64,000 nt of DNA. Origin: an uncultured Bacilli bacterium. Lineage in GTDB: Bacteria > Bacillota_I > Bacilli_A > RF39 > UBA660. The notes under the pieces were generated by a model that saw only the letters and a program-made list of their open reading frames with translations, was not told the origin of the DNA and made no database searches. The stretch covers positions 136,966-200,965 of the forward strand of contig CAKOLL010000002.1 in NCBI GenBank assembly GCA_934096295.1. Reading direction: 5' to 3'. Shown here one piece after another: positions 1-64,000 of this stretch (position 1 is its first letter; each line of letters opens with the position of its first letter). The translations under genes and the position numbers were made by a program.

Positions 1-13
1 TAATGAAATTGAG

Positions 14-1012
14 GTGATTAATTTGAAAAAACAAGAATTAAATGAAAAAATTAATAATTATTTAAATAAAAATTATGATAATTTTGTATTTTTAATATCG
101 GGAAGAGCTACAATAGACTTAGCTATTAAAAATGCGATTGCTAATAATCCTAATTTAAAAAAAGCATATTTACCAAATTATATTTGTGATTCTATGGTTA
201 AACCATTTATTGATAATGGTATGATTGTTGAATTTTATGCAATAAATTTTGATGGTAATTGCTTTAATGTAAATACTAGTTCATTTGAAAATAAAGACAA
301 TATTATTGTTTTATATTGTGATTATTTTATTAGTTCAGAAAGAAATTATAAAATAATAACACAAAGTTTATCAAAAAACGCTATTCTTATTCATGATGTT
401 ACACATACATTATTTAGTGGAAATTTTCTAGATTATAGAGATGATTATTTAGTTTGTAGTATGAGAAAATGGTTCCCAATTGAGGATGGCGGTTTGTTTG
501 TTTGTAAAAATGAACTTACATTACATAGTTTTAAAAATGATTTAACTTATTTACTTTTCAAAGAAAAAGCTAAACAAGCTAAAGAACAATATTATGCCAA
601 TCCAAGTGATTATAATAAAAAAATATATGAAAGTTTGTCAGACCAAGCTGAGTCTGTTTTAAATGAAAACTATTCTTTGAATTTAATGTCTTTAAAAAAT
701 AGAAATTATTTAGATACAATTGATTTAGAGAAATATTTTCAAACAAAGAGGGAATTGTTTAATATGATAAAACAAAATTTATCTGAATATCAATTATTAG
801 CAGGAGCTAATGATATTAATTGTATATTTACCTTTCCTTTAGTAAATTTAAATAATAGAGATGAAATATTTAAAAAATTGAGAAATATTTTGATTAGGTG
901 TGCTGTAATGTGGGATTTTAACGATGATGAAATTTATAAAGAGTTTGTCGATAAAAGTATTTGTGTTGATATAAGTGAGAATACTATAATGCAATTAAGG
1001 AGGTATAGATAG
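14..1012 (+). CDS. PLP-dependent aminotransferase, DegT/DnrJ/EryC1-like fold (possibly 5'-partial at window edge; alternative TTG start at 23)
   Basis: 'FLISGRATIDLAIK...AYLPNYICDSMVKPF' matches the SGxxAL...P.fTF... block of DegT-family enzymes; 'CSMRKWFPIEDGG' fits the Schiff-base Lys region; N-terminal ~20 aa of a typical DegT seem missing so ORF may continue upstream of the window. Confidence 0.55.
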   Translation: MINLKKQELNEKINNYLNKNYDNFVFLISGRATIDLAIKNAIANNPNLKKAYLPNYICDSMVKPFIDNGMIVEFYAINFDGNCFNVNTSSFENKDNIIVLYCDYFISSERNYKIITQSLSKNAILIHDVTHTLFSGNFLDYRDDYLVCSMRKWFPIEDGGLFVCKNELTLHSFKNDLTYLLFKEKAKQAKEQYYANPSDYNKKIYESLSDQAESVLNENYSLNLMSLKNRNYLDTIDLEKYFQTKRELFNMIKQNLSEYQLLAGANDINCIFTFPLVNLNNRDEIFKKLRNILIRCAVMWDFNDDEIYKEFVDKSICVDISENTIMQLRRYR

Positions 1013-1013
1013 T

Positions 1014-1664
1014 ATGAAAAAAATATATTTGTTAAGTGGTCCAGGGACTAATGAGGGGTTTTCAGATGTTATTTCTAAAGAATTAAAAAAGGATTTGAAA
1101 GGAATGAAATCAATAACTTTCATTTCTTCATCACCTGCAAAACATGAAAAAAATATGAGTTTTGTTTATGGAAACGAGAAAATTACAGGTATGATTAATC
1201 ATTTGAAGTATTTTACAAATTTTGAAAAAGTAAATATAGCTGATGATGAAAATAGAGAACTAGATATTAATTCAGATATTATTTATTTACTGGGTGGAAA
1301 TTATGAAACTCAATTAAATTTTATTAAAGAAAATAAATTTGATGAAATACTTAAAAACTATGAAGGAGTTTTGCTTTGTACAAGTTGTGGAGCGATGAAT
1401 ATTGCAGAATGTGGTTATTATTCTAAAGATGATGATGTTGATGATAGTTTCTTTTATAATGGAATAGGGCTAACTAATATTACAATTGACCCACATTTTG
1501 ACATTAATAATTCTGTTCAAGTTAATGAAGCTAAAAAAATGTCTTTTAAACATGTTATTTATGGAGTTCCAAATTCTTCTTGTATAAAAATATGTAATAA
1601 AAAAATTGATATGATTGGAAAAATTTATGAATTTAATAATGGAAATATGATTGAACATAAATGA
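1014..1664 (+). CDS. peptidase S51 / type-1 glutamine-amidotransferase-like (dipeptidase E / cyanophycinase family)
   Basis: 'IYLLGGNYETQL' and 'GVLLCTSCGAMNIAE' resemble the GGNT...G(T/S)SAG nucleophile elbow of S51 peptidases; 2-bp gap from upstream gene. Confidence 0.5.
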   Translation: MKKIYLLSGPGTNEGFSDVISKELKKDLKGMKSITFISSSPAKHEKNMSFVYGNEKITGMINHLKYFTNFEKVNIADDENRELDINSDIIYLLGGNYETQLNFIKENKFDEILKNYEGVLLCTSCGAMNIAECGYYSKDDDVDDSFFYNGIGLTNITIDPHFDINNSVQVNEAKKMSFKHVIYGVPNSSCIKICNKKIDMIGKIYEFNNGNMIEHK

Positions 1665-1685
1665 AATGAAAGGAATATTTAATTT

Positions 1686-4028
1686 ATGATAAAATGGCTT
1701 GATGATGTTACAAATAAAATTATTGAGAACGCTGGTAATTCGCAGATTATAACTTGTCAATGTGGAATTTCTACCACGGGGGTCGCTCATATAGGTAATT
1801 TTAGAGAACCAATTATTACATATTTTGTTGCAGAAACATTAAAACAAAAAGGAAAAAAAGTTAGATTAGTTATGTCTTTTGATGATTTTGATAGATTTAA
1901 AAAAGTTCCTTATGGTGTACCTAGTGATTATGAAAAATATGTTGGAATGCCTACATGTTTTTTCCCAAGTCATATAAATTCAAGTATAAGTTATGCAAAG
2001 TTTTATGAAGATAAAATTATAGAAACTTTAAAAAGCTTGGATATTGATATGGAATATATTTATCAGTCAGAGAAGTATAAGGCTAAAGAATATTTAAGTG
2101 TCATTAAATCTGTTTTGGATCAAAAAGATGCTATATTTGATATAATATCAAAATATAAAACACAACAAATGACATATTATGATAAAAAACAATTTTTTCC
2201 AGTTAAAGTTTATTGTTCTTGTTGTCGAAAAGATAATACAACGATTATGGAATATTCTCAAGAAGAAAATTTAATTACTTATAAATGCTCTTGTGGTCAT
2301 ATGGAAACTGCTAGTATAGATAAATTAGATTTGAAATTGAAATTCAATGTAGAATGGCCTGCAAGATGGAATTATGAAAATGTAAATTTCGAACCGTGTG
2401 GAAAGGGGCATGCAGAAGAATTAGGTGTGTTAAATGTTTCAAAAGAAATAAATGAAAAAATTTATCATAAAAAGAATCCATGTATAGTTAAGTATGATTT
2501 TTTTAATTTAAAAGGTAATCAGGGAAGAATGAATAAAAATTCAAAAAATTTTATTGAAGTCAAGGACTTTTTAAACGTTATGCCTAAAGAAATGGTTTTG
2601 TATTATTTTATAGTTAATCCACCTAATAAGGAAATGTTTTTTTCTATCGAAGATGATATTCCAAAATTTTATGAAATGTTTGAAAAATGTGTTAATAATA
2701 ATTGTTTAGATTATGAAACTAAGAGTTTGTTAAAAATTGATTATAAAGAGGACTTAAAATTCTCAGATTTAATACGATATTTGCCAGTTGTAAACTTTGA
2801 TGTTGAAAATTTAAAAAAGATTCTTCAATTTAGTGAGACAAAGCATAATTTAGAAAAAATAACTTGTGCTATTAATTGGCTTAAATTTTATTCTAAAAAC
2901 AAATATTGGGTAATGAATGACAATATAAATTATGATTATTACAATACTCTGAGCAGTGAGAGAAAAAAAACACTAAGTTCTTTTATTAAATTAGCTAAAA
3001 AATATTCTAACTTTTTATCGTGGAAAGAATTTTTTGAAACATTTAAACAATATAATCCAGATTTAAAAATGTTTTATAAAGATTTTTATAGAATGATATT
3101 TGACTCTGAAACAGGAATACCAATTAAATCATTATTTGAATATTATGATATAGAAAAAATTATTAATTTAATACCTGTAGAAGAAAATATTAAAAATAAA
3201 AATCAAGTAGATGATACTGTAAGAATTATTCATTTATCTGATTTGCATTTTGATATTAATGATTCAAAAGAAATATTATCAAAAAAAATTCAAATGATAA
3301 CTGATTATCTAAAAAAAGGAAATTATGATAATTATTTGATTATAAGTGGAGATATAATATGTTTTTATAATAAAAAAGAAAATTTTGATATGGCTTATGA
3401 TTATTTAAGTTTTTTAGTTGACTCTTTACATATACCAGTTGAAAAAATACTTATTTGTACTGGAAATCATGAAATGATTAGTTTTGATAAATTCTTGAAT
3501 ACATATTTTGATAATTATAATATCTTTTTAAGAGAAAAATTACAAGATTTTAATGAATTTATGAAAAAACTTTGTGCATTTAATATTAATGAAAGTGAAG
3601 AACTGTATTATATGAATTTGGATCTACCTTTTAATACATTTGTAGTAAATTCATTGTTTGGAATTATAGATGGAAAAAAACAATTTTTCCAAAGTTCTGA
3701 ATTGATAGAAAGAGCTTTAAAAAAGGAAAAAATTAATAAAGATAAACTTGGGTTCGTAATATCTCATGCTCCATATGGATTTAACTCTAGTTTATTTGAC
3801 AATACAAATATTTTAAACTTTTTCAATTATAATATATGTGGGCATAATCATGAAAAAAGTATTATTTATAATGAAAATGGTCTTATTGATTTAGTTTCTG
3901 GTAGCAGTGATGGTTTAGTAGGAGATGAATATGATTTTAATTTATATGAATTAAAAAACGGTGTGTACGTAAAACGAATTTTTTGTAAGGATGATATAAC
4001 TACAGCTAGATTAAAAAGAATCAAATAA
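1686..4028 (+). CDS. divergent class-I lysyl-tRNA synthetase paralog fused to C-terminal calcineurin-like metallophosphoesterase
   Basis: N-terminal ~520 aa collinear with class-I LysRS (CGISTTGVAHIGNFRE, DDFDRFKKVP, zinc knuckle CSCCRK...CSCGH, EWPARW) but KMSKS degenerated to 'GRMNKNSKN'. C-terminal ~260 aa has MPE motifs 'IIHLSDLHFD', 'SGDII', 'CTGNHEM', 'CGHNHE'. Confidence 0.75.
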   Translation: MIKWLDDVTNKIIENAGNSQIITCQCGISTTGVAHIGNFREPIITYFVAETLKQKGKKVRLVMSFDDFDRFKKVPYGVPSDYEKYVGMPTCFFPSHINSSISYAKFYEDKIIETLKSLDIDMEYIYQSEKYKAKEYLSVIKSVLDQKDAIFDIISKYKTQQMTYYDKKQFFPVKVYCSCCRKDNTTIMEYSQEENLITYKCSCGHMETASIDKLDLKLKFNVEWPARWNYENVNFEPCGKGHAEELGVLNVSKEINEKIYHKKNPCIVKYDFFNLKGNQGRMNKNSKNFIEVKDFLNVMPKEMVLYYFIVNPPNKEMFFSIEDDIPKFYEMFEKCVNNNCLDYETKSLLKIDYKEDLKFSDLIRYLPVVNFDVENLKKILQFSETKHNLEKITCAINWLKFYSKNKYWVMNDNINYDYYNTLSSERKKTLSSFIKLAKKYSNFLSWKEFFETFKQYNPDLKMFYKDFYRMIFDSETGIPIKSLFEYYDIEKIINLIPVEENIKNKNQVDDTVRIIHLSDLHFDINDSKEILSKKIQMITDYLKKGNYDNYLIISGDIICFYNKKENFDMAYDYLSFLVDSLHIPVEKILICTGNHEMISFDKFLNTYFDNYNIFLREKLQDFNEFMKKLCAFNINESEELYYMNLDLPFNTFVVNSLFGIIDGKKQFFQSSELIERALKKEKINKDKLGFVISHAPYGFNSSLFDNTNILNFFNYNICGHNHEKSIIYNENGLIDLVSGSSDGLVGDEYDFNLYELKNGVYVKRIFCKDDITTARLKRIK

Positions 4029-4050
4029 TACAAATATTGTAGTATATGAC

Positions 4051-4079
4051 TTGCAAAATATATTTAGCAATGATATAAT
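4051..4079 (+). promoter_or_regulatory. sigma-A-type promoter for lysK (TTGCAA-17-TATAAT)
   Basis: ttgcaa aatatatttagcaatga tataat read directly. Confidence 0.5.
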
Positions 4080-4125
4080 ATGCGAAATTGATGGAAAATT
4101 AATTATTTTGAATGGGGGAATTATT

Positions 4126-5724
4126 ATGAATTGGGCTTTAGAAGAAGCAAAAAAATTAATTGAAAAGTATCCTGAAAAAGATACATTTGTAATTGCATCG
4201 GGGGTCAGTCCTTCGGGATATATACATATTGGAAATTTTAGAGAAATTGTTACAACGTTTTTTGTAGGTAAGGAATTAGAAAATTTAGGAAAAAAGGTTA
4301 GATTTATTTTGTCTTTTGATGATTTTGATAGATTTAGAAAAGTTCCTAATGGTATGCCAGAAAGTTATAGTAAGTATATAGGTATGCCATATACGAATAT
4401 ACCTAGTCCTTTTAGTAAAGACAAAACTTATGGAAAAGAACTTGAAGATATCTTTTTAGAAGAATTAAGTAGATTGGATATTTATCCAGAAATAATATAT
4501 CAAACTGAACAATATAAAAGTGGTAGATATGATAAAAAAATTATATTAGCTATGAATAAGAGAAAAGAAATTTTTGATATTATTTCAAAATTTAAAACGC
4601 AAGAATTTACTGTAGAGGATAAAAATAATTATTATCCAATAAGTTTATATTGTCAATGTTGTGGAAAAGATTCTACTACTATAGTAAATTATAATGAGAA
4701 AACTCATGAAGTTGAATATGAATGTGTATGTGGGAACCATAATATACAAAGAATAGAAAAAAGTGGAAATATTAAATTACAATGGAAAATAGATTGGCCT
4801 ATGAGATGGCAAGAAGAAGGTGTTATTTTTGAGCCGGGGGGTAGAGACCATTCTGCTGAAAATGGAAGTTATGCTGTTTCAAAAGTAATTTCAAAAGAGA
4901 TATTCGGATATGATGCGCCTTCATATATTGCATATGATTTCATAGGTATTAAAGGTGCTAATGGAAAAATGGCATCGTCAACAGGAAATGTATTAACTTT
5001 GACAGATTTATTAAGAGTTTATGATAAAAACATTGTTTTGTGGTTTTATGCTAAAAATAAACCAAACCATCAGTTTAATATAGCGCTTGATGAAGATGTT
5101 TTACGATATTATGCAGAATTTGATCGATTGGTAAAATCTTATTTTCAAGGAAAACTTGATGAAAATACAGCTAGCATAGTTTCATTGACAGGTGTGACAA
5201 AAAATTATACTAGTAATCCAGATTTTGGCAGTATTGCAAATTTTCTTCCGATGGTAAGTTATAACGAAAAAATGCTTGCTAATTTGTTATCTAAAGAAGA
5301 CATTGACTGTGAAAGTGTTTTGTTTAAAAAACGATTATTACAAGCTAAATGTTGGTTAGAAAAATACAATAATAGTAGAATCAATATATTAAATGAATTC
5401 AATCAAGATTTTTATGATAGTTTAAATGAAGAAGAAAAACAGTGGTTAAAAGATACTTTAGTGGTGTTGCAACAAAATTATAGTACAACTCAAGAATTAC
5501 AAAAAAGTTTGTATGCTGTTGTAAAAACTGGTGAAGAAGATTCTAAAATATTGAAAAGTAAACAAAAAAGGTATTTTCAAATAATTTATAATTTAATATT
5601 AGGAAAAGATAGTGGACCGAAAATGGGGTTATTATTATCAGCAATGAATTATGAAACGATAGAATCAAAATTACAAAAAAAACATGAATTAGTTCGTCAA
5701 AGAATAGATAAAAAGGATAATTAA
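4126..5724 (+). CDS. lysK: lysine--tRNA ligase, class I (canonical-looking)
   Basis: Near-collinear with archaeal/Borrelia-type LysRS-I: 'ASGVSPSGYIHIGNFRE', 'SFDDFDRFRKVP', zinc knuckle 'CQCCGK...CVCGN', 'KIDWPMRWQEEGVIFEPGGRDH', 'GKMASSTGN' (KMSKS). RBS GGGGGA before ATG 4126; ORF-track start 4051 probably too far upstream. Confidence 0.85.
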   Translation: MNWALEEAKKLIEKYPEKDTFVIASGVSPSGYIHIGNFREIVTTFFVGKELENLGKKVRFILSFDDFDRFRKVPNGMPESYSKYIGMPYTNIPSPFSKDKTYGKELEDIFLEELSRLDIYPEIIYQTEQYKSGRYDKKIILAMNKRKEIFDIISKFKTQEFTVEDKNNYYPISLYCQCCGKDSTTIVNYNEKTHEVEYECVCGNHNIQRIEKSGNIKLQWKIDWPMRWQEEGVIFEPGGRDHSAENGSYAVSKVISKEIFGYDAPSYIAYDFIGIKGANGKMASSTGNVLTLTDLLRVYDKNIVLWFYAKNKPNHQFNIALDEDVLRYYAEFDRLVKSYFQGKLDENTASIVSLTGVTKNYTSNPDFGSIANFLPMVSYNEKMLANLLSKEDIDCESVLFKKRLLQAKCWLEKYNNSRINILNEFNQDFYDSLNEEEKQWLKDTLVVLQQNYSTTQELQKSLYAVVKTGEEDSKILKSKQKRYFQIIYNLILGKDSGPKMGLLLSAMNYETIESKLQKKHELVRQRIDKKDN

Positions 5725-5726
5725 TA

Positions 5727-5763
5727 AAAAAGTAAAGAATGTAATTATTTGTTCTTTACTTTT
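5727..5763. terminator. bidirectional hairpin terminator between convergent lysK and XRE genes
   Basis: aaaaagtaaagaa-loop-ttctttactttt inverted repeat flanked by A/T runs. Confidence 0.55.
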
Positions 5764-5999
5764 TCTATTTTAATAGTATATCCGATTGGTCCAAGGATCC
5801 TTAATAGGCTTAGAATTGATGGAGAACAAGCTCCACATTCTATTCTAGCTATTTTTTCTCTTGAAACGCCAGAATATTTGGAAAATAAATCTTGTGTTAA
5901 GTTATTTTCTTTTCTAAAACTTATAAATTCCTTAATAAATATTTCATTTAATTCTTCTGGATTATAAGCAACCTCAATATAATTTTTATCATAGTCCAT
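5745..5999 (-). CDS. XRE-family helix-turn-helix transcriptional regulator
   Basis: 'LTQDLFSKYSGVSREKIARIECG...PSILSLLRI' classic HTH_3 pattern; divergent from AMP-ligase gene. Confidence 0.7.
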   Translation of the reverse strand: MDYDKNYIEVAYNPEELNEIFIKEFISFRKENNLTQDLFSKYSGVSREKIARIECGACSPSILSLLRILGPIGYTIKIEKVKNK

Positions 6000-6053
6000 A
6001 TAGTCTCACCACAATTATTGTATCAAATATGATACTAAAAGTCAAACATAGTG

Positions 6054-6082
6054 TTGTAAAACATTGCTAATTCTTGTATAAT
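6054..6082 (+). promoter_or_regulatory. sigma-A promoter (TTGTAA-17-TATAAT) for AMP-ligase gene; near-palindrome gtatcaaatatgatac at 6013-6028 may be XRE operator
   Basis: Consensus hexamers with 17-nt spacer read directly; 16-bp near-palindrome just upstream. Confidence 0.45.
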
Positions 6083-6101
6083 CAAAATTAGGTGAGGATT
6101 T

Positions 6102-7820
6102 ATGGAAAAATTTTATGACTATTATACGAAAGAAATGAAAGAAGATACATTACCGTCAGGTAATGAATATGACTTTTTACTTGAAAGAAACAAAAATCAT
6201 ATGAATGATACGGCGTTATCATTTGATACTAAGAAAATTTCATATGAAGAATTGCATGAAAGAATTGATGAATTTGCTCGTGCATTATATAAGAGAGGAA
6301 TAAGACAAGGTACTAGAGTTGGTATTGTAGTAGTTAATACCCCAGAATCTGTATATTTACTTTATGCTTTAAAAAAACTTGGAGCTCAAGTAATTGGGTT
6401 AAGTCCCCTTAATAATGAATATAAGATGCAAAGAGATATAGAAATGACAAAACCAGAATTTATCATTTCTGTAGATATGATGTATGGAAATTTCAAAAAT
6501 CCAGCAAAGAGTTTAAGTATAACACCAATACTTTATTCTCCATTAGAATCATTGGATAAAAATGGTTTGAAATTTCTTTATAATACGAAACAATTTATGG
6601 CTGGAAATAAAATCCTTAAAAAAGGTAATAATTTAATGAGTATTGTTAATGACGGGAAAGATTATGTTGATGTAAAATATCCTGAACATGTTAATGGTAC
6701 ATCAACAGATATTATGTTTACTGGAGGATCAAGTGGTGTTCATAAAGGTGTTGATTTAGATGGTGGTGCTTTAAATAGTGTTGTAAAAGCATTGGATTAT
6801 GTGTTAATACTAGAACCTGGAATGGTTCATCTAGGAAATATTCCATTTGGACATATGTGTTTTGGTAGATTAGTTCTTCATTATTCATTATGTAAAAATC
6901 TAGAATATGCTTTAACATTAAAAGCTATGCCAAAAGATTTTTATAGTGAACTTGTTAGAACACATGCAAATGGAGCAATGGGTGGTCCAGTTCATTGGGA
7001 AATATTAGCTCAAGATCCTAATTTAAGACAATGGACTTTGGAAAATTTAATACAACCTTTATCTGGTGGAGAAATGTTTAAACCACAAAAATTAAAAGAA
7101 GCAAATAAGGCTTTGGAATATGCTGGTTGTACTACTCCGATTGGAAATGGGTTAGGTTTAACAGAAATGTGGGCTCCAACTCATGTTTGTATGGGGGGAA
7201 AAAACACACCAGGAACTATTGGTTATCCAATTCCGTTTGTTAATTCAAAAATTGCTGATCCAAAAACTTTTGAAGATTTACCATTAGAAACTCCAGGAGT
7301 TTTGCTTGTAAATGGTCCTGGTATGATGCTTAGATATCATAATAATGAAGAAGAAACTAATGCAGTATTTGTATATGATGAAAATGGAGTTAAATGGTAT
7401 AATACTAAAGATGTTGCTGTTAAACATGCTAATGGTGAATATGAATTTGTAGGTCGTGTTAAAAGAAATTTTGTTTCTGGGGTTGATAATATTTATCCAG
7501 AACAAATTGAACAATTGCTTATTCAAATACCTGAAATTAGAGAAGTAATAGTTACATCAATTGCAGATGATAATGAACAATTCTTACCAAGTTATCATGT
7601 AAGTTTAAATGATTTTAATTGCGATAGAAAAGTATTAGAAAATAAAATGTTTGCTTTAATAGAAAAAACATTAGGTACTAGTGCTCTTCCTGGATATATT
7701 GAATATTATGAACAAGCACTTCCAAGAACTGATAATGGTAAACTTGATCCAAAAGCAATGGAAGCTAAAGATAAAGAAAGAATAGAAAATAAAGATTTAG
7801 TTAGAACAAGAGTTAGATAA
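6102..7820 (+). CDS. AMP-dependent synthetase/ligase (adenylate-forming enzyme, ANL superfamily)
   Basis: 'FTGGSSGVHKGV' corresponds to the (T/S)SGTTGxPKGV AMP-binding motif; size 572 aa. Confidence 0.7.
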   Translation: MEKFYDYYTKEMKEDTLPSGNEYDFLLERNKNHMNDTALSFDTKKISYEELHERIDEFARALYKRGIRQGTRVGIVVVNTPESVYLLYALKKLGAQVIGLSPLNNEYKMQRDIEMTKPEFIISVDMMYGNFKNPAKSLSITPILYSPLESLDKNGLKFLYNTKQFMAGNKILKKGNNLMSIVNDGKDYVDVKYPEHVNGTSTDIMFTGGSSGVHKGVDLDGGALNSVVKALDYVLILEPGMVHLGNIPFGHMCFGRLVLHYSLCKNLEYALTLKAMPKDFYSELVRTHANGAMGGPVHWEILAQDPNLRQWTLENLIQPLSGGEMFKPQKLKEANKALEYAGCTTPIGNGLGLTEMWAPTHVCMGGKNTPGTIGYPIPFVNSKIADPKTFEDLPLETPGVLLVNGPGMMLRYHNNEEETNAVFVYDENGVKWYNTKDVAVKHANGEYEFVGRVKRNFVSGVDNIYPEQIEQLLIQIPEIREVIVTSIADDNEQFLPSYHVSLNDFNCDRKVLENKMFALIEKTLGTSALPGYIEYYEQALPRTDNGKLDPKAMEAKDKERIENKDLVRTRVR

Positions 7821-7902
7821 AGCTACTGAAAAGTGGCTTTTCTTTTGCTTGAAAAAGAATGTTGGTTGTGATATCATTAAGTAAGAGTAGGAAGTGGTAT
7901 TC

Positions 7903-9732
7903 ATGGGATTTTATTTTTCAATAAGTGCATTGATTGTTATTATATTATTTACGTTTAATTTCTTATCAAAAGAAAGAGTAAATAATATTGAAACAAAAAT
8001 TTATAAGTATTTATTATTTTTAACATTATTTGGGCTATCTATGGACATAACTACTTGTGTTTTGTATAGAATGGGAATAAATATAAATGGTTTTTTATAT
8101 GCTTTAGGATCTAAATTGGTATTTGTATATTTTGTCTTATGGCTTTTGCTTTTTGCATATTATATAAAATGTATTAGCCTACCTTCTAGTGAAAATTATA
8201 AAAGTAAGATGATGAATACTTTTTATATGTTTGCTTTGTTTTTAATATTTATTGTACCTTTTATATTAATTTTACCAGTGGATTTTAAATTAGAAGGAGA
8301 TGTAATTGTTCCAAATGGACTTCCTGTTTTTATAACATATGGAGTTTGTTTAATTTTAATTGTTTATTCTGTTTATATTGCTATAAGATATCATAAAAAT
8401 ATTGAGGGAAAAAAATTAAGACCTTTGTATATTTTTTGTGTTTTAATGTTGTCAAATTTTATTGTTCAAAGTATGTTTCCTTCAGCTTTTTTAATTAATT
8501 ATTTATTATCATTAGTAGTTATAATAATGTATTTTACAATTGAAAATCCAGATGTTAAATTAATTAATCAATTAAATGAAGCTAAAACGCAAGCGGAAAA
8601 AGCAAACTTAGCTAAAACAGAGTTTTTATCAAGCATGTCTCATGAAATTAGAACACCTCTTAATGCAATCGTAGGTTTCAGTAATATGTTACTTGATGAT
8701 AAAAATTTGCCTGATAGTGCTAAAGAAGAAGTTAATGATATAGTAATGGCTTCAGATAATTTATTAGAAATAGTTAATGGTATTTTGGATATATCGAAGA
8801 TTGAGGCTGGTAAATTAGAAATTGTTAATACGGAATATGATTTTAATAAAGTTACAACAGAGTTAATTGCCCTTACTCGGGGAAGACTTGGGGATAAACC
8901 GATAGAGTTTATTACAAAAATTGATGAGTCAATTCCTCAGGTGTTATATGGAGATGCATCAAGGTTAAAACAAATATGTGTAAATATTTTAACTAATGCT
9001 GTTAAATATACTAAAGAAGGAAGTATTACTTTTAGTATTAATTCAGTTGTTAAAAATAATGTATGTAGATTGATTATTTCAGTTGAAGATACAGGAATAG
9101 GAATTAAACAAGAAAACTTAAGTAAGTTATTTAATAAGTTTGAAAGATTGGATTTAAAAGATAATGTTACAATAGAAGGTACAGGTTTAGGACTTGCTAT
9201 AACTAAGAAACTTGTTGATATGATGAATGGAAAGATAGTTGTGCAAAGTGTATTTGGAAAAGGGTCTAAGTTTACAGTATCAATAGATCAAAGAATAGTT
9301 AAAAATCCAACTATAAAAGTTGAAGCAATAGATACAACCCATGAAAAGATTGAAGTTAAAAATAAAACTGTTTTAGTTGTAGATGATAACAAAATAAATC
9401 TTAAAGTAGCTGAGAGATTATTACAAACTTATGGTGTTGATGTGGAATGTGTAGAAAGTGGGTTTATTTGTATTGATAACTTGAAAAGTGGTAAGAAATA
9501 TGATTTAATATTAATGGATGATATGATGCCAAAAATGAGTGGTGTAGAAACATTACAAAAGATAAAAGTTGAAATACCAGAATTTGATATTCCGGTGATA
9601 GCATTAACAGCGAATGCATTAACAGGAATGAGAGAAAAGTATTTGGCAGATGGATTTAACGATTATCTAGCTAAACCAATTAACAAAGATGAATTAAATA
9701 GAGTTATAAATGAATATTTAAATAAGGAGTGA
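7903..9732 (+). CDS. hybrid sensor histidine kinase (multi-TM sensor + HisKA + HATPase + C-terminal receiver)
   Basis: ~6 hydrophobic helices N-terminal; H-box '[11 protein letters not shown]'; G-boxes 'DTGIGI', 'GTGLGLAI'; C-terminal REC '[11 protein letters not shown]...[13 protein letters not shown]'. Confidence 0.85.
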
Positions 9733-9736
9733 TATC

Positions 9737-10519
9737 ATGAAAGATGTAAATATTTTAATTAACAATGGAGCTAATATTAAAAAAGCTTTAGAATTATTCG
9801 GAGATATGGAAACATATGATGCAACACTTGAAACTTTTTTGCAAGAAGTACCTGGGAAACTAGAAAAAATTAAGGCTTGTAAAGAAATTGGAGATATGGC
9901 AAACTATGCAATACTTGTGCATTCTCTAAAAAGTGATGCAAGATACTTTGGGTTTGAGACTCTCGGAGAACTTGCATATGATCATGAGTTAAAGAGTAAA
10001 GCAAACGATATGTATTATGTAAGTGAACATTTTAATGAACTTATGACTGAAGCAAATAGAGTTGTTAATTTAGTAAAAAAATATATGGGTGTTGGCATTG
10101 TAGATGAATCTTCATATAAAGAACCTGTAAAAATGAGTGATAAAGCTATTTTAGTAGTAGATGATTCAAATATAATAAGAAATTTCATTTTAAAAATCCT
10201 TGATGATTCATTTGATGTTATTTCAGCTACTGATGGTAAAGAAGCTATTGATATTTTAGAATCTGAAGAAAAAAGAAAAAATATTAAGGCTGTACTTCTT
10301 GATTTAAATATGCCAAATGTTAATGGCTTTGAAGTTTTGGATTATTACAAGAGTAAAGATTTATTTAGAAGTATCCCAATTTCTATTATTACTGGGGTGG
10401 ATGATAAAGAATCTATTGATAAAGCTTTTAAGTATCCAATTGTGGATATACTACTTAAACCATTTAATGAAAGAGATGTAAAAAAGATTCTTGAAAAAAC
10501 AATAAACAGTAAATTATAG
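9737..10519 (+). CDS. Hpt phosphotransfer domain fused to a stand-alone receiver domain
   Basis: 'ILVHSLKSDARYFG' = Hpt HxxKG motif; REC 'ILVVDDSNIIRNF...AVLLDLNMPNVNG...K'; no output domain. Confidence 0.75.
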   Translation: MKDVNILINNGANIKKALELFGDMETYDATLETFLQEVPGKLEKIKACKEIGDMANYAILVHSLKSDARYFGFETLGELAYDHELKSKANDMYYVSEHFNELMTEANRVVNLVKKYMGVGIVDESSYKEPVKMSDKAILVVDDSNIIRNFILKILDDSFDVISATDGKEAIDILESEEKRKNIKAVLLDLNMPNVNGFEVLDYYKSKDLFRSIPISIITGVDDKESIDKAFKYPIVDILLKPFNERDVKKILEKTINSKL

Positions 10520-10616
10520 CAACATGCTTGCATTAGTTGCTAATTTGCGTTATTATGTAATTGTATGAAGTTTACCACTTCATATGTGAAGCCTTCATAG
10601 GCATCATCTCCTTTCT

Positions 10617-10656
10617 AAAAAGTTTATTTGTAAATTGCAAATAAACTTTTTATATT
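10617..10656. terminator. A/T-rich hairpin terminator
   Basis: aaaagtttatttg-taaattg-caaataaactttt perfect 13-bp inverted repeat. Confidence 0.4.
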
Positions 10657-10711
10657 GTAATTTTAAAAAAATAGTGCTAGAATATGTGGTAACCACGGAG
10701 GAATTATGTAA

Positions 10712-10874
10712 TTTGAATATGCTAAACAATTGTGATTATGAAGGTTTTGCAGAATTCTTAAGACATCGTTCAAAATTAGAAATGGATACATTAGTAAGTT
10801 TGTTTAAAATGAAATACAATATTCCAATGGAAGAAACTCCGAATGTATTTAATGAAAATAATAAAGCCCGATAA
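10712..10874 (+). CDS. small hypothetical protein (start uncertain; ORF track 10635)
   Basis: ORF with GGAGGA RBS; no recognisable motif. Confidence 0.25.
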
Positions 10875-10898
10875 GTTTTTATTTCTTATCGGGTTTTA
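10864..10898. terminator. bidirectional rho-independent terminator
   Basis: cccgataag-loop-cttatcggg followed by tttt. Confidence 0.55.
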
Positions 10899-11088
10899 TG
10901 TCTTCTAAATTAGTATTTATTGTACCAAATTCTTTTTCATATTCCTTGATTCTTTGATCAATTAAATATTCAATTTCTTTATTTATACTTCTTTTATTAA
11001 TGCTTGCAATTATTCTTAATTTATCCCAAGATTCTTCTTCAACTCTTATGTTACTAGATACTATACTTTTCATATTTTTTCCTTTCAT
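10879..11088 (-). CDS. ribbon-helix-helix (CopG/Arc/ParG-like) small DNA-binding protein, orphan antitoxin-like
   Basis: 69 aa, 'KSIVSSNIRVEEESWDKLRIIASINKRSINKEIEYLI' pattern of RHH beta-strand then two helices; no partner toxin adjacent. Confidence 0.4.
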   Translation of the reverse strand: MKGKNMKSIVSSNIRVEEESWDKLRIIASINKRSINKEIEYLIDQRIKEYEKEFGTINTNLEDIKPDKK

Positions 11089-11222
11089 TGCCTAGTAATA
11101 TTGTACTATTTCACTGCTAAATTAGTATAGATATAAAATGGTACCAAAATAGTATTGAAAATATTAGGCTGATATGATATATTATTGTTAGTATTAAAAT
11201 AGTACTAGAAAAAGGTGTTGTT

Positions 11223-12494
11223 GTGAAAAAGCGTTATATAATATCAATTTTGGTGTTTTTAGTATTAAGTGTATTAATAAGTAATAATATTGCTAAGTCA
11301 TATATAGAAAAAAATAATAGTTTAAATAAAAAGTCAAATTCTAATAAAATATCGATTATGTTAGAAACAGATGAAGCTACTGGAGAATATAAAATGTCAA
11401 CAGAAAATAGTTGGCCAACCGAAGGATATATTTTCAATGCCGAATTATCAAAATGCGAAAATAATTCAATGATATCTTGGGATAATGATAAAAATGCTGT
11501 AATATTTCAAGGCCGAGTAACAGATAAGTGCTATATATATTTTGATAAATACGTAGCACCAACAATGACCCTTGTTGAATATGTTTTGGCACAATATACT
11601 GGTGTGCAAGGAGAAAACAATATGTATTATCATACTTCAAGTTTAGCAAATGGTGCTAGTGACAATTCTTATAGATATGCTGGGTCTAGTGATAGTGTAA
11701 ATAATTTTGTATGTTATGGTTCAACTGAAACTCCATGTCCAACGGATAATTTATATCGCATCATCGGAGTATTCGGCGATAATTACCATGGTGTGAGTGG
11801 ACAACAATTAGTAAAATTAATCAAATATGATTATGCAAATACTAATTTACTTGGAACTAATGGTACTTATAACAATTCCATGAATGCCGGAACAACTTAT
11901 AAAGGAAGTTTATCGACAATCTATACATATCGTTGGAATAATTATGCTAGTTCAAATACATGGAGTGCAAGCTTGCTAAATAAAACAAATTTAAATACGA
12001 ACTTCATAAATAATATAGGTGATATGTGGGCAAATAAAATTGCAACTATAGCATGGAAAGTCGGAGGTAATACAGTTGAAAAAATAAGAGAAGCAAAATC
12101 ATCACTAGCATATACCAATGAACTAATAAGTCCCGCAGCAAGTACTACCGAGAGTGCCAAAATAGGACTAATGTATGTAACTGATTATTATTATGCCGCA
12201 AGCTCAAGTGCATGGACATTAATAGGTTTTAATTCCGACTTAACAAATGATTATAGAAAAGCCATAAGTAATAATTGGATGTATATGGGCTGGAATGAAT
12301 GGGCAATAACTCGTCGTTCAGACATTGCTAATTCAACTTATTATGCATTCGAGATACATACTGATGGTAGCATTTGGGTTATGAATGTGACCAACATTTA
12401 CGATGCAATCAGGCCATCTTTCTTTCTATATTCTTCAATTATGTATAAATCAGGAACAGGAACCATGAGTGATCCAATAATTTTGGAAATATAA
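11223..12494 (+). CDS. secreted/surface protein, paralog family copy A (unknown function)
   Basis: N-terminal hydrophobic signal/anchor; shares blocks with 17051 and 49624 ORFs: SWPTEGY, DNSYRYAG, CxGxxxxPCPTDNLYRIIG, LIKYDYA, TWSxSLLNKTNLNTNFINNIG, WKVGGNT, AKIGLMYVxDY, NNWMYMG, AIRPSFF, KSGTGTxSDPI. Confidence 0.7.
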   Translation: MKKRYIISILVFLVLSVLISNNIAKSYIEKNNSLNKKSNSNKISIMLETDEATGEYKMSTENSWPTEGYIFNAELSKCENNSMISWDNDKNAVIFQGRVTDKCYIYFDKYVAPTMTLVEYVLAQYTGVQGENNMYYHTSSLANGASDNSYRYAGSSDSVNNFVCYGSTETPCPTDNLYRIIGVFGDNYHGVSGQQLVKLIKYDYANTNLLGTNGTYNNSMNAGTTYKGSLSTIYTYRWNNYASSNTWSASLLNKTNLNTNFINNIGDMWANKIATIAWKVGGNTVEKIREAKSSLAYTNELISPAASTTESAKIGLMYVTDYYYAASSSAWTLIGFNSDLTNDYRKAISNNWMYMGWNEWAITRRSDIANSTYYAFEIHTDGSIWVMNVTNIYDAIRPSFFLYSSIMYKSGTGTMSDPIILEI

Positions 12495-12567
12495 TTTGTC
12501 AAAGCCAATAATTGGCTTTTTAATTTGTAATATATTAACCATAATAACTATAGATAGGTGATTTAAA

Positions 12568-13539
12568 TTGAAGAAGTTAAAAATATTATTAATAAGTTGG
12601 TTATTATTACCAATTAATGTGTTTGCATATTCTAATTACATCATACCAGGTGGAGAAACTTTAGGTATTGAGGTAAATAGTAAAGGCGTAATGGTGATAG
12701 GTTTTTATCAAATAAATGGTAAATTTAATAAAGGGGTGCCAGCTATAAAAGCCGGAGATTATATTGTTAAAATAAATGATGTTTTAGTAAATACAATTGA
12801 TGAACTTACTAAAGAGATTGAAGCAAATGTTAGTGCTGGAGAAGTAAATGTAGAACTTAGAAGAGATGGAAAAGTTAAGACAAGCAAATTAGAATTGGTT
12901 AAGGATGGAGATATTTATAAAACCGGTTTGTATGTTAAAAATAGTATAACAGGTACTGGTACATTAACATATATAGATCCTGAAACTAAAATATTCGGGG
13001 CGTTAGGTCATGAAATAGTAGAATCAAATACTAATAGTATCGTAGAAATAAAAGATGGAAGTATATTTAGAAATTATATAACTGGTATAGATAAAAGTAA
13101 AGTTGGATATGCTGGTAGTAAGAATGCTAAGTTTTATTATAATACCAAGTATGGAACTATAAATAAAAATACAAATGTAGGTATATATGGAATTTATGAT
13201 AGTATTTTACCTAATAAAGATAAATTAGAAGTAGCTAAAAAGGAAGAAATAAAGATAGGTAAAGCAAGTATTGCAACAGTGTTAAGTAAAGAAGATATTA
13301 AGTATTATGATATAGAAATAACTAAAATAGATGAATATGCTAAAGTTAAAAATATATCATTTAAGATAACTGATAAGGAATTACTTGATAAAACTGGGGG
13401 AGTAGTGCAAGGAATGAGTGGTTCGCCGATTATGCAAAATGGTAAAATTATTGGAGCCGTAACTCATGTTATTATTGATAATCCTACGACTGGATATGGG
13501 TTATTTATAACAACTATGCTTGAAGAAGGAGAAAAATAG
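12568..13539 (+). CDS. spoIVB: SpoIVB-like serine peptidase (S55) with PDZ domain
   Basis: Signal peptide; PDZ 'GDYIVKINDVLVNTIDEL'; catalytic region 'GGVVQGMSGSPIMQNGKIIGAVTHV' matches SpoIVB 'GMSGSP...GAVTHV'. Confidence 0.75.
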   Translation: MKKLKILLISWLLLPINVFAYSNYIIPGGETLGIEVNSKGVMVIGFYQINGKFNKGVPAIKAGDYIVKINDVLVNTIDELTKEIEANVSAGEVNVELRRDGKVKTSKLELVKDGDIYKTGLYVKNSITGTGTLTYIDPETKIFGALGHEIVESNTNSIVEIKDGSIFRNYITGIDKSKVGYAGSKNAKFYYNTKYGTINKNTNVGIYGIYDSILPNKDKLEVAKKEEIKIGKASIATVLSKEDIKYYDIEITKIDEYAKVKNISFKITDKELLDKTGGVVQGMSGSPIMQNGKIIGAVTHVIIDNPTTGYGLFITTMLEEGEK

Positions 13540-13586
13540 AGTGGAATCTATTTTTCTTTTGTGATATTATATTATTGGTGATAATC

Positions 13587-14408
13587 ATGAAAATATCAAT
13601 AAAAGATAATATAGATTTATATAGAAAAGTAGATGAATTAACTAATTTAAATACAGTACCTAAAGATTATTATAGAGATTTTAAAATATTAGATACATAT
13701 GTAAGAATATTTAATGAAGGCAATAAAAAAATTTTGATTTATGTTCATGGTGGTGGTTTTGTATCGGGAAATTTAAATACTCACGCTAATCTTTGTTATA
13801 AGTTAGCTAAAGATTTGAATGTATGTGTTATATCAATTGATTATAAATTAGCTCCAGAATATAAATTTCCTTATCAAATAAATGAGATAAATAAAGTTTG
13901 TGAAGAAATATTTAAATTAAGTAGTGATGTAGCTATAATGGGGGATTCTGCCGGGGCTAACTTAGCATTTTCAGTGGCAACTGTTAATAGAAAATTAAAA
14001 TTTAAAGAAATTATTATGGCATATCCCACAACTCAGACTGATTATACTAGTAAGACAAAATTTAAATCTGTAATAGAAAATAGTGGTAAAACGTTACTTA
14101 CTAAAGAATCTTTACGAGATTACTTTTCTTTATATTTAAAAAGTGATAAAGATTATAAGGATAAAAGAGTTAATTTACTTCGTAATGATTGGTTATTTGG
14201 AATGCCTTTAGTTACTATAATTACAGGAACTCATGATCCACTTCATGATGAGGGTTTTGCTTTAAAAGAAAAGTTAGATAGATTTTTAGTTAAAACTAGA
14301 TATTTAGATTTGATTGATGCACCGCATGGTTTTTTAACAAATATGTTAGAACATAAATATACAAATCAAGTAATAGAATTTTTAAAGGGAAGTGATTTTT
14401 TTGAGTAA
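13587..14408 (+). CDS. alpha/beta hydrolase fold-3 esterase/lipase (HSL-like)
   Basis: 'VHGGGFVSG' oxyanion HGGG motif and 'GDSAGANLA' nucleophile elbow. Confidence 0.7.
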   Translation: MKISIKDNIDLYRKVDELTNLNTVPKDYYRDFKILDTYVRIFNEGNKKILIYVHGGGFVSGNLNTHANLCYKLAKDLNVCVISIDYKLAPEYKFPYQINEINKVCEEIFKLSSDVAIMGDSAGANLAFSVATVNRKLKFKEIIMAYPTTQTDYTSKTKFKSVIENSGKTLLTKESLRDYFSLYLKSDKDYKDKRVNLLRNDWLFGMPLVTIITGTHDPLHDEGFALKEKLDRFLVKTRYLDLIDAPHGFLTNMLEHKYTNQVIEFLKGSDFFE

Positions 14409-15624
14409 ATGGTATCGTTTAGATAATGCTGCAAAAATCTTTCCTCCATCTAAAAGTAAGAAAGATCCAAAGACATTTAGATTTAGTGTAACATTATATG
14501 AAGAAGTAAAAGTGGATGTATTAAATAAAGCTTTAAAAGAAACTTTGGAAGAGTATCCAATATTTAAATCTATTTTAAAAAAGGGAATATTTTGGTATTA
14601 TCTTGAAGAAGTAGATAAAAAATATGAAGTAAAAATGGAAGATAAAAGTCCATGTTCTAAAATAAATCATAATAATTTATTTGAGGTATCAGTTTATAAA
14701 AATAGAATTAATTTAGAGGTTGATCATGCCCTAACTGATGGAACTGGTACACTTACGTTCTTAAAAAGTTTGGTAGCTAACTACTTAAATAAATTATATA
14801 ATATTAAAAATAATGAAGTAATAAATGAAGGTAGTATAAAAGAAATAAAAGAAGATGCTTTTAAAAAATATAAAGATAGTAATTTTAAGAAAGTATTAAA
14901 AAGTAAGAAAGCATATAGAATTAAAGATGAAAAATATATAGATAATAGACTTAAAGTAATCGAAGGTATTGTAAATATTGATGATATTAAAGTAAAAGCT
15001 AAAGAATTAGATTTAACAATTACAGAATATTTAACTAGTGTTTTAATTATGGCTATAGGTAGTGTTAAAAATAAAAGTAAAAAACCAATAGTTATTACAA
15101 TACCAGTTAATTTAAGAAAGTATTATCCAACCTACACAGTAAGAAATTTTTTTAGTGTAGTAAATATAGATTATATATATAATAATGATTCATTTGAGGA
15201 TATAGCAATGTATGTAAAGAAAATATTTAAAGAAAAGTTAGATAAAGAAAATATAAAAGATAAAATGAATAGTATGATAAAGTTAGAAGATATATTTATA
15301 GTTAGATTAATACCTGTTTTTATAAAAGACTTTGTTTTAAAAATAGCATGTAATATTGAAAATAAATATCAAACTATGACTTTATCTAATATAGGTATTA
15401 TTAATATGCCGGAAGTTTATAATAAATATATAGATTATTTTAGTGTATTTACAAGTACATCAAAAATACAAATGTGTATGTGTTCTTATAAAGATAAAAT
15501 GGTTATTAGTTTTTCATCTAAGTTTGTAAATAGTGAAATAGAAAAATATTTCTTTAAGTTTTTAAGTAATGGTGGAATAGATGTAATAATAAATACTAAT
15601 GATTATGGTGATTATGATGAATAA
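14392..15624 (+). CDS. hypothetical protein with condensation/acyltransferase-like HxxxDG motif
   Basis: 'EVDHALTDGTG' resembles the HHxxxDG acyltransferase motif; otherwise unrecognised. Confidence 0.3.
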   Translation: MIFLSKWYRLDNAAKIFPPSKSKKDPKTFRFSVTLYEEVKVDVLNKALKETLEEYPIFKSILKKGIFWYYLEEVDKKYEVKMEDKSPCSKINHNNLFEVSVYKNRINLEVDHALTDGTGTLTFLKSLVANYLNKLYNIKNNEVINEGSIKEIKEDAFKKYKDSNFKKVLKSKKAYRIKDEKYIDNRLKVIEGIVNIDDIKVKAKELDLTITEYLTSVLIMAIGSVKNKSKKPIVITIPVNLRKYYPTYTVRNFFSVVNIDYIYNNDSFEDIAMYVKKIFKEKLDKENIKDKMNSMIKLEDIFIVRLIPVFIKDFVLKIACNIENKYQTMTLSNIGIINMPEVYNKYIDYFSVFTSTSKIQMCMCSYKDKMVISFSSKFVNSEIEKYFFKFLSNGGIDVIINTNDYGDYDE

Positions 15625-16276
15625 ATGTAATAAGTGTAATGTTTTTATAAATACAAAAACAAGTAAATGTCCTTTATGTGGATGTAATATTAAAAATAAT
15701 GATGGAATAAATGTATTTCCCCATATTAATTATTTAGATAAAAAATATCATTTGATGAAGAAAATATTATTATTCTTATCTTTATGTGGAATATTTATTT
15801 CTTTATATATTAATTATTCTATAACTCATACCCTAAGTTGGTCATATTTTGTAGTTTTAGGTATTATTACTTTTTGGATTACTTTACTTGTTTCTTTAAA
15901 TAGTCATAAAAATTTAATAAAAATGTTATTTTTAGAAATGATTATTTTAATTGGTTTATCACTAATCTGGGATTATTCAACTGGTTTTAAGTTATGGAGT
16001 ATTAATTATTTATTGCCATTTATTTGTGTTTTATATTTAGTTGGAATATTTATTATAAAATTATTTATGAAAAGATTAGAGAGTGAATTTGTTTTTTATG
16101 CAAGTGTTGCATCACTTATTGGACTTATACCGGGCATATTAATTTTATTTGATAAATTATATGTTAAATTTCCAAGTTATATTTGTTCAATATTTAGTAT
16201 GGTAATGTTAATGTATTTATTTGTATTTAATAAAAAAATTGTTAAGGACGAATTAGAAAAAAGATTTCATATTTAA
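15599..16276 (+). CDS. membrane protein with N-terminal zinc-ribbon (CxxC...CxxC) and ~5 TM helices
   Basis: 'CNKCNVF...CPLCGC' followed by long hydrophobic stretches. Confidence 0.45.
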   Translation: MIMVIMMNKCNKCNVFINTKTSKCPLCGCNIKNNDGINVFPHINYLDKKYHLMKKILLFLSLCGIFISLYINYSITHTLSWSYFVVLGIITFWITLLVSLNSHKNLIKMLFLEMIILIGLSLIWDYSTGFKLWSINYLLPFICVLYLVGIFIIKLFMKRLESEFVFYASVASLIGLIPGILILFDKLYVKFPSYICSIFSMVMLMYLFVFNKKIVKDELEKRFHI

Positions 16277-16313
16277 TAAATTTATGATATACTTTTAGTA
16301 GAGGTAGATAGTT

Positions 16314-16775
16314 ATGGATATAAGTATAAAGTTAGATGATTATAAATTAAATGTTAGAACTTGTGCATTTATTAAATGTGGGGATGAAATATTACTTTGT
16401 GAACATAAAGATAAAGATTACTATAGTTTACCAGGGGGACATGTTAAAATGGGGGAAGATAGTAAATTTGCTTTATTACGCGAATTAAAAGAAGAATTAA
16501 ATTATGATTTGCATGAAAATGATTTAAGGATTGTAAGATGTATAGAAAATTTCTTTACTTATAATAATGAAAAAATACATGAGTATTTATTTGTTTATTT
16601 AATTGATTTAGATAAGTCTTTATATAATGGAGATTTTAAGAATTTAGAAAATGATAGTATAACTATGAATTGGGTTAAAAAAGATGCATTTATATTATTT
16701 AATGTAGAACCTGGAGTAGTAAAGGGAATACTTAGTAATCCAAATGTAGAACATATTATATTAAAAGATATTTGA
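16314..16775 (+). CDS. NUDIX hydrolase
   Basis: Nudix box 'GGHVKMGEDSKFALLRELKEELN'. Confidence 0.8.
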   Translation: MDISIKLDDYKLNVRTCAFIKCGDEILLCEHKDKDYYSLPGGHVKMGEDSKFALLRELKEELNYDLHENDLRIVRCIENFFTYNNEKIHEYLFVYLIDLDKSLYNGDFKNLENDSITMNWVKKDAFILFNVEPGVVKGILSNPNVEHIILKDI

Positions 16776-16777
16776 TT

Positions 16778-16917
16778 AAAAAAGCGGTGATTCCGACCAT
16801 AACAGGAACTGAAAAAAGCGGTGATTCCGACCATAACAGGAACTGAAAAAAGCGGTGATTCCAACCAAAATAGGAACTGAAAAAAGTGGCGATTCCGGCC
16901 ATGACAGGAACTTAAAA
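16778..16917. repeat. tandem direct repeat, 4 x 34 bp (aaaaaagcggtgattccgaccataacaggaactg, last two copies degenerate)
   Basis: Read directly; lies between Nudix stop and terminator hairpin (3'-UTR position). Confidence 0.9.
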
Positions 16918-16950
16918 ATGTAACTAGAGAGCACACTCTAGTTTTTATAT
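16918..16950 (+). terminator. rho-independent terminator (gtaactagag-agcaca-ctctagttttt)
   Basis: 8-bp perfect stem + T-run; same palindrome arms recur at 22402-22443 after obg. Confidence 0.6.
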
Positions 16951-17050
16951 TAAAAAAAATGCAAATAAAACTAAATATTTTTAAAATAGACTTGAACTAA
17001 ATTTAAATTTAATTTATAATTTAATTAGTAGACTAAAGGAGATTTTTCTT

Positions 17051-18607
17051 ATGAATAAAAAAACAAGAATAATTATTTTATCGATACTTGCTGTGTTAAT
17101 TGTTATTGCTTTATCAGTGGGATTAACTACAGCTTTTATGAAACCTGTAGAACAAGGTGGTAATTTAACTGAAGTTGCATTATCTAGTTGTGCAAAGATT
17201 AAGTTAACTAGTACTAGTTCTGTTAATCTTTCTAATTCATATCCAATGAGTAGAAATAAAGGATTGCAAACAACTCCTTATTCTTTTACTGTTACTAGTT
17301 ATTGTGATACATATGTAGGTTTTAGTTTATATATTGCTACATTAAGTACAAATACATTAGATGCTTCAAATATTCACTATATTTTAACATATAAAGGTAG
17401 TAAAGAAACTATAGTAGAAGGTATATTATCTAGTGCTATGAATGGAGTAAGTGATTTTAGTGATTCAGAAAAAACTGAATTAAATACTGGGTTAAAAGGC
17501 ACTTATGGTAGTATTTATAAAATTCATAATGAATCTGTAGCATTAAAAGGTAGTAAAGAATATGATTTATATTTGTATGTTGATGAAAATGTAACAAATA
17601 CTACGATGGGAAAAACATTTAGTGCAGGTGTTGCAGTTAAATCTTATGATAGAGAAAAAATTGGTTTAGAAATATGTAATAGTGGTCAAAATTTAAAAGA
17701 ATGTGTTATTTCATATGCAAATTTAGGTAGTAATGTTTCAAAAATATATTATCATGATTCAACACTAACAAATGGAGCAGGGGACAATAGCTATAGATAT
17801 GCAGGACCAAGTGATGAAGTAAATAATTTTGTGTGTTTTGGAACAAATGAGAGTCCATGTCCAACAGATAATTTATATCGTATTATCGGAGTAATAGATG
17901 ATAAAGTGAAATTAATCAAATATGATTATGCAACAAGTACATTACTTGGAACAGATGGTGATTATTCACAAAATGCCGAAGAAGCAGGAATGCCAACAAA
18001 TCATTATAAAGGAACAAAAGAAATGTCAGACATCGGAGTATATTATTGGAATTATAAGGCTACAAACAAAGCTACAAATACATGGAGTACAAGTTTATTA
18101 AATAAAACAAATTTAAATACAAACTTTATAAATAATATTGGAACAGAATGGTCAAATAAGATAGCAACAACGATATGGAAAGTAGGAGGAAATACAAATG
18201 CAAAAATAAGAAATGTAGTTCCATCAGTAGCATACCAAAATGAAATAGTAAATCCGGTTCCAGGCCAATATTCAACAACAGGAGAAACAGAATATGAAGC
18301 CAAAATAGGATTAATGTATGTATCGGATTATGGATTTGCAGCAAGTCCAGAATCATGGACAACAATAATGGGTGATTATCATAAAGTTGTAAATAATAAT
18401 TGGATGTACATGGGAGCTTGGGAATGGACTATTTCCCGTCGTGCGGACCGTTCGGACATTGCTTTCGTTGTAGGCCGTGGTGGTTCCGTGAGCGACGACT
18501 TCGTGGACATCGGCATCTTTGCGGTTCGGTCGTCCTTCAATCTCGAGTCTTCTGTGACTTATGTCTCTGGGTCTGGACTTAGATTTGATCCGATTGTAAT
18601 AAATTAA
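17051..18607 (+). CDS. secreted/surface protein, paralog family copy B (longer N-terminal region; GC-rich recoded 3' end)
   Basis: Signal/anchor helix; same conserved blocks as copy A (DNSYRYAG, PCPTDNLYRIIG, LIKYDYA, TWSTSLLNKTNLNTNFINNIG, WKVGGNT, AKIGLMYVSDYGFAAS, NNNWMYMG). Confidence 0.7.
   Translation: MNKKTRIIILSILAVLIVIALSVGLTTAFMKPVEQGGNLTEVALSSCAKIKLTSTSSVNLSNSYPMSRNKGLQTTPYSFTVTSYCDTYVGFSLYIATLSTNTLDASNIHYILTYKGSKETIVEGILSSAMNGVSDFSDSEKTELNTGLKGTYGSIYKIHNESVALKGSKEYDLYLYVDENVTNTTMGKTFSAGVAVKSYDREKIGLEICNSGQNLKECVISYANLGSNVSKIYYHDSTLTNGAGDNSYRYAGPSDEVNNFVCFGTNESPCPTDNLYRIIGVIDDKVKLIKYDYATSTLLGTDGDYSQNAEEAGMPTNHYKGTKEMSDIGVYYWNYKATNKATNTWSTSLLNKTNLNTNFINNIGTEWSNKIATTIWKVGGNTNAKIRNVVPSVAYQNEIVNPVPGQYSTTGETEYEAKIGLMYVSDYGFAASPESWTTIMGDYHKVVNNNWMYMGAWEWTISRRADRSDIAFVVGRGGSVSDDFVDIGIFAVRSSFNLESSVTYVSGSGLRFDPIVIN
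18432..18582 (+). other. ~150-bp GC-rich (~55% GC) compositional island inside the 3' end of paralog B CDS
   Basis: tcccgtcgtgcggaccgttcggacattgctttcgttgtaggccgtggtggttccgtgagcgacgacttcgtggacatcggcatctttgcggttcggtcgtcc... uses CGT/GCG/GGC/GAC codons absent from surrounding AT-rich code; still in frame and still homologous to tails of copies A and C. Confidence 0.85.
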
Positions 18608-18641
18608 TTTGTAATAATGTAAAAATAACGGAGGAATGAAT

Positions 18642-19079
18642 ATGCCAAGTAAATATTTACCAATTGGTAGTGTTGTTAAATTAAAAGGTAATGATAAAAA
18701 GATAATGATTATAGGTTATTATGGGTTAGAATATGATAATTCTGTAAAAATATATGATTACATGGGATGTAGTTATCCAGAAGGATTATTAATTAAAAAT
18801 AATAACTATTACTTTGACCATGATAATATTACATCGGTAGTATTTTATGGTTATTTAGATTCATCTTTTAATAGTCTTAACTCTAATTTATTAGACCAAA
18901 GGGATGTTGAAAGTTTAGATACAGTTGATGAAGATAAAAAAACTGATATTCCTTTTGTGGATATAAAGTTAGATAATTTAGAAGAATTAAGTAAAGATGA
19001 TAATAGTAAAGTAGAAAATATTGTAGATGTTGAAATACCACATTATAAATTTGATGAGAATGGTATTATAATAAACTAA
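18642..19079 (+). CDS. DUF4176-like small protein
   Basis: N-terminus 'KYLPIGSVVKLKGNDKKIMIIGY' matches the characteristic LPxGSVV start of DUF4176 proteins. Confidence 0.45.
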   Translation: MPSKYLPIGSVVKLKGNDKKIMIIGYYGLEYDNSVKIYDYMGCSYPEGLLIKNNNYYFDHDNITSVVFYGYLDSSFNSLNSNLLDQRDVESLDTVDEDKKTDIPFVDIKLDNLEELSKDDNSKVENIVDVEIPHYKFDENGIIIN

Positions 19080-19142
19080 AGGAGAGTAAAATCTCTTTTA
19101 TTTTTCAATTAAATATAGTAAAATAACTGTGTGGTGATGGAA

Positions 19143-19859
19143 ATGAAAACTGTTTTTATATCTGGAGCTTCTCGAGGACTTGGGGCAAGTATTGCCAGAG
19201 TTTTTGCAAGTAATAAATATAATGTTATTATAAATTATAATAAAAGTGAATGGGAAGCAAATAGACTAAAAGAAGCATTAGAAAGTGAGTATAATATTAA
19301 TTGTTATGTATATAAGTGTGATGTATCAAATGAAGAAGAAGTTAAAGTAATGTTTGATAAAATTAAAAATGAAATTGGTAATATTGATTGTGTAGTTAAT
19401 AATGCAGGGATTGCAATAGATAATAGTTTTAGTGATAAAAGTGGTAATGAGTTTATGAATGTAATTAGTGTTAATCTTCTTGGAACATTTTTAGTAAGTA
19501 AATATTGTCTTGATGTTTTAAAAAGAGGAAATATAATTAATATTGCAAGTAATAATGTTTATACTGGTAGTTATATTGAAAGTATTGATTATGACGCTTC
19601 AAAGGCTGGGGTTATTAGCCTTACACATACTTTAGCAAAGTATTTAGCTCCGAATATTCGAGTTAATGCAGTTGCACCAGGTTGGATTTTAACTGATATG
19701 ACTGAGTCTCTTCAAGAAAAATTTAAATCTAGTGAAGAAGAAAAAATATTGCTAGGTAGATTTGGCAATCCAGAAGAAATAGCGGATGCTGTATATTTTT
19801 TAGCGAATAATCTATATGTAAATGATTGTATTTTAAGAATAGATGGAGGTATTAAATGA
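19143..19859 (+). CDS. short-chain dehydrogenase/reductase, 3-oxoacyl-ACP reductase-like
   Basis: 'VFISGASRGLGASIA' Rossmann TGxxxGxG, 'NNAG', catalytic 'YDASKAG' (YxxxK). Confidence 0.75.
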   Translation: MKTVFISGASRGLGASIARVFASNKYNVIINYNKSEWEANRLKEALESEYNINCYVYKCDVSNEEEVKVMFDKIKNEIGNIDCVVNNAGIAIDNSFSDKSGNEFMNVISVNLLGTFLVSKYCLDVLKRGNIINIASNNVYTGSYIESIDYDASKAGVISLTHTLAKYLAPNIRVNAVAPGWILTDMTESLQEKFKSSEEEKILLGRFGNPEEIADAVYFLANNLYVNDCILRIDGGIK

Positions 19860-21070
19860 ATAATGGTATAAAAAAAGCAGAAGATAAGTTAAAAGAAGTT
19901 TTTGCAAGTATTGATGATGTTTGTTTTTATAATAGTCAAAAAGTATTAAATGCTTTTTGGAAAGAAAATATTAGTGAAATGCATTTTAATTCTACGACTG
20001 GGTATGGATACGGGGATATAGGTAGAGATAAAATTGAAGCAGTATTTAAAGATATTTTTGAGACTGAAGCTGCTTTAGTTAGAAATCAGTTTATATCTGG
20101 GACTCATGCTTTATCGACGGCTTTCTTTGCTCTTTTGAGACCTGGGGATTTACTTTTATCTATTACTGGTAAACCATATGATACTTTAGATAGTGTTATT
20201 GGATTTAATGATAATCCAAGTAGTTTAAAATCTTTTGGAATTAAGTATGATCAAATTGATTTAGTAGATAATCATTTTGATTATGATGCAATAAGTAATT
20301 ATTTAAAGAATAATAAAGTAAAAGTAATAGAGATACAACGATCTATTGGGTATAGCAATAGAAAGAGCATAGGCATAGAGGATATTGAAGAAGTAATAAG
20401 ACTTGTTAAAGGTGTAGATGAAAATATAATTGTTATGATAGATAATTGCTATTGTGAGTTTGTTGGCAAGTTTGAACCTACTCAAGTTGGGGCTGATATT
20501 TGTGTTGGATCCTTAATTAAAAACCTTGGAGGAGGAATTGCTACGAATGGGGCTTATATTGTAGGTAGAAAAGATCTAATTAATTTATGTAGTGAAAGAT
20601 TAAATGTGGCTGGTGAAGCTAGTGAGGTTGGTCCGAGTTTAGGTGCAAATAAAATGTTTTTACAAGGATTATATATGGCACCTTCAGTTGTTGCAAGTGC
20701 CCTGAAAACATCTGTTTTAGCATCTTATCTTTTAGAAGATATGGGATATAATGTTAGTCCAAGATGGAATGAAGATAGAAATGATATAGTTTTAGCTATT
20801 ACTTTTAATGATAAAGATAAGTTAATACAATTTGTAAAAGGTATACAGATGGGAAGTGCTATTGATGCAAATGTTACTCCGGTAGCAGCAGATATGCCAG
20901 GATATGATGATCAAGTAATTATGGCATCAGGATCTTTTACACAAGGGTCATCAATTGAAATATCGTGTGATGGGCCATTAAGAGAACCATATATTGCATA
21001 TTTACAGGGGGGACTTACATATGAGTATGGCAAAATAGCATTAATGAAGGCTTTAGAAAAAATAATGTAG
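19856..21070 (+). CDS. YnbB/aluminium-resistance-family PLP-dependent (Cys/Met metabolism-like) enzyme
   Basis: N-terminal 'FYNSQKVLNAFWKENISEMHFNSTTGYGYGDIGRDKIE' typical of the YnbB family. Confidence 0.55.
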   Translation: MNNGIKKAEDKLKEVFASIDDVCFYNSQKVLNAFWKENISEMHFNSTTGYGYGDIGRDKIEAVFKDIFETEAALVRNQFISGTHALSTAFFALLRPGDLLLSITGKPYDTLDSVIGFNDNPSSLKSFGIKYDQIDLVDNHFDYDAISNYLKNNKVKVIEIQRSIGYSNRKSIGIEDIEEVIRLVKGVDENIIVMIDNCYCEFVGKFEPTQVGADICVGSLIKNLGGGIATNGAYIVGRKDLINLCSERLNVAGEASEVGPSLGANKMFLQGLYMAPSVVASALKTSVLASYLLEDMGYNVSPRWNEDRNDIVLAITFNDKDKLIQFVKGIQMGSAIDANVTPVAADMPGYDDQVIMASGSFTQGSSIEISCDGPLREPYIAYLQGGLTYEYGKIALMKALEKIM

Positions 21071-21114
21071 ATATAAATATTAAAATATGATAAAATGTTT
21101 AGGAGGTGAATCTT

Positions 21115-22380
21115 ATGTTTGTAGATGAATTAACTATTAAACTTATGGCTGGTTCTGGAGGAGATGGATGTACTTCTTTTAGAAGAGAAAAATTTGTGCC
21201 AATGGGAGGACCTGATGGTGGAAATGGAGGCCGTGGTGCTAGCATAATCTTTAAGGTTGATAAAAATTTAAAAACTTTAGTGGATTTAAGTTATAAAAAA
21301 ATAATAAAAGCTCCGAAAGGAGAAAATGGTAAAGGTTCTAATAAATATGGAAAGAATGCTGAGAATGTTATTATTTGTGTGCCTGAGGGAACTACGATTA
21401 TTAATTTAGAAAATAATGAGGTTATGGCTGATTTAATTAATGATGGTGAAGAGTTTGTTGTTGCTCTAGGTGGAAGAGGAGGCAAAGGTAATAAATCTTT
21501 TGCAACTCATGATGTCCCAGCTCCGAAATTTAGTGAAAAAGGAGAACCTGGTGAAGAAGTTCAGGTTAGACTTGAACTAAAAGTTTTAGCAGACGTTGGT
21601 TTAGTAGGTATGCCAAGTGTTGGAAAATCAACGTTACTTTCTGTAATAAGTGCATCAAAACCTAAAATTGCAGCATATCATTTTACAACATTAAATCCAA
21701 ATTTAGGAATGGTTAAGCTAAAAAATGGTAAAAGTTTTGTCATGGCAGATTTACCTGGATTAATTGAAGGTGCTAGTGATGGTGTTGGACTAGGAGTAGA
21801 ATTCTTAAAACATGCAATGAGAACTAGGATTATTGCTCATGTTGTAGATATGGGTTCTAGTGAAGGAAGAAATCCAATCGAAGACTATAAAATTATAAGA
21901 AATGAAATTGAAAAATATAGTGAACTATTAAAAAATAAAAAAGAGGTTGTTATTGCTACCAAAATGGATTTAGAGAATGGTAATAATAATTTAGAAAAAT
22001 TTAAGGAATCCTATCCTAATTTAGAGGTTATTCCAGTTAGTGCTTTTAATATGAGTGGAATAGATGAAATGATGAATAGGCTTATGGAAATATTAGATGA
22101 AACACCAAAAGAAGAATTGTACCCTAAAGAACAATTTAAGATATATAAGTTTGAAGATAATTTACCATATAAAATTAAAAGAGATGGTAATATTTGGATA
22201 GTTAGTGGTAAAGAAATTGAAACACTACTTCTTATGACAAAATTTAATGAAGATGAAGGAGTCTTGAGATTTGCCCGTAAGTTTAAGGGTATGGGTATAG
22301 AAGATGAATTAGAAAAAATGGGAGCCAAATCTGGAGATGAGGTGCAAATATTAGATTATATGTTTACCTTCAAGGGTTAA
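21115..22380 (+). CDS. obg: GTPase Obg/CgtA
   Basis: 'MFVDELTIKLMAGSGGDGCTSFRREKFVPMGGPDGGNGGRGASIIF' Obg fold N-domain; G1 'GMPSVGKST'; G3 'DLPG'; C-terminal OCT domain. Confidence 0.9.
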   Translation: MFVDELTIKLMAGSGGDGCTSFRREKFVPMGGPDGGNGGRGASIIFKVDKNLKTLVDLSYKKIIKAPKGENGKGSNKYGKNAENVIICVPEGTTIINLENNEVMADLINDGEEFVVALGGRGGKGNKSFATHDVPAPKFSEKGEPGEEVQVRLELKVLADVGLVGMPSVGKSTLLSVISASKPKIAAYHFTTLNPNLGMVKLKNGKSFVMADLPGLIEGASDGVGLGVEFLKHAMRTRIIAHVVDMGSSEGRNPIEDYKIIRNEIEKYSELLKNKKEVVIATKMDLENGNNNLEKFKESYPNLEVIPVSAFNMSGIDEMMNRLMEILDETPKEELYPKEQFKIYKFEDNLPYKIKRDGNIWIVSGKEIETLLLMTKFNEDEGVLRFARKFKGMGIEDELEKMGAKSGDEVQILDYMFTFKG

Positions 22381-22401
22381 GACATCATCTATTTTTAAAC
22401 C

Positions 22402-22443
22402 GTAACTAGAGTTTTTAGGTAATAATAAGACTCTAGTTTTTTT
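22402..22443 (+). terminator. terminator hairpin after obg (gtaactagag...ctctagttttttt)
   Basis: aactagag / ctctagtt arms with T7 run; copy of the arms used at 16918. Confidence 0.5.
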
Positions 22444-22666
22444 CTTGTCTTCAATAGATTTTATGTATTTAAATCTTGGCATATTTAGATATTTTAATAT
22501 GATTCTATTTTTTTCATTTATGATAAGACAATCAATTTCTTTTTTAGTAAATTTAAAATAACTATTTTTGTTTTTTAATATTTTAATTATTGTTGTGTTC
22601 ATGGTTAATTATATGAAATTTATTGATAAAATTTGCTATTTTTGTTATTATATAAATGGTGGTAAT

Positions 22667-23221
22667 ATGTTTGGCTATATAAAAGGTAATGTAACAGAAA
22701 TAAATAGTAATAGTATAATTATTGAAACGAATGGAATAGGATTTTTAGTATTTGTTCCAAATCCTTTTTGCTATGAAATAGATAAAGAATATAAAGTATA
22801 TGTATACAATAAAATTGGAGAAGATGAGTATAGTTTATATGGATTTAAAGAAAAAGAAGAATATGAATTATTTTTAAAACTTATTAGTGTTAAAGGTTTA
22901 GGTGCTAAACTTGCTTTACCAATACTTGCAACTGGTTCAATTAATGGTATTGTAGATGCTATTAATAGAGAAAATATTTTATATTTAACTAAGTTTCCTA
23001 AGATTGGAGAAAAGTTAGCTCGTCAAATTGTGCTTGATTTAAAAGGTAAAATAGATATTGAAGTTAGTGAAGAAGTGGTAGATGATACACAAGACTTGAT
23101 AGATACTTTAAGTGCATTAGGTTATAAAAATGCTGAAATTAAAAAAGTAATGGGACAAATAGATAAATCCAATTCTTTAGAAGAACAAGTTAAAGAAGCT
23201 TTAAAGCTTTTACTTAAGTAG
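22667..23221 (+). CDS. ruvA: Holliday junction DNA helicase RuvA
   Basis: 'MFGYIKGNVTEINSNSIIIETNGIGFLVFVP' canonical RuvA N-terminus; HhH region 'LISVKGLGAKLAL'; promoter TTGATA-17-TATTAT at 22623-22651. Confidence 0.85.
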   Translation: MFGYIKGNVTEINSNSIIIETNGIGFLVFVPNPFCYEIDKEYKVYVYNKIGEDEYSLYGFKEKEEYELFLKLISVKGLGAKLALPILATGSINGIVDAINRENILYLTKFPKIGEKLARQIVLDLKGKIDIEVSEEVVDDTQDLIDTLSALGYKNAEIKKVMGQIDKSNSLEEQVKEALKLLLK

Positions 23222-23228
23222 GTGAGTT

Positions 23229-23663
23229 ATGAAGAAAAATGGGTTTACTTTAGTGGAATTATTAGCTGTTATTGTAATCATGATTCTAATAATGACTATG
23301 GGAAGTGCTGGTATTGGAGTTTTAAAAGAAGGTATTAATAAAAGTATTTGGAATAATACAGTTGATTTAATTGAGAATGGTGCTAAAAGATTTTGTGATG
23401 ATAAGAAAACACAAATTATAAATTTAGATTCAACTAGTAATAAGTGTGTTATAAATAGTAAAAATTATGCTCCATGTTTAACTGTAACTGTTGATGATCT
23501 TCTTATGAAGAAATATATTAGTACTAAAGAATATAATGAAGGGAAAAAAGTTATTATTAATAAAACTATTGAAAAAGGTGAAACTGGTTATTATGTAAAT
23601 GATGCAAAAGTTTATATTTATGTTGAAAATGATGTTTGCTATGCAACATATGCTGGGTTATAA
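23229..23663 (+). CDS. prepilin-type (type IV pilin / competence pseudopilin-like) protein
   Basis: 'MKKNGFTLVELLAVIVIMILI' = class III signal peptide with G|FTLVE cleavage/methylation motif. Confidence 0.8.
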   Translation: MKKNGFTLVELLAVIVIMILIMTMGSAGIGVLKEGINKSIWNNTVDLIENGAKRFCDDKKTQIINLDSTSNKCVINSKNYAPCLTVTVDDLLMKKYISTKEYNEGKKVIINKTIEKGETGYYVNDAKVYIYVENDVCYATYAGL

Positions 23664-23685
23664 TAAAAATTTTAAATGAGGAAAT

Positions 23686-24255
23686 ATGGAAATAGTTAGA
23701 AAGACGATTTTAAATGATGATGTGTATTTAAGACAAGTTTCTCAAACTGTTGATTTTAATGATACGACATATAAAGAAGAAATTGAATTGCTAAAGAAAT
23801 TTTGTAATAAAACTGAATGTTTCGCTTTAGCAGCAGTTCAAATTGGTATACCAAAAAGAATAATTTACTTAAAAAATACAACACTTAATGTACCTCTTGA
23901 GAATATAAGTTATAACGAATAAAAAATTTTAATAAATCCACAGGTTATTTTTAAAAGAGGATGTACTAAATATTGGGAAGCATGTTTAAGTTGTTTAGAC
24001 TATATGGGGCTAGTAAAAGGACCTTATGAAATGAAAATTAAATATTATGATGAAAATGGTAATGAACATATTGAATATTTTGTGGGATTTGAAACTACTG
24101 TTTTATCCCGCGAACTGGACCATCTTGATGGTATTTTGCATATGGATGTAGCAGAAGAGGTTTTAGTTATGCCTAAATTAGAAAGAAAAGAGTTTAGAAA
24201 AACTCACCCTTATGAAATAATTTCTAAAATAGGTAATTATGATAATTATAAATAG
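23686..24255 (+). pseudogene. def: peptide deformylase paralog, degenerate, interrupted by in-frame TAA at 23920-23922
   Basis: ORFs 23686-23922 and 24004-24255 are in the same frame; joined translation gives Def motifs in order: 'FALAAVQIG' (GxGLAAxQ), 'EACLSC' (EGCLS), 'RELDHLDG' (HExxH with first His lost). Confidence 0.7.
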
Positions 24256-24297
24256 AATAAAAAAAGACTATTAGATGATTTTGTTTCTAATAGTCTT

Positions 24298-25572
24298 TTA
24301 TAATGTTTCAATTTCATCACTTTGAGTAATTTTTCCAATGAAAGCATTTTTTATATCTTCTTCATCTTCACCAATGTCGTCTTCAACATCTATGACACGA
24401 AGAATTTCATCAACACTTGTAAGCCCAGCAACAACTTTTTCTAGTCCATCTTCTAAAAGGCTTGTTACATCTGATTCTTTATATACTAAGTGTCTTAAAT
24501 CACTTTTTCTAACATTGTTGGTAATGGCATCTCTGATGTCTTGATTTAATTCTAATACTTCATGTAGAGCAATACGACCTGCGTAACCATTTATACATTC
24601 ACTGCATCCATGTGGAGTATATACTTCATTTACTTCTTTATGTAATACTTTTTCAAATAGTATTTTTTCATAATTTGTGGTTGGTCTACTTGTACGACAT
24701 TTTGAACATAACCTTTTAACTAATCTTTGAGAGATAATACCTGTTAGGGCACTACCTAATAAGTATCTTTCTACTTCCATGTCTAGTAATCTTTCAATTG
24801 TATTTAGGGAATTGTTGGTATGAATTGTAGATAATACTAAGTGACCTGTGATTGATGCTCGGACTGCTATACGGGCTGTTTCATCATCACGAATTTCTCC
24901 AATCATTATAATGTCTGGGTCTTGACGAAGGATACTTCTTAATGTTGCTCCGAAAGTAAGGCCGATATCACTCATTACTTGAACTTGATTTATACCTGCG
25001 ATTTTCATTTCCACGGGATCTTCAACTGTTATTATGTTTTTAGATACAGTGTTAAGAATTTGTAGCATACTATAAACTGTAGTTGATTTACCAGATCCGG
25101 TAGCCCCTGCTACTAAAATGATACCATTTGGCATTTTAATTAATTTATTTATTTTTTCAAGATTTTTTTCTGATAATCCTAAATTTTCTAAGCCAGAACT
25201 TGACATTGTATAATTTAAGATACGAATAACTATTTTTTCACCATCTACGATTGGTAGAGAAGATACACGAAGGTCTAAATCAACTTGATCGGTTAGATTT
25301 TTTATGGCTCCATCTTGAGGTAGTCGTGATTCAGTAATGTTCATACCACTTATGATTTTTATTCTGGTTAAAAGATTTTTTTTGACAAAAGCAGGGACTT
25401 TGGCATACTCTAATAACTCCCCATCAACTCTAATGCGGACATTAAGATAATCTTCAGTTGGATCAAAATGAATGTCTGATGCTTTTTTATTTATGGCATC
25501 AATAATCATTTCGTTTACGATATCAACAACAGGTTTATTTTCATAGTCAAAATCTCTAAACATCTGTATCAC
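24298..25572 (-). CDS. type II/IV secretion system ATPase (GspE/PilB/ComGA family)
   Basis: Walker A 'GATGSGKSTT', Asp box 'IMIGEIRD', His box 'GHLVLSTIHTN', C-terminal zinc-knuckle 'CSKC...CSEC'. Confidence 0.85.
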   Translation of the reverse strand: MIQMFRDFDYENKPVVDIVNEMIIDAINKKASDIHFDPTEDYLNVRIRVDGELLEYAKVPAFVKKNLLTRIKIISGMNITESRLPQDGAIKNLTDQVDLDLRVSSLPIVDGEKIVIRILNYTMSSSGLENLGLSEKNLEKINKLIKMPNGIILVAGATGSGKSTTVYSMLQILNTVSKNIITVEDPVEMKIAGINQVQVMSDIGLTFGATLRSILRQDPDIIMIGEIRDDETARIAVRASITGHLVLSTIHTNNSLNTIERLLDMEVERYLLGSALTGIISQRLVKRLCSKCRTSRPTTNYEKILFEKVLHKEVNEVYTPHGCSECINGYAGRIALHEVLELNQDIRDAITNNVRKSDLRHLVYKESDVTSLLEDGLEKVVAGLTSVDEILRVIDVEDDIGEDEEDIKNAFIGKITQSDEIETL

Positions 25573-25701
25573 ACAATTCCTTTATTCTTTTATTATTATA
25601 CACTATATTTTAATTTTCTACAATGTATAATTGATAATTTTTTGAAAAATTTTAAGTTGTGTAAAGAATTTAATAAAAGCAAGGTTGTCACACGTTGATG
25701 A

Positions 25702-25735
25702 TTGACAAAAAATAATAAAATATGTTAGAATGTAT
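25702..25735 (+). promoter_or_regulatory. orphan plus-strand promoter (TTGACA-17-TTAGAAT) with no CDS downstream
   Basis: ttgaca aaaaataataaaatatg ttagaat read directly; flanked by ttgtca...tgacaa inverted repeat. Confidence 0.35.
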
Positions 25736-25853
25736 TTAGCAAAAGAAATTTGCATAAAATAAAAATAGAACATTCAATTTAACATGTTGGATGTTACCAT
25801 AGTTGGTTGCATCTAAATCAACATAGTTGATTTAGATGCTTTTGCTTTTTTAC
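25736..25853 (+). ncRNA. candidate small RNA (promoter-to-terminator unit, ~110 nt)
   Basis: Promoter-like hexamers and an orphan terminator 70 nt apart in a 590-bp ORF-free region; no ORF >10 codons. Confidence 0.3.
25808..25853 (+). terminator. strong plus-strand rho-independent terminator with no upstream plus-strand gene
   Basis: gcatctaaatcaac-ata-gttgatttagatgc (14-bp perfect stem) + ttttgctttttt. Confidence 0.7.
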
Positions 25854-26165
25854 TATTATAAATAATATAATTAATAAAAAGATTATGATGCTGAATAGCA
25901 TCAAGATAAAAATATCTTTAGTATTCATTCACATCAGAATGTAAATATTAGCAATAAAATGTTGCTAATATTATTTAATATTTAAGTAGTTGTTCGTGGT
26001 AATGAATGAACGCTTTTATTTTGCGTAATGAAGGCGTTATAAAGAAAAAAATATTAGTTGACTTACAAATATTTGTTTGCTACAATTAAATTGTACAAAT
26101 TGATAAAATGGTGTTGGATATTTTATAGTTTTGTTATATAATAAATCTAGTGTGTAAGGTGGTGT

Positions 26166-26714
26166 TTGAAATTGAATATAGGAATAGATATAGATAATAC
26201 ATTAACAAATACAAGTATTATTTCAAATACCTTACTAAAAAAAAGTAATTTATATAATGGAGTATTAGATTATCATGAATTAAGTCCAAGTGATGCAAGA
26301 AAGTTTTTGACTGATTGTCTTTTGGATATTGTTTGGAATGTTAAAATAAAAGAAGATGCGTTAGAGGTTTTAAAACATTGGAAAAGTAAAGGATATAAAT
26401 TAATATTTATAACTGCTAGAGGAACAGAAGATACTAGTGAGAAAATTCATATTAATTCTATTTGTTTAACTAGTTTATATTTTATAATTAATAAAGTTGA
26501 TTTTGATGGGTTAGTATTTTTTCAAGAAGATAAAAGTAATGTATGTAAGAAATATAATATAGATGTATTTATAGATGATAAAGAAAAAGTACTAGATGAG
26601 ATAAAAAATGAGGGTATTAAAACAGTTAGAATTACAAATGATGAAATAAGTAATCATAAGATAGTGCGTAATTGGCAAGAGATTAAAGATTATGTTGATA
26701 GTTTGGGGGAGTAA
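26166..26714 (+). CDS. HAD-superfamily hydrolase (5'-nucleotidase/phosphatase-like)
   Basis: Motif I 'IGIDIDNTL' (DxDxT), motif 'FITAR', C-terminal 'DVFIDDKEK'; promoter TTGACT-17-TACAAT at 26059-26087. Confidence 0.6.
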   Translation: MKLNIGIDIDNTLTNTSIISNTLLKKSNLYNGVLDYHELSPSDARKFLTDCLLDIVWNVKIKEDALEVLKHWKSKGYKLIFITARGTEDTSEKIHINSICLTSLYFIINKVDFDGLVFFQEDKSNVCKKYNIDVFIDDKEKVLDEIKNEGIKTVRITNDEISNHKIVRNWQEIKDYVDSLGE

Positions 26715-27722
26715 ATGATGGATGAAAGATTAATAGATGCAAATCCTACATATGAAGATATATTTGATAAGAATATAAGACCCGAGTATTTAGAAGAATA
26801 TGTAGGTCAAGATAAAATAAAATCAAATTTAAAAGTATTTATTGAAGCTGCTAAAATGAGAGATGAACCTTTAGATCATGTTTTATTATATGGGCCTCCA
26901 GGACTAGGTAAAACAACACTTGCTCATATAATTGCTAATGAACTTGGGAGTAACTTAAAGACTGCTACTGGTCCAGCGATTGAAAAAAGTGGAGATTTAG
27001 CGGCGATACTTTCTAATTTAGAGCCTGGTGATGTTTTGTTTATAGATGAAATACATAGAATTCCAGCATTTGTTGAGGAAATTCTTTATTCTGCGATGGA
27101 AGACTTTACAATAAATGTTGTGATTGGTTCTGATGGTAAAAGTAGATCCATAAAAATTGATTTGCCACCATTTACTTTAGTAGGAGCAACGACAAGAGCG
27201 GGAGATTTATCGAGTCCTTTGAGAGATAGATTTGGAATAGTTAATAAGCTTGAGTTTTATACGAATGAAGAACTTGCTAGTATTGTAAAGAGAACTAGTA
27301 AAGTAATGAGTATGAATATTACGGATGATGCAGCGATTGAACTTGCAAGAAGAAGTCGTAAGACTCCGAGAATTGCCAATAGATTATTTAAAAGAGTTAG
27401 AGATTTTGCTTTAGTTGAAGGTGATGGATTAATTGATTTAGATATTACATTAAAAGCATTAGATAGATTAAATGTAGATAAGTATGGATTAGATAATATA
27501 GATATAGAGTATTTACAAGCATTAATAAGTAAGTTTAATGGAGGCCCGGTGGGAGTTGAAACAATATCTACGGCGATTGGAGAAGAAATTTCGACGATTG
27601 AAGATGTTGTGGAACCATTTTTGTTACAAGAAGGTTTTATTAAAAGAACGAGAAGTGGAAGAGCAGCAACGGAACTTGCTTATAAGCATTTGGGTATAGA
27701 TCATAATATGACTTTATTTTAG
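26715..27722 (+). CDS. ruvB: Holliday junction DNA helicase RuvB
   Basis: '[14 protein letters not shown]' Walker A, 'LFIDEIHR' Walker B, sensor motifs; full-length 335 aa. Confidence 0.95.
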
Positions 27723-27733
27723 GGAGGATGTAA

Positions 27734-28555
27734 ATGATTTTAGATGGTAAGAAAGTAAGAGATGAATTATTAATTTTATATAAAGAAAAAATAAGTAAAG
27801 AAAACTTAAATATTACATTAGCTATTATATTAGTTGGAGATAATGAAGCAAGTAAATTGTATATTAAAAATAAAGAAAAATACTGTAGTATGGTAGGTAT
27901 TAATGTAAGAAAATATTTGTTGTCTAAAGATACTAGTGAAGAAGAAGTAATATATTTAATAAATAAGTTAAATGAAGATAATGATGTAACTGGTATTATA
28001 TTACAAAGTCCTGTGCCAGATGGAATTGATTTTGATAAATGTAGTGGACTTATAAAATCAAGTAAAGATGTAGATGGTTTTACAAAAGAAAATGTTTATA
28101 ATTTATATTTAAATAAAAAAAGTATTTTACCTTGTACAGTTAAAGGTATTATAAAATTATTAGATTATTATAATATTGAGATTGCTAGTAAGGATGTAGT
28201 AATAGTAGGAAGAGGTAATATAGTTGGTAAACCATTAGCTATGGCTTTAGAAAATAGAAATGCGACGGTTAGTTTGCTTCATAGTAAGACAAAAGATTTA
28301 ACTAAATATACTAAATGTGCTGATATAGTTGTGATGGCTTGTGGAGTAGCTAAGTTACTTAAAGCTGATATGGTAAAACAAGGAGCTATTGTTATAGATG
28401 TAGGAATATCTAGAGATAATAATAAGGCCCTTGGAGACATAGATTTTGATGGTGTTAAAGATGTGGCATCATTTGTTACGCCAAACCCTGGTGGTGTTGG
28501 ACCAATGACTGTTGCGATGATTATAGATAATTTAATAGAAATGAGTGAGGTTTAA
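27734..28555 (+). CDS. folD: bifunctional methylenetetrahydrofolate dehydrogenase/cyclohydrolase FolD
   Basis: 'MILDGKKV...' , 'VVIVGRGNIVGKPLAMAL', 'PNPGGVGPMTVAMI' typical FolD. Confidence 0.9.
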   Translation: MILDGKKVRDELLILYKEKISKENLNITLAIILVGDNEASKLYIKNKEKYCSMVGINVRKYLLSKDTSEEEVIYLINKLNEDNDVTGIILQSPVPDGIDFDKCSGLIKSSKDVDGFTKENVYNLYLNKKSILPCTVKGIIKLLDYYNIEIASKDVVIVGRGNIVGKPLAMALENRNATVSLLHSKTKDLTKYTKCADIVVMACGVAKLLKADMVKQGAIVIDVGISRDNNKALGDIDFDGVKDVASFVTPNPGGVGPMTVAMIIDNLIEMSEV

Positions 28556-29779
28556 ATGAATAAGATTTTAGAAGAAGCATTAAAAAATGAAAGAAAAAGA
28601 CAAGAAGAAAATATTGAACTAATAGCAAGTGAAAACTATGTATCTAATGATATATTAAAATTACAAGGAAGTATTTTAACTAATAAGTATGCCGAAGGGT
28701 ATCCAGAAAAAAGATATTATGGTGGTTGTGAAAATGTTGATGTTATTGAAAATTTAGCAATAAATTATGCAAAAGATTTATTCGGGGCAGAATTTGCTAA
28801 TGTTCAACCTCATTCAGGTTCTAGTGCAAATATGGCTGTTTATAGGGCTTTGCTTTCTCATGGAGATAAAGTAATGGGAATGAATCTTTCTAATGGAGGA
28901 CATTTGACACATGGACATAGACTTTCCTTTAGTGGTCAAGATTATGAAATCGTTGATTATGATGTAAATATGGATTCGGAATATATTGATTATGAAGAGT
29001 TGGAAAGAAGAGTTTTAGAAGAAAAACCTAAGATGGTAATTGCAGGTGCTAGTGCATATTCTAGAATAATTGATTTTAAAAGATTTAGAGAAATCTGTGA
29101 TAAAGTTGGGGCTTATCTAATGGTTGATATGGCTCACATTGCGGGGTTAGTAGCGGCAGGGCTTCATCCATCTCCGGTTGGTTATGCTCATGTTGTAACT
29201 ACGACTACTCATAAAACTTTAAGAGGACCACGTGGAGGACTTATTCTAACAAATGATGCAGAAATTGCTAAGAAAATAAATAAAGTAGTTTTTCCTGGTA
29301 TTCAAGGTGGTCCGTTGATGCATGTTATTGCTGCAAAAGCTGAATGCTTTTATGAAGCGATGCAACCAGAGTTTAAAGAATATCAAATGCAAGTATTAAA
29401 AAATATTAAAGCTTTATCTAATACCTTATCTAATGAAGGTTTTAGAATTATATCAGGTGGTACTGATAATCATTTGATTTTAGTGGATGTAAAAGGTACT
29501 TGTGGCATAACTGGTAAAGATGCTCAAAATATACTTGATAAAATAAATATTACAACAAATAAAAATACTATTCCAAATGATTCTGAGTCACCAATGGTTG
29601 CTAGTGGACTAAGACTAGGCAGTCCAGCAATGACTTCTCGAGGACTTAAAGAAAGTGATTTTGAACAAATTGGATTAATAATATCAAAAGCGTTAAAAAA
29701 TAGTGAAAATGAAGAAGTATTAAATAATCTTAAAAAAGAAGTATTAGAAATAACTAGTAAATATCCATTATGGTATTAG
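28556..29779 (+). CDS. glyA: serine hydroxymethyltransferase GlyA
   Basis: '[10 protein letters not shown]', '[15 protein letters not shown]', PLP-Lys region '[15 protein letters not shown]'. Confidence 0.95.
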
Positions 29780-29789
29780 GGAGGTAAGT

Positions 29790-30689
29790 ATGTCAAAGTG
29801 GGATAAAGATTATATTAAGTTATGTAAAAAAATATTAAGTGATGGAGTAGAAGTTGAAAATAGAACTGGTATAAATACTATAAAAATTCCAAGTTATCAT
29901 TTAGAGTTTGATTTGCGAGAAGAATTTCCATGCTTAACAACTAAACAACTATATTTTCGTCAAGCAATTCTTGAAATGTTATGGATATATCAAGCAGAAT
30001 CTAATGATGTTAGATGGTTACAAGAAAGAAATGTTCATATTTGGGATGAATGGGAAATTGCTGAAGATGGTAAATGGAGAGCTAACCAAAATGTTTTAGA
30101 AAATGGTAAATTGGTAAAAAAAGATATAGAGAAGGATTTTGGTGTGGAATATGCTCATACTATTGGAACAGCATATGGTTTTATAGTAAAGAAAATGGGA
30201 TTAATGAATCGTTTACTTGATACATTAAAAAATAATCCTTTAGATCGAAGAATGGTTATGTCTTTATGGCAAGACGAATATATTCCTACGGCGGTGCTTC
30301 CTAGTTGTGTTTGGTCAAGCGAGTGGGATGTTACGGATGGTTATTTAAATATTTGGGTTCATCAAAGAAGTTGTGATGTAGCTTTAGGACTTCCTTTTAA
30401 TGTTACTCAATATGCGGTACTTCTTAGTTTAGTTGCTCAAGTAAGTGGACTTAAACCTGGTACTATAAATTATAGTATTAAAGATGCTCATATTTATGTT
30501 AATCAAATTGAAGGGATTAAAGAACAAATTAATAGATTTGAAACTGATGGTGATTATGAGGCTCCGGTATTGTGGATTAATCCTGATATAAAAGAGTTTA
30601 AGGATTTTGATAATTCGGCTGATTTAAAAGACATTAAAATAAAAGGTTATAAACATATGGGACCAATTAAATTCCCTCTTGCACAGTAG
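29790..30689 (+). CDS. thyA: thymidylate synthase ThyA
   Basis: 'RTGINTIKIPSYHLEFDLREEFPCLTTKQLYFRQAILEMLWI', catalytic 'LPSCVWSSEW'-region Cys, 'VHQRSCDVALGLPFN'. Confidence 0.9.
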   Translation: MSKWDKDYIKLCKKILSDGVEVENRTGINTIKIPSYHLEFDLREEFPCLTTKQLYFRQAILEMLWIYQAESNDVRWLQERNVHIWDEWEIAEDGKWRANQNVLENGKLVKKDIEKDFGVEYAHTIGTAYGFIVKKMGLMNRLLDTLKNNPLDRRMVMSLWQDEYIPTAVLPSCVWSSEWDVTDGYLNIWVHQRSCDVALGLPFNVTQYAVLLSLVAQVSGLKPGTINYSIKDAHIYVNQIEGIKEQINRFETDGDYEAPVLWINPDIKEFKDFDNSADLKDIKIKGYKHMGPIKFPLAQ

Positions 30690-30700
30690 GTGAAACAAAA

Positions 30701-31171
30701 ATGATTAGTATTGTAGCAGCGGTTGGAAAAAATAATGAACTTGGTCGTGGAAATGACTTAATTTGGCATATTAAAGAAGATTTAAAGAACTTTAAAGATT
30801 TAACAATGGGAAAATATATTGTAATGGGCAAAAATACATATGAATCTTTACCTAGACATTTAGAAGGAAGAAAATATGTTGTGTTATCTAGTTCTTTAGA
30901 TAATATAGATAATGGGATATTGTTTAAAGATTTTGATAAATTATTAGAGTTTGTTAATAATTTGGATGAAGAAGTAATGATTATTGGTGGAGCAAGGGTA
31001 TATAGATTATTTTTGCCATATGCAACTAAGCTTTATTTGACTGAAATAGACAGTGAAGAAAAAGCAGATGTATATTTTCCAGAATTTAATAAAGAAGTTT
31101 ATACACGTAATGTTGTAAGTAGTAATGAAGTTAATGGATTAAAATATAGCTTTGTAATATATGAAAGGTGA
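30701..31171 (+). CDS. folA: dihydrofolate reductase FolA
   Basis: 'MISIVAAVGKNNELGRGNDLIWHIKEDLKNFKDLTMGKYIVMGKNTYESLP' canonical DHFR. Confidence 0.9.
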   Translation: MISIVAAVGKNNELGRGNDLIWHIKEDLKNFKDLTMGKYIVMGKNTYESLPRHLEGRKYVVLSSSLDNIDNGILFKDFDKLLEFVNNLDEEVMIIGGARVYRLFLPYATKLYLTEIDSEEKADVYFPEFNKEVYTRNVVSSNEVNGLKYSFVIYER

Positions 31172-31178
31172 TGAAATA

Positions 31179-31856
31179 ATGAGAGGTAAATTAATAGTAA
31201 TCGAGGGAACTGATTGTTCTGGTAAAGAAACACAAGTTAAAAAGGCTGTTGCTAGGTTTAAAGAGATGGGAGTAAATGTATATAATTATTCTTTCCCAAT
31301 GTATGATACTCCGACGGGAAGAATTGTTGGAGGCCCTTATTTAGGAAAATCATATATTTGTGAGGGCTGGTTTCCTGAGGGAGCTGTAAATGTTGATGCT
31401 CTAGCTGCTTCAGCTTATTATGCTGCAGATAGAAGATATAATATTGGTATTATAAATAAACATCTTGAAAACGGCGACATTGTTATCCTTGATAGATATG
31501 TTGAATCTAATATGGCTCACCAAGGAGGGAAATTAAATATTCGTGAAGAAAGAGAAAAAATGTATCAAAAACTTGATGAGTTAGAATTTGGTATTATGGA
31601 ATTACCTAGACCAGATGCTGTTATATTTCTTTATATGCCATTTGAATATGCTGCAATACTTAAAAAAAATAGAGAAGAAACTCCAGATCAACATGAGTCA
31701 AATAAAGCTCATTTGGAACAAGCTGAAAAAGCTTACTTAGAACTTACAGAAAAATATAATTATATTAAAGTAACTTGTGTTAAAGATGATATGATAAGAA
31801 CTATTGATGATATTAATGATGAAGTAGTTGAAAAAATAAAGGAAATTATCAAATGA
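31179..31856 (+). CDS. tmk: thymidylate kinase Tmk
   Basis: '[17 protein letters not shown]' P-loop, '[13 protein letters not shown]' DRY-like motif. Confidence 0.85.
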
Positions 31857-32887
31857 ATATAGAAGAATATAATTATGATTTACCTGAGGAGTTTATTGCT
31901 CAAACTCCGCTTTCTAATCGTAGTGATTCAAAACTTTTAATCCTTGATAAAGAAAATGGTAATATTAAAGAAGAAGTATTTAAAAATATTATTAATTATT
32001 TAAATAAAGGAGATGTTTTAGTACTTAATGATACAAAAGTAATACCAGCAAGATTAATCGGAGAAAAAGAAGATACAAAGGCTGTTATAGAACTATTGCT
32101 TTTAAAAGATATCGAAGGTAATACTTGGGAATGTTTAGCTAGACCTGGTAAAAGATTACATGTTGGAACAATTATTACTTTCGGAGATGGATTATTAAAA
32201 GCAGAGGTTATAGAAAAGTTAGATGAAGGTATTGTACATGTAAAATTAATATATGAGGGAATACTTATGGAAATACTTGAAAAATTAGGTACGATGCCTC
32301 TTCCTCCATATATACATGAAAAATTGAGTGATCAATCAAGATATCAAACTGTTTATGCTAAAAATTTAGGTAGTGCAGCAGCTCCAACCGCAGGATTACA
32401 TTTTACTAAGGAGCTGCTTGAAGAAATAAAGAATAAAGGAATTGAAATACTTTATGTAACCCTCCATGTAGGCCTTGGAACATTTAGACCTGTTGAGGTA
32501 ACTGATATAACTAAACATAATATGCATAGTGAATATTATATTATGACTAAAGATGTAGCAGATGCTTTAAATAAAGCAAAAAGTGAAGGAAGAAATATAT
32601 ATGCAGTTGGTACTACATCTACGAGAGTATTAGAAACTGTAGCAAGTAAGTATAATGAATTTAGGGAGTGTTCCGGGGATACTAATATATTTATATATCC
32701 AGGATATACTTTTAAAGCTATTGATGGTTTAATTACTAATTTTCATTTACCTAAAAGTACATTATTAATGCTTGTATCGGCATTATCTAAAAAAGAATAT
32801 ATTTTAAATGCTTATGAATATGCAAAAAAGAATAATTTTAGATTTTTTTCATTCGGGGATGCCATGTTTATTAAAAAAGATATATAA
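31853..32887 (+). CDS. queA: S-adenosylmethionine:tRNA ribosyltransferase-isomerase QueA
   Basis: '[27 protein letters not shown]', '[10 protein letters not shown]', '[11 protein letters not shown]'. Confidence 0.9.
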
Positions 32888-32955
32888 GAAAAATCTTATA
32901 TATTTTTTATTTTGATAAGAAAAGTTGCTTAAATATTGTTGAAATATCGGCTCTT

Positions 32956-33040
32956 CGAAATCTAGTGGGGAGCTAAAATAACTCCTCATCGAAATTTGGT
33001 GGGGAGTTTTTATATAAAAGCTTCGAAATCTGGTGGGGAG
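32956..33040. repeat. three 17-bp direct repeats cgaaatYTRGTGGGGAG spaced 34 bp (iteron-like)
   Basis: cgaaatctagtggggag (32956), cgaaatttggtggggag (32990), cgaaatctggtggggag (33024) read directly between queA and Rpn-family gene. Confidence 0.85.
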
Positions 33041-33255
33041 ATGATTATGGTGTTTTATCATCTCTTTTTATATGTAATAGTGAATAAGAAAAAGAAAGGA
33101 TGATAATAACATAAGTAAGTAATAAAAAGTTAGAAAATAATACTTAAAATAATAATTTTTGATAAAAATAAAACTAGTTCGACAAGAAGAAACAAATTTT
33201 TCATTCTGATTGTGCTAAGATAGAAAATGTTTCTTTAGAAATGGAGGTGGTAGGC

Positions 33256-34095
33256 ATGACCGAAACAAAAGAATTTACATGGCTAAATAATGATTTAGTA
33301 TTTAAACATATTTTTAGTAAAAAAGAAATAATAAAAGATTTCTTTAATTCATATCTAAAATATATTAAATCAGATTTAACTATTTCAAATGTTCGAGTTA
33401 CTAAACAAAAATACATTCAAAACGATAATATTAAGTTACATGACTATTATTTAGATATTGTTTTAGTATTATCAAATGGGGAATTAGTAAATATAGAGAT
33501 GTATAATAATTTCGGAGAAACAGAATGTATGAAAAGTTTAGCATATGCATCACATATATATTCGCATCAACTTAAAAAGAATAATCCTTATAAAAATCTT
33601 AAGAAAGTAACAAGTTTTAATATTATGAGTGGTAATTACAAATTAAGTAATAATGAAATAATAAATAAATATGAATTAATAAATGTAATAAATCATGAAA
33701 AGATATTAAAAGAAAGCATTGAAATGTTGCTAATAAGACTTGACATATTAGATGAAATACCTTATTCTATAATTGAAGAAAGATTTATAAGATGGTGTAG
33801 ATTGTTATATGCAAGAACACGTGAAGAAACAATGAAAATAGCAGAGGGAGATGAATTAATGATGAGTACGGTTGAAATGGTAGATGACTTTATAAATGAT
33901 CCAGAAGTGATAAGTATATTTCATGATGATTCGTGGAAGATAGTTTCAGCTGAACAACGTGGAGAACAACGTGGAGAAACCAAAAATAAATTAGAAACTG
34001 CGAAAAACATGCTGAAAGAAAACTGTAGTCCAAAGTTTATAAGTAAAATAACAAACTTATCAATATCTGAGATAAATAAGTTAAAAGTTAATTAA
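33256..34095 (+). CDS. Rpn/YhgA-family PD-(D/E)xK nuclease (transposase_31-like), copy 1
   Basis: N-terminal 'NDLVFKHIFSKK', 'DYYLDIVLVLSNGELVNIEM' PD-(D/E)xK core; C-terminal 'EQRGEQRGE' repeats and 'ISKITNLSISEINKLK' tail typical of Rpn family. Confidence 0.65.
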   Translation: MTETKEFTWLNNDLVFKHIFSKKEIIKDFFNSYLKYIKSDLTISNVRVTKQKYIQNDNIKLHDYYLDIVLVLSNGELVNIEMYNNFGETECMKSLAYASHIYSHQLKKNNPYKNLKKVTSFNIMSGNYKLSNNEIINKYELINVINHEKILKESIEMLLIRLDILDEIPYSIIEERFIRWCRLLYARTREETMKIAEGDELMMSTVEMVDDFINDPEVISIFHDDSWKIVSAEQRGEQRGETKNKLETAKNMLKENCSPKFISKITNLSISEINKLKVN

Positions 34096-34219
34096 TTAGT
34101 AAAGATAATATTTGAAAAAAGTATTATCTTTTTAAATTATCAAAAATATGTAAAATTTATGTATTTTTATTGTTTGGTAAGGGGTTAAGTGATAAAATAA
34201 GAACATGGGAGGATTAGAA

Positions 34220-36850
34220 ATGGAAAAATATGTTTATTTGTTTCAAGAAGGAAACAAGGATATGCGTAATACCCTTGGGGGTAAAGGTGCTAATTTAGCA
34301 GAAATGACTAATATTGGATTACCTGTTCCAAGTGGGTTTACAGTTACAACAGAAGCTTGTAACAAGTATTATGAAGATGGAAAGGAATTATCTAGTGAAG
34401 TAATAGAACAAATTAAAGAAGCTTTGGCTAAACTAGAAGAAAAAAGTGGTAAGAAATTTGGTGATAAAACAAATCCATTACTAGTAAGTGTAAGAAGTGG
34501 TGCAAGAGCTAGTATGCCAGGTATGATGGATACTGTACTTAATTTAGGTTTAAATGATGAAATAGCAGCATCTTTCGCTGAAAAAATTGGTAATAAAAGA
34601 TTTGTTTATGATTCTTATAGAAGATTTATTCAAATGTTTGCCGATGTAGTTAAAGGTTATGCAAAAAGTAAATTTGAAACTATTATAGATGAAGTTAAAG
34701 CTAAAAAAGGTGTTAAAAATGATATCGATTTAGATGAAGATGATATGTTTGAATTAACTAATCTATTTAAAAATGCTTATAAAGAATTTGCAGGAGAAGA
34801 TTTTCCTCAAGAACCATTTACACAATTAATTGAGGCTGTTAAAGCTGTATTTAGAAGTTGGAATAATGAAAGAGCTATTTATTATAGAAGAATAAATGAT
34901 ATTCCATCTAGTTGGGGAACAGCAGTTAATGTTCAAGAAATGGTTTATGGTAATAGCGGAGATAAATCAGGAACTGGTGTTGCATTTACAAGAAATCCCG
35001 CAACTGGTGAAAAAGCATTATTCGGAGAATACTTAATTAATGCACAAGGTGAAGATGTTGTTGCTGGTATTCGTACACCTAGCCCAATTGCAACATTAAA
35101 AACTGAAATGCCTGAAGTTTATGAAGAATTTGCTAGTATTGCCCAAGAATTAGAAAATCATTATAAAGATATGCAAGATATGGAATTTACTATTGAAAAT
35201 GGTAAGTTATTCATTCTTCAAACAAGAAATGGTAAAAGAACAGCAAGTGCTGCTGTTAAAGTTGCTGTTGATTTAGTAAATGAAGGAATGATTACTAAAG
35301 AAGAAGCTATATTAATGGTTGATCCAAAACAACTTGATGCCTTATTACATCCAACATTTACTACTGAATCACTAAAAAATGGTAAAGTAGTTGCTGAAGG
35401 TTTGGCTGCATCACCTGGAGCAGGAACTGGAAGAATTTATTTTACAGCTAGTGATGTAATTGAAAACAAGAAAAAAGGTATTGATTCATTACTTGTTAGA
35501 CTTGAAACATCACCAGAAGACATTGAAGGTATGAACTCAAGTAAAGGTGTTTTAACTATTCGTGGTGGTATGACTAGTCATGCAGCAGTAGTTGCTCGTG
35601 GTATGGGTATTTGCTGTGTAAGTGGAGCATCAACTATCGTTTTAAATGAAGAAGAAAAAACACTTAAAATGCCAGATGGAAGTATCTTTAAAGAAGGAGA
35701 TTACTTATCAATTGATGGTTCAACTGGTAAAGTATATGCTGGTAAACTAGAAATGCAAGAAGCATCTATAAGTGGAGACTTTGAAACATTTATGTCTTGG
35801 GCAGATGAAGCTAGAGACTTAAGAGTAAGAACAAATGCTGATACACCAAAGGATGCAATGCAAGCAAGAAAATTCGGAGCTGAAGGAATTGGTCTTTGTC
35901 GTACAGAACACATGTTCTTTGAGAAAGACAGAATATTTAACTTTAGAAAAATGATTTGTGCAACAACTCTAGAAGAAAGAGAAAAAGCTTTAGAAAATAT
36001 TTTACCATATCAAAGAAAAGACTTTGAAGGTTTATTTGAAGCTATGGCTCCATATAGTGTTGTTATTAGATACTTGGATCCACCTCTACATGAATTTTTA
36101 CCAAAAACAGAGGCAGAAATTAAAGAACTTGCAGATGATTTAGGTAAAACTGTTGAAGAATTACATGAAGTAATTGCATCACTTAAAGAATTCAACCCAA
36201 TGATGGGACATAGAGGATGCCGTTTAGCAATTACTTATCCTGAAATTGCTAAAATGCAAACAAGAGCTGTTATTGAAGCTGCAATTAATGTAACTAAGAA
36301 AGGTACTCCAGTTACACCTGAAATTATGATACCTTTAGTTGGTGAAGTTAAAGAATTAAAATATGTTAAAGAAATCGTAGTTAAGACTGCAGATGAAATT
36401 ATTGCAGCATCTGGTATAGATTTAAAATATGAAGTTGGAACAATGATTGAAATTCCAAGGGCTGCACTTTTAGCAGACCAAATAGCTACAGAAGCTGAAT
36501 TCTTCAGTTTTGGTACAAATGACTTAACTCAAATGACATATGGATTCTCTAGAGATGATGCTGGTAAATTCTTAAATTCATATTATGAAAAAGGAATATT
36601 TGAATTTGATCCATTTGCTCGTATTGACTTTGATGGTGTTGGACTACTTATGGAAATGGGAGCAACAAAAGGTAGAAGCGTTAATCCAAAATTATCTTTG
36701 GGTATTTGTGGAGAACATGGTGGAGATCCAGCAAGTGTTGCCTTCTGTGATAAACTAGGATTTAATTATGTATCTTGTTCACCATATAGAGTGCCAATTG
36801 CTAGACTAGCAGCAGCTAAAGCAGCTATTTTAAGAAAACAAAGTAAATAA
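34220..36850 (+). CDS. ppdK: pyruvate, phosphate dikinase
   Basis: 'NTLGGKGANLAEM' ATP-grasp, phosphohistidine region 'GGMTSHAAVVARGMG', PEP-utilizing C-terminal 'CGEHGGDP'. Confidence 0.9.
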   Translation: MEKYVYLFQEGNKDMRNTLGGKGANLAEMTNIGLPVPSGFTVTTEACNKYYEDGKELSSEVIEQIKEALAKLEEKSGKKFGDKTNPLLVSVRSGARASMPGMMDTVLNLGLNDEIAASFAEKIGNKRFVYDSYRRFIQMFADVVKGYAKSKFETIIDEVKAKKGVKNDIDLDEDDMFELTNLFKNAYKEFAGEDFPQEPFTQLIEAVKAVFRSWNNERAIYYRRINDIPSSWGTAVNVQEMVYGNSGDKSGTGVAFTRNPATGEKALFGEYLINAQGEDVVAGIRTPSPIATLKTEMPEVYEEFASIAQELENHYKDMQDMEFTIENGKLFILQTRNGKRTASAAVKVAVDLVNEGMITKEEAILMVDPKQLDALLHPTFTTESLKNGKVVAEGLAASPGAGTGRIYFTASDVIENKKKGIDSLLVRLETSPEDIEGMNSSKGVLTIRGGMTSHAAVVARGMGICCVSGASTIVLNEEEKTLKMPDGSIFKEGDYLSIDGSTGKVYAGKLEMQEASISGDFETFMSWADEARDLRVRTNADTPKDAMQARKFGAEGIGLCRTEHMFFEKDRIFNFRKMICATTLEEREKALENILPYQRKDFEGLFEAMAPYSVVIRYLDPPLHEFLPKTEAEIKELADDLGKTVEELHEVIASLKEFNPMMGHRGCRLAITYPEIAKMQTRAVIEAAINVTKKGTPVTPEIMIPLVGEVKELKYVKEIVVKTADEIIAASGIDLKYEVGTMIEIPRAALLADQIATEAEFFSFGTNDLTQMTYGFSRDDAGKFLNSYYEKGIFEFDPFARIDFDGVGLLMEMGATKGRSVNPKLSLGICGEHGGDPASVAFCDKLGFNYVSCSPYRVPIARLAAAKAAILRKQSK

Positions 36851-36857
36851 AATTTTT

Positions 36858-36892
36858 AAAATCTAACATTAAGTTGTTAGATTTTTTTTTGT
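36858..36892 (+). terminator. rho-independent terminator after ppdK
   Basis: aaatctaaca-ttaag-ttgttagattt + T9. Confidence 0.7.
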
Positions 36893-37057
36893 AATTTTTT
36901 AGGTAATTACTAAAAAATTACACTTTTTGAACACACTCGACACAAACCAACAAATTATTCGGATTAAGTATGCTTTAATAGATTCTTGTGAGGTGATTTT
37001 TATAAGAAAGATTGTAATTTAAGAATAAAATGGGGCAAAAAGAAAGATGAGGTTATA

Positions 37058-37792
37058 GTGAAAAGAATTAGTGATAGTAGTAAAAGTTTTTATCCTGGTG
37101 TGTTAAAAGAATATTTTATTGATAGTATTATCAAAAGTAGATTTAAAGATAAGGTAGTGTATGATGATTTAGATAACTTAACAATATGTATTAAAGGCTT
37201 TTGTATAACTATGTTTAATGTTAATATGTTTTTTAAAGAAATTTTTAGACATTATAAATTAATTAATTTTAAAGTGCAAGAAATTAGTATTCTTTATCAT
37301 GATAATTCGTACCAGGAGTATTTAGTTAAGGTAGGTACAACATATAAAAATGTAAAATGGGTTTTACCTATTAGAATTATCGGTGGCTTCTTATATTTTC
37401 CAATGGGAAAACAAAGAAAAGTTTATTTGTCAAAATTTAAGAATAAGGTCTTGATTAATGAAATTACAAATGTAGAAAAATTAACATTTGCTTTTTATAA
37501 GATTATAAATAATATTTTGGTAAATAATGAATTGCTTTTAAAATATTATATTTTATTTAATAAAAGGATAAGTAGAAAATTAATGATAGAAACTACTATG
37601 GATTTTTATCAAGTGAAGGAAGAAAGTATTAATATAGAAAAAATAAAAAATAGAATAAAAATTTTAAAAAGTGATAAAAGGTTAAGAAAGTCATGGCATA
37701 TTTATAAAGAAAAAAATGATGTTAAAACTGGATATGATGATATTCTATGTGCAATAGAATTATTGTGGGTATCCTTAAGGAAGGTGGTTTAA
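37058..37792 (+). CDS. hypothetical protein, translationally abutting downstream adhesin gene
   Basis: 244-aa Lys/Ile-rich ORF, no recognisable motif; stop 37792 directly followed by ATG 37793. Confidence 0.4.
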   Translation: MKRISDSSKSFYPGVLKEYFIDSIIKSRFKDKVVYDDLDNLTICIKGFCITMFNVNMFFKEIFRHYKLINFKVQEISILYHDNSYQEYLVKVGTTYKNVKWVLPIRIIGGFLYFPMGKQRKVYLSKFKNKVLINEITNVEKLTFAFYKIINNILVNNELLLKYYILFNKRISRKLMIETTMDFYQVKEESINIEKIKNRIKILKSDKRLRKSWHIYKEKNDVKTGYDDILCAIELLWVSLRKVV

Positions 37793-39478
37793 ATGGTTAA
37801 AAAGGTAATTATTTTAGTTTTAAGTATGTTTAGCTTTATCGTAAATACACAATGTGTTTCGTTTAAGGGCGGAGATGTTATTGATGGTGTTTATGTTTTG
37901 AAAATTAAAAGTAATGGAGAAAAAGAATATAAAAAGGGACAATTTATAGTAGATGAGTATGGGGATTATGTTTATTGTTTAGAACCTTTTATCAAAGTAA
38001 ATAATAGTTCTAAATATGATGAATACTCAGATAATTTTGCTAAACCTTTGGGTATAAGTGATGAATTGTGGCAAAAAATAAATTTAATAAGTTATTATGG
38101 TTATAAATATAAGGATAGTGTTCATAATCATAATGAAGCAAAATGGTACTATATTACTCAAATGATGATATGGCAAGTTGTTAGTCCAGAATCTCGATTT
38201 TATTTTACGGATAGTTTTAAAGGAAATATTAATGCTACACTTTTTGAAAATGAAATAAAAGAGATAAATGATTTAATAAGTAATCATTTTGTAATACCAG
38301 AATTTAAAGTTCCAGATGCATATATCGGGGATACTCTTACAATAATTGATCAAAATGGAGTTTTAAGTAAATTTTCGAGTGATGATTTTGTAAGTATTAA
38401 AGGAAATATTTTAACTATAGATATAAAGAAAAAAGAAAACACTTTTACTTTAAGAAAAAGTACTAATAATAAAGCTTATATCTTTGTAAGTAGCGATAGC
38501 CAAAATATTTTAAAAGGTAAAATGGATGTTTTAGTTAAAGCTAATTATATTATTAAAGGTAAACCAGTTTTAGGTAAAATTAGTTTAAAAAAATACGGAG
38601 AAATATACAATAATGGAAATTATTCTAAAGAAGTTTTAGAAGGAGTAACGTTTACTTTGTATGATGAAAATAGGAATATCTTAAGGGATGTGGTTACGAA
38701 CAAGGATGGAGAAGCTGTTTTCGGTGATTTACCTGAAGGGAAATATTATATTAAAGAAACTGGAAGTATTGATGGATATGTTTTAGATGATAGAGAATAT
38801 GAAGTAATATTAAAGTTAAATAAAAATAATATAATGATAGATGTGTTTTTAGAAATAGAGAATGTTTTAGATAAAGGTAAGTTAGTTATTAAGAAAATAG
38901 ATTTTGATAATGGATTTCCTTTAGAAAATACAAAATTTGTAATTATGAAGGATGATGTAATAATACATGAGGGAGTAACTAATAAAGATGGAATACTTGA
39001 AGTAAAAGATTTACCGTTTGGAAAATACTTAATTAAAGAAATAGAAGCAAAGAGTGGGTATGTACTTGATGAGATGGTTTATGAGGTAAAGGTAGATGGT
39101 AATAATAAAGATATTTTGTTAGAAATAAAAAATGAACTTGAAAAGGGAAAGCTTGTTATAAAAAAAGTTAATGCTAGTAATAATGAAGCTATAAGTAATA
39201 CGGAATTTGTTATTATAAAAGATGGTATTATAATATATAAAGGAGTTACAAATGAATATGGAATACTTGAGGTGAATGATCTTGTTTTAGGTAAATATGT
39301 TATTAGAGAAACAAGAGCTAGTGATGGATTTATATTAAATGAAGAAGAAATTGATATTACATTAGATAAAGATATAAATTATATAGAAATATCTAATATT
39401 CCTGATACTGATATACAAGTTAATAAGTTAATTTTATATTTTGATGATAAGTTGAAAAATAAAAAAGTTTTGGTTTAA
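37793..39478 (+). CDS. secreted adhesin-like protein: putative N-terminal thioester domain + three Cna-B/SpaA-type prealbumin-fold repeats; no sortase motif
   Basis: Signal peptide; 'YVYCLEPF' (Cys) and 'YITQMMIWQV' (TQxxIW Gln motif) as in TED thioester domains; three repeats each with 'GKLVIKK...GVTNKDGILEV.DLP.GKY.IKE....GYVLD'. Confidence 0.6.
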   Translation: MVKKVIILVLSMFSFIVNTQCVSFKGGDVIDGVYVLKIKSNGEKEYKKGQFIVDEYGDYVYCLEPFIKVNNSSKYDEYSDNFAKPLGISDELWQKINLISYYGYKYKDSVHNHNEAKWYYITQMMIWQVVSPESRFYFTDSFKGNINATLFENEIKEINDLISNHFVIPEFKVPDAYIGDTLTIIDQNGVLSKFSSDDFVSIKGNILTIDIKKKENTFTLRKSTNNKAYIFVSSDSQNILKGKMDVLVKANYIIKGKPVLGKISLKKYGEIYNNGNYSKEVLEGVTFTLYDENRNILRDVVTNKDGEAVFGDLPEGKYYIKETGSIDGYVLDDREYEVILKLNKNNIMIDVFLEIENVLDKGKLVIKKIDFDNGFPLENTKFVIMKDDVIIHEGVTNKDGILEVKDLPFGKYLIKEIEAKSGYVLDEMVYEVKVDGNNKDILLEIKNELEKGKLVIKKVNASNNEAISNTEFVIIKDGIIIYKGVTNEYGILEVNDLVLGKYVIRETRASDGFILNEEEIDITLDKDINYIEISNIPDTDIQVNKLILYFDDKLKNKKVLV

Positions 39479-39522
39479 AAAAGTTAATCCTCGTGTTATA
39501 ATAAGTCATGAGGTTTTGAAGT

Positions 39523-42072
39523 ATGAAATTAAGTGAAGTAGATAGAACAAAATTAAGTCCGATGATGGCTCAATATATTGAAATAAAAGATAAGTATAAG
39601 GATGAACTTGTCTTTTATCGTTTGGGAGACTTTTATGAAATGTTTTTTGATGATGCTTTAATTGCTTCAAGAGAACTAGAACTTACATTAACTGGAAGAG
39701 TTGCAGGATTAGATGAAAAAGTTCCAATGTGTGGTGTACCTCATGCTAATGTTAAAACTTATATTGAAAGGTTAGTAAATAAAGGATATCGTGTTGCTAT
39801 TTGTGAACAATTAGAGGATCCTAAAACTACGAAAGGTATGGTAAAAAGAGGTATTGTTGATGTAATTAGTAAGGGTACTATTGCTGATAATGATTTACTT
39901 AATGATAAAGATTCTTCATATATAGCTAGTATATTATTTTTTAGTGATAGTATTCTTATGACTATTTTAGATATATCTACGAGTTATTTAGCTACGATTA
40001 CTTTGGAAAATAATGAAGAAATATTAGTTAATGAAATATTAGAACTTAATTTAAAAGAGGTAATATTTGTTGATAATTTAAATACTAGTTTAATAAATTT
40101 ATTGAAGAATACTTATAGTATTGAAGTTACGATAAGTAATGAATTTTTATGGAATAAATATCAAGATTTATTTAATATTATTACGGATGCTAGAGTTAAA
40201 AGCGGTGTTGCGCATTTATTTTATTACTTAGATGTAAGACAATTAAAAGATTTAAGCCATATAACTAAGATTAATTATTTAAAAAAGAATGATTATTTGG
40301 AAATGGATATTCATAGTATTAGAAATCTAGAGTTGATAGAAACGTTAAGATTAAAAGAGAGAACTTATTCATTGTTGTGGCTTTTAGATAAATGTAAAAC
40401 TGCGATGGGGAGTAGAAAACTTAAAAGTTGGCTATTAAATCCTTTAAAAAGTAAAGATAAAATTAATGAAAGATATGATAAGATTGAAAAACTTAATAAT
40501 GAATTTATTATTAAAGATGAAATTAAAAATATATTGTATGAGGTATATGATATAGAAAGATTATCAGGAAAAGTTATTAATGGTTCTTTGAATGCTAGAG
40601 ATTTATTGCAACTTAAAAATAGTATTAAAGTTTTACCAATGTTAAAAGAAAAAATTGATAGTTTAGGTTTTGATTATGAAATTAATACACATGGAGATAT
40701 TTTTAAATTATTAGATGATGCTATTGTGGATGACCCTCCGATATCTATAAAAGAAGGATATATGATTAAAGAAGGATATAATAATGAACTTGATGAACTT
40801 AGAAATATTCGTAGTGGTGGTAAAGATTTTGTAGCATCTTTTGAAGCAAAAGTTAAAGAAGAAACGGGAATAAAGAGTTTAAAAGTCGGTTTTAATAAAG
40901 TTTTTGGTTATTTTATTGAAGTTCCAAATGGAAGCAAAGGTTTAGTTAAAGATGAATATCATTGGGAAAGAAGACAAACATTAACTAATTGTGAAAGATA
41001 TATTTCTCCAGCTTTAAAAGAAAAAGAAAGTATGATTCTAAATGCTGAAGAAAATATTATTGAGTTAGAATATAAGTTATTTTGTGATATCAAAGAAACT
41101 ATTAAAAAAGAGGTGCCAAAACTTAATACAACTGCAGATGTTTTAAGTGAAATAGATGCTTTAACATCACTTTCTATATGTAGTGAAGAATATAATTTAG
41201 TTAGACCTGTTTTAACAGATGAACATGTTATTGATATTAAAAATGGTAGACACCCAGTTGTAGAAATGGTTAGTAAGATGGAATATGTACCAAATGATTG
41301 TGTTTTAGAAAATGGTATTAATACATTACTTATAACAGGGCCTAATATGAGTGGTAAATCTACATTTATGAGACAACTTGCTATAATTGTTATTATGGCT
41401 CAGATGGGTTCTTTTGTTCCTTGTTCTTCAGCAACTTTACCGATTGTAGATAAGATATTTACAAGAATTGGGGCAAGTGATGATTTAGTTAGTGGTGAAT
41501 CAACATTTATGGTGGAAATGAAGGAAGCTCGAAATGCTATAGCAGGAGCAACTAGTTCAAGTTTAATTTTATTTGATGAACTAGGTCGTGGTACTGCAAC
41601 GTATGATGGAATGAGTTTAGCACAGGCAATACTTGAGTACATTAGTGAAAATATCAGAGCATTTACTTTGTTTTCTACACATTATCATGAACTTACAAGA
41701 TTAGATAAAAAGTATAAAAATATAAAAAACGTCCATGTAAGTGCTGTAGAAAATGGAAATGAAATTACATTTTTACATAAGGTTAAGAGTGGTGCAGTTG
41801 ATAAAAGTTATGGTATTCATGTGGCAAGACTGGCAAAAATGCCTGAAAAATTATTAGATAGAGCTGAATTAATTTTGGAAGAGTATGAAAATAATGCTAA
41901 GAAGAAAAATCCAGAAGAAAAGATTCAACTTGCAATGGATTTTGAACCAATTGTTAAAAAAGATGATATAATAAAAGAGACATTAGAAAAAATTGATGTT
42001 TTAAATACTACACCAATGGAAGCACTTAATGTATTATTTGATTTAAAACAGAAGATAAAAAAGGGTGATTGA
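39523..42072 (+). CDS. mutS: DNA mismatch repair protein MutS
   Basis: 'MMAQYIEIKDKYKDELVFYRLGDFYEMF', Walker A 'GPNMSGKSTFMRQ', 'DELGRGT', 'STHYHEL'. Confidence 0.95.
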   Translation: MKLSEVDRTKLSPMMAQYIEIKDKYKDELVFYRLGDFYEMFFDDALIASRELELTLTGRVAGLDEKVPMCGVPHANVKTYIERLVNKGYRVAICEQLEDPKTTKGMVKRGIVDVISKGTIADNDLLNDKDSSYIASILFFSDSILMTILDISTSYLATITLENNEEILVNEILELNLKEVIFVDNLNTSLINLLKNTYSIEVTISNEFLWNKYQDLFNIITDARVKSGVAHLFYYLDVRQLKDLSHITKINYLKKNDYLEMDIHSIRNLELIETLRLKERTYSLLWLLDKCKTAMGSRKLKSWLLNPLKSKDKINERYDKIEKLNNEFIIKDEIKNILYEVYDIERLSGKVINGSLNARDLLQLKNSIKVLPMLKEKIDSLGFDYEINTHGDIFKLLDDAIVDDPPISIKEGYMIKEGYNNELDELRNIRSGGKDFVASFEAKVKEETGIKSLKVGFNKVFGYFIEVPNGSKGLVKDEYHWERRQTLTNCERYISPALKEKESMILNAEENIIELEYKLFCDIKETIKKEVPKLNTTADVLSEIDALTSLSICSEEYNLVRPVLTDEHVIDIKNGRHPVVEMVSKMEYVPNDCVLENGINTLLITGPNMSGKSTFMRQLAIIVIMAQMGSFVPCSSATLPIVDKIFTRIGASDDLVSGESTFMVEMKEARNAIAGATSSSLILFDELGRGTATYDGMSLAQAILEYISENIRAFTLFSTHYHELTRLDKKYKNIKNVHVSAVENGNEITFLHKVKSGAVDKSYGIHVARLAKMPEKLLDRAELILEEYENNAKKKNPEEKIQLAMDFEPIVKKDDIIKETLEKIDVLNTTPMEALNVLFDLKQKIKKGD

Positions 42073-42073
42073 T

Positions 42074-43798
42074 ATGAAGTTTAAAGAGATGATAAGATTT
42101 TTTAAAAAGTATTGTAGTGGTGAAAAGCAACTTTTTATTAAATCTTTTCTTTTTTTACTTGTTACATCGCTTTCGGGTACTTTATACGGGTACTTGATTG
42201 GGCTTGCAATAGATAAAGCGAGGATTAGTTCTTTTGGTGTAGCAATAGCGGTTTTAGCTTTAATGTTTATTATTAATGTAGTTGATAATCTAGTATTTAA
42301 TAGATTAGGTAGAATCTATATGGAAAAATGTGCTAATAATATAATGGAGAAGATAGGTTGTGCTGTTTATGAAAAAGTTGGGTTATTACCAGCTAGAGCT
42401 TTTGAAGAAAAATCTAGTGGAGAATTTATAAATAGAATAACGAATGATTCATCAACGATTGCAGATTCTTTTAGACAAATACTTAGAATATCAATATCTT
42501 TATTTACTTGTGCAATTGTTTTTGTGTATGTGTGTCTTAATTCTTTGGTTGTAGCTTTTGAGGTAATTATTTATCTAGCATTATTTTATGTTATATCACA
42601 TAAGTATTTGCCAAGTATTAAAGAAAAGCAAAAAGAAATAAATAAAGAAAAAGATAGAGCAGTTGCAGATGTAAGTGAATCAGTTCGAGGTATAAGGGAA
42701 ATTAGAGCTTTAGGGATAAGAAAAAATGTAAATGATAATTTTAAAGGTATAGTTAAAAATATATATTTTAAAACTAATAAACAAATGATTACAGAGAGAA
42801 ATTATAATGCTTGGATTTATAATTTGAATTGTACTTTAGAGTTTGTAATATTTGCTACATGTATAATTCTTATTTTAAATGGCACTGGTTCTTTTGCATT
42901 CTTTATGGCTATGACATATTATGTATATAGATTTATGAATACGATTGAGTTAATGATGAATCTATCGACAAGTTATCAAAAAATGAAAGTTTCAATTGAA
43001 AGACTTAGTGAAATACTTGATAATAAATTATATCAAGATGAAAAATTTGGAATAGTTAGTAAAACAGATATTGAAGGAAATGTAGAATTTAAAAATATTA
43101 CATTTAAATATCCAAATGAAGAAAAAGAAATATTTAAAGAGTTTAATTTGAATGTTCCAACGGGTAAAAAGATTGCTATTGTAGGTAAAAGTGGACAAGG
43201 AAAGACAACTGTTTTTAATTTGCTGCTTAGATATTTTGAACCTGATGCTGGGGTTATATTGGTAGATGATATTCCTATCGAAGACTTTACAGAAGACGCA
43301 TTAAGACAAAATATTGCTATTATTAGGCAAGATCCTTTTATATTTAATAAGACTATATTAGAAAATTTAAAGATAATTGATCCTTATATGTCTTTAAAAA
43401 AGATTAGAAAAGCATGTAAAGAAGCTGAAATTGATGATTATATAATGAGTCTTCCCAATAAATATGATACGATGATTGGCGAAGGTGGTATTAATTTATC
43501 CGGAGGACAAAAGCAAAGATTAGCAATAGCTAGGGCGTTACTTAAAGATAGTAAAATAATTTTATTTGATGAAGCTACGAGTGCTTTAGATAACGAAAAT
43601 CAAGCTAAAATAAAATTAGCTATTGATAATTTGGTTAAGAATCATACAATTATAATTGTAGCTCATAGATTGTCGACGATTATTGATGCTGATGTTATAT
43701 ATTTAATCGATAATGGTAAAGTTGTAGATAAAGGAACTCATAAACAATTATTAAAGAAAAATGATGTTTATAAAACTTTATATATTAATGAAGAATAA
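42074..43798 (+). CDS. ABC transporter, fused permease/ATP-binding exporter
   Basis: 6 TM helices then Walker A 'GKSGQGKTT', signature 'LSGGQKQR', Walker B 'ILFDEATSALD'; overlaps mutS stop. Confidence 0.85.
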   Translation: MKFKEMIRFFKKYCSGEKQLFIKSFLFLLVTSLSGTLYGYLIGLAIDKARISSFGVAIAVLALMFIINVVDNLVFNRLGRIYMEKCANNIMEKIGCAVYEKVGLLPARAFEEKSSGEFINRITNDSSTIADSFRQILRISISLFTCAIVFVYVCLNSLVVAFEVIIYLALFYVISHKYLPSIKEKQKEINKEKDRAVADVSESVRGIREIRALGIRKNVNDNFKGIVKNIYFKTNKQMITERNYNAWIYNLNCTLEFVIFATCIILILNGTGSFAFFMAMTYYVYRFMNTIELMMNLSTSYQKMKVSIERLSEILDNKLYQDEKFGIVSKTDIEGNVEFKNITFKYPNEEKEIFKEFNLNVPTGKKIAIVGKSGQGKTTVFNLLLRYFEPDAGVILVDDIPIEDFTEDALRQNIAIIRQDPFIFNKTILENLKIIDPYMSLKKIRKACKEAEIDDYIMSLPNKYDTMIGEGGINLSGGQKQRLAIARALLKDSKIILFDEATSALDNENQAKIKLAIDNLVKNHTIIIVAHRLSTIIDADVIYLIDNGKVVDKGTHKQLLKKNDVYKTLYINEE

Positions 43799-43983
43799 AT
43801 TAGTAACCTATGGTATTTTGCTATAGGTTTTTTTGTAAAAAATGTGTATTTCTTATAACAGTTATACGTAAACAAATGTAAAGCTGGTAACTTATTCATG
43901 TAACCTTTTGACTTGTTTTGTCGAATCTATTGCGGGAATAAATTTTCTTTGTATAATAGACAACCAAGAAAGGAGGAAATCAG

Positions 43984-44973
43984 ATGATTAACATAAAAGA
44001 AATGCCTTCGAGAGATTCAATTATAAAAAATATTTTGACATCTACGGATGCTGGCCTTAATTATTTAGCAATGATAGTTTGTAAGGTTTTAGGGTTTTCA
44101 TATGAAGATTTTACTTTTTCTTTGATTCATCCTGATGTAAGTGTTAATGAAAACGTTGTTAATAGTGAACTAGATTTAGCAATACAAAATAATGATGTAA
44201 TAGTTAACATTGAAATAAATAGTTCAAAGGGAAGTAGAATAGAAAGAAAAAATAATAATTATATCTGTCAATTAATATTAAGGCAAACAAAAACATCTTC
44301 AGACTATACAAGTAAGTATAAGAAAGTTTACCAAATAAACTTAAATACTTATGGTGTAACCAAAGATAAGAGATTCGTAGTAATAAGTAAGATATTAGAT
44401 GTAGAAAATCATGAAGAAATACATCCAATGTTTGAAATATACGATATAAATCTTGCAAAAATCTTAGATAAAGATTATACTATAGTTAAAGAAGACAAAG
44501 AGTCTTTAGAAAAATTACTTTATTTACTTATATGTAATGATAAAGAAAAGATGAATAAAGTATATGATGGAGATGATTTTATGGCTAAGATAATTCGAGA
44601 AGTAAATGCACAGACAGATGAATTTGATAAATTGCTTTTTTATAACAAAGAAATATTGGATGATAAATACGCAATAGAAGAAGCAAAAGAAGAAGCAAGA
44701 AAAGAAGCATTGATTGAAGGCCGCGAGCTTGGATTAAATGAAGGCCGCGAGCTTGGATTAAATGAAGGCCGCGAGCTTGGATTAAATGAAGGCCGTGAGC
44801 TTGGATTAAATGAAGGCCGTGAGCTAGGTTTAAATGAAGGGCGTAACGAAAGTATCAAAGAAACCGTGATTGCGATGTTAAAGAAAAAATATCCTATCGA
44901 AGATATAAGTGATATCACTAAGTTATCTATCGAAGAAATAGAAAAAATAAAGAATAGCAATATGCTATCCTAA
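43984..44973 (+). CDS. Rpn/YhgA-family PD-(D/E)xK nuclease, copy 2, with C-terminal (EGRELGLN)x5 repeat tract
   Basis: Same architecture as 33256 ORF; C-terminal 'EGRELGLNEGRELGLN...' then 'ITKLSIEEIEKIK' tail. Confidence 0.65.
   Translation: MINIKEMPSRDSIIKNILTSTDAGLNYLAMIVCKVLGFSYEDFTFSLIHPDVSVNENVVNSELDLAIQNNDVIVNIEINSSKGSRIERKNNNYICQLILRQTKTSSDYTSKYKKVYQINLNTYGVTKDKRFVVISKILDVENHEEIHPMFEIYDINLAKILDKDYTIVKEDKESLEKLLYLLICNDKEKMNKVYDGDDFMAKIIREVNAQTDEFDKLLFYNKEILDDKYAIEEAKEEARKEALIEGRELGLNEGRELGLNEGRELGLNEGRELGLNEGRELGLNEGRNESIKETVIAMLKKKYPIEDISDITKLSIEEIEKIKNSNMLS
44716..44842 (+). repeat. 5.x tandem copies of 24-bp unit gaaggccgcgagcttggattaaat inside Rpn copy-2 CDS (GC-rich vs surroundings)
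   Basis: Read directly; encodes EGRELGLN repeats. Confidence 0.9.
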
Positions 44974-45759
44974 TGCAACATCGAAAATCATCATAATAAG
45001 AAATCCAAAAATTGTGAATAAGGCCATTAGGTCTTTTTTCTTATTGGTTTGACTTTCTGGTATTAATTCTTGAACTACAACATAAATCATGGCACCACCA
45101 GCAAAGGCAAGTAATATAGGCAATAATATTTTTATTTTTATTACTAAAATGGCCCCAATTACTGCTGATATTGGTTCAACGATTCCACTTAGAACTCCAA
45201 ATAAAAATGCTTTTGATCTTTTCATTCCTTCACGTCTTAGAGGCAATGAAACGGCTGAACCTTCTGGAAAATTTTGAATTCCTATCCCAATTGCTAACAT
45301 AACTGCAGACGTAAGTGTAGCACCATCTAAATTATAGAAAACCGAACCAAATGCAACTCCGATTGCCATTCCTTCTGGTATGTTATGAAGCGTAATGGAA
45401 AAAATTAACATTAAGCTTCTTTTTATACTATTGGAATTACTTTTTTTCTTTGTTAATTTAGCAAATATTTTATCTCCGGTGTATAATAATAATCCTCCGG
45501 ATAAAACTCCAAGTGATACAATTAACCATGGAGTTAGTTCTAAATTTTCAGCCATTTCTAAGGCTGGAGATAATAGACTCCAGAATGTTGCAGCAAGCAT
45601 TACACCTGCTGATAAACCTAACATTGCATCCATAGTTGTTTTGTTCATTTTTTTAAATATAAAAACAACTGAGGCTCCTAAAGATGTTATTGCCCATGTG
45701 AATAGTGTTGCAATTAATGCTTGCACTGGATAGGCTAAATTTAAATACCAATTAATCAT
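44965..45759 (-). CDS. zupT: ZIP-family metal (zinc) transporter ZupT-like
   Basis: 'HNIPEGMAIGVAF' and 'QNFPEGSAVSLPL' metal-binding motifs in TM IV/V. Confidence 0.8.
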   Translation of the reverse strand: MINWYLNLAYPVQALIATLFTWAITSLGASVVFIFKKMNKTTMDAMLGLSAGVMLAATFWSLLSPALEMAENLELTPWLIVSLGVLSGGLLLYTGDKIFAKLTKKKSNSNSIKRSLMLIFSITLHNIPEGMAIGVAFGSVFYNLDGATLTSAVMLAIGIGIQNFPEGSAVSLPLRREGMKRSKAFLFGVLSGIVEPISAVIGAILVIKIKILLPILLAFAGGAMIYVVVQELIPESQTNKKKDLMALFTIFGFLIMMIFDVALG

Positions 45760-45876
45760 AATCGCTCCTTTTTATATCTAGTGTATTGTATGAATAAAAA
45801 TTTTTGGTGTGATTTTACTTTACAAATTTGTCTACAAACGTTATAATATTTTTTGAATTTAGGAGGTGCTTTTTTA

Positions 45877-48141
45877 ATGTTTAATATACCTGTCATTTTA
45901 CTTAAAAATTTGGTTATACTTCCTAATCAAGAGATTAAATTAGAGTTAAATAATGTAATAAGTGGAAAAGCTATAAATGAAGCTAGTAATAACTTTAAAG
46001 GGGAAATTCTTGTTATTGCTCCGATAGATGCTTTAGAAGAAGAACCTAGTGTTGATGATTTACCTAAAGTTGGAGTTATTGCTAAAATAAAAAATAAAAT
46101 AGATAATGATGGGGTTGTTGAAGTTAAATTAAGAGGTCTTAGAAGAGTAGCAGTTAATAAATATTATCAAGAAAAAAATAATGATGTTTTATTTAGTGAG
46201 GTTATGTATATTGATTTGCCTGCTTTAGTTTCAGAAGAAGAAACTGCTATTTTAAAAAAGCTAGTTGAGGTATTAAAAAAATATATTGATTTATCTAAGA
46301 ATGTTTCAAATGATATATTAAATTTTGTTAGTAATAATAAAGATTTAAATAAAATAACAGATGCCATTACATCTTTTTTACCATTTAATATTTCTAAAAA
46401 GTTAGAATATATGCAAGAAATTAATCCTATTAAAAGAGCTAAATCTTTAATTAAAGATATGAATGAGGAAATAAAAGGCGTTTTAATAGATAATGAACTT
46501 GAAGATATGGTTGATGAATCACTTCAAAAAGATCAAAGAGAATTCATTTTGAAAGAAAAAATGAAAGTTTTAAAACGAGAACTTGGAGAAGATTCTTGGA
46601 AAAATGAAGAAGTTATTAATTTTAAAAACCAACTTGATAAATTAAAGATAGATAAAAAAATAAAAATGCATATTTCTCATGAGATAAATAAATATGAAAT
46701 AATGAATGAAGCTTCTCCGGAAGTAAGTGTTATGCATAATTATTTGGATTGGATTATTAATCTTCCTTGGAATAAATCAAAAAAAGAAAATAGTAATTTT
46801 GATAATGTTTATAAAGTGCTTAATAAGTCTCATTTTGGGATGGATAAAATTAAAACAAGAATTAGTGAATATGTGGCAATTAAAAACTTAAATAGAAATA
46901 TTAAAAGTCCAGTTATTTGTTTAGTTGGACCTCCAGGGGTTGGAAAAACTACGATTGCTATGTCGATTGCTAAAGCTTTAAATAGAGATTTTTATAAAAT
47001 AAGTGTTGGGGGATTAAATGATGCAACAGAATTGGTCGGAACAAGAAGGACATATTTAGCATCAGCTCCCGGTAAAATTATTCAAGGGTTGTATAAGTGT
47101 GGTAGTAATAATCCCTTAATTTTAATTGATGAAGTTGATAAAATGGTTAAAGATTATAAAGGAGATCCAGCTGCTACATTACTTGAAATTCTTGATTTTA
47201 ACCAAAATCAAATGTTTATTGATAATTATATTGAAGAACCTTTTGATTTGAGTGGTGTTTTATTTATTTTAACTGCCAATAATGTTTTGGATATACCTAA
47301 AACCATATTGGATAGAGTTGAGTTAATAGAACTTAACAGTTATACAGTATTTGAAAAGAAAGACATAGCTAAAGAGTATATGTTACCTAATATTTTATAT
47401 GAAAATATGGTTTATGATAGTAAAATAAAGTTTAGTGATGAATTGCTTTATTTTATAATAAATAATTATACTTTAGAATCTGGAGTTAGAGATTTAGAAA
47501 GAGTACTTTCTTCTTTAGCTAGAAAAATTACAATAAATAATGTTAAAGTTTTAAATGAAGAAAGAGTTGTTAAATTACTTGGACAACCTAAATATAATAA
47601 TGATTTTAATATAGAAGATGAGACTGGTGTTGTTAATACTTTAGCTGTTAGTAGTATTGGGGGTATTGTTTCCAAACTAGAGACTTTAGTATGTAAAGGA
47701 AATGGTAATTTAGTAGTTACAGGTAATGCTGGAGATTTATTAAAAGAAAGTATTAATGTTGTTTTAACAATGCTTAAAAGTAAATATAAGTATAGTTTTC
47801 ATAATGAAGATATTCATGTGCACTTTTTAGATGCCTCTTCTAAAAAAGATGGACCATCTGGAGGTCTTGCTCTAGGGGTTGCTCTTTGTAGCTTGAAAGA
47901 AAATAAAAAGATTCCTAGTAATATTGCTTTTACAGGAGAAATTTCTTTAAATGGGTATGTTTTAAAAATTGGAGGTATCAAGGAAAAACTAATTGCTGCA
48001 TATAATAAAAATATCAAAGTAGTGTATATGCCTAAGGATAATATTGAAGATTTAGAAAGTGTACCAAAAGTTATATTAGATAATATGGAGGTTATTCCTG
48101 TTAGTAATTTTAATGAGGTATATACAAAATTGTTTAAATAA
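45877..48141 (+). CDS. lon: ATP-dependent Lon protease
   Basis: LON N-domain 'MFNIPVILLKNLVILPNQEIKLEL', AAA+ 'GPPGVGKTT', S16 catalytic 'PKDGPSGG'. Confidence 0.9.
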   Translation: MFNIPVILLKNLVILPNQEIKLELNNVISGKAINEASNNFKGEILVIAPIDALEEEPSVDDLPKVGVIAKIKNKIDNDGVVEVKLRGLRRVAVNKYYQEKNNDVLFSEVMYIDLPALVSEEETAILKKLVEVLKKYIDLSKNVSNDILNFVSNNKDLNKITDAITSFLPFNISKKLEYMQEINPIKRAKSLIKDMNEEIKGVLIDNELEDMVDESLQKDQREFILKEKMKVLKRELGEDSWKNEEVINFKNQLDKLKIDKKIKMHISHEINKYEIMNEASPEVSVMHNYLDWIINLPWNKSKKENSNFDNVYKVLNKSHFGMDKIKTRISEYVAIKNLNRNIKSPVICLVGPPGVGKTTIAMSIAKALNRDFYKISVGGLNDATELVGTRRTYLASAPGKIIQGLYKCGSNNPLILIDEVDKMVKDYKGDPAATLLEILDFNQNQMFIDNYIEEPFDLSGVLFILTANNVLDIPKTILDRVELIELNSYTVFEKKDIAKEYMLPNILYENMVYDSKIKFSDELLYFIINNYTLESGVRDLERVLSSLARKITINNVKVLNEERVVKLLGQPKYNNDFNIEDETGVVNTLAVSSIGGIVSKLETLVCKGNGNLVVTGNAGDLLKESINVVLTMLKSKYKYSFHNEDIHVHFLDASSKKDGPSGGLALGVALCSLKENKKIPSNIAFTGEISLNGYVLKIGGIKEKLIAAYNKNIKVVYMPKDNIEDLESVPKVILDNMEVIPVSNFNEVYTKLFK

Positions 48142-48174
48142 GATATAATTAAAAAATGAAAGGGTAGTGAAAAA

Positions 48175-49545
48175 ATGAATACATTAGATATTTATAAAAA
48201 TATTAAGTATCTATCTCTTTTTAATGAGGTAAATAGAAATATTAATAAGATTACTATTGATACAAGAAAAGTTGTTGATGGTGATTGTTATATAGGAATT
48301 AAAGGGGATAAAAATGATGGTAATTTATTTTATATGGATGCTTTTAATAAAGGGGCTAGTTTAGTTATATTAGAGCATTTTGATATAAATGATGAAGTAA
48401 TGGATTATCTTGTTAAAAATAATAAAAGTATCTTAGTTGTAGAAGATACTAAAAAAGCATTAGGAGACTTAGCTAAATATAAAAGAAGTTTGTTTTTTAG
48501 TCCAGTAGTTGCTGTTACGGGGAGTGCGGGAAAAACTAGTACAAAAGATATGATATATAGTGTTTTAAAAGAAAAATATAATGCTCATAAAACTATTGGA
48601 AATCAAAATAATCATATTGGGTTACCTTTAACAATATTATCACTAGAAGAAGATAATGAGGTATTAGTTTTAGAAATGGGAATGAATCATTTAGGTGAAA
48701 TTTCTTATCTTACAAATATTGCTAAACCTGATGTTGCTGTTATTACTAATGTTGGTACAGCACATATTGGTAATCTTGGAAGTCGTGAAAATATTTTGAA
48801 GGCTAAACTTGAAATACTTGAAGGATTAAATCCAAATGGTGTTATTATTATTAATAATGATAATGATTTATTGCATGAATGGTATCTAAATAATAAGGGT
48901 AATTACAATATAATTACAATTGGTATTAATAATAATTCTTTATATATGGCAAATATTATAGAAAGAAATGAATGGTGGTCTACTTTTTCTTGTGATAATG
49001 AAATATATAAAGTACCTGTTGGTGGTGAACATTTCATTTATAATGCTTTGGCTGCAATAGCTGTTGGTAAGTATTTTAATGAAGGCGTAGATATAATTAA
49101 ACATGGTATATTGAATTTTGAGTTAAGTAGTAATAGAATGAGTATTATAAATAGTGGAAATATTACAATAATAGATGACTCATATAATGCAAATTTTGAT
49201 TCAATGAGTTATGCAATTAAATATATAGGTTCTTTAACTGGTAGAAATATTGCTGTTTTAGGTACTATGAGAGAACTTGGGGATTATACAGAAGATTTAC
49301 ATAAAAAAATTGGTAATTTAGTAGAAAAAGAAAAAATAGATATTTTAATTACAGTTGGAGAAGATTCAGATTTTATTAATGAAGGAGCAATAGATGCTGG
49401 ATTTAATAAAGATAATAGTTATCATTTTACAAATAATTTAGATGCTATTAATTTTATTAATTCAATAAAGTCTGATAATGATAATATTTTAGTCAAGGCA
49501 AGTAATTCATTAAACTTTAAAGAAATAGTAGAAAAAATAAAATAA
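48175..49545 (+). CDS. murF: UDP-N-acetylmuramoyl-tripeptide--D-alanyl-D-alanine ligase MurF
   Basis: 'VAVTGSAGKTSTKDM' P-loop, 'DDSYNAN' Mur ligase C-domain motif. Confidence 0.85.
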   Translation: MNTLDIYKNIKYLSLFNEVNRNINKITIDTRKVVDGDCYIGIKGDKNDGNLFYMDAFNKGASLVILEHFDINDEVMDYLVKNNKSILVVEDTKKALGDLAKYKRSLFFSPVVAVTGSAGKTSTKDMIYSVLKEKYNAHKTIGNQNNHIGLPLTILSLEEDNEVLVLEMGMNHLGEISYLTNIAKPDVAVITNVGTAHIGNLGSRENILKAKLEILEGLNPNGVIIINNDNDLLHEWYLNNKGNYNIITIGINNNSLYMANIIERNEWWSTFSCDNEIYKVPVGGEHFIYNALAAIAVGKYFNEGVDIIKHGILNFELSSNRMSIINSGNITIIDDSYNANFDSMSYAIKYIGSLTGRNIAVLGTMRELGDYTEDLHKKIGNLVEKEKIDILITVGEDSDFINEGAIDAGFNKDNSYHFTNNLDAINFINSIKSDNDNILVKASNSLNFKEIVEKIK

Positions 49546-49623
49546 TGCGTTAACACAACGCTTTTTTTATTGCATTTTTTTGGTATCATATTTTATATGA
49601 AATATAAAGAGGTGTGATATTTA

Positions 49624-50808
49624 ATGAAGAAAAAATATTTAGCGATGGTAATAATTGGTTTGTTTTTACTGACTTGTTCTTTAATTATTACACAAAGTGG
49701 TTTTGAAAAGGAGAATAATAAGGAAAATACAATATTAGAAGGTAGAATGTTAAGTTTAATGATTGAACAAACAGCTGGAGCTGGAGATTATAAGCCTGTA
49801 ACTCAAAGTAATTGGCCAACAGATGGATATAAGTATAATGCAGAGTTATCTGGTTGTGAAAATGATGGAAAATTAATGTGAGATGATGAAGAAAAAAAGG
49901 TTATTTTACAAGGAAATGTATCTGATAAATGTTATGTTTATTTTGATATTTATGAAGAGAAGGTTCTTCTTTCAGATTATGTAATATCACAATATACAGG
50001 AACACAAGGGGAAAATGGAATTTATTATCACAATGCCGGTTTAACTAATGGAGCAAAGGATGATTCATATCGTTATGCTGGAGCTAATCCAAATAATTAT
50101 GTGTGTTTTGGTAGCAATGATAGTACATGTCCGAATGATAATTTGTATAGAATTGTGAGTGTGAAGGATGGAAAAGTTAAGTTAATAAAATCAGATTATG
50201 CAAATAGTAATTTATTGGGTACTGATGGAGATTACGCTAATTCAGGAAACTTATATTCTTGGAATAAATACCCAGTAAATACATGGAGTGCTTGTTCGTT
50301 AAATAAAACAAATTTAAATATAAATTATATTAATAATATAGGTAGTGATTGGGCAAATAAAATAGCCGTTACAACATGGAAAGTTGGAGGAAATACTTGG
50401 GATAATATTTATTCTGTAACACCTTCGGTAGTATATCAAAATGAGATAACAAATCCAGATTCAACAGGTAGTACAGATAATGCTACAGAATATAGTGCAA
50501 AAATAGGTTTAATGTATATAAGTGATTATGGGTTTGCAGCAAGTCCAAGTGCATGGACACTGGCTATGAGTGCCTATAGTAATTCAACAGCTACAAGTAG
50601 TAATTGGTTATATAAAAATACGGCAGAATGGCCTATTTCTCGTACTTCAGATTTTACACGTGGTTCTTTCTTGATTCTTGCGGATGGTAGTGTTGGTGGT
50701 TATGGTACAAATAGTGCTTTTGCAATTCGCCCTGTTTTTAATTTTGAAGATTCTGTGGTATATAAATCAGGTTCTGGGACAAGTAGTGATCCAATTAGAA
50801 TAAATTAA
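49624..50808 (+). pseudogene. secreted/surface protein paralog family copy C, interrupted by single in-frame TGA (49879-49881) at conserved Trp position
   Basis: ORFs 49624-49881 and 50101-50808 are in one frame with no other stop between; copy A has 'MISWDNDK' where C has 'KLM*DDEEK'; downstream blocks (DDSYRYAG, CPNDNLYRIV, TWSACSLNKTNLNINYINNIG, WKVGGNT, AKIGLMYISDYGFAAS) intact. Confidence 0.75.
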
Positions 50809-50896
50809 GAAAATGCTTAAACTTTTAGAGACAATGGTCTCTTTTTTCTTTAATTAAATTATGGTTTGTGATAAAATATTAAGTAGGGAGTAAATT

Positions 50897-53734
50897 ATGC
50901 ATGTACCATTAAAAGTAGTAACTGATTATACATTATTAAAAAGCTTAATTAAGATACCAGACTTAATTAATTTTTTGCTTGATAAAAATATTACTGCTTG
51001 TGGAATCTGTGATGAAAACTTATATGGAGTATTGGATTTTTACTTTAGTTGTAAGAAAAATAATATTAAACCTATTATAGGACTTAATGTTAAAATAGAT
51101 AATTTAGATGTATATTTATATGCTAAGAATTATGAAGGATACAAGAATTTACTTAAGATTCATACCTTGAAGGAAAAAGATGAATTAAATTTAGAAGATA
51201 TATTGTTATATAAAAATAATATTATTATAATATTACCGTTTGCAAGTAAAGAATTGTTTTCAAAATTTAGTGATGTATTAGATTTATATATAGGATTTAG
51301 CAGTACATATGAGAAAATAAATGCATTACTTTTAACTAAAAATATAGTTTATATTAATGATTTAAGGGTATTAAAAAAAGAGGACGTTAGTTATCTTAAA
51401 TATTTAGATATTTTAAGAAAAGATAATACTGAGTTAAATATTGAATGCTATTATCATGATGGTATTGAAGATATTGGATTACTTGAAAAAATTGTAGATG
51501 AAATCAATATTGAAATACCTTTAGGAAAAAGATATATACCTAAGTATAATGATAATTCATATGAGTTACTTAAAAATTTATGTATGAAAGGTATAACTAA
51601 AAGACTTAATGGTAATGTAAGTAAAAAATATATTGATAGATTAAATTATGAACTTGATGTAATAAATAAAATGGGGTTTGTAGATTATTTTTTAATTGTT
51701 TATGATTATGTGTTATATGCTAAGAAAAATAATATTCTTGTTGGACCAGGGAGAGGGTCAGCTGCTGGGTCTTTGGTAAGTTATTCAATAGGAATAACAG
51801 AGATTGATCCATTAAGTTTTGGGTTAATGTTTGAAAGATTCCTAAATCCTGAAAGAATAACAATGCCTGATATAGATATAGACTTTGATGCTTATAAAAG
51901 AGAAGATGTAATAAATTATGTACGAGAAAAATATGGAAAAAATAATGTTGCATTAGGATTAACATTTACAACTTTAAAAAGTAAATTAGTTTTAAGAGAA
52001 ATGGGCAAAATTCTAAATATAAATAGTGGATTGCTTGATAATTTTATTAAAAATATAAATGGTAATGGTAGTTTGAAAGACAATTTGAGTAATGATAATA
52101 TAAAAAAATATCTTAATAATTATAAAGAATTAAAAAATTTATATATTATCTCTATGCATCTTGAAGGTCTTAAGAAAAATACATCAATTCATGCTGCTGG
52201 GGTAGTAATTTCTAGTGTTTGTTTAGACGATGTGATTCCTATACATATCGAGGATGATGTTTTAATTACTGGTTGTACAATGGATTTTATGGAAAGTATG
52301 GGACTTTTGAAAATGGACTTTTTGGCGGTTAAAAATCTAAGTACAATAGCCAATATTTTAGATGTAATTGGTAAGGATAAAATTAAAAATATTGATTTAA
52401 ATGATAAAGGTGTTTATAAAATATTTGCTAGTGGTAAAACAGAAGGGATTTTTCAATTTGAAACTCCACTTTTAAAAAGCTTAGTTGTCAAATTAAAATC
52501 TACATGTTTTAATGATTTAGTGGCAGCGATTGCTTTAGGTAGACCTGGGGCATTATTACAAGTAGATAACTATATTTTAAGAAAAGAAGGAAAAGAAAAA
52601 ATAGATTATATTGATGAGAGATTAGAAAATATATTAAAAGATACGTATGGAATAATTTTATATCAAGAACAAATTATGGAGGTATTAAGAGTTGTTAGTG
52701 GATATTCTTTAGCAGAAGCTGATTTAATAAGAAGAGCAATATCTAAAAAGAAAGAAAATATAATAAAAGAAGAAAGAGATAAATTTGTAAAAAAAGCTTG
52801 TAATAATGGGTATAATGTTATAAAAGCTAATTTGATTTATGATTTAATTGTTAGATTTGCCAATTATGGATTTAATAAATCACATTCAGTTGCATATGCA
52901 TATGTAGCATATCAAATGGCATACTTAAAACTTAAATATCCAGAGTACTTTATTATAGAAATGATTAATAATAAAGATAGTGATAAAGTTTTAAATTCTA
53001 TTAGTTACCTAAAAAATAGAGGATTTAAAATATTAAAACCCGATGTTAATATGAGTAAGGTGAAATATTATGTTTTTGATAAGACGTTGGTGATGCCGAT
53101 AGGAGAAGTAAAAGGTATTTCTGGGGAAATTTCTAGTAGAATAGAGAGTTCTAGATGTAAAAGGTATGTGGATATTTATGATTTTGTTTATAAAACTAGA
53201 GAGTTTATAAATGAAGACTTGTTTAAAATATTAGTTAAGAGTGGTTTTTTTGATAGTTTTAATATTAATAGACATACGTTAGATATAAATATGGAAAGTT
53301 TACTTAATTATGCTAATTTAAGTGATGGAAGTGGTTTAATAAGTAAACCAATGATTATTGAAGTAGATGAATATGATGATGCAAAGTTAAGACAAGATGA
53401 ACTAGAAATATATGGAATGTATATAAGTAATCATCCTGCAAGTAAATATAAAAATGTTGTTAAATTAAATAATATAGATAAGTACTTATTTAAAAATATT
53501 AAGTGTGTTGTTTTAATAACTAGGATAAAAAATATTGTAACTAAAAAGAACGAAAATATGGCATTTGTTTCTGCAAATGATGAAACAGGAAATGGAGATT
53601 TTACAGTGTTTCCAAAGGAAATGGAGTTATTAAAAAATATAGAAAATGGAAATTTAGTAGAAATAGCTGGTAGTGTTTCAAAAAGATTTGACAAAGTTAG
53701 TATAATCGTTAATAATATAAAGAAGGTGGTTTAG
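50897..53734 (+). CDS. dnaE: DNA polymerase III alpha subunit DnaE (PHP domain metal ligands degenerate)
   Basis: 'GPGRGSAAGSLVSYSIGIT' and 'DIDIDFD' Pol III alpha motifs; N-terminus 'HVPLKVVTDYTLLKS' lacks the H-x-H...H PHP triad. Confidence 0.85.
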   Translation: MHVPLKVVTDYTLLKSLIKIPDLINFLLDKNITACGICDENLYGVLDFYFSCKKNNIKPIIGLNVKIDNLDVYLYAKNYEGYKNLLKIHTLKEKDELNLEDILLYKNNIIIILPFASKELFSKFSDVLDLYIGFSSTYEKINALLLTKNIVYINDLRVLKKEDVSYLKYLDILRKDNTELNIECYYHDGIEDIGLLEKIVDEINIEIPLGKRYIPKYNDNSYELLKNLCMKGITKRLNGNVSKKYIDRLNYELDVINKMGFVDYFLIVYDYVLYAKKNNILVGPGRGSAAGSLVSYSIGITEIDPLSFGLMFERFLNPERITMPDIDIDFDAYKREDVINYVREKYGKNNVALGLTFTTLKSKLVLREMGKILNINSGLLDNFIKNINGNGSLKDNLSNDNIKKYLNNYKELKNLYIISMHLEGLKKNTSIHAAGVVISSVCLDDVIPIHIEDDVLITGCTMDFMESMGLLKMDFLAVKNLSTIANILDVIGKDKIKNIDLNDKGVYKIFASGKTEGIFQFETPLLKSLVVKLKSTCFNDLVAAIALGRPGALLQVDNYILRKEGKEKIDYIDERLENILKDTYGIILYQEQIMEVLRVVSGYSLAEADLIRRAISKKKENIIKEERDKFVKKACNNGYNVIKANLIYDLIVRFANYGFNKSHSVAYAYVAYQMAYLKLKYPEYFIIEMINNKDSDKVLNSISYLKNRGFKILKPDVNMSKVKYYVFDKTLVMPIGEVKGISGEISSRIESSRCKRYVDIYDFVYKTREFINEDLFKILVKSGFFDSFNINRHTLDINMESLLNYANLSDGSGLISKPMIIEVDEYDDAKLRQDELEIYGMYISNHPASKYKNVVKLNNIDKYLFKNIKCVVLITRIKNIVTKKNENMAFVSANDETGNGDFTVFPKEMELLKNIENGNLVEIAGSVSKRFDKVSIIVNNIKKVV

Positions 53735-56700
53735 ATGAATGATGAATTAAATAGATTTTTTAAGAGTATTTCCTTTAGTGATACACTATTTAATGATGCA
53801 ATACTTGATAGAGTTGTTTTAAAAAAAGATGAAAATAAGTTTTTAGTTTATATAAAAAATAAAAATGTTTTACCTGTTAGTAGTGTTAATAGATTATTTT
53901 TGTGTGCTATGAATGGTATTAACGGAGCTAAACCTTGTGAGGTGAATATTAACTATGATGAGGTAACTAATGAAGATATTGTTAGTTATTTAGATTATTT
54001 GATAGATGATATTATATTAAAAAGGCCATCATTAATAAGTATAAAGAAAAGTAATATTGAGGTTTTAAATAATACGATTTATTTTCGTGTATTAAATGAT
54101 TTTGAAAAGAGTGATTTATTACATGAATCAAAAGATATTTTAAAACATTTACAAAGATATGGGTTAGGTAATTTAAGTATAGAAATAAGTATTAGTGAAG
54201 ATGAAAGAAAAAGTTTACAAGAAGAAATCTTATTAGAAAAACAAAGTGTTTCATCTAAAAAAGAAGAAGAAAGTCCAGTTATTTTGGGGGTACATAAAGA
54301 TGGAGATGTAATAAAACTTAATAATATTTTAGGAGAAGTTAAAAATATTATTATTGAAGTTTATGTTTTTGCTAAAGAAGTATCTGAAAGACAAGGGAAA
54401 AAAGGTCCAATATTTATAATGAACTTGAAGGTTAGTGATAAAACTGATAGTTATCCATTAAAAATTGTTAGATTTAATGAAGAAGAATTTGCTCATTTAA
54501 ATAAAAAGTTAAATGTAGGATCATGGTATAGAATTCATGGTCATATGGAAATGGATGAATACTTACATCAAATGGTTATTAATGCTAGAAATATTGAAAT
54601 TATTCCATCTAAAGATGTAAGTGTTAAAGATGATTGCGATGAAAAGAGAGTTGAATTACATGCTCACACTATGATGAGTATGATGGATGGTGTTGTTCCT
54701 ACTGCAACTCTTGCTAAATTTGCTGCTAAGTTGGGACATAAAGCTGTTGCTGTAACTGATCATAATTCGCTGCAAGCTTATCCGGATATTTTTAATGCTT
54801 TGCAAAAGATGAATAAGGGAAAAGAAGATGCTGATAAATTTAAAGCTTTATATGGGGCTGAACTTAATGTTGTAGATGTTGAGTCTAATATTGTATTTAA
54901 AAATAAAGAATATCCTCTGTTTGATCAAGAGTATGTTGTATATGATACTGAGACTACAGGATTAAATAGTGGCATTGATCAAATGATAGAAATTGGGGCA
55001 GTGAAAGTTAAAAATGATGAGATAATTGATAGATTTGATGAACTTATTGCTTGTCCAACACCTTTACCTAAGATTATTACGGAGTTAACAAATATCACTG
55101 ATGAAATGTTAGTAGGTAAAGATAGTGAAGAAAATGTAACTAAAAGGTTTTTAGAGTTTTGTGGAGACTTACCTTTGGTTGCTCATAATGCTCAATTTGA
55201 TATTTCTTTTGTAACAAGTGCTTGTAAAAAATATAATTTAGGTGAGTTTAATAATACTGTTATAGATACTATGGGACTTGCTAGAAATATGTATCCAACA
55301 TGGAGAAATCATAAGTTATCTACTTTGGTTAAAAATCTGGAAGTTGAATGGGATGAAGATAAACACCATAGAGCAGATTATGACTGTGAAGGAACAAGTA
55401 AATGTTTTTATAAAATGTTATATGAATTAAAAAGTCAAAATATTAAAACTACCCTTGATTTAGAAACTTTGGCTGATAAAGAAAATGCCATTAAGTTTGC
55501 AAGACCTTTTCATTTAACAGTAATTGCTAAAAATCCAGTCGGGTTAAAAAATCTATTTAAAATAATTAGTTTAGCTAATACTAAATACTTATATAAAGGT
55601 AAGGATGCAAAAATACCTCGGACTGATTTAATTAATTTGCGAGAAGGATTGATTGTTGGTAGTGGTTGTGTTAATGGGGAAGTTTTTGATAAAGGTTATG
55701 GAATGAATGATGATGATTTAAAAGATTTAATGAACTTTTATGATTATATCGAGGTTCAACCGGCATCTGCTTGTTCTCATTTAATCAGCGAAGATAAAAA
55801 GTTTCATAATATCATGGAATATAATGGATATGTTTCAAGACTTGTTAAAACTGCTAAGTCGATGGGGAAACTTGTTTGTGCAACCGGAGATGTTCATAAT
55901 TTAAGACCTGAAGATATAATATATCGTAAGGTTATTGTTCATCAAAAAACAAATGGTAAGATTCATCCTTTAAATAGAGAAGGGGTTGAACTTCCTAATA
56001 TGTATTTTATGACTACGCAGGAAATGCTTGATGCGTTTGCATTCTTGGGTGATGATTTAGCCAAAGAAATAGTTATTACAAATACTAATAAAGTAGCTGA
56101 TATGGTCGAACATTTACAAATAATTAGAGATAAATTATATACACCAGTTTTGGAAAATAGTGCTGAGGTTACGAAAGAAATGGTTTATAATAAAGCTCAT
56201 GAAATATATGGGAATCCACTTCCTAAAAATATCGAAGATAGATTAGAGGCAGAACTTGCTGGTATCATCGGTGGTGGTTATGACGTAATTTACTTAATTG
56301 CTGAAAAATTGGTTAAGAAATCAAATGAAGATGGATATTTCGTTGGTTCTCGGGGATCTGTTGGTTCAAGTTTAGTTGCTACGATGATGGGAATAACTGA
56401 GGTTAATGGTCTTCCTCCGCATTATGTTTGTCCGAATTGTAAAAAATCTTATTTTGAAGATGAGGCTGGTGAGAGTCTTGCAGCTCTTTATCCATCTGGA
56501 TACGATATGCCTGATAGAACTTGTGAATGTGGTACAAAACTAAAAAAAGAAGGCCAAGATATGCCTTTTGCGACATTCTTAGGATTTAAAGCAGAAAAAG
56601 TACCTGATATTGACCTTAACTTTTCTGGGGATAATCAAGCTGATGCTCACAACCATGTAAAGGTATTGTTCGGAGAGGATCATGCTTATCGTGCGGGAAC

Positions 56701-58048
56701 TATTTCAACAGTTGCTGAAAAAACGGCGTTTGGTTATGTAAAAGCATATTGCGAAGATAAAGGTATTATTTTAAATAATACGGAAATTGAACGTATTTCT
56801 ATTGGTTGTACTGGTGTAAAAAGAACAACAGGTCAACATCCTGGAGGTATTATTGTTATTCCTCAATATATGGATGTATTTGATTTTACTCCATATCAAT
56901 ATCCAGCAGATGAACCTGATAGTACATGGTATACAACACATTTTGATTTCCATGCTATCCATGATAATGTCTTAAAACTTGACATCCTTGGTCACGATGA
57001 TCCGACGATGCTTAGATATTTAGGAGACACCACTGGTATTGATATAAAAAATGAAATTCCTTTTGATGATAAAAATATTATTAGTTTATTTACATCTCCG
57101 AAGGCATTAAATGTTTCAGAAGAACAAATTTTATGTAAAACTGGGACTTTAGGTATTCCTGAATTTGGTACAAACTTTGCTATTAACATGCTTTTGGAAA
57201 TTAAACCAACACATTTTGCAGATTTAGTTAAGATTGCAGGTCTATCTCATGGTACCAATGTATGGCAAGGAAATGTGCGTGATTTAATCGTAAATAATGT
57301 TGCGTCATTTAATGAAGTTGTAGGTTGTCGTGATGATATTATGGTTAGTTTAATCAATTATGGTCTTGATCCATCTAGGGCCTTCAAAATATCTGAGTTC
57401 GTTCGTAAAGGAAAAGCTAAAAAAGAACCTGAGACTTGGAATGAACATGTTGCATATATGAGAGAATTTAGTGTGCCAGAATGGTTTATTGAATGTTGTA
57501 GAAAGATAGAGTATATGTTCCCAAAGGCTCATGCTTGTGCATATGTTATGATGGCATATCGTGTTGCTTGGTTTAAAGTTTATTATCCTTTGTATTATTA
57601 TTCAGCATATTTTAGTATTAGAAGAAGTGACTTTGATGTTAATGCTATGCTTAAAGGATATGAGGGTATAAAACGCAGACTTATTGAAATAAAAGAAAAA
57701 GGATTTGGGGCATCTGCGAAAGAATCTGCAGTAGGGGATACATTAGCTGTTGCTCTTGAAATGCTTGCTCGCGGTTTTTCATTTAAAAATATTGATATTA
57801 CTAAGTCATTAGCTAAAACATTCTATATTGATGAAGAAAATAAATGCTTGTATTTGCCATTTATGGCATTAGATGGTTTAGGCGAAAATGTTGCAAATAA
57901 AATAATTGAAGAAAGAGAAAAGAAACCATTTTATTGTGTTGAAGACTTTCAAAACCGTGGAAAAGTTAATCAAACAGCCATCAATGCTTTAAGAGAATTA
58001 GGTGTTTTTGACGGAATGCCTGAGTCTGCACAACTTAGTTTGTTTTAA
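53735..58048 (+). CDS. polC: DNA polymerase III PolC-type (PolC)
   Basis: 1437 aa; OB domain, exonuclease 'YVVYDTETTG', PHP, zinc 'CPNCKK...CECG', polymerase core; start codon immediately follows dnaE stop. Confidence 0.95.
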   Translation: MNDELNRFFKSISFSDTLFNDAILDRVVLKKDENKFLVYIKNKNVLPVSSVNRLFLCAMNGINGAKPCEVNINYDEVTNEDIVSYLDYLIDDIILKRPSLISIKKSNIEVLNNTIYFRVLNDFEKSDLLHESKDILKHLQRYGLGNLSIEISISEDERKSLQEEILLEKQSVSSKKEEESPVILGVHKDGDVIKLNNILGEVKNIIIEVYVFAKEVSERQGKKGPIFIMNLKVSDKTDSYPLKIVRFNEEEFAHLNKKLNVGSWYRIHGHMEMDEYLHQMVINARNIEIIPSKDVSVKDDCDEKRVELHAHTMMSMMDGVVPTATLAKFAAKLGHKAVAVTDHNSLQAYPDIFNALQKMNKGKEDADKFKALYGAELNVVDVESNIVFKNKEYPLFDQEYVVYDTETTGLNSGIDQMIEIGAVKVKNDEIIDRFDELIACPTPLPKIITELTNITDEMLVGKDSEENVTKRFLEFCGDLPLVAHNAQFDISFVTSACKKYNLGEFNNTVIDTMGLARNMYPTWRNHKLSTLVKNLEVEWDEDKHHRADYDCEGTSKCFYKMLYELKSQNIKTTLDLETLADKENAIKFARPFHLTVIAKNPVGLKNLFKIISLANTKYLYKGKDAKIPRTDLINLREGLIVGSGCVNGEVFDKGYGMNDDDLKDLMNFYDYIEVQPASACSHLISEDKKFHNIMEYNGYVSRLVKTAKSMGKLVCATGDVHNLRPEDIIYRKVIVHQKTNGKIHPLNREGVELPNMYFMTTQEMLDAFAFLGDDLAKEIVITNTNKVADMVEHLQIIRDKLYTPVLENSAEVTKEMVYNKAHEIYGNPLPKNIEDRLEAELAGIIGGGYDVIYLIAEKLVKKSNEDGYFVGSRGSVGSSLVATMMGITEVNGLPPHYVCPNCKKSYFEDEAGESLAALYPSGYDMPDRTCECGTKLKKEGQDMPFATFLGFKAEKVPDIDLNFSGDNQADAHNHVKVLFGEDHAYRAGTISTVAEKTAFGYVKAYCEDKGIILNNTEIERISIGCTGVKRTTGQHPGGIIVIPQYMDVFDFTPYQYPADEPDSTWYTTHFDFHAIHDNVLKLDILGHDDPTMLRYLGDTTGIDIKNEIPFDDKNIISLFTSPKALNVSEEQILCKTGTLGIPEFGTNFAINMLLEIKPTHFADLVKIAGLSHGTNVWQGNVRDLIVNNVASFNEVVGCRDDIMVSLINYGLDPSRAFKISEFVRKGKAKKEPETWNEHVAYMREFSVPEWFIECCRKIEYMFPKAHACAYVMMAYRVAWFKVYYPLYYYSAYFSIRRSDFDVNAMLKGYEGIKRRLIEIKEKGFGASAKESAVGDTLAVALEMLARGFSFKNIDITKSLAKTFYIDEENKCLYLPFMALDGLGENVANKIIEEREKKPFYCVEDFQNRGKVNQTAINALRELGVFDGMPESAQLSLF

Positions 58049-58097
58049 GAAAAATCAAGGATAATCCTTGGTTTTTTTGTGGCTTTGAGTGAAAAAT

Positions 58098-58126
58098 TTG
58101 ACAAGTGGTGTCGATTGTGTTATAAT
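58098..58126 (+). promoter_or_regulatory. perfect consensus sigma-A promoter (TTGACA-17-TATAAT), copy 1
   Basis: ttgaca agtggtgtcgattgtgt tataat. Confidence 0.6.
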
Positions 58127-58176
58127 TTAGCTCCAATGTGGAAATACTATGAACAATATGATAAATTTACACGAAT

Positions 58177-58205
58177 TTGACAAAAATTGCAGTTTGTGGT
58201 ATAAT
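58177..58205 (+). promoter_or_regulatory. perfect consensus sigma-A promoter with extended -10 (TTGACA-17-TGgTATAAT), copy 2
   Basis: ttgaca aaaattgcagtttgtgg tataat. Confidence 0.6.
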
Positions 58206-58238
58206 ATAATTGTTCGAGTAATTAGGGGGTATGGAAAA

Positions 58239-58658
58239 ATGAAAGGATATGTTTTAGAATACGTCTGTGAAAATGAATTTAAAAAACTAGAAAGGGCATT
58301 AAAGAAATATAATATGTTAGCGTTTAAGAAATTAAACTTTGACTATTATCCAGCTTTAAGAAATGGTAATTTTGTAGGAGAATTAATTTCAGTAAATAAG
58401 AAAAATGGTACTGAAACTTATGAACTTAAATTACCAAGTGATAAGATGTTTGCTCAAATTCATGGTGAAGTTAAATTAGTTTATACAGTTCATAAAAAAG
58501 ACGAAGTTGTAGTTTTAGAAACTATTACACCATCTGAAATTCTTTTAGAAGGTCATAGATCTGAACTTACAACTTATAAAGGAATTATGATTTCTAAAGC
58601 TAATGCTTCAAAAGACATGTTTAAAATTGATTTACTTAATATGTTACAAGATAAATAA
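58239..58658 (+). CDS. hypothetical protein (139 aa) driven by the tandem consensus promoters
   Basis: AGGGGG RBS 9 nt before ATG; ORF-track start 58149 would overlap promoter 2, so trimmed. Confidence 0.45.
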   Translation: MKGYVLEYVCENEFKKLERALKKYNMLAFKKLNFDYYPALRNGNFVGELISVNKKNGTETYELKLPSDKMFAQIHGEVKLVYTVHKKDEVVVLETITPSEILLEGHRSELTTYKGIMISKANASKDMFKIDLLNMLQDK

Positions 58659-58763
58659 TTGTTTATAAAACTTAAGCTTCGGGGGTTGCTTAAGTTTTTT
58701 TGTGTTTTTTACTAAAAACCACTTGTCAGATTAAAAAAAATATGATAATATTAATATTGTCAT

Positions 58764-58840
58764 GGACCTCTAGCTCAGTTGGTTAGAGCCCCCGGCTCAT
58801 AACCGGGTTGTCGCAGGTTCGAGTCCTGCGAGGTCCACCA
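58764..58840 (+). tRNA. tRNA with CAT anticodon (Met-type; D-arm/acceptor resemble Firmicutes tRNA-Ile2/lysidine)
   Basis: Cloverleaf: acceptor ggacctc/gaggtcc, D-arm tagctcagttggttagagc, anticodon stem cccgg-ctCATaa-ccggg, T-arm caggttcgagtcctg, CCA encoded. Confidence 0.85.
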
Positions 58841-58846
58841 TTTTAT

Positions 58847-58931
58847 GCAAGCGTGGCGGAACTGGTAGACGCGCTAGACTTAGGATCTAGTGGAATATTC
58901 CGTGGGGGTTCAAGTCCCTTCGCTTGCACCA
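58847..58931 (+). tRNA. tRNA-Leu (anticodon TAG), long variable arm
   Basis: acceptor gcaagcg/cgcttgc, anticodon stem ctaga-cTTAGga-tctag, variable arm tggaatattccgt, T-arm gggggttcaagtccc, CCA encoded. Confidence 0.85.
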
Positions 58932-59030
58932 GATTGATAGGAAACTCGAACTTTTATAAATTCGAGAGTAATAAATTACTAACAGAAATGTTAGTTTTTT
59001 TGTTATTTAAGAAAGGAAAAGTGATGAGTT

Positions 59031-59300
59031 ATGACAATAGAAACTAAAGAACTTGTAATAAGTGAAGAATTAAAAAGAAAGGTAGAAATGATTTGTAGGT
59101 TTGCTTATGTTGACTACACTATCACAAATGGAAATATTAAAAGTATTAAAAACACAAATATTGCTATGGTTAAACCTCATATAGTAAAAATTAAAGGTAT
59201 TGATTATTTAATATTTGATGAATGTGATGATATTTTTATAAATGGTTATAAAGAGAAAATTAAGTTTAAAGATTTTGAAGAATATATTAAAACCCACTAA
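59031..59300 (+). CDS. small hypothetical protein
   Basis: 89-aa ORF, no motif. Confidence 0.3.
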   Translation: MTIETKELVISEELKRKVEMICRFAYVDYTITNGNIKSIKNTNIAMVKPHIVKIKGIDYLIFDECDDIFINGYKEKIKFKDFEEYIKTH

Positions 59301-59440
59301 AACCTTGACAAATCAAGAATAAATGTATATAGTATAGAACTAATAAAAGCAAGCAGTATCGCTTTTTAAAGGGGAAAGAGAGGTACTTCTATGATTAAAA
59401 GCACATATAACATATTTAAAATTTATACTTATTTATTTAA

Positions 59441-62606
<3,166 letters not shown>

Positions 62607-62624
62607 AAAACGAGCAACAGCTCG

Positions 62625-62700
62625 TGAAAAAAGACCATTTTGTCGAAATGGTAACACACTACGCTATTGGCAAAGCCAATAACGGTGTGAAAAAGGGAAA
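62625..62700 (-). promoter_or_regulatory. candidate oriT: minus-strand TAGTGTGTTA (pMV158-type nick sequence) flanked by hairpins
   Basis: Plus strand reads ...ccattttgtcgaaatgg taacacacta cgctattggcaaagccaa...; reverse complement contains tagtgtg/tta between inverted repeats ttggctttgccaa and ccatttcgacaaaatgg. Confidence 0.4.
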
Positions 62701-62854
62701 TTCCCTTTTTAATCCCTTTTAATCATAATTTTAGCAAGGCATATAAAGCCAAGCAAAATTATGTTTTTATTTTCAAAACTTCGTAATGAAAATAAAGAAA
62801 AGTTCTAATGAAATAACAATTATTAGAACTTTTTAAACATATTCAAAAAACAAA

Positions 62855-63349
62855 TTATCGTCTTGGGCTACGATTATTTCCTTTTGCATTTTCTATATCA
62901 GCATCAATTGAACGAAGTTGTTCTTGTAATTTTGCCATTTGAGCCATTACTCTTTCTCTCTCTTGAATTTTTCTTGTTATAAATTGATCTGATAACTTAG
63001 TTTGTAATTCATCAAGTGATTTAAAAAAGTCTTCTTTAGTTAATATACCATATCTATCACAAACAAAAAGTTGCAATTTAGCATTATCCATAACAGTAGG
63101 TTTAGTTTTAAGAACTGGAGCAAAAGGATTTTTTTCTAACCCTTTTCCCAAATAATTCCAACCTTCATGTTTAACTTCTGATAAGCCACCACCTATACCA
63201 TCCATTTCTTCCATTGTTGTATAAGTACCATATACAATGTTATTATTAACTTCTTCTCTTAGACCGTTTTTTTCTAAAAAATCCCTTAAAAGATATCCTC
63301 TTAATTCAGCATCAATAGTTATTATTGAATTATTTTGAAAATTACTCAC
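62855..63349 (-). CDS. hypothetical protein (element cargo)
   Basis: 164-aa ORF with RBS ggaggtg; no motif. Confidence 0.4.
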   Translation of the reverse strand: MSNFQNNSIITIDAELRGYLLRDFLEKNGLREEVNNNIVYGTYTTMEEMDGIGGGLSEVKHEGWNYLGKGLEKNPFAPVLKTKPTVMDNAKLQLFVCDRYGILTKEDFFKSLDELQTKLSDQFITRKIQERERVMAQMAKLQEQLRSIDADIENAKGNNRSPRR

Positions 63350-63417
63350 ATTAACACCTCCTTGTTAATATAATTATAGCATATAAATAACACATTTTGG
63401 TTAATAATTAATATTAT

Positions 63418-63654
63418 TTATCTTCTTTTAAACATTTGATTTTCACAGCCTATTTTTAAAACACTTCTTAATTCCCATATTTTTTCATCAATACCAGGAA
63501 ATCTATCATCAATGGCTCTTTGTTCTAATAATTCCAAATTACTAGATAGTAATGAATCCAATTGGTGCATTTCTTCTTCTTCATTAGGGGTTAAATCACC
63601 AAAATAATGATGTCGATCTTTTAATTCTTTAAGGCGTTTAATGTCGTCATTCAT
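63418..63654 (-). CDS. hypothetical small protein (element cargo)
   Basis: 78-aa ORF with aggaggtt RBS. Confidence 0.35.
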   Translation of the reverse strand: MNDDIKRLKELKDRHHYFGDLTPNEEEEMHQLDSLLSSNLELLEQRAIDDRFPGIDEKIWELRSVLKIGCENQMFKRR

Positions 63655-63940
63655 AAATAACCTCCTTGTTATTAATTATTATACCATATTTTTGCGTAAA
63701 TTAAAAATTTTGATTAAAGGAATTGGCAACTTTATTATTAAAAAAATAAAAATTGTGATATAATTATATTAGTTAGTAGTTATTACTACCTATAAATTTA
63801 TGCCTAGTGGTTGTTATACTTCCACCAAAAGGGCACCATTGACGAATCTGTTCGAACTATTCGAACTTTGATATATAGAAATCAATCGAAATGATTGATT
63901 TTTTTCGTTTAGAAAAAAATCATAGGAAAGGTTGGTGTCT

Positions 63941-64000
63941 ATGATAAATATTATCAAAAAAGAAATTGATGTAGAAGAATCATTAAGAAAGAGATTAGAA
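63941..64000 (+). CDS. 5' end of an unidentified CDS running off the window
   Basis: ATG with upstream aaaggttggtg; only 20 codons visible. Confidence 0.2.
   Translation, partial: MINIIKKEIDVEESLRKRLE

What the first reader, a model, noticed from the sequence alone, without database searches (positions are those of the whole stretch)
14..10519. Operon-like cluster: PLP aminotransferase, S51 peptidase, LysRS-MPE, LysRS-I, XRE, AMP-ligase, hybrid HK, Hpt-REC: candidate amino-acid/tRNA-dependent small-molecule or signalling system
Seen: genes 14-4028 are separated by 2 and 21 bp, so likely co-transcribed. lysK follows 97 bp later. A convergent XRE regulator and a hairpin separate these from a consensus-promoter-driven adenylate-forming ligase. 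The ligase is followed by a multi-TM hybrid histidine kinase and an Hpt-receiver protein. Inference: the combination of an amino-group transferase, an Asp-X/cyanophycin-type S51 peptidase, an aaRS paralog and an ANL ligase is reminiscent of aminoacyl-tRNA-dependent or adenylate-dependent tailoring systems (amino-acid conjugation to a metabolite or cell-envelope component). No carrier protein or obvious substrate-defining enzyme is visible, so function is open.
Basis: inference. Interest (0 to 1): 0.65.

Follow-up and report, generated by a model that had tools for sequence, protein, structure and literature searches.

The report
LysRS-paralog biosynthetic module, cut by window edge
The left half of the flagged region is the tail of a conserved, undescribed operon built around a lysyl-tRNA-synthetase look-alike fused to a phosphodiesterase, probably for attaching lysine to a small molecule. 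The right half (ligase, kinase, regulator) is unrelated neighbouring genes.

Summary
The genes and domains are real, but the "eight-gene system" is not one unit.

**Module.** Window 1-4028 is the 3' half of an operon that starts upstream of the window. The full order, read from identical metagenome contigs, is:
- Rel
- nucleotidyltransferase-aldo/keto reductase fusion
- SPL-like radical-SAM enzyme
- DegT-like PLP enzyme (14-1012)
- S51 peptidase (1014-1664)
- LysRS-I paralog fused to a metallophosphodiesterase (1686-4028)

A canonical LysRS-I gene (4126-5724) follows, with a promoter-like site of its own.

**Conservation.**
- This set recurs, reshuffled, in six gut Firmicute lineages.
- In Lactococcus lactis and a Lachnospiraceae MAG the phosphodiesterase is a separate gene. 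In Bacillus thuringiensis an HD-domain gene stands in its place.
- Around 19 metagenome radical-SAM homologs with enough flank, AKR occurs in 18, an aaRS-like gene in 16 (LysRS-I-like or AlaRS-like), NTase in 15 and S51 in 13.
- A true LysRS gene of either class sits beside the module in at least five contexts. One carries its own T-box and tRNA-Lys.

**Not part of the module.** XRE, the ANL ligase, the hybrid kinase and Hpt-REC look like separate transcription units. The ligase is swapped within the same species.

**Most likely function (inferred).** A lysine-conjugating small-molecule pathway. No description was found in the searched literature.

The parts
1..17 (+). Last bases and stop codon of the upstream SPL/PA0069-like radical-SAM gene (399 aa, CxxxCxxC); the rest lies outside the window.
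   Evidence: L001 7133-8332 is the radical-SAM ORF. Window base 14 corresponds to L001 8329, with 100% identity. Pfam Radical_SAM 19.4 bits, below the cut-off; NCBIfam PA0069/Rv2578c weak.
14..1012 (+). DegT-like fold-type-I PLP-dependent enzyme (332 aa from GTG 14; 329 aa if started at base 23, as called on the contigs).
   Evidence: No Pfam, NCBIfam or PDB sequence hit. Family of only 26 proteins. Invariant K152 and D128. AF2 pLDDT 85. Foldseek top hits are sugar aminotransferases: CalS13 7e-11, WbpE, WecE, KabA. Profile against PDB gives weak hits to the same family.
1014..1664 (+). S51-family peptidase (216 aa).
   Evidence: Pfam PF03575, 47 bits against a cut-off of 23.9. Sits next to the aaRS-like gene in the gut loci and in 13 of 19 well-flanked metagenome loci.
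1686..3170 (+). Class I LysRS paralog domain (aa 1-495) of the 780-aa fusion protein.
   Evidence: TIGR00467 258 bits, covering residues 3-489. Aligns with 1IRX over 1-335. HIGN kept, KMSSS replaced by GRMNKNS, Zn cysteines and E41/W224/H242/Y270 invariant. Forms a separate clade from canonical lysK.
3222..4028 (+). Metallophosphoesterase domain (aa 513-780) of the same protein.
   Evidence: PF00149, 44.8 bits. DxH, GD, GNHE, H and GHxH motifs are kept in most of the nine sequences; three lack the last His (GHKF, GHKN). AF2 pLDDT 85. Foldseek: YydB 8e-13, GpdQ, Rv0805, purple acid phosphatases. Encoded as a separate adjacent gene in L108 and L098.
4051..4079 (+). Promoter-like site (TTGCAA-17-TATAAT with TG) in the 97-nt gap before lysK.
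   Evidence: This is only a consensus match; such matches are at chance level in this AT-rich DNA.
4126..5724 (+). Canonical class I lysyl-tRNA synthetase (lysK, 532 aa).
   Evidence: TIGR00467 396 bits. HIGN, EPGGRDH and GKMASS motifs. 64-78% identical to the lysK next to the module or alternative cassette in other lineages. No T-box or riboswitch found.
5723..5769 (.). AT-rich hairpin, probably a bidirectional terminator between lysK and the convergent XRE gene.
   Evidence: -13.4 kcal/mol; z = -4.68 against shuffles.
5745..5999 (-). Small XRE/HTH_3 regulator. Not part of the module; seen only in the same species.
   Evidence: Pfam HTH_3, 23.7 bits. Found only in L001 and L003 among the compared loci.
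6102..7820 (+). ANL (AMP-binding) ligase on its own transcription unit (promoter-like 6054-6082, terminator-like 7819-7840). Not part of the module.
   Evidence: Replaced by a 668-aa version 21.6% identical in L003, which has the same module.
7894..9732 (+). Multi-TM hybrid histidine kinase (gene called from 7903 on the contigs). Separate unit.
   Evidence: HisKA, HATPase_c and REC. Promoter-like site 7849-7877. Syntenic with the ANL gene in L007, L009 and L093.
9737..10519 (+). Hpt-REC phosphorelay protein, downstream partner of the kinase.
   Evidence: Hpt 27.9 bits and REC 71 bits.

Best explanation
Window 1-4028 is the distal half of an operon that belongs to a widespread, undescribed gene module.

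**Module composition**
- a Pol-beta-type nucleotidyltransferase
- an aldo/keto reductase
- an SPL/PA0069-like radical-SAM enzyme
- an S51 peptidase
- an aminoacyl-tRNA-synthetase paralog

In this organism the paralog is a class I LysRS look-alike fused to a GpdQ/YydB-like metallophosphodiesterase, and a DegT-like PLP enzyme is added.

**Proposed mechanism (inferred, not shown)**
1. The nucleotidyltransferase, reductase, radical-SAM and PLP enzymes build an amino-sugar-like or nucleoside-like acceptor.
2. The LysRS-like domain binds L-lysine and ATP, forms lysyl-adenylate, and transfers lysine to that acceptor instead of (or as well as) tRNA-Lys.
3. The fused phosphodiesterase removes a phosphate or nucleotidyl handle.
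4. The S51 peptidase hydrolyses the lysyl amide, either as a maturation step or as self-protection.

The genuine LysRS gene next door (4126-5724) is linked because the product or pathway bears on lysyl-tRNA charging. It could act as a protected target copy, or as a supply of Lys-tRNA.

XRE, the ANL ligase, the hybrid kinase and Hpt-REC (5745-10519) are ordinary neighbouring transcription units.

**Confidence by layer**
- The module exists, with these boundaries: about 0.9.
- The paralog handles lysine: about 0.6.
- The acceptor is a small molecule rather than RNA or protein: about 0.45.
For: **Shown by tools**
1. The exact fusion protein lies on contigs whose upstream genes are Rel, NTase-AKR, radical SAM, PLP-like and S51, with gaps of 0-22 nt.
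2. The same set recurs at 40-60% identity:
   - in the same order in L007 and L009;
   - reshuffled, without Rel and with NTase and AKR unfused, in L011/L013;
   - without the MPE domain and without the PLP gene in L095.
3. The phosphodiesterase is a separate gene in a Lachnospiraceae MAG, where it is adjacent to the paralog, and in L. lactis. This pattern supports a functional link.
4. Radical-SAM/AKR fusion proteins exist: P0219, P0226, P0253.
5. Of 19 metagenome loci with at least 3.5 kb on each side of the radical-SAM gene, 18 have AKR, 16 an aaRS-like gene, 15 NTase and 13 S51. The aaRS-like partner is LysRS-I-like in some and AlaRS-catalytic-domain-like in others. A related MAG has a class-II-LysRS-like paralog in the same rel...lysK slot, with a homologous radical-SAM enzyme and an S51 peptidase.
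6. Paralog sequence features:
   - HIGN, the four Zn cysteines and E41/W224/H242/Y270 are kept, aligned to 1IRX;
   - the KMSSS loop is GRMNKNS across the clade;
   - the clade branches outside canonical Firmicute LysRS-I.
7. The five metallophosphoesterase motifs are kept in most of the nine aligned family members. Three lack the last His (GHKF, GHKN). The fold matches phosphodiesterases.
8. Small-molecule hallmarks in other hosts:
   - an MFS exporter, ATP-grasp ligases and an Rgg regulator in L. lactis;
   - MFS, ATP-grasp, ANL ligase and a thymidylate-kinase-like gene in Enterococcus;
   - strain-level patchiness and IS-decayed remnants in L. lactis.
9. The nearest outgroup of the PLP-like protein sits in a surface-glycan locus, beside ATP-grasp and FemAB-like genes.
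10. A true LysRS lies beside the module in several hosts:
    - lysK in five gut lineages;
    - the housekeeping class II lysS in L. lactis;
    - a class II LysRS in L119 and a second, canonical-like LysRS-I in L166;
    - in B. thuringiensis, a module-specific tRNA-Lys + T-box + canonical LysRS-I seen on only 6 contigs.

**From established knowledge (my memory, not tested here)**
- MshC, a CysRS paralog, ligates Cys to GlcN-Ins.
- aaRS-like enzymes and resistant aaRS copies occur in antibiotic gene clusters.
Against: - No product, acceptor or activity is known; the whole mechanism is inferred from gene content.
- The paralog keeps the C-terminal helical domain that canonical LysRS-I uses for the anticodon (TIGR00467 covers residues 3-489). 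Class I LysRS needs tRNA for amino-acid activation (abstract of PMC2034488). A tRNA-directed role is therefore not excluded.
- The gut-clade clusters contain no exporter.
- In the environmental loci the module sits among housekeeping genes (RecA, FtsW, YceG). That is unusual for a secondary-metabolite cluster.
- The KMSKS loop is altered here and is lost in the environmental paralogs, so canonical ATP-dependent activation is not assured.
- I could not establish whether lysK is the only LysRS of this organism. In the gut clade its adjacency could simply reflect local synteny of translation genes: rel is there, and a TyrRS/TrpRS-family gene lies nearby in L009.
- The identity of the lysine-binding residues in 1IRX is recalled from memory, not checked in a paper.
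Confidence: 0.45

Rival explanations
1. tRNA-directed system. The LysRS-like domain recognises tRNA-Lys and either attaches lysine to a modified nucleoside (as GluQRS does with glutamate on queuosine) or delivers the partner enzymes to the tRNA. The radical-SAM, AKR and PLP enzymes would build the base modification. The phosphodiesterase and the nucleotidyltransferase would heal or remodel RNA ends.
For: - The paralog keeps the full LysRS-I architecture, including the C-terminal helical domain.
- Class I LysRS needs tRNA for activation (PMC2034488 abstract).
- The radical-SAM enzyme is of the spore-photoproduct-lyase / 'DNA repair photolyase' type.
- The closest fold match of the MPE domain is YydB, and there is a weak NCBIfam hit to an anti-phage phosphoesterase.
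- The aaRS-like partner swaps between Lys-type and Ala-type, which could retarget the system to another tRNA.
- The module sits among housekeeping genes in environmental genomes.
- A tRNA-Lys gene lies inside the B. thuringiensis locus.
Against: - The AlaRS-like partners are catalytic-domain-only proteins of 340-372 aa.
- MFS exporters, ATP-grasp and ANL ligases, an Rgg regulator and a DegT-like enzyme in the Firmicute versions fit small-molecule chemistry better.
- An S51 peptidase has no obvious role in RNA modification.
- There is no tRNA gene near the module in the gut clade.
Confidence: 0.2
2. The fusion is a second, functional LysRS isoform: a stress or stationary-phase enzyme. Its phosphodiesterase domain would degrade by-products such as Ap4A or lysyl-adenylate-derived nucleotides, and it would be co-expressed with Rel as part of the stringent response.
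For: - It scores above the TIGR00467 cut-off: 258 against 147.55 bits.
- Rel lies 11 nt upstream of the operon's next gene and is syntenic in five lineages.
- From memory: ApaH and PrpE, which hydrolyse Ap4A, are metallophosphoesterases.
- B. cereus carries an ancillary, stationary-phase LysRS1 of unclear function (PMC2916919).
Against: - This does not explain the conserved radical-SAM, AKR, NTase, PLP and S51 partners.
- The KMSSS loop is changed throughout the clade.
- A canonical lysK sits right beside it.
- The module occurs without Rel in L011/L013, L108 and L. lactis.
- The fold matches are to GpdQ/YydB-type enzymes, not ApaH.
Confidence: 0.1
3. Protein-modification system analogous to EF-P lysylation (EpmA/EpmB). 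The LysRS paralog would lysylate a translation factor or another protein, and the radical-SAM, PLP and reductase enzymes would remodel the attached lysine.
For: - From memory: EpmA is a class II LysRS paralog that works with a radical-SAM aminomutase, and B. subtilis EF-P modification uses a reductase and PLP enzymes.
- The alternative cassette in L093 has a class-II-LysRS/EpmA-like paralog: lysS 7e-13, EpmA 2.5e-9.
Against: - No efp or other candidate target gene appears in any of the loci examined.
- The radical-SAM enzyme is SPL-like, not KamA/EpmB-like.
- AlaRS-like variants, exporters and ATP-grasp ligases do not fit.
Confidence: 0.07
4. One reading: all eight genes (14-10519) form one amino-acid/tRNA-dependent tailoring or signalling system. 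The ANL ligase would be a second activating enzyme, and the kinase, Hpt-REC and XRE would be its regulators.
For: - The genes are adjacent in the window.
- An ANL ligase + hybrid kinase pair lies near the module in L007 and L009 and near the alternative cassette in L093.
Against: - The genes carry separate promoter-like and terminator-like signals.
- The pair is on the opposite side of the module in L007.
- It is absent from L011/L013, L095, L108 and L. lactis.
- The ligase is exchanged within the species while the module stays 100% identical.
- The pair persists in L093, where the LysRS-MPE module is absent.
Confidence: 0.05

Closest known systems
MshC (CysRS paralog of mycothiol biosynthesis) and similar aaRS-derived amino-acid:small-molecule ligases
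   Same: - A class I aaRS paralog sits in a pathway with a phosphatase step.
- Acetyltransferases are nearby: three GNAT genes lie upstream in L001.
- The proposed chemistry is the same: aminoacyl-adenylate formation, then transfer to an amino-sugar-type acceptor.
   Different: - The parent synthetase is different (LysRS-I).
- The paralog is fused to a metallophosphodiesterase.
- The partners (NTase, AKR, SPL-like radical SAM, S51) have no counterpart in mycothiol synthesis.
- No activity has been tested.
- The comparison rests on my knowledge of MshC, not on a tool result.
Canonical class I lysyl-tRNA synthetase (TIGR00467; P. horikoshii 1IRX; B. cereus LysRS1)
   Same: - Same fold and domain order over residues 3-489.
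- HIGN motif, Zn cysteines and the residues aligned with the 1IRX lysine pocket are kept.
   Different: - The KMSSS loop is GRMNKNS.
- EPGGRDH is EPCGKGH.
- There is an 11-residue deletion in the C-terminal domain.
- A C-terminal phosphodiesterase domain is added.
- The clade is separate.
- A canonical lysK is encoded 97 nt downstream.
Antibiotic gene clusters that carry a second copy of the target aaRS (e.g. mupirocin/IleRS, albomycin/SerRS, indolmycin/TrpRS); T-box-controlled spare synthetases
   Same: - A genuine LysRS gene is linked to the module in several unrelated hosts.
- In B. thuringiensis it is module-specific, T-box controlled and accompanied by tRNA-Lys.
   Different: - No inhibitor is known.
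- In L. lactis the linked gene is the housekeeping lysS, not an extra copy.
- In the gut clade I could not tell whether lysK is an extra copy.
- The cited examples are from memory.
Puromycin-type aminoacyl-aminonucleoside pathways (oxidoreductase, DegT-like aminotransferase, phosphatases, amino-acid ligase, N-acetyltransferase, hydrolase, MFS exporter)
   Same: The functional classes present across the module variants match:
- reductase
- DegT-like PLP enzyme
- MPE, HAD, HD or NUDIX phosphohydrolases
- amino-acid ligase
- GNATs
- a hydrolase (S51)
- an MFS exporter
   Different: - No homology to the pur genes was tested.
- The radical-SAM enzyme and the Pol-beta NTase have no puromycin counterpart.
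- The resemblance is by enzyme class only, and the puromycin pathway is recalled from memory.
YydB-type / GpdQ-type metallophosphodiesterases
   Same: - These are the best fold matches of the C-terminal domain: 9a6c_B 8e-13 (TM 0.67), GpdQ 4e-9, Rv0805 3e-8.
- The metal-binding motifs are present.
   Different: - No sequence-level PDB hit.
- The NCBIfam anti-phage phosphoesterase hit is far below its cut-off: 40.6 against 420 bits.
- No PADLOC hit.

Membership tests
Class I lysyl-tRNA synthetase (TIGR00467 / PF01921) | Profile score above the curated cut-off over the catalytic and C-terminal domains. | tested here: met
   258 bits against a cut-off of 147.55, covering residues 3-489 of 780. 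PF01921 284 bits.
Class I lysyl-tRNA synthetase (TIGR00467 / PF01921) | HIGH-type and KMSKS-type (KMSSS/KMSGS) signature loops. | tested here: inconclusive
   HIGN is kept. The second loop is GRMNKNS in the whole paralog clade, against GKM(A/S)SS in canonical enzymes and KMSGS in 1IRX. The effect on catalysis is unknown.
Class I lysyl-tRNA synthetase (TIGR00467 / PF01921) | Aminoacylation of tRNA-Lys. | not testable with these tools
   This needs an enzyme assay. A canonical lysK lies beside it, and the paralog branches outside canonical Firmicute LysRS-I. I therefore do not file it as the cell's LysRS.
Calcineurin-like metallophosphoesterase (PF00149) | Profile hit above the cut-off, and the five metal-binding motifs DxH / GD / GNH(D/E) / H / GHxH. 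| tested here: met
   44.8 bits against 21.5. The window protein has HLSDLH, SGD, GNHE, SH and GHNH. DxH, GD and GNH are invariant, except one DLY, across nine family members; three members lack the last His (GHKF, GHKN). Fold confirmed.
DegT/DnrJ/EryC1 PLP-dependent aminotransferases (PF01041) | Sequence-profile membership. | tested here: not met
   No Pfam or NCBIfam hit even at E <= 1. Only weak profile-to-PDB hits (7n63, 4e-4).
DegT/DnrJ/EryC1 PLP-dependent aminotransferases (PF01041) | Fold-type-I architecture with a Schiff-base lysine and a cofactor-binding aspartate. | tested here: met
   Foldseek top 50 is dominated by this family, at 7e-11 to 5e-9. K152 and D128 are invariant in 25 sequences. 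PLP binding itself is untested.
Peptidase family S51 | Profile hit above the cut-off; Ser-His-Glu triad. | tested here: inconclusive
   PF03575 47.4 bits against 23.9. The expected GxSAG nucleophile motif reads TSCGA here, so the Ser is present in a variant context. The triad was not mapped on a structure.
Radical SAM superfamily (upstream gene, ends at window base 17) | CxxxCxxC cluster-binding motif; profile membership. | tested here: inconclusive
   C-TFQ-C-AY-C is present and invariant in 28 homologs. Pfam scores 19.4 bits, below the 29.5 cut-off. Weak hits to PA0069 and Rv2578c.
Known anti-phage defence systems (PADLOC) | Any component matching a PADLOC model. | tested here: not met
   No hit for the seven non-Rel proteins scanned (six module proteins and the ANL ligase). 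Only Rel gave a weak hit, to a candidate model.
T-box- or riboswitch-controlled LysRS | T-box or lysine riboswitch upstream of lysK. | tested here: not met
   No Rfam family other than two tRNAs in the whole window at gathering threshold. The feature is met in the B. thuringiensis locus L109: T-box, 111 bits.
Phosphorelay two-component system (genes 7894-10519) | HisKA + HATPase_c + REC in the kinase; Hpt + REC in the partner. | tested here: met
   All domains score above their cut-offs. This files these two genes as an ordinary hybrid-kinase phosphorelay, separate from the module.

The most novel reading that the evidence does not exclude
The NTase + AKR + radical-SAM + S51 + aaRS-paralog module makes a family of aminoacyl-nucleoside (or aminoacyl-aminosugar) antimetabolites. 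These would mimic the aminoacylated 3' end of tRNA or the aminoacyl-adenylate.

- The amino acid would be set by which synthetase paralog is present: class I LysRS-like, class II LysRS-like, or AlaRS-like.
- The recurrently linked genuine LysRS would be the producer's protection. In B. thuringiensis it comes with its own T-box and tRNA-Lys.

This would be a new route to such compounds. It would be spread from human-gut Firmicutes and dairy lactococci to uncultured groundwater bacteria.
Probability: 0.2. Interest if true: 0.85.

Novelty: new variant of a known kind. Interest (0 to 1): 0.62.

Why it matters
- To my knowledge no function has been assigned to any class I LysRS paralog, and the searchable literature has none.
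- The paralog is embedded in a module conserved across very distant bacteria. The synthetase-like partner is exchanged between LysRS-I-like, LysRS-II-like and AlaRS-like proteins. This is a clear natural experiment pointing to amino-acid ligation as the shared step.
- The module occurs in cultivable Lactococcus lactis, Enterococcus and Bacillus thuringiensis strains, so its product and chemistry can be tested directly.
- If the product interferes with lysyl-tRNA charging, that would give a rationale for spare, T-box-controlled LysRS genes in Firmicutes, whose role is described as unclear (PMC2916919).
- It could also reveal a new antimetabolite made by common gut and food bacteria.

Tried and rejected
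**Dedicated tRNA or riboswitch near the module.** None in the window or in the gut loci.

**Known defence system.** No PADLOC hit. The weak NCBIfam 'DS9_1 anti-phage phosphoesterase' hit is ten-fold below its cut-off.

**Plasmid or phage origin.**
- The L. lactis cluster gave no hit in PLSDB.
- The B. thuringiensis cluster matched only through tRNA-Lys and one 75%-identical stretch over T-box/lysK.
- The radical-SAM protein has no plasmid hit.

**Recent in-situ duplication of lysK as the origin of the paralog.** Rejected: the paralog clade branches outside all canonical Firmicute LysRS-I (NJ tree).

**The L. lactis lysS next to the cluster as an extra resistance copy.** Rejected:
- The exact protein is the housekeeping LysS on complete chromosomes.
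- Its usual context is Rgg-lysS, and the cluster is inserted between them.

**The B. thuringiensis T-box LysRS-I as the common B. cereus-group lysK.** Rejected: it is seen on only 6 contigs.

**Sequence searches that returned nothing.**
- PDB sequence searches for ORF1, the radical-SAM protein and the MPE domain.
- Four literature searches for this gene combination.

It was repeated without them.
- The first multi-locus Rfam call exceeded the size limit.

Full report
**1. What is in the window**

The region is about 25% GC.

| Window coordinates | Call | Evidence |
|---|---|---|
| 1014-1664 | S51 peptidase | Pfam |
| 1686-4028 | 780-aa protein: class I LysRS (residues 3-489; TIGR00467 258 bits) + calcineurin-like metallophosphoesterase (513-723) | |
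| 4126-5724 | Canonical class I LysRS | 396 bits |
| 5745-5999 (-) | HTH_3 regulator | |
| 6102-7820 | ANL ligase | |
| 7894-9732 | Hybrid histidine kinase | |
| 9737-10519 | Hpt-REC protein | |

ORF1 (14-1012) matches no sequence family and belongs to a family of only 26 proteins. Its AlphaFold model (pLDDT 85) matches DegT/DnrJ/EryC1 sugar aminotransferases. It has an invariant Lys in S-x-R-K-W-F and an invariant Asp.

The rest of the window is ordinary Firmicute chromosome: SpoIVB, Obg, PPDK, MutS, DnaE, PolC.

**2. The window starts inside an operon**

The exact fusion protein occurs on many human-gut metagenome contigs. Their upstream genes, with gaps of 0-22 nt, are:
- a short Rel (478 aa: HD + RelA/SpoT + TGS);
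- a 487-aa fusion of a Pol-beta-type nucleotidyltransferase (GS...DxD motif) with an aldo/keto reductase;
- a 399-aa protein with CxxxCxxC, weakly related to the PA0069/Rv2578c 'DNA repair photolyase' type of radical-SAM enzyme;
- then ORF1, S51 and the fusion.

Window bases 1-17 are the end of that radical-SAM gene.

**3. Transcription units**

- lysK has a promoter-like site (4051-4079) and a Shine-Dalgarno sequence in the 97-nt gap before it.
- An AT-rich hairpin follows lysK: -13.4 kcal/mol, z = -4.7.
- The ligase has a promoter-like site (6054-6082) and a terminator-like site (7819-7840).
- The kinase has its own promoter-like site.

Promoter matches are at chance density here (98 found against 88 expected), so these are weak indications. 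They do agree with the comparative evidence below.

**4. Which genes travel together**

The fusion family is tiny:
- about 15 clusters at 90% identity, all metagenomic;
- only two other full-length representatives among 1.84 billion 50%-clusters;

| Locus | Relation to window | Gene order or content |
|---|---|---|
| L007 | fusion 56% id. | Same order; PLP gene split; S51 on both sides of the fusion; lysK follows |
| L009 | 49% id. | Same order; lysK follows |
| L011/L013 | 45% id.; 'uncultured Clostridia' | lysK - PLP - S51 - NTase - AKR - rSAM - fusion; NTase and AKR unfused; no Rel |
| L095 | unfused paralog | Rel - S51 - NTase - AKR - rSAM - paralog - S51; no MPE, no PLP gene, no lysK |
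| L108 | Lachnospiraceae MAG | NTase - rSAM - AKR - LysRS-I-like - separate MPE gene |

A tblastn table summarises all of this.

The ANL ligase and the kinase behave differently:
- They lie on the other side of the module in L007.
- They are missing from L011/L013, L095 and L108.
- They persist in L093, where the module is replaced by another cassette.
- In L003, the same species with a 100% identical module, the ligase is exchanged for one 21.6% identical.

**5. The module is widespread and the synthetase-like partner is exchangeable**

The radical-SAM family has more than 200 members, including some fused to AKR.

| Host / locus | Gene content |
|---|---|
| Lactococcus lactis (L098) | Rgg \| ATP-grasp - PLP-like - MPE - 394-aa protein - LysRS-I-like - NTase - AKR - rSAM - MFS exporter - lysS |
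| Enterococcus (L101) | NTase, rSAM, AKR, S51, ATP-grasp, MFS, a thymidylate-kinase-like gene, ANL ligase |
| B. thuringiensis (L109/L110; beside resolvase and integrase genes) | tRNA-Lys - T-box - canonical LysRS-I - rSAM - ATP-grasp - HD - divergent LysRS-I paralog - NTase - AKR - ATP-grasp |

A metagenome scan with the radical-SAM alignment gave 65 loci. Nineteen of them have at least 3.5 kb on both sides of the radical-SAM gene. Of those 19:
- AKR is present in 18;
- an aaRS-like gene in 16;
- NTase in 15;
- S51 in 13.

The aaRS-like gene is LysRS-I-like in some loci. In many environmental loci it is one or two AlaRS-catalytic-domain-like genes of 340-372 aa.

In a related 'Bacilli' MAG (L093) the rel...lysK slot holds a different cassette:
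- a class-II-LysRS/EpmA-like paralog;
- a B12-type radical-SAM enzyme;
- a homolog of the SPL-like radical-SAM enzyme (BLASTP 2e-8);
- a HAD phosphatase, a methyltransferase and an S51 peptidase.

Swapping the synthetase-like component while keeping the rest points to amino-acid activation and ligation as the shared step. Lysine is the usual amino acid.

**6. The paralog itself**

Kept features:
- HIGN and the four Zn cysteines.
- E41, W224, H242 and Y270, which align with the residues I recall as the lysine pocket of P. horikoshii LysRS (alignment; residue roles from memory).

Clade-specific changes:
- KMSSS becomes GRMNKNS.
- EPGGRDH becomes EPCGKGH.
- There is an 11-residue deletion in the C-terminal domain.

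Other paralogs differ further. The L. lactis and B. thuringiensis paralogs read HIGKLRD. The environmental ones have lost the KMSKS lysine.

The gut clade branches outside all canonical Firmicute LysRS-I in a neighbour-joining tree, so it is not a recent copy of the adjacent lysK.

The MPE domain carries the metal-binding motifs. They are invariant in most family members, though three lack the last His. A confident model is closest to YydB, GpdQ, Rv0805 and purple acid phosphatases. That identifies a phosphodiesterase or phosphatase of unknown substrate.

**7. Linkage to a genuine LysRS**

A true LysRS lies beside the module in these cases:
- five gut lineages (class I);
- L. lactis (class II);
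- L119 (class II);
- L166 (a second, canonical-like class I);
- B. thuringiensis.

In L. lactis the gene is the housekeeping lysS. Its normal context is Rgg-lysS, and cluster-bearing strains have the cluster inserted between them. Other strains keep an IS element and an MFS fragment there.

In B. thuringiensis the canonical LysRS-I is module-specific. It is seen on 6 contigs and is not the common lysK. It is T-box controlled, with a tRNA-Lys gene directly upstream.

This recurrence across hosts and synthetase classes is unlikely to be chance. Whether it means protection of the target, supply of Lys-tRNA, or co-regulation remains open. I could not determine whether lysK is the only LysRS of the window's organism.

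**8. Interpretation**

The best-supported reading is a small-molecule pathway in which a LysRS-derived enzyme attaches lysine to an acceptor made by the NTase, AKR, radical-SAM and PLP enzymes. A phosphodiesterase step and an S51 amidase step complete it.

Four observations favour this over the rivals:
- exporters, extra ligases and an Rgg regulator in the Firmicute variants;
- patchy strain distribution and decay of the cluster in L. lactis;
- the glycan-pathway context of the PLP enzyme's nearest relatives;
- the exchange of synthetase-like partners.

The main rival is a tRNA-directed function. It is supported by the retained anticodon-domain architecture, by the tRNA dependence of LysRS-I activation (PMC2034488), by the SPL-like radical-SAM type, and by the housekeeping context in environmental genomes.

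Everything beyond gene content is inference.

**9. Novelty**

Literature searches found no description of a class I LysRS paralog with a function, of an aaRS-metallophosphoesterase fusion, or of this gene combination. NCBI names both B. thuringiensis proteins simply 'lysine--tRNA ligase'.

I rate it a new variant of a known kind: an aaRS-paralog-dependent biosynthetic module. Interest is moderate to high, mainly because cultivable hosts make it testable.

Noticed in passing
window 6102-10519; L001, L003, L007, L009, L093: An ANL ligase followed by a multi-TM hybrid histidine kinase (+ Hpt/REC) is a conserved pair across these lineages. The ligase is extremely divergent (21-28% identity) and is exchanged within one species, while the Hpt-REC protein stays 99.6% identical. 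This may be a diversifying signal-synthesis/sensing pair.
   Followed up: partly
L099 (13.7-kb Lactococcus contig) compared with L098: The contig is a circular permutation of [Rgg - cluster - lysS]. This implies either a tandem amplification or a circular form that includes the housekeeping lysS.
   Followed up: no
L102 and L104 (L. lactis chromosomes), between Rgg and lysS: A truncated Rgg, an IS transposase and an MFS fragment sit where other strains carry the full cluster. This is a decayed remnant.
   Followed up: partly
L109/L110 6870-9311 (B. thuringiensis): A tRNA-Lys(UUU) gene, a T-box leader (111 bits) and a canonical LysRS-I lie inside the module, next to resolvase and integrase genes. 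This would be a third LysRS gene in a species group known to have lysS and lysK.
   Followed up: partly
L131 7755-13040 and about 20 similar environmental loci: Two AlaRS-catalytic-domain-like genes (372 and 340 aa) take the place of the LysRS-like gene in the same rSAM/AKR/NTase/S51 module.
   Followed up: partly
L093 2386-7969 (Bacilli MAG GCA_017410525.1): An alternative cassette occupies the rel...lysK slot. It holds a class-II-LysRS/EpmA-like paralog (386 aa), a B12-binding radical-SAM enzyme, an SPL-like radical-SAM enzyme, a HAD phosphatase, a methyltransferase and an S51 peptidase.
   Followed up: partly
L001 4229-5665 (just upstream of the window): Rel is only 478 aa (HD, synthetase and TGS domains). 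It lacks the usual C-terminal regulatory half and sits 11 nt from the next module gene. The same short form occurs in L007, L009, L093 and L095.
   Followed up: no
L001 1-3817: Three GNAT acetyltransferases, a HAD phosphatase and two more S51 peptidases lie just upstream of Rel. One of the S51 proteins is 77% identical to the module's S51. They may be an extension of the system or immunity genes.
   Followed up: no
window 11223-12494, 14392-15624, 17051-18607: Three ORFs of 410-518 aa downstream of the finding have no Pfam match.
   Followed up: no
L108 7517-7682 (-): A Clostridiales-1 sRNA (Rfam RF01699, 128 bits) lies about 0.7 kb downstream of the separate MPE gene in the Lachnospiraceae locus.
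   Followed up: no

Follow-up and report, generated by a model that had tools for sequence, protein, structure and literature searches.

At the start of the window, as we call the whole 64-kb stretch of DNA that was analysed, a gene for a DegT/DnrJ/EryC1-like protein and a gene for a Peptidase_S51-family protein precede two open reading frames, ORF A and ORF B, that both carry the backbone of a class I lysyl-tRNA synthetase (LysRS-I) (Table 1). The initial annotation had recognised the tandem and had described ORF A as a LysRS-I copy fused to a metallophosphoesterase (MPE); the motifs it quoted are present and profile searches bear out the domain assignment. Amino acids 3-339 of ORF A match Pfam tRNA-synt_1f (PF01921, E 1.5e-84, 284.5 bits), amino acids 3-489 match the full-length LysRS-I profile NCBIfam TIGR00467 (lysS_arch) with 258 bits, above the curated cut-off of 147.55, and amino acids 513-723 match Pfam Metallophos (PF00149, E 2.5e-11, 44.8 bits, gathering score 21.5). 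The structure 1IRX of the P. horikoshii enzyme aligns to amino acids 1-335 (E 2e-61); together with its counterparts in B. burgdorferi and B. cereus (LysRS1), this LysRS-I (LysK) is among the closest known systems. The MPE has the alpha/beta sandwich fold and all five metal-binding motifs (DxH, GD, GNH[ED], H, GHxH) of PF00149 proteins. In the A2 model, pLDDT is below 50 within the linker (model residues 7-19).

Table 1. Features of the locus in window coordinates; aa, amino acid positions in the respective protein
Feature	Position	Strand	Remarks
DegT/DnrJ/EryC1-like PLP-fold protein, 332 aa	14-1012	+	module member in about half of lineages
Peptidase_S51-family protein, 216 aa	1014-1664	+	PF03575, E 2.5e-12
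ORF A, 780 aa plus stop	1686-4028	+	LysRS-I paralog (LysRS*)::MPE fusion
LysRS* part, aa 1-495	1686-3170	+	Rossmann core, zinc knuckle, C-terminal domains homologous to those of LysRS-I
CGISTTG (aa 26-32)...HIGN (aa 35-38)	1761-1799	+	HIGH-type motif retained; preceding canonical P-S now fixed T-T (P30T, S31T)
Zinc-knuckle cysteines C177, C180, C201, C203	2214-2297	+	invariant in paralogs and canonical enzymes
F220	2343-2345	+	replaces canonical Trp (P. horikoshii (Ph) W218); fixed in every paralog
CGKGH (aa 238-242)	2397-2411	+	replaces canonical GG(R/K)DH; His (Ph H240) retained, Asp (Ph D239) gone
RMNKNS (aa 281-286)	2526-2543	+	KMSKS-loop variant (K281R, S284K); canonical K-M-S-S-S
Linker, aa 496-512	3171-3221	+	17 residues, variable in alignment, low model confidence
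MPE domain, aa 513-780	3222-4025	+	all five MPE motifs present
MPE motif HLSDLHFD (aa 516-523)	3231-3254	+	
MPE motif SGDII (aa 554-558)	3345-3359	+	
MPE motif GNHE (aa 593-596)	3462-3473	+	
MPE motif ISHAP (aa 692-696)	3759-3773	+	
MPE motif GHNHE (aa 719-723)	3840-3854	+	
Intergenic region	4029-4125	+	promoter-like site 4051-4079, ribosome-binding site
ORF B, orthodox LysRS-I, 532 aa	4126-5724	+	TIGR00467 395.9 bits; PF01921 376.7 bits

ORF B is canonical, as had been proposed: it carries the complete catalytic consensus (SGVSPSG, HIGN, GGRDH, KMASS), has no clade-specific changes at conserved sites and is 78% identical to the LysRS-I of the metagenome-assembled genome (MAG) GCA_017410525.1. 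Its true start is the ATG at 4126 (MNWALEEAKK, matching homologues), with a GGGGGA ribosome-binding site upstream. No class II lysS was found among the ORFs examined in the window, and the two LysRS-type genes are not separated by a terminator. The promoter TTGCAA-17-TATAAT that the initial annotation assigned to ORF B is present, with an upstream TG, but such matches are no commoner in this 25% GC DNA than in shuffles (81 versus 64.5 +/- 8.2) and the site alone is thus no evidence.

The fusion is very rare: it occurs in 2 of 1.84 billion cluster representatives, was not found on plasmids or viral contigs and is given no name by any source searched, in line with the initial annotation, which knew of no described LysRS-I::MPE fusion. 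An assembly artefact is ruled out by the 36 member sequences of cluster P0001 (99%-identical proteins) together with 13 further full-length fusion clusters, with identities down to 40%; intact full-length ORFs are present in about 8 lineages. In one species (L070, L108), a 1-nt deletion in a run of nine T splits the fusion gene in some assemblies. The MPE has been lost from two or three of the paralog lineages (P0014, P0016, P0148), indicating that it is accessory. Elsewhere, an unfused LysRS* with the identical signature is found together with a stand-alone MPE of the same subfamily (L054/L055/L073 with 41-44% GC, L056/L057 with 30% GC); stand-alone and fused MPE match each other with an hhalign probability of 99.9% (E 3e-34) and have the motifs HLSDLHFDIGD, SGDxxFYxN and GNHE in common. 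Since the MPE is a separate gene of the same module in these lineages, including those of higher GC, the fusion joins two partners of one pathway.

When 18 paralogs were compared with 175 canonical LysRS-I, ten sites showed fixed differences, seven of them within active-site motifs or next to them (30, 31, 220, 238, 241, 281, 284). T30-T31, F220, C238/G241 and R281/K284 are fixed throughout the 18 paralogs and in ORF A, while each altered catalytic site has the consensus residue in 81-97% of the canonical enzymes; ORF A consequently departs from the canonical catalytic consensus (G-x-S-P-S-G, pocket Trp, G-(R/K)-D-H, K-M-S-S-S). The Trp at position 220 presumably belongs to the lysine side-chain pocket, and we take the role of D241, the Asp of GxDH, from structural work on class I aminoacyl-tRNA synthetases (aaRS) too; literature searches for structural work backing these two roles found nothing. 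Much else is kept: paralogs and canonical enzymes share 43 positions with conservation of at least 90% in either group, and the paralogs retain HIGN and the four zinc-binding cysteines, both invariant in the two groups, as well as E41, H242, Y270, F272 and the greater part of the lysine pocket. In four unfused relatives at a greater distance, seven of the ten substitutions recur and D241 is replaced too (by G in ORF A, by S or A more widely in the family). The KMSKS loop, described as lost in the initial annotation, has instead changed to R-M-(N/S)-K-x-S and regained the classical second lysine.

The paralogs are only 40-60% identical to each other, and the motifs that such diverged proteins keep, the mere ten fixed differences and a dN/dS of about 0.2-0.3 (from the only close pair whose differences could be used) indicate selection rather than decay. 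The description of ORF A as a degenerate paralog was therefore given up: judged by its sequence, it is a rare, conserved, re-engineered copy of LysRS-I and no decaying duplicate. It is hardly conceivable that ORF A is a relic left without function by a tandem duplication. The split gene of L070 and L108 would fit a relic, as would the P0004 lineage, in which a His to Tyr change in MPE motif I occurs along with a broken DegT-like gene; however, a sequencing error or phase variation may account for the homopolymer deletion, and intact ORFs are present in about 8 lineages, with catalytic motifs invariant down to the lowest identities. The metal-ligand motifs, too, are invariant across the MPE versions with the exception of P0004.

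The fusion is always found in one module, together with a pol-β-type nucleotidyltransferase (NTase), a short aldo-keto reductase (AKR), a SplB-like radical-SAM (rSAM) protein and the S51 peptidase; the latter adjoins the paralog in nearly every locus and is present in two copies in some. A DegT-like PLP enzyme is often part of the module (missing or fragmented in about half of the lineages) and an orthodox LysRS-I usually, adjacent in most loci. The linkage of LysRS* to NTase, AKR, rSAM-like, DegT-like, MPE and S51 genes has been maintained in lineages whose GC content spans 23-44%. The gene set is constant and the order variable: the L007/L017 loci start with LysRS-I and end with the fusion. 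Other partners can be fused as well (NTase::AKR, AKR::rSAM-like). The 332-aa neighbour has the fold of nucleotide-sugar aminotransferases, and its distant relatives lie in a glycan cluster alongside FemAB, ATP-grasp and DegT genes. Neither an exporter nor a carrier moiety was recognised in the module. The fusion is thus housed in a conserved and so far undescribed multi-gene enzyme module. This embedding and the fixed, altered active-site signature make it unlikely that ORF A is an ordinary translation enzyme, as the initial annotation had also suggested.

In the locus of a related MAG (L009), the slot between Rel and S51-LysRS-I is filled by a class II LysRS/EpmA-like core, with tailoring enzymes that differ from those of the LysRS* module; lysine activation is thus the constant of the locus. 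EpmA/PoxA (a class II LysRS paralog and EF-P beta-lysine ligase) and LysX (an MprF-LysRS-II fusion) resemble LysRS* in being LysRS-derived and put to a non-canonical use, but they have the class II fold, and their partners are the EpmB aminomutase or MprF.

The MPE belongs to the same superfamily of binuclear metallophosphoesterases as ApaH, the symmetrical Ap4A hydrolase of the PPP family, to which the initial annotation had likened it. By HMM, by comparison with the PPP motif set (GDxHG, GDxVDRG, GNHE) and by its fold neighbours, however, it is not of ApaH/PPP type. Its fold matches Lmo2642 (2xmo), Rv0805 (3ib7), GpdQ (2dxl) and purple acid phosphatase (7ov8), hence cyclic-nucleotide, glycerophospho-diester and acid phosphatase types; in a sequence-profile search of the PDB the best match had an E of 0.85. 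With the group of class III cyclic-nucleotide phosphodiesterases, GpdQ, purple acid phosphatases and SMPDL3, which includes the DS-8/DS-9 defence phosphatases, it shares 11-18% sequence identity, and it scores far under any family cut-off. From its motifs and fold, the MPE of ORF A is predicted to be a nucleotide-type binuclear phosphodiesterase.

Several aaRS, LysRS among them, synthesize Ap4A from the adenylate, and the initial annotation had accordingly suggested a metabolic or signalling enzyme of dinucleoside-polyphosphate or aminoacyl-nucleotide type. The aminoacyl-nucleotide option is compatible with the evidence. A bifunctional Ap4A synthetase and hydrolase is highly improbable, even though L004-L006 have a NUDIX gene after LysRS-I and L013/L018 a type I nucleotide pyrophosphatase in the neighbourhood of the module: the MPE does not belong to the ApaH type, the co-conserved NTase, AKR, rSAM, S51 and DegT-like genes are all left without a role, and making and hydrolysing the same product on one chain would be futile unless regulated.

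Among named models, all three MPE versions match that of the DS-9 anti-phage phosphoesterase (NF053862) best, with 32-54 bits. Metallophosphatases of DS-8 and DS-9 are required for defence in experiments (PMC13092281), and the locus varies between relatives and is bordered in some genomes by integrase, Fic and antitoxin genes. The module could accordingly serve in anti-phage or stress responses by producing or degrading a nucleotide, be it a signal or an antiviral one, and the LysRS-like part would be the sensor or effector. We consider this improbable: the scores are far from the DS-9 cut-off of 420 and cover only profile positions 184-335, in the N-terminal half of the fold, which is generic to MPE proteins, so that membership of DS-9 was rejected, and the gene content looks metabolic, with the fusion absent from viral contigs and plasmids. 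The HAD phosphatase gene that partners DS-9 is absent from the module. PADLOC has no family for the fusion, the S51, DegT-like, NTase-AKR and rSAM-like proteins or ORF B; its sole match is a weak one to the upstream Rel protein (PDC-S33, E 7e-8).

Tentatively, we favour reading ORF A as a neofunctionalised LysRS* joined to a nucleotide-type phosphodiesterase, a single enzyme of the module's pathway and neither a second housekeeping synthetase nor an Ap4A enzyme. MshC (CysRS paralog, Cys:GlcN-Ins ligase) and GluQRS/YadB (GluRS paralog, queuosine) have kept amino acid activation while the acceptor is no longer the tRNA 3' end. Like the proposed LysRS* they are class I aaRS paralogs, but the likeness is by analogy only: they descend from other parent synthetases and neither is fused to a phosphoesterase. 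Ligases of this kind, the AgnA type included, would be expected to combine a retained aaRS core and a changed acceptor side with linkage to the genes that supply the acceptor and with a true aaRS of the same specificity. LysRS* is a candidate for this class, with a retained core, fixed changes around its active site, linkage to a module and an orthodox LysRS-I next to it. On these analogies, a lysine-activating ligase in the style of MshC or AgnA, combined with a phosphodiesterase, may act in a pathway for a small molecule that is probably linked to a nucleotide or sugar.

We infer the chemical steps, acceptor and product as follows. The LysRS* half would bind ATP and lysine, or a close analogue, and form the aminoacyl-adenylate. 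The pocket, re-tooled by T-T before HIGN, Phe for the lysine-pocket Trp, loss of the GxDH Asp and the R-M-x-K-x-S loop, would then transfer the lysyl moiety to a non-canonical acceptor that the NTase, the AKR, the SplB-like protein and, in many lineages, the DegT-like sugar aminotransferase make or bind, following the logic of MshC, GluQRS or, as proposed for agrocin 84, AgnA. An amine made by the DegT-like enzyme cannot be the universal acceptor, given the absence or fragmentation of its gene in about half of the lineages. In that intermediate the fused MPE may cut a phosphodiester or pyrophosphate bond, such as that of a nucleotide handle added by the NTase, and the S51 peptidase, in some loci with a GNAT, could trim, unmask or detoxify the lysyl compound. 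The neighbouring LysRS-I would be the working LysRS of the lineage and parent of the paralog, or else a protective extra copy.

The loss of the MPE from some paralog lineages counts against this reading. So does the whole C-terminal region of LysRS*, homologous to the tRNA-binding domains of LysRS-I, which makes a tRNA-directed role possible; GluQRS, by comparison, lacks the anticodon-binding domain. LysRS* could dock on a tRNA or a tRNA-mimicking protein such as EF-P, either attaching lysine or a derivative to a modified nucleoside or residue (the logic of GluQRS or EpmA) or charging a tRNA whose lysine is then converted by the rSAM and PLP enzymes, with the MPE processing an RNA end or nucleotide by-product. 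Such nucleic-acid- or protein-directed lysylation is unlikely: no dedicated tRNA gene was found in the module loci, sugar aminotransferases outrank SepSecS, NTase, reductase and S51 peptidase are left unexplained, and Rel is missing from the L007/L017 and L106-109 arrangements.

The favoured reading, a lysine-activating ligase with a phosphodiesterase, has a precedent in aminoacyl-nucleotide antibiotic clusters, where aaRS-like biosynthetic enzymes occur with aaRS, peptidase and acetyltransferase immunity genes; the agrocin 84 cluster has AgnA, an aaRS-like adenylation enzyme, and AgnB2, an immunity LeuRS (PMC8323819). An aaRS-derived enzyme, a complete aaRS with identical or related specificity and a hydrolase or acetyltransferase in agrocin 84 and microcin C parallel LysRS*, LysRS-I, S51 and sometimes GNAT here, but there is no sequence relationship, and the microcin C immunity peptidase MccF (S66, alongside MccE) is of another family than S51.

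The same clusters allow a further explanation, in which the product of the module inhibits LysRS or translation, LysRS* is the copy insensitive to the drug, the fused MPE destroys a toxic phosphate-linked compound and ORF B is the sensitive housekeeping enzyme. Self-immunity copies of aaRS (AgnB2, AbmK, BGC-linked MetRS/AsnRS) and hydrolase and acetyltransferase immunity genes are established there (PMC8323819), the active-site substitutions of LysRS* could shut out an inhibitor and a GNAT gene lies 3' of LysRS-I in L106-109 and L009. A role in immunity is nevertheless decidedly unlikely: known immunity synthetases are near-canonical, whereas all LysRS* members lack the GxDH Asp and have an altered KMSKS loop; the module contains no other ligase able to attach lysine; and LysRS* evolves faster than its ORF B-type neighbours (44-60% versus 63-76% identity).

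The first 5724 nucleotides of the window carry four tightly packed, co-directional genes at 25% GC, of which the third, ORF A, encodes a fusion protein (see table). Residues 3-339 of ORF A match the class I LysRS Pfam model (E 1.5e-84), residues 3-489 match the NCBIfam equivalog TIGR00467 with 258 bits (cut-off 147.55) and residues 513-723 match Metallophos with 44.8 bits (cut-off 21.5): both domains that the initial annotation had proposed for this protein, a LysRS paralog and a metallophosphoesterase (MPE), thus score above cut-off, and all sequence motifs it had quoted are present where it placed them. ORF B, an orthodox class I LysRS (LysRS-I), scores higher than ORF A on the same LysRS models (376.7 bits with Pfam and 395.9 bits with TIGR00467). 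There is no terminator between ORF A and ORF B. The TTGCAA-17-TATAAT site described as a promoter of ORF B does exist, but promoter-like matches in this AT-rich stretch are not enriched over shuffles.

Coordinates of features in the window and in the loci compared with it
Locus	Position	Strand	Feature
Window	14-1012		332-aa protein, no family (DegT-like gene)
Window	1014-1664		Peptidase_S51 protein
Window	1686-4028		ORF A, 780 aa
Window	4051-4079		TTGCAA-17-TATAAT site
Window	4126-5724		ORF B, 532 aa, ATG at 4126
Window	5745-5999	-	Small HTH_3 regulator
Window	6102-7820	+	AMP-binding, acyl-CoA-ligase-like enzyme
Window	17051-18607		Large ORF, 518 aa
Window	37793-39478		Large ORF, 561 aa
Window	58764-61381		tRNA-Met(CAT), tRNA-Leu(TAG), then 630-aa large serine recombinase
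L001	4281-5720		Rel/SpoT-type gene
L004	4223-5665		Rel/SpoT-type gene
L011	5169-6641		Rel/SpoT-type gene
L013	1830-3269		Rel/SpoT-type gene
L014	1-927		Rel/SpoT-type gene
L056	8650-10050		Rel/SpoT-type gene
L018	7914-9038		Nucleotide-hydrolase gene
L013	371-1504		Nucleotide-hydrolase gene
L004	13969-14535		Nucleotide-hydrolase gene
L001	8398-9337		DegT-like gene, two fragments
L016	3156-3968		DegT-like gene, two fragments
L009	2949-11578		Different cassette (JAFQQQ010000002.1)
L073	6588-8571		Transposase-like ORF remnants
L107	8510-8570		T9 run in fusion gene

The fusion is rare. Among 5.8 billion protein clusters, 14 full-length fusions were identified (768-783 aa, identity from 99% down to 40%), together with two close unfused relatives; the fusions all stem from assemblies of metagenomes or MAGs, and no source is named for any of them. 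In a HMMER search of all 1.84 billion 50%-identity representatives, the canonical LysRS-I background was exceeded only by two full-length fusions, a single close unfused relative and a single MPE fragment. Our literature search retrieved no article about a class I LysRS paralog or a fusion between LysRS and an MPE, in agreement with the earlier remark that no described fusion of this kind was known to its author, and the only LysRS paralogs described in the paper library searched are of class II (PoxA/EpmA). To our knowledge, a family of class I LysRS paralogs has not been described. Other class I LysRS fusions are found in the 1.84-billion-protein library (P0176, P0188, P0189, P0164, P0209, P0177 and P0196); their partners are B3_4 (N- or C-terminal), tRNA_bind or an N-terminal aldehyde dehydrogenase (~1000 aa in total), and none has a metallophosphoesterase.

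When 18 paralogs were compared with 175 canonical LysRS-I sequences, 43 positions were at least 90% conserved in both sets, including G27, G32, H35-G37-N38 (HIGN), the four zinc cysteines, W224/R227/W228, E236, G239, H242, Y270 and F272. Ten sites are fixed differently in the paralogs: P30T, S31T, T44I, R72K, W220F, G238C, D241G, K281R, S284K and V325I. The KMSKS-equivalent loop has changed from K-M-S-S-S to R-M-(N/S)-K-(N/D)-S, and the classical second lysine is regained. The initial annotation had called the upstream copy degenerate because of lost key residues; a signature fixed in 18 paralogs instead identifies it as a conserved, re-tooled paralog, and a pseudogene is disfavoured. On the structure of Pyrococcus horikoshii LysRS (1IRX; E 2e-61), F220 of the paralog corresponds to W218, H242 to H240 and Y270 to Y268, three residues that we take to line the lysine side chain, and G241 takes the place of D239 in the G-K-D-H element. 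In class I synthetases, the ATP ribose is contacted by the acidic residue of the GxD(H/Q) element, a role that D239 would share.

Four distant unfused proteins (P0149, P0150, P0152 and P0160) share seven of the ten changes, have S or A in place of D241 and form branches next to the fusion clade, indicating that a wider family of such paralogs exists. Identities between loci are 44-60% for the paralog part, 35-48% for the MPE part and 63-76% for the neighbouring orthodox LysRS-I; thus, the paralog is old and faster evolving and has diverged alongside its neighbour. The dN/dS comparison against L069 is invalid beyond residue 495, owing to a linker indel. A T9 run at codon 306 of the fusion gene in locus L107 is 1 nt shorter in L108 and L070, two otherwise identical assemblies; the deletion splits the gene into ORFs of 308 and 456 aa and leaves LysRS-I intact. 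The species concerned is the carrier with spore-germination genes described below. Possible explanations of the deletion are an error of sequencing, phase variation, and a null allele that marks the fusion as dispensable.

All 12 fusion MPE domains compared retain the motifs HLSDLHFD, SGDIxCFYN, C(T/S)GNH(E/D), (S/T)H and CGHx(H). The domain had been described as ApaH-like, and, as aminoacyl-tRNA synthetases can synthesise Ap4A, the fusion as a possible Ap4A enzyme. The comparison of structures places the MPE elsewhere: it is nearest to Lmo2642 (2xmo, 18.0), purple acid phosphatase (7ov8, 17.2), Rv0805 (3ib7, 17.1) and GpdQ (2dxl, 16.7), followed by acid sphingomyelinase/SMPDL3B (15.0-15.2), while the ApaH-like Shewanella phosphatase (1v73) and the Ap4A hydrolase Spr1479 (3qfm) reach only 8.4 and 8.0, and ApaH models give no hit even at E<=10. 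Membership of the ApaH family is thus rejected and the Ap4A model is disfavoured. The sequence profile of the MPE finds nothing better than SbcD in the PDB (E 0.85). Weak similarity to LpxG indicates that cleavage of nucleotide-sugar pyrophosphates is within the range of MPEs. Among named models, that of the anti-phage phosphoesterase DS-9 matches best, with 32-54 bits against a cut-off of 420; DS-8 and DS-9 are SMPDL3A-like metallophosphatases with no substrate assigned (PMC13092281). A defence function may apply, but PADLOC has no match for the fusion or its module partners, and only the Rel protein upstream weakly matches PDC-S33. The lineage of fusion P0004 has HLSDLYFD (His to Tyr) as first MPE motif and its DegT-like gene is in two fragments; the module may be eroding there.

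In two groups of loci, L054/L055/L073 (41-44% GC) and L056/L057 (30% GC), the paralog is unfused and a stand-alone MPE is encoded in the same module. This MPE is of the same subfamily as the fused one (hhalign probability 99.9%, E 3e-34). The two groups also encode a homologue of the 332-aa protein (probability 100%, E 9e-44), and an orthodox LysRS-I follows. The fusion of the window thus unites two genes that are neighbours elsewhere, which is strong evidence that both activities serve one process. The LysRS-I of L073 (675 aa) has a C-terminal tRNA_bind-like extension and is 59% identical overall to P0164, a LysRS-I with tRNA_bind, and L073 has transposase-like ORF remnants between the paralog and the DegT-like gene. 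The 230-aa protein downstream of the unfused paralog P0016 was considered as a split MPE but is unrelated, and the contig of P0014 ends just past the gene.

Loci were taken for nine paralogs and other relatives, and all were scanned with HMMs and with queries from our own alignments. At every locus on a sufficiently long contig, the paralog is accompanied by a ~215-aa pol-beta-type nucleotidyltransferase with a VGS...DxD...D signature, a short aldo-keto reductase (~240 aa), a protein of ~400 aa that contains a CxxxCxxC motif and weakly resembles SplB-like radical-SAM families, S51 peptidase in one or two copies, and the MPE. About half of the module lineages also have the 332-aa protein, whose distant relatives (~30% identity) belong to a glycan cluster with ATP-grasp, GNAT, FemAB, DegT and glycosyltransferase genes. 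Orthodox LysRS-I adjoins the module in most loci. The gene set is kept despite reordering (in L007 and L017 LysRS-I comes first and the fusion last), and it includes further fusions: nucleotidyltransferase with aldo-keto reductase in L001, L004, L013, L016, L018, L071 and L106, and aldo-keto reductase with the radical-SAM-like protein in L056 and L058. The nucleotidyltransferase-like, radical-SAM-like and S51 proteins have no sequence match in the PDB.

In six lineages the first gene of the operon encodes a truncated Rel/SpoT (HD, synthetase and TGS, ~480 aa; TIGR00691 525 bits), either a syntenic anchor or a member of the module; in L056 the start of the paralog and a divergent HD+TGS protein overlap by 50 nt. 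Nucleotide-hydrolase genes recur beside the module, namely a type I phosphodiesterase/nucleotide pyrophosphatase (PF01663) and a NUDIX protein.

A different cassette occupies the same position in the MAG GCA_017410525.1, whose LysRS-I is 78% identical to ORF B and whose S51 protein is 40% identical to that of the window. Synteny with the window (Rel ... S51, LysRS-I, AMP-binding gene, histidine kinase) is retained at this locus, L009, and between truncated Rel (HD-SYN-TGS) and S51-LysRS-I lie genes for a 386-aa class II LysRS/EpmA-like core, a B12-radical-SAM enzyme, a methyltransferase, a HAD protein and a 342-aa protein. The two cassettes have only S51 and LysRS-I in common; neither their radical-SAM nor their ~340-aa proteins are homologous. 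Thus, two unrelated lysine-activating paralogs are found in one position.

We propose that the class I paralog has kept the ability to form a lysyl (or lysine-analogue) adenylate and would transfer the acyl group to an intermediate of the pathway instead of tRNA-Lys; a phosphate-linked handle, possibly installed by the nucleotidyltransferase, would then be cleaved by the MPE. The logic would be that of MshC, GluQRS and AgnA. These recruited synthetase paralogs, and EpmA, each opened new biochemistry. Lysylation directed at tRNA or protein may be the function instead. ARAGORN finds no dedicated tRNA gene near the module; a tRNA-Lys(UUU) lying 8 kb downstream in L001 is the only tRNA gene in its vicinity. 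Rfam at gathering threshold detects neither a T-box nor a lysine riboswitch in the window or nine related loci.

The combination of a synthetase-derived enzyme, a complete synthetase, a peptidase and sometimes a GNAT recalls the clusters of aminoacyl-nucleotide antibiotic producers (PMC8323819). A lysyl-nucleoside or -nucleotide antimetabolite, comparable to agrocin 84, microcin C or puromycin and mimicking lysyl-adenylate or the aminoacylated 3' end of tRNA, is nevertheless an unlikely product in our estimate. With the Asp of GxDH lost, the paralog would use or acylate a ribose-modified adenine nucleotide supplied by its radical-SAM, reductase, nucleotidyltransferase and aminotransferase partners. 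Release or maturation of the compound would fall to the fused phosphodiesterase, and protection of the producer to orthodox LysRS-I, the S51 peptidase and GNAT. No resistance-type substitutions were found in the ORF B clade; the paralog itself may have an immunity role. If true, this would be the first synthetase-derived antibiotic pathway built on a class I LysRS.

The sharp signature of ten sites with the active site at its centre, the natural split and fused relationship with a phosphodiesterase and the portable module of 6-8 genes, mostly without family assignment (among them the SplB-like radical-SAM protein, the short aldo-keto reductase, the pol-beta nucleotidyltransferase and the divergent DegT-like enzyme), make the family a defined, testable target. 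The module could reveal a new lysine-containing metabolite or modification, and study of the paralog would show how the active site of a class I LysRS can acquire a new specificity.

ORF B is followed by the HTH_3 regulator and the AMP-binding gene. The latter, together with a hybrid histidine kinase, is also downstream in L004 and L009 and is thus probably a syntenic flank rather than part of the module. The remaining window is ordinary Firmicute chromosome (PolC, DnaE, MutS, Lon, MurF, pyruvate phosphate dikinase) with two large ORFs that have no NCBIfam match at E<=1e-10. The large serine recombinase (XisF/CcrB-like) behind two tRNA genes marks the probable boundary of an integrated element.

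The fusion-type MPE is found in only three of 185,579 GTDB species representatives, and the fusion is absent from IMG/VR contigs and PLSDB plasmids. Metagenome contigs of JGI/ENA contribute four loci, one of them (L071) on a contig titled human gut metagenome. In one carrier, spore-germination genes of the GerA type lie next to the module. The LysRS-I of this carrier, P0050, has index entries in 148 blocks of the collection, indicating that the module is common wherever that organism occurs.

Follow-up and report, generated by a model that had tools for sequence, protein, structure and literature searches.

Three related open reading frames lie scattered over a 64 kb stretch of DNA from an uncultured gut bacterium (the window, meaning the whole stretch that was analyzed), which raises the question of what kind of protein they encode and by what means the copies, numbered 1 to 3 in Table 1, have come to differ. 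The explanation favored here, with a probability of roughly 70% for the explanation as a whole, is that they are members of a large surface ligand-binding family of uncultured low-GC gut Bacilli that falls below Pfam's own threshold. Because it combines a lectin-like domain that has a strain-variable tip with a retroelement signature in one copy, the family may be regarded as a new branch within an already known class of variable surface proteins, both surface exposure and ligand binding being predicted.

Family membership and copy number

The three open reading frames are true paralogues, as had been proposed for the same coordinates in a sequence-only reading of the window. Copy 1 aligns with copy 2 at 53% identity over 304 aa (BLASTP, E 2e-93) and with copy 3 at 47% identity over 428 aa (E 3e-111), and every collinear block quoted in that reading was recovered in a three-way alignment with a mean column identity of 61%. 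The similarity is therefore due neither to chance nor to low complexity, which was ruled out as its source. An RPxF-type motif near the C-terminus had also been described for the family; it reads AIRPSF in copy 1, AVRSSF in copy 2 and AIRPVF in copy 3.

A protein search returned more than 7953 matches to the family, which comprises 4805 representatives of 50% clusters, and its hosts are gut Bacilli, uncultured relatives of Firmicutes bacterium CAG:460. Copy number, which the sequence-only reading had marked as worth surveying, reaches five in one MAG, and tandem arrays of at least six family genes were seen. Proteins with tandem cores exist, and fn3, Big and PKD domains are carried by relatives in a set of 106 homologues. 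With thousands of members, this is probably among the most expanded surface-protein families of these poorly known, small-genome bacteria, although its members are annotated just as "hypothetical protein" and are missed by Pfam.

Fold and domain architecture

Copies 1–3 have no match in Pfam at E up to 1, DUF6273 (PF19789) included, and they do not reach the gathering score of 23.5 bits for that family. A close homologue (P0011) scored 22.7 bits, below this cut-off, and 23 of the 106 family members matched PF19789 at E up to 1, with a lowest E of 4.9e-6. A search of the PDB by sequence with the family profile found nothing. A first AlphaFold2 model from a shallow alignment was poor (pLDDT 48); the model of copy 1 made with 106 diverse homologues (ma6671e094647), which is the kind of check that the sequence-only reading had suggested, reached a pLDDT of 88.7 and a pTM of 0.78. 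The sole significant PDB match of this model in Foldseek was 9qa6, the IgA peptidase of Thomasclavelia ramosa (E 2e-6, probability 1.00, 321 aligned columns), residues 31–322 of which are a DUF6273 domain (PMC12402451). Catalysis by the peptidase was not measurably affected by this N-terminal domain. In BFVD, Foldseek matched the model to DUF6273 proteins and to a "Receptor Binding Protein" with E between 3e-6 and 1e-3; more than eight of the matched proteins bear the name DUF6273 (E 4e-5 to 1e-3), which places the modelled core in the same fold as that domain; DUF1566 was matched more weakly (E 0.2–0.5).

The sequence-only reading had assigned the core to no named domain. The structural matches and the PF19789 scores of relatives support its placement as a divergent branch of DUF6273, with a predicted C-type-lectin-like, ligand-binding fold. 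A canonical Ca-dependent C-type lectin (Lectin_C) was rejected, as there was no Pfam match and Foldseek hits to snake-venom and collectin domains were insignificant (E above 2).

In the predicted architecture, a hydrophobic N-terminal helix is followed by a spacer, which in copies 1 and 3 is a beta-sandwich of ~70 aa and in copy 2 a different module of ~190 aa, and then by the C-type-lectin-like domain of ~300 aa. The putative secretion of copies 1–3 rests on the basic and hydrophobic N-terminal stretch, modelled in copy 1 as a helix at residues 3–32. This helix would export the protein and probably anchor it, the spacer would hold out the lectin-like domain, and the ligand specificity would most likely be set by the last beta-hairpin of that domain, the ~36 residues ahead of the conserved R-P-x-F motif.

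Over its first ~215 residues, copy 2 is not related to the other two copies, which have a common N-terminal domain. Full-length homologues of copy 2 exist (P0180, P0145, P0165), and its N-terminal module is also found as stand-alone proteins of ~200 aa; it has no similarity to the GATYAYF-type N-terminus in contig L014. The ..T.AFMKP.. motif of the module resembles TasA/camelysin-like proteins, but a TasA/camelysin-like assignment with a SipW-type signal peptide was rejected, there being no Pfam or NCBIfam match at E up to 1. Variation between copies had been reported at both ends of the proteins, and this stands for the N-terminal module only: the SGSGT..DPI strand is homologous in all three copies, so the extreme C-terminus is not a different module.

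Strain-level variation of the three genes

Table 1. Features of the three copies and their surroundings in the 64-kb window.
Feature	Position	Strand	Description
1.9-kb presence/absence segment	10596..12500	.	Holds copy 1, a 53-aa ORF and a 64–69-aa minus-strand ORF
Copy 1	11223..12494	+	ORF; intact 423-aa gene
Parts of copy 1 (residues)	helix 3–32; disordered linker 33–40; beta-sandwich ~43–110; DUF6273-like core ~112–423		AlphaFold2
Terminator-like hairpin 3' of copy 1	12501..12519	+	Kept also in strains without copy 1
Tandem repeat upstream of copy 2	16778..16918	+	34-nt unit, 4.1 units; 3 or 4 units between strains
Terminator-like hairpin upstream of copy 2	16922..16943	+	
Promoter-like site upstream of copy 2	16992–17020		After that hairpin
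Copy 2	17051..18607	+	Intact 518-aa gene; alternative N-terminal module (residues 1–215), then DUF6273-like core
N-terminal module of copy 2	17051..17695	+	Hydrophobic helix, T-x-A-F-M-K-P motif, ~170-aa domain
Variable-region-like segment of copy 2	18437..18545	+	A-poor, GC-rich; alleles differ in an NNY-type codon pattern
Terminator-like hairpin between murF and copy 3	49547..49561	+	
Copy 3	49624..50808	+	ORFs; 394-codon frame with one nonsense codon, split or pseudogene
TGA in copy 3	49879..49881	+	Replaces conserved Trp codon TGG
Recombinant cassette of copy 3	50249..50727	+	C-terminal half of the lectin-like domain; compared with L017, indels and 51–80% identity
Hypervariable hairpin segment of copy 3	50632..50727	+	51% identity to L017; dN/dS 2.08
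Terminator-like hairpin after copy 3	50827..50842	+	

The segment carrying copy 1 is missing in the same-species contigs L025, L027 and L028 and present in L024 and L026, and its end coincides exactly with the shared terminator hairpin. Each copy had been described as following a terminator, which is the case for copies 2 and 3; copy 1 has no terminator hairpin directly upstream and is preceded by a divergent small ORF.

One copy had been called a pseudogene, and copy 3 is a genuine nonsense allele. Its TGA aligns with a Trp that is almost invariant (W86 in copy 1) and is found in an allele that is 100% identical in four contigs from different samples (L043–L046), while the near-identical strain L017 has an intact 413-aa orthologue with TGG at this codon. 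Genetic code 4, in which TGA encodes Trp, was rejected: TGA terminates seven of the 46 long ORFs in the window and is thus a real stop, no internal TGA other than that of copy 3 falls on a conserved residue, and the orthologue has TGG there. The cassette further downstream has sharp boundaries, with flanks that are 98–100% identical to L017, and dS between the two strains is 0.88 within it against 0.02–0.03 in the flanks. In the conserved part of the cassette dN/dS is 0.18, which shows that constraint is not relaxed, compared with the value above 2 in the hairpin. Third-position A in the copy 3 hairpin is 12% vs 37%, with differences at all codon positions.

Across the family, entropy among close homologues peaks at residues 331–350 and 361–397 (copy 1 numbering). 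The latter, with its equivalents in copies 2 and 3, is the most variable segment and lies at the C-terminal end of the C-type-lectin-like domain; variation is concentrated in the ~36 residues that lead up to RPxF. The variable regions of phage DUF6273 proteins that are targets of diversity-generating retroelements (DGRs) map to the DUF6273 C-terminus, and the position of the family hairpin agrees with these published regions. Among 36 family genes surveyed, 27 have an adenine fraction of 0.13–0.27 in the 108 nt before RPxF, vs 0.31–0.42 for whole genes.

The hairpin is the part that changes. In copy 2 it bears the sequence marks of a DGR-written variable region, in copy 3 it lies inside a cassette that homologous recombination has exchanged, and whole genes are also gained, lost (copy 1) or silenced by nonsense mutation (copy 3). 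Change in the hairpin together with gain, loss and silencing of genes suggests that the family works as a repertoire of surface lectin-like binders that varies between strains, a view held with the same degree of confidence as the overall explanation. The earlier suggestion of a diversifying surface, adhesin or receptor-binding family fits well with the lectin-like fold, the expansion of the family, the hairpin-focused variation and the strain turnover, with surface location and binding as the predicted elements. Placement in the DUF6273/C-type-lectin-like group leads to the hypothesis that these proteins act as adhesins or receptors, variable between strains, whose ligands would be host glycans, mucus, immunoglobulin or phage, and the ~36-residue hairpin is a named target for testing it. 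The polymorphisms between strains (gene presence/absence, cassette swap, nonsense allele and upstream repeat number) could be used as strain markers and point to selection at the cell surface.

Origin of the copy 2 hairpin segment

The last ~170 nt of copy 2 have a GC content of 55–58%, vs 27% for the window. The foreign tail ascribed earlier to one copy is therefore real in composition, but not in descent at its very end, where the C-terminal strand is shared with the other copies. Within the variable-region-like segment, A makes up 11% vs 40% in the rest of copy 2, third-position A falls to 3% vs 44%, and third-position C rises to 44% vs 3%; a 100-nt scan identified 18411–18580 as the only A-poor plus-strand stretch in the window. 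A second allele of the segment, in L026, differs from that of the window by 21 substitutions, distributed 12/7/2 over codon positions 1/2/3, whilst differences in the tail just downstream are distributed 8/7/14. The framework TGGACTATTTC..CG ... CG.CCGTCCTT recurs in other species (L002, L011). An A-poor segment with differences at AAY-type sites is thus evident in copy 2, partial in copy 3 and weak in copy 1, the hairpin of which shows weak A avoidance and is 97% identical to its closest orthologue. From these sequence features, a DGR-type variable region appears to be the best explanation for the compositional anomaly of the copy 2 tail.

Searches of the window and of 46 retrieved loci, and pattern scans of IMG/VR, turned up no template repeat. 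For reverse transcriptase, a crude motif scan of the window and the loci was negative, and no RVT family occurs among the genes annotated with Pfam in the same-species loci L024 and L041, together spanning approximately positions 1–26,800 of the window and 9 kb upstream; nor was a template repeat, reverse transcriptase or Avd found near copies 1–3, within ~64 kb plus flanks. Nine other contigs, drawn from several samples, carry the window-type segment without any difference. As only two alleles were seen among the contigs, there is no sign of ongoing diversification. A possible account, offered tentatively, is that the family forms the chromosomal target set of a DGR acting in trans, encoded elsewhere in the genome or in a phage, which would have rewritten the tip hairpins of many paralogous surface lectins in CAG:460-type gut Bacilli and has since been lost or silenced in the lineage of the window. 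The variable regions left behind would be frozen, clear in copy 2 and progressively eroded in copies 3 and 1, and the copies would now diversify by recombination, gene turnover and inactivation only. If true, this would provide a natural series showing what becomes of DGR targets after DGR loss. A DGR-type signature with no retroelement nearby also provides an example in which orphan or remote DGR targets, and their fate, can be studied.

Alternative explanations

The missing template repeat and reverse transcriptase, and the static state of the copy 2 segment across contigs, would be expected if the GC-rich, A-poor tail had come from a GC-richer homologue through horizontal transfer or gene conversion and had then been shaped by ordinary positive selection. 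Copy 3 demonstrates that recombination does swap such cassettes, and the L026 allele remains GC-rich beyond the hairpin, through the stop codon, and adjoins an ISL3-like element. Import nevertheless seems unlikely, since it is adenine specifically that is depleted (third-position T stays at 33%), and 19 of the 21 allelic differences fall at codon positions 1–2 with the third kept as C or T, as in AAY-to-NNY change, whereas the adjacent tail shows the reverse distribution of ordinary divergence. In addition, several species whose genomes are AT-rich share this bounded framework, and the segment lies exactly where DGRs act in DUF6273 proteins.

Two further explanations concern the proteins as a whole, and both are considered very improbable. 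The copies could be prophage remnants or morons, that is, chromosomal leftovers of phage receptor-binding or tail-fibre proteins, given that phage DUF6273 and receptor-binding proteins are the best structural neighbors in BFVD, that the IMG/VR contig L014 carries a homologue next to a phage lysis module and that there is a weak match to phrog_9958. That single IMG/VR locus, however, stands against 13 loci located in bacterial genome contigs and thousands of homologous proteins; the window copies and homologues elsewhere sit alone among housekeeping genes (spoIVB, NUDIX, murF-dnaE, proS, rpsT) with no phage genes nearby, and they have N-terminal hydrophobic anchors, which tail-fibre proteins lack. 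The C-type-lectin-like fold is also common to some enzymes, and a core of that kind (e.g., formylglycine-generating-enzyme-like or glycan-modifying), with variation reflecting relaxed constraint, would accord with the 15 residues that are invariant in the family, including C164, C172 and several Trp, Tyr and Arg, and with DUF6273 itself having no assigned function. Searches of Pfam, NCBIfam and the PDB matched no enzyme family, however, variation is sharply local with low dN/dS in the rest of the cassette, and an anchor, Ig-like spacers and a terminal lectin-like domain, with tandem-core variants, are typical of adhesins.

Relation to known systems

The family and DUF6273 share a fold, have collinear motifs and both occur on surface proteins of gut Firmicutes, and the HMM matches of relatives range from sub-threshold to significant, whereas copies 1–3 stay below the Pfam threshold. 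Unlike the DUF6273 reference, the family domain measures ~300 aa and has an additional conserved stretch on its N-terminal side (YTG.QGEN.YYH...NGA.DNSYRYAG, C..G....CP.DNLYRI), and it is C-terminal behind a predicted membrane anchor rather than fused to a peptidase or phage tail module. DGR variable proteins, such as Mtd of Bordetella phage BPP-1, phage "tentaclins" and other DUF6273 targets, belong to the same fold class and have their variable segment at the C-terminal end of the domain, and copy 2 resembles them in adenine depletion and in NNY-codon differences between alleles. It differs from them in that the window and loci yielded neither a cognate template repeat nor a reverse transcriptase or Avd, and in that its segment is invariant in most sampled strains. 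In contrast to phage DGR targets, the family consists of chromosomal, probably membrane-anchored, multi-copy paralogues, and further mechanisms are visible in it: recombination of cassettes, gain and loss of genes, and nonsense mutation.

The adhesive tips of Bacteroides type V pili are reported to be DGR-diversified (bioRxiv 10.1101/2024.11.15.621889). They are comparable as gut-bacterial surface adhesin candidates with a diversified ligand-binding tip, but belong to another phylum and protein family and are displayed differently, the proteins described here having a simple N-terminal anchor and no linked pilus genes. DUF1566 and Lcl C-terminal type lectin-like domains gave no sequence match to the family, and their remote resemblance in fold is far weaker than that of DUF6273. 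These domains end in a similar ..VR(P/C)V.. strand.

Paralogous genes

The three genes form a true paralogous family, as the sequence-only reading had proposed, with 53% identity between copies 1 and 2 (304 residues, E 2e-93) and 47% between copies 1 and 3 (428 residues, E 3e-111), and all of the shared blocks it had quoted are present in the three-way alignment. Its claim that a terminator precedes each gene holds for copies 2 and 3, which have a hairpin upstream, but not for copy 1, where the hairpin follows the gene instead. The descriptions of one copy as a pseudogene and of another as having a foreign tail were both borne out, by copy 3 and, as an anomaly of base composition, by copy 2. 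The coordinates are collected in the table.

Features of the window, with their positions, sizes and sources
Feature	Position	Size or detail	Source
Copy 1 ORF	11223-12494 (+)	423 aa	ORF listing
Copy 2 ORF	17051-18607 (+)	518 aa	ORF listing
Copy 3 ORF, first piece	49624-49881 (+)	85 aa	ORF listing
Copy 3 ORF, second piece	50101-50808 (+)	235 aa	ORF listing
Terminator-like hairpins	both sides of copy 3, upstream of copy 2, downstream of copy 1		
Promoter-like site	11155-11183		
Promoter-like site	16992-17020		
34-nt tandem repeat (AAAAAAGCGGTGATTCCGACCATAACAGGAACTG)	16778-16918	4.1 units, between NUDIX gene and copy 2 promoter	
DUF4176 gene	18642-19079	starts 34 nt past copy 2 stop	
Stretch 95% identical to REP/ISL3-like region of L026	32943-33091	150 nt	
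24-nt in-frame tandem repeat	44685-44867	~6 units, LNEGRELG-like, inside ORF 43984-44973	
Two adjacent tRNA genes	58764-58928		Rfam

Fold of the conserved core

The sequence-only reading had been unable to place the core in a named domain family, and profile searches did so only in part. The window proteins found no useful match in Pfam, NCBIfam or PHROGs, the only hits being 'SAR2788' (sub-threshold, E 0.003) and phrog_9958 (function unknown), but two close homologues match Pfam DUF6273 (PF19789) just below its cut-off (22.7 vs 23.5 bits, profile positions 21-171/172), and 23 of the 106 aligned family members match it weakly (E up to 1; best 4.9e-6). Searches of the PDB by sequence, with a single query or with a family profile, gave spurious matches or none.

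The AlphaFold2 modeling that had been suggested was more informative. A model built from 42 close homologues was unusable (pLDDT 48), and a further homologue search, started from a relative of 31% identity, brought a distant branch of the family into the alignment; because this supplied the diversity needed, the copy 1 model then reached a pLDDT of 88.7 and a pTM of 0.78. It consists of a helix (residues 3-32), a disordered linker (33-40), a beta-sandwich (~43-110) and a mixed alpha/beta domain (~112-423). Foldseek returned one significant match in the PDB, the Thomasclavelia ramosa IgA peptidase 9qa6 (E 2e-6, 321 aligned columns), residues 31-322 of which are described as a DUF6273 domain (PMC12402451), and the significant BFVD matches were phage proteins named 'DUF6273 domain-containing' plus a 'Receptor Binding Protein', DUF1566 proteins matching less well. 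Given these matches, and since DUF6273 is described as a C-type-lectin-like fold (PMC10743442; bioRxiv 10.1101/2024.10.15.618418), the conserved core is a divergent, extended DUF6273-like lectin fold; a putative hydrophobic anchor at the N-terminus and a spacer domain come before it.

Across the 106 aligned members, fifteen residues never change (C164, G166, C172, Y178, R179, K198, I200, K201, W238, W247, W269, E300, Y318, W352 and R397). The family has more than 7953 matches in a collection of 5.8 billion proteins, almost all without a name. Clustering at 50% leaves 4805 representatives (E up to 1e-3), some of which contain the core two or three times in tandem. DUF6273 proteins of the C-type-lectin fold are already known, as is their role as targets of diversity-generating retroelements (DGRs); what is novel in this branch is that it escapes Pfam, combines an extended core with a predicted membrane anchor, is hugely expanded in uncultured gut Bacilli, and has a variable-region signature without a linked retroelement.

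Variation of the C-terminal hairpin

Within the folded part, close homologues differ most at residues 331-350 and, foremost, 361-397 (copy 1 numbering), the latter forming a beta-hairpin just before the conserved R-P-x-F. In phage DUF6273 DGR targets, the variable region likewise lies at the C-terminus of the domain (bioRxiv 10.1101/2024.10.15.618418).

In copy 2, the last ~170 nt have a GC content of 55-58%, against 27% for the window, and at ~18437-18545 adenine falls to 11%, against 40% in the remaining gene; nowhere else in the 64 kb does the plus strand drop to 14% A or less. At third codon positions the segment has 3% A and 44% C, and the rest of the gene 44% A and 3% C; the shift is therefore one of synonymous codon usage rather than of amino-acid composition. 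A second allele, otherwise identical through residue 440, occurs in two same-species contigs (L026, L027) and differs over this segment at 21 sites and by one 3-nt indel. By codon position the 21 differences fall 12/7/2, and the variable codons end NNT or NNC (CGT/GAT, CGT/ATT, TCC/GTC, TTC/GGC, ATC/AAC, TTT/CGT), whereas the tail directly downstream has an ordinary pattern of 8/7/14. Such an NNY pattern is the product of adenine-specific mutagenesis acting on AAY codons, which is how DGRs work in general (PMC6182149; PMC7826257).

Similar segments are found in relatives. A framework of the form TGGACTATTTC(C/G)CG ... GT.CG.CCGTCCTT with GC-rich NNY codons recurs in two homologous loci, L002 and L011 (CAG:460), and a locus from a rabbit MAG (L010) has a comparably GC-rich, A-poor segment ending CGC CCG TCC TTC. 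Adenine makes up 0.13-0.27 of the 108 nt before RPxF in 27 of the 36 family genes surveyed, compared to 0.31-0.42 of whole genes. Third-position A in the hairpin is 12% in copy 3 and 19% in copy 1, vs 37%, an avoidance weaker than that of copy 2.

A DGR within the window was rejected, as neither a pairing repeat nor a reverse-transcriptase motif was found there. The 3' ends of copies 1-3 have no repeat partners in the window except the paralogues themselves, a template repeat was found neither there nor in any fetched locus, four pattern scans of IMG/VR gave 0 matches for one, and a crude motif scan found no reverse transcriptase. No RVT family is present among the annotated genes of L024 and L041, near-identical contigs covering window 1-26,800 and a further 9 kb to the left, which holds housekeeping genes only. 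Nine further contigs, drawn from different samples, carry the window-type segment without any change. Both the failed searches and this stasis would fit with horizontal import of a GC-rich segment, as would the alternative allele, which remains GC-rich up to the stop codon and then adjoins REP-like repeats and an ISL3-like start. Import is nonetheless considered unlikely, since it does not sit well with differences concentrated at the first two positions of NNY codons next to an ordinary tail, nor with a framework that recurs in L002 and L011. Because no template repeat or reverse transcriptase was found and the segment is the same in nine contigs, 18437-18545 is instead read, from its codon pattern, as a variable region that would have been written by a past or remote DGR and is now static in the sampled strains.

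Behind the alternative allele, L026 has three REP-like repeats (TCGAAATCTGGTGGGGAG) followed by the start of an ISL3-like transposase (12257-12661). Downstream sequence in L026 and L027 differs from the DUF4176 side of the window.

Cassette exchange, inactivation and gene loss

Read in one frame, 49624-50808 gives a continuous 394 codons with one TGA at 49879-49881, aligned with W86 of copy 1, a Trp that hardly varies across the family. As TGA ends 7 of the 46 long ORFs in the window, the standard code applies and the codon is a nonsense mutation; these ORFs, together with TGG at the same codon in L017, rule out its reading as Trp (code 4). L017, a metagenome contig with the order murF-gene-dnaE, has an intact orthologue of 413 aa. 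Four contigs from different samples carry the TGA allele with 100% identity over 1355 nt, which makes it a circulating allele and excludes a sequencing error.

Copy 3 matches L017 at 98-100% identity in its flanks and over the first two-fifths of the gene, whereas 50189-50731 falls to 51-80% with indels and sharp edges near 50249 and 50727. The dS is 0.02-0.03 in the murF flank and the 5' part (dN/dS 0.16 for murF), 0.88 in the conserved part of the cassette (dN/dS 0.18), and 0.50 in the 96-nt hairpin (dN/dS 2.08, from a small, saturated sample). This pattern and the sharp edges indicate that the putative ligand-binding half of the domain was replaced by recombination, rather than having decayed after the nonsense mutation. 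Neither 390 fetched proteins nor the other window copies contained a close match to the cassette.

Copy 1 is present in some strains and missing from others. In the same-species contigs L025, L027 and L028, spoIVB comes next after the response-regulator gene, and window 10596-12500, carrying copy 1 and two small ORFs, is absent, with the junction at a shared terminator hairpin. L018, a related contig, has an orthologue of 93% identity with a diverged signal region, preceded by another family gene and an HTH_XRE gene. The suggestion of a diversifying family is thus in agreement with the differences between strains in the copy 2 tip, the copy 3 cassette and the presence of copy 1.

The two small ORFs that accompany copy 1 on the 1.9-kb presence/absence segment lie at 10879-11088 (minus strand) and 10635-10874, and the HTH_XRE gene of L018 stands at the equivalent position. 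The minus-strand ORF has no Pfam match and looks like a ribbon-helix-helix protein from its sequence. Recombination mosaics between strains are likewise seen in housekeeping genes: window 51032-51431 in dnaE is 85-93% identical to L017 between flanks of 98-100%, and the histidine kinase/response regulator at 8524-10595 is 93.5% identical to L025, with 99.6% to the right of copy 1. Further left, an AMP-binding gene encodes 572 vs 668 aa in different strains.

N-terminal module and surroundings of copy 2

The first ~215 residues of copy 2 are unrelated to the beta-sandwich of copies 1 and 3. This module is kept in the full-length homologues P0180 (60%), P0165 and P0145, and occurs elsewhere joined to fn3 repeats or as stand-alone proteins of ~200 aa, whose genes lie in unrelated housekeeping contexts. 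Behind its hydrophobic helix copy 2 has a ..T.AFMKP.. motif that resembles SipW-type signal peptides, and other members have GATYAYF or VTFAYF. A TasA/SipW-type unit was rejected, with no support from Pfam, NCBIfam or pairwise comparison, and a fibre-tip role built on the stand-alone homologues is speculation that no operon supports. In L019-L021 such homologues (gene 7001-7603 in L019) lie between obg and ruvA, with a small protein weakly matching prepilin N-methylation (N_methyl) just after ruvA; the window keeps the obg-ruvA-N_methyl order (L024 14802-17350) but without the module.

The DUF4176 gene is probably co-transcribed with copy 2. The upstream 34-nt repeat is of the variable-number type, since same-species contigs have either 3 or 4 units, against 4 in the window.

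Proposed function

The N-terminal helix would direct export of the proteins and tether them to the membrane, and the spacer would lift the lectin-like domain clear of the wall, judging by the architecture and the Ig-like insertions of relatives. The C-terminal hairpin may be the ligand-binding face, as in DGR targets of the C-type-lectin fold. The repertoire would then change through DGR-type rewriting, whose signature copy 2 carries although its author was not found, through cassette recombination and inactivation, as observed in copy 3, and through gene gain and loss, as observed for copy 1. Host glycans or mucus, immunoglobulin and other microbes are candidate ligands, and defence against phage adsorption is a candidate role instead.

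Distribution and genomic context

The window encodes SpoIVB and MurF, and its thymidylate synthase shares a cluster (>=90% identity) with the enzyme of Firmicutes bacterium CAG:460. Over window 6314-26775, a 441-kb ENA metagenome contig matches at 99.97% identity, with several window proteins unchanged. Family relatives were found in MAGs of uncultured gut Bacilli (Hadza, Brazilian, rabbit), in CAG:460, in a 'Mycoplasma sp.' MAG and in Candidatus Onthocola, and no conserved gene neighborhood was found, the contexts differing between the loci compared. Copy number, which the sequence-only reading had left to be checked, is high in relatives, with 5 copies in one rabbit-gut MAG and a tandem array of at least six genes at ~2.1-kb spacing in a rabbit-gut MAG contig (CANQCI010000002.1; L006/L007). 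Across the array the hairpins keep the scaffold FWFITP.T...AF....G.V.T.LTT....ARPxF constant and vary at the positions in between, which gives the array the look of a multi-target set.

The single family match in IMG/VR (L014, contig UViG_3300045988_181655, 4398-5928) is frameshifted, has a GATYAYF-type N-terminus and lies at the end of its contig, immediately behind a block of phage tail-collar, holin and M23 endolysin genes. It could be a prophage-border gene or moron.

Rfam found nothing over the window besides the two tRNAs. Peptide deformylase (~23686-24255; L024 17373-17942) is called as two short genes of 78 and 74 aa, both matching Pep_deformylase, and this def gene may be split or decayed.
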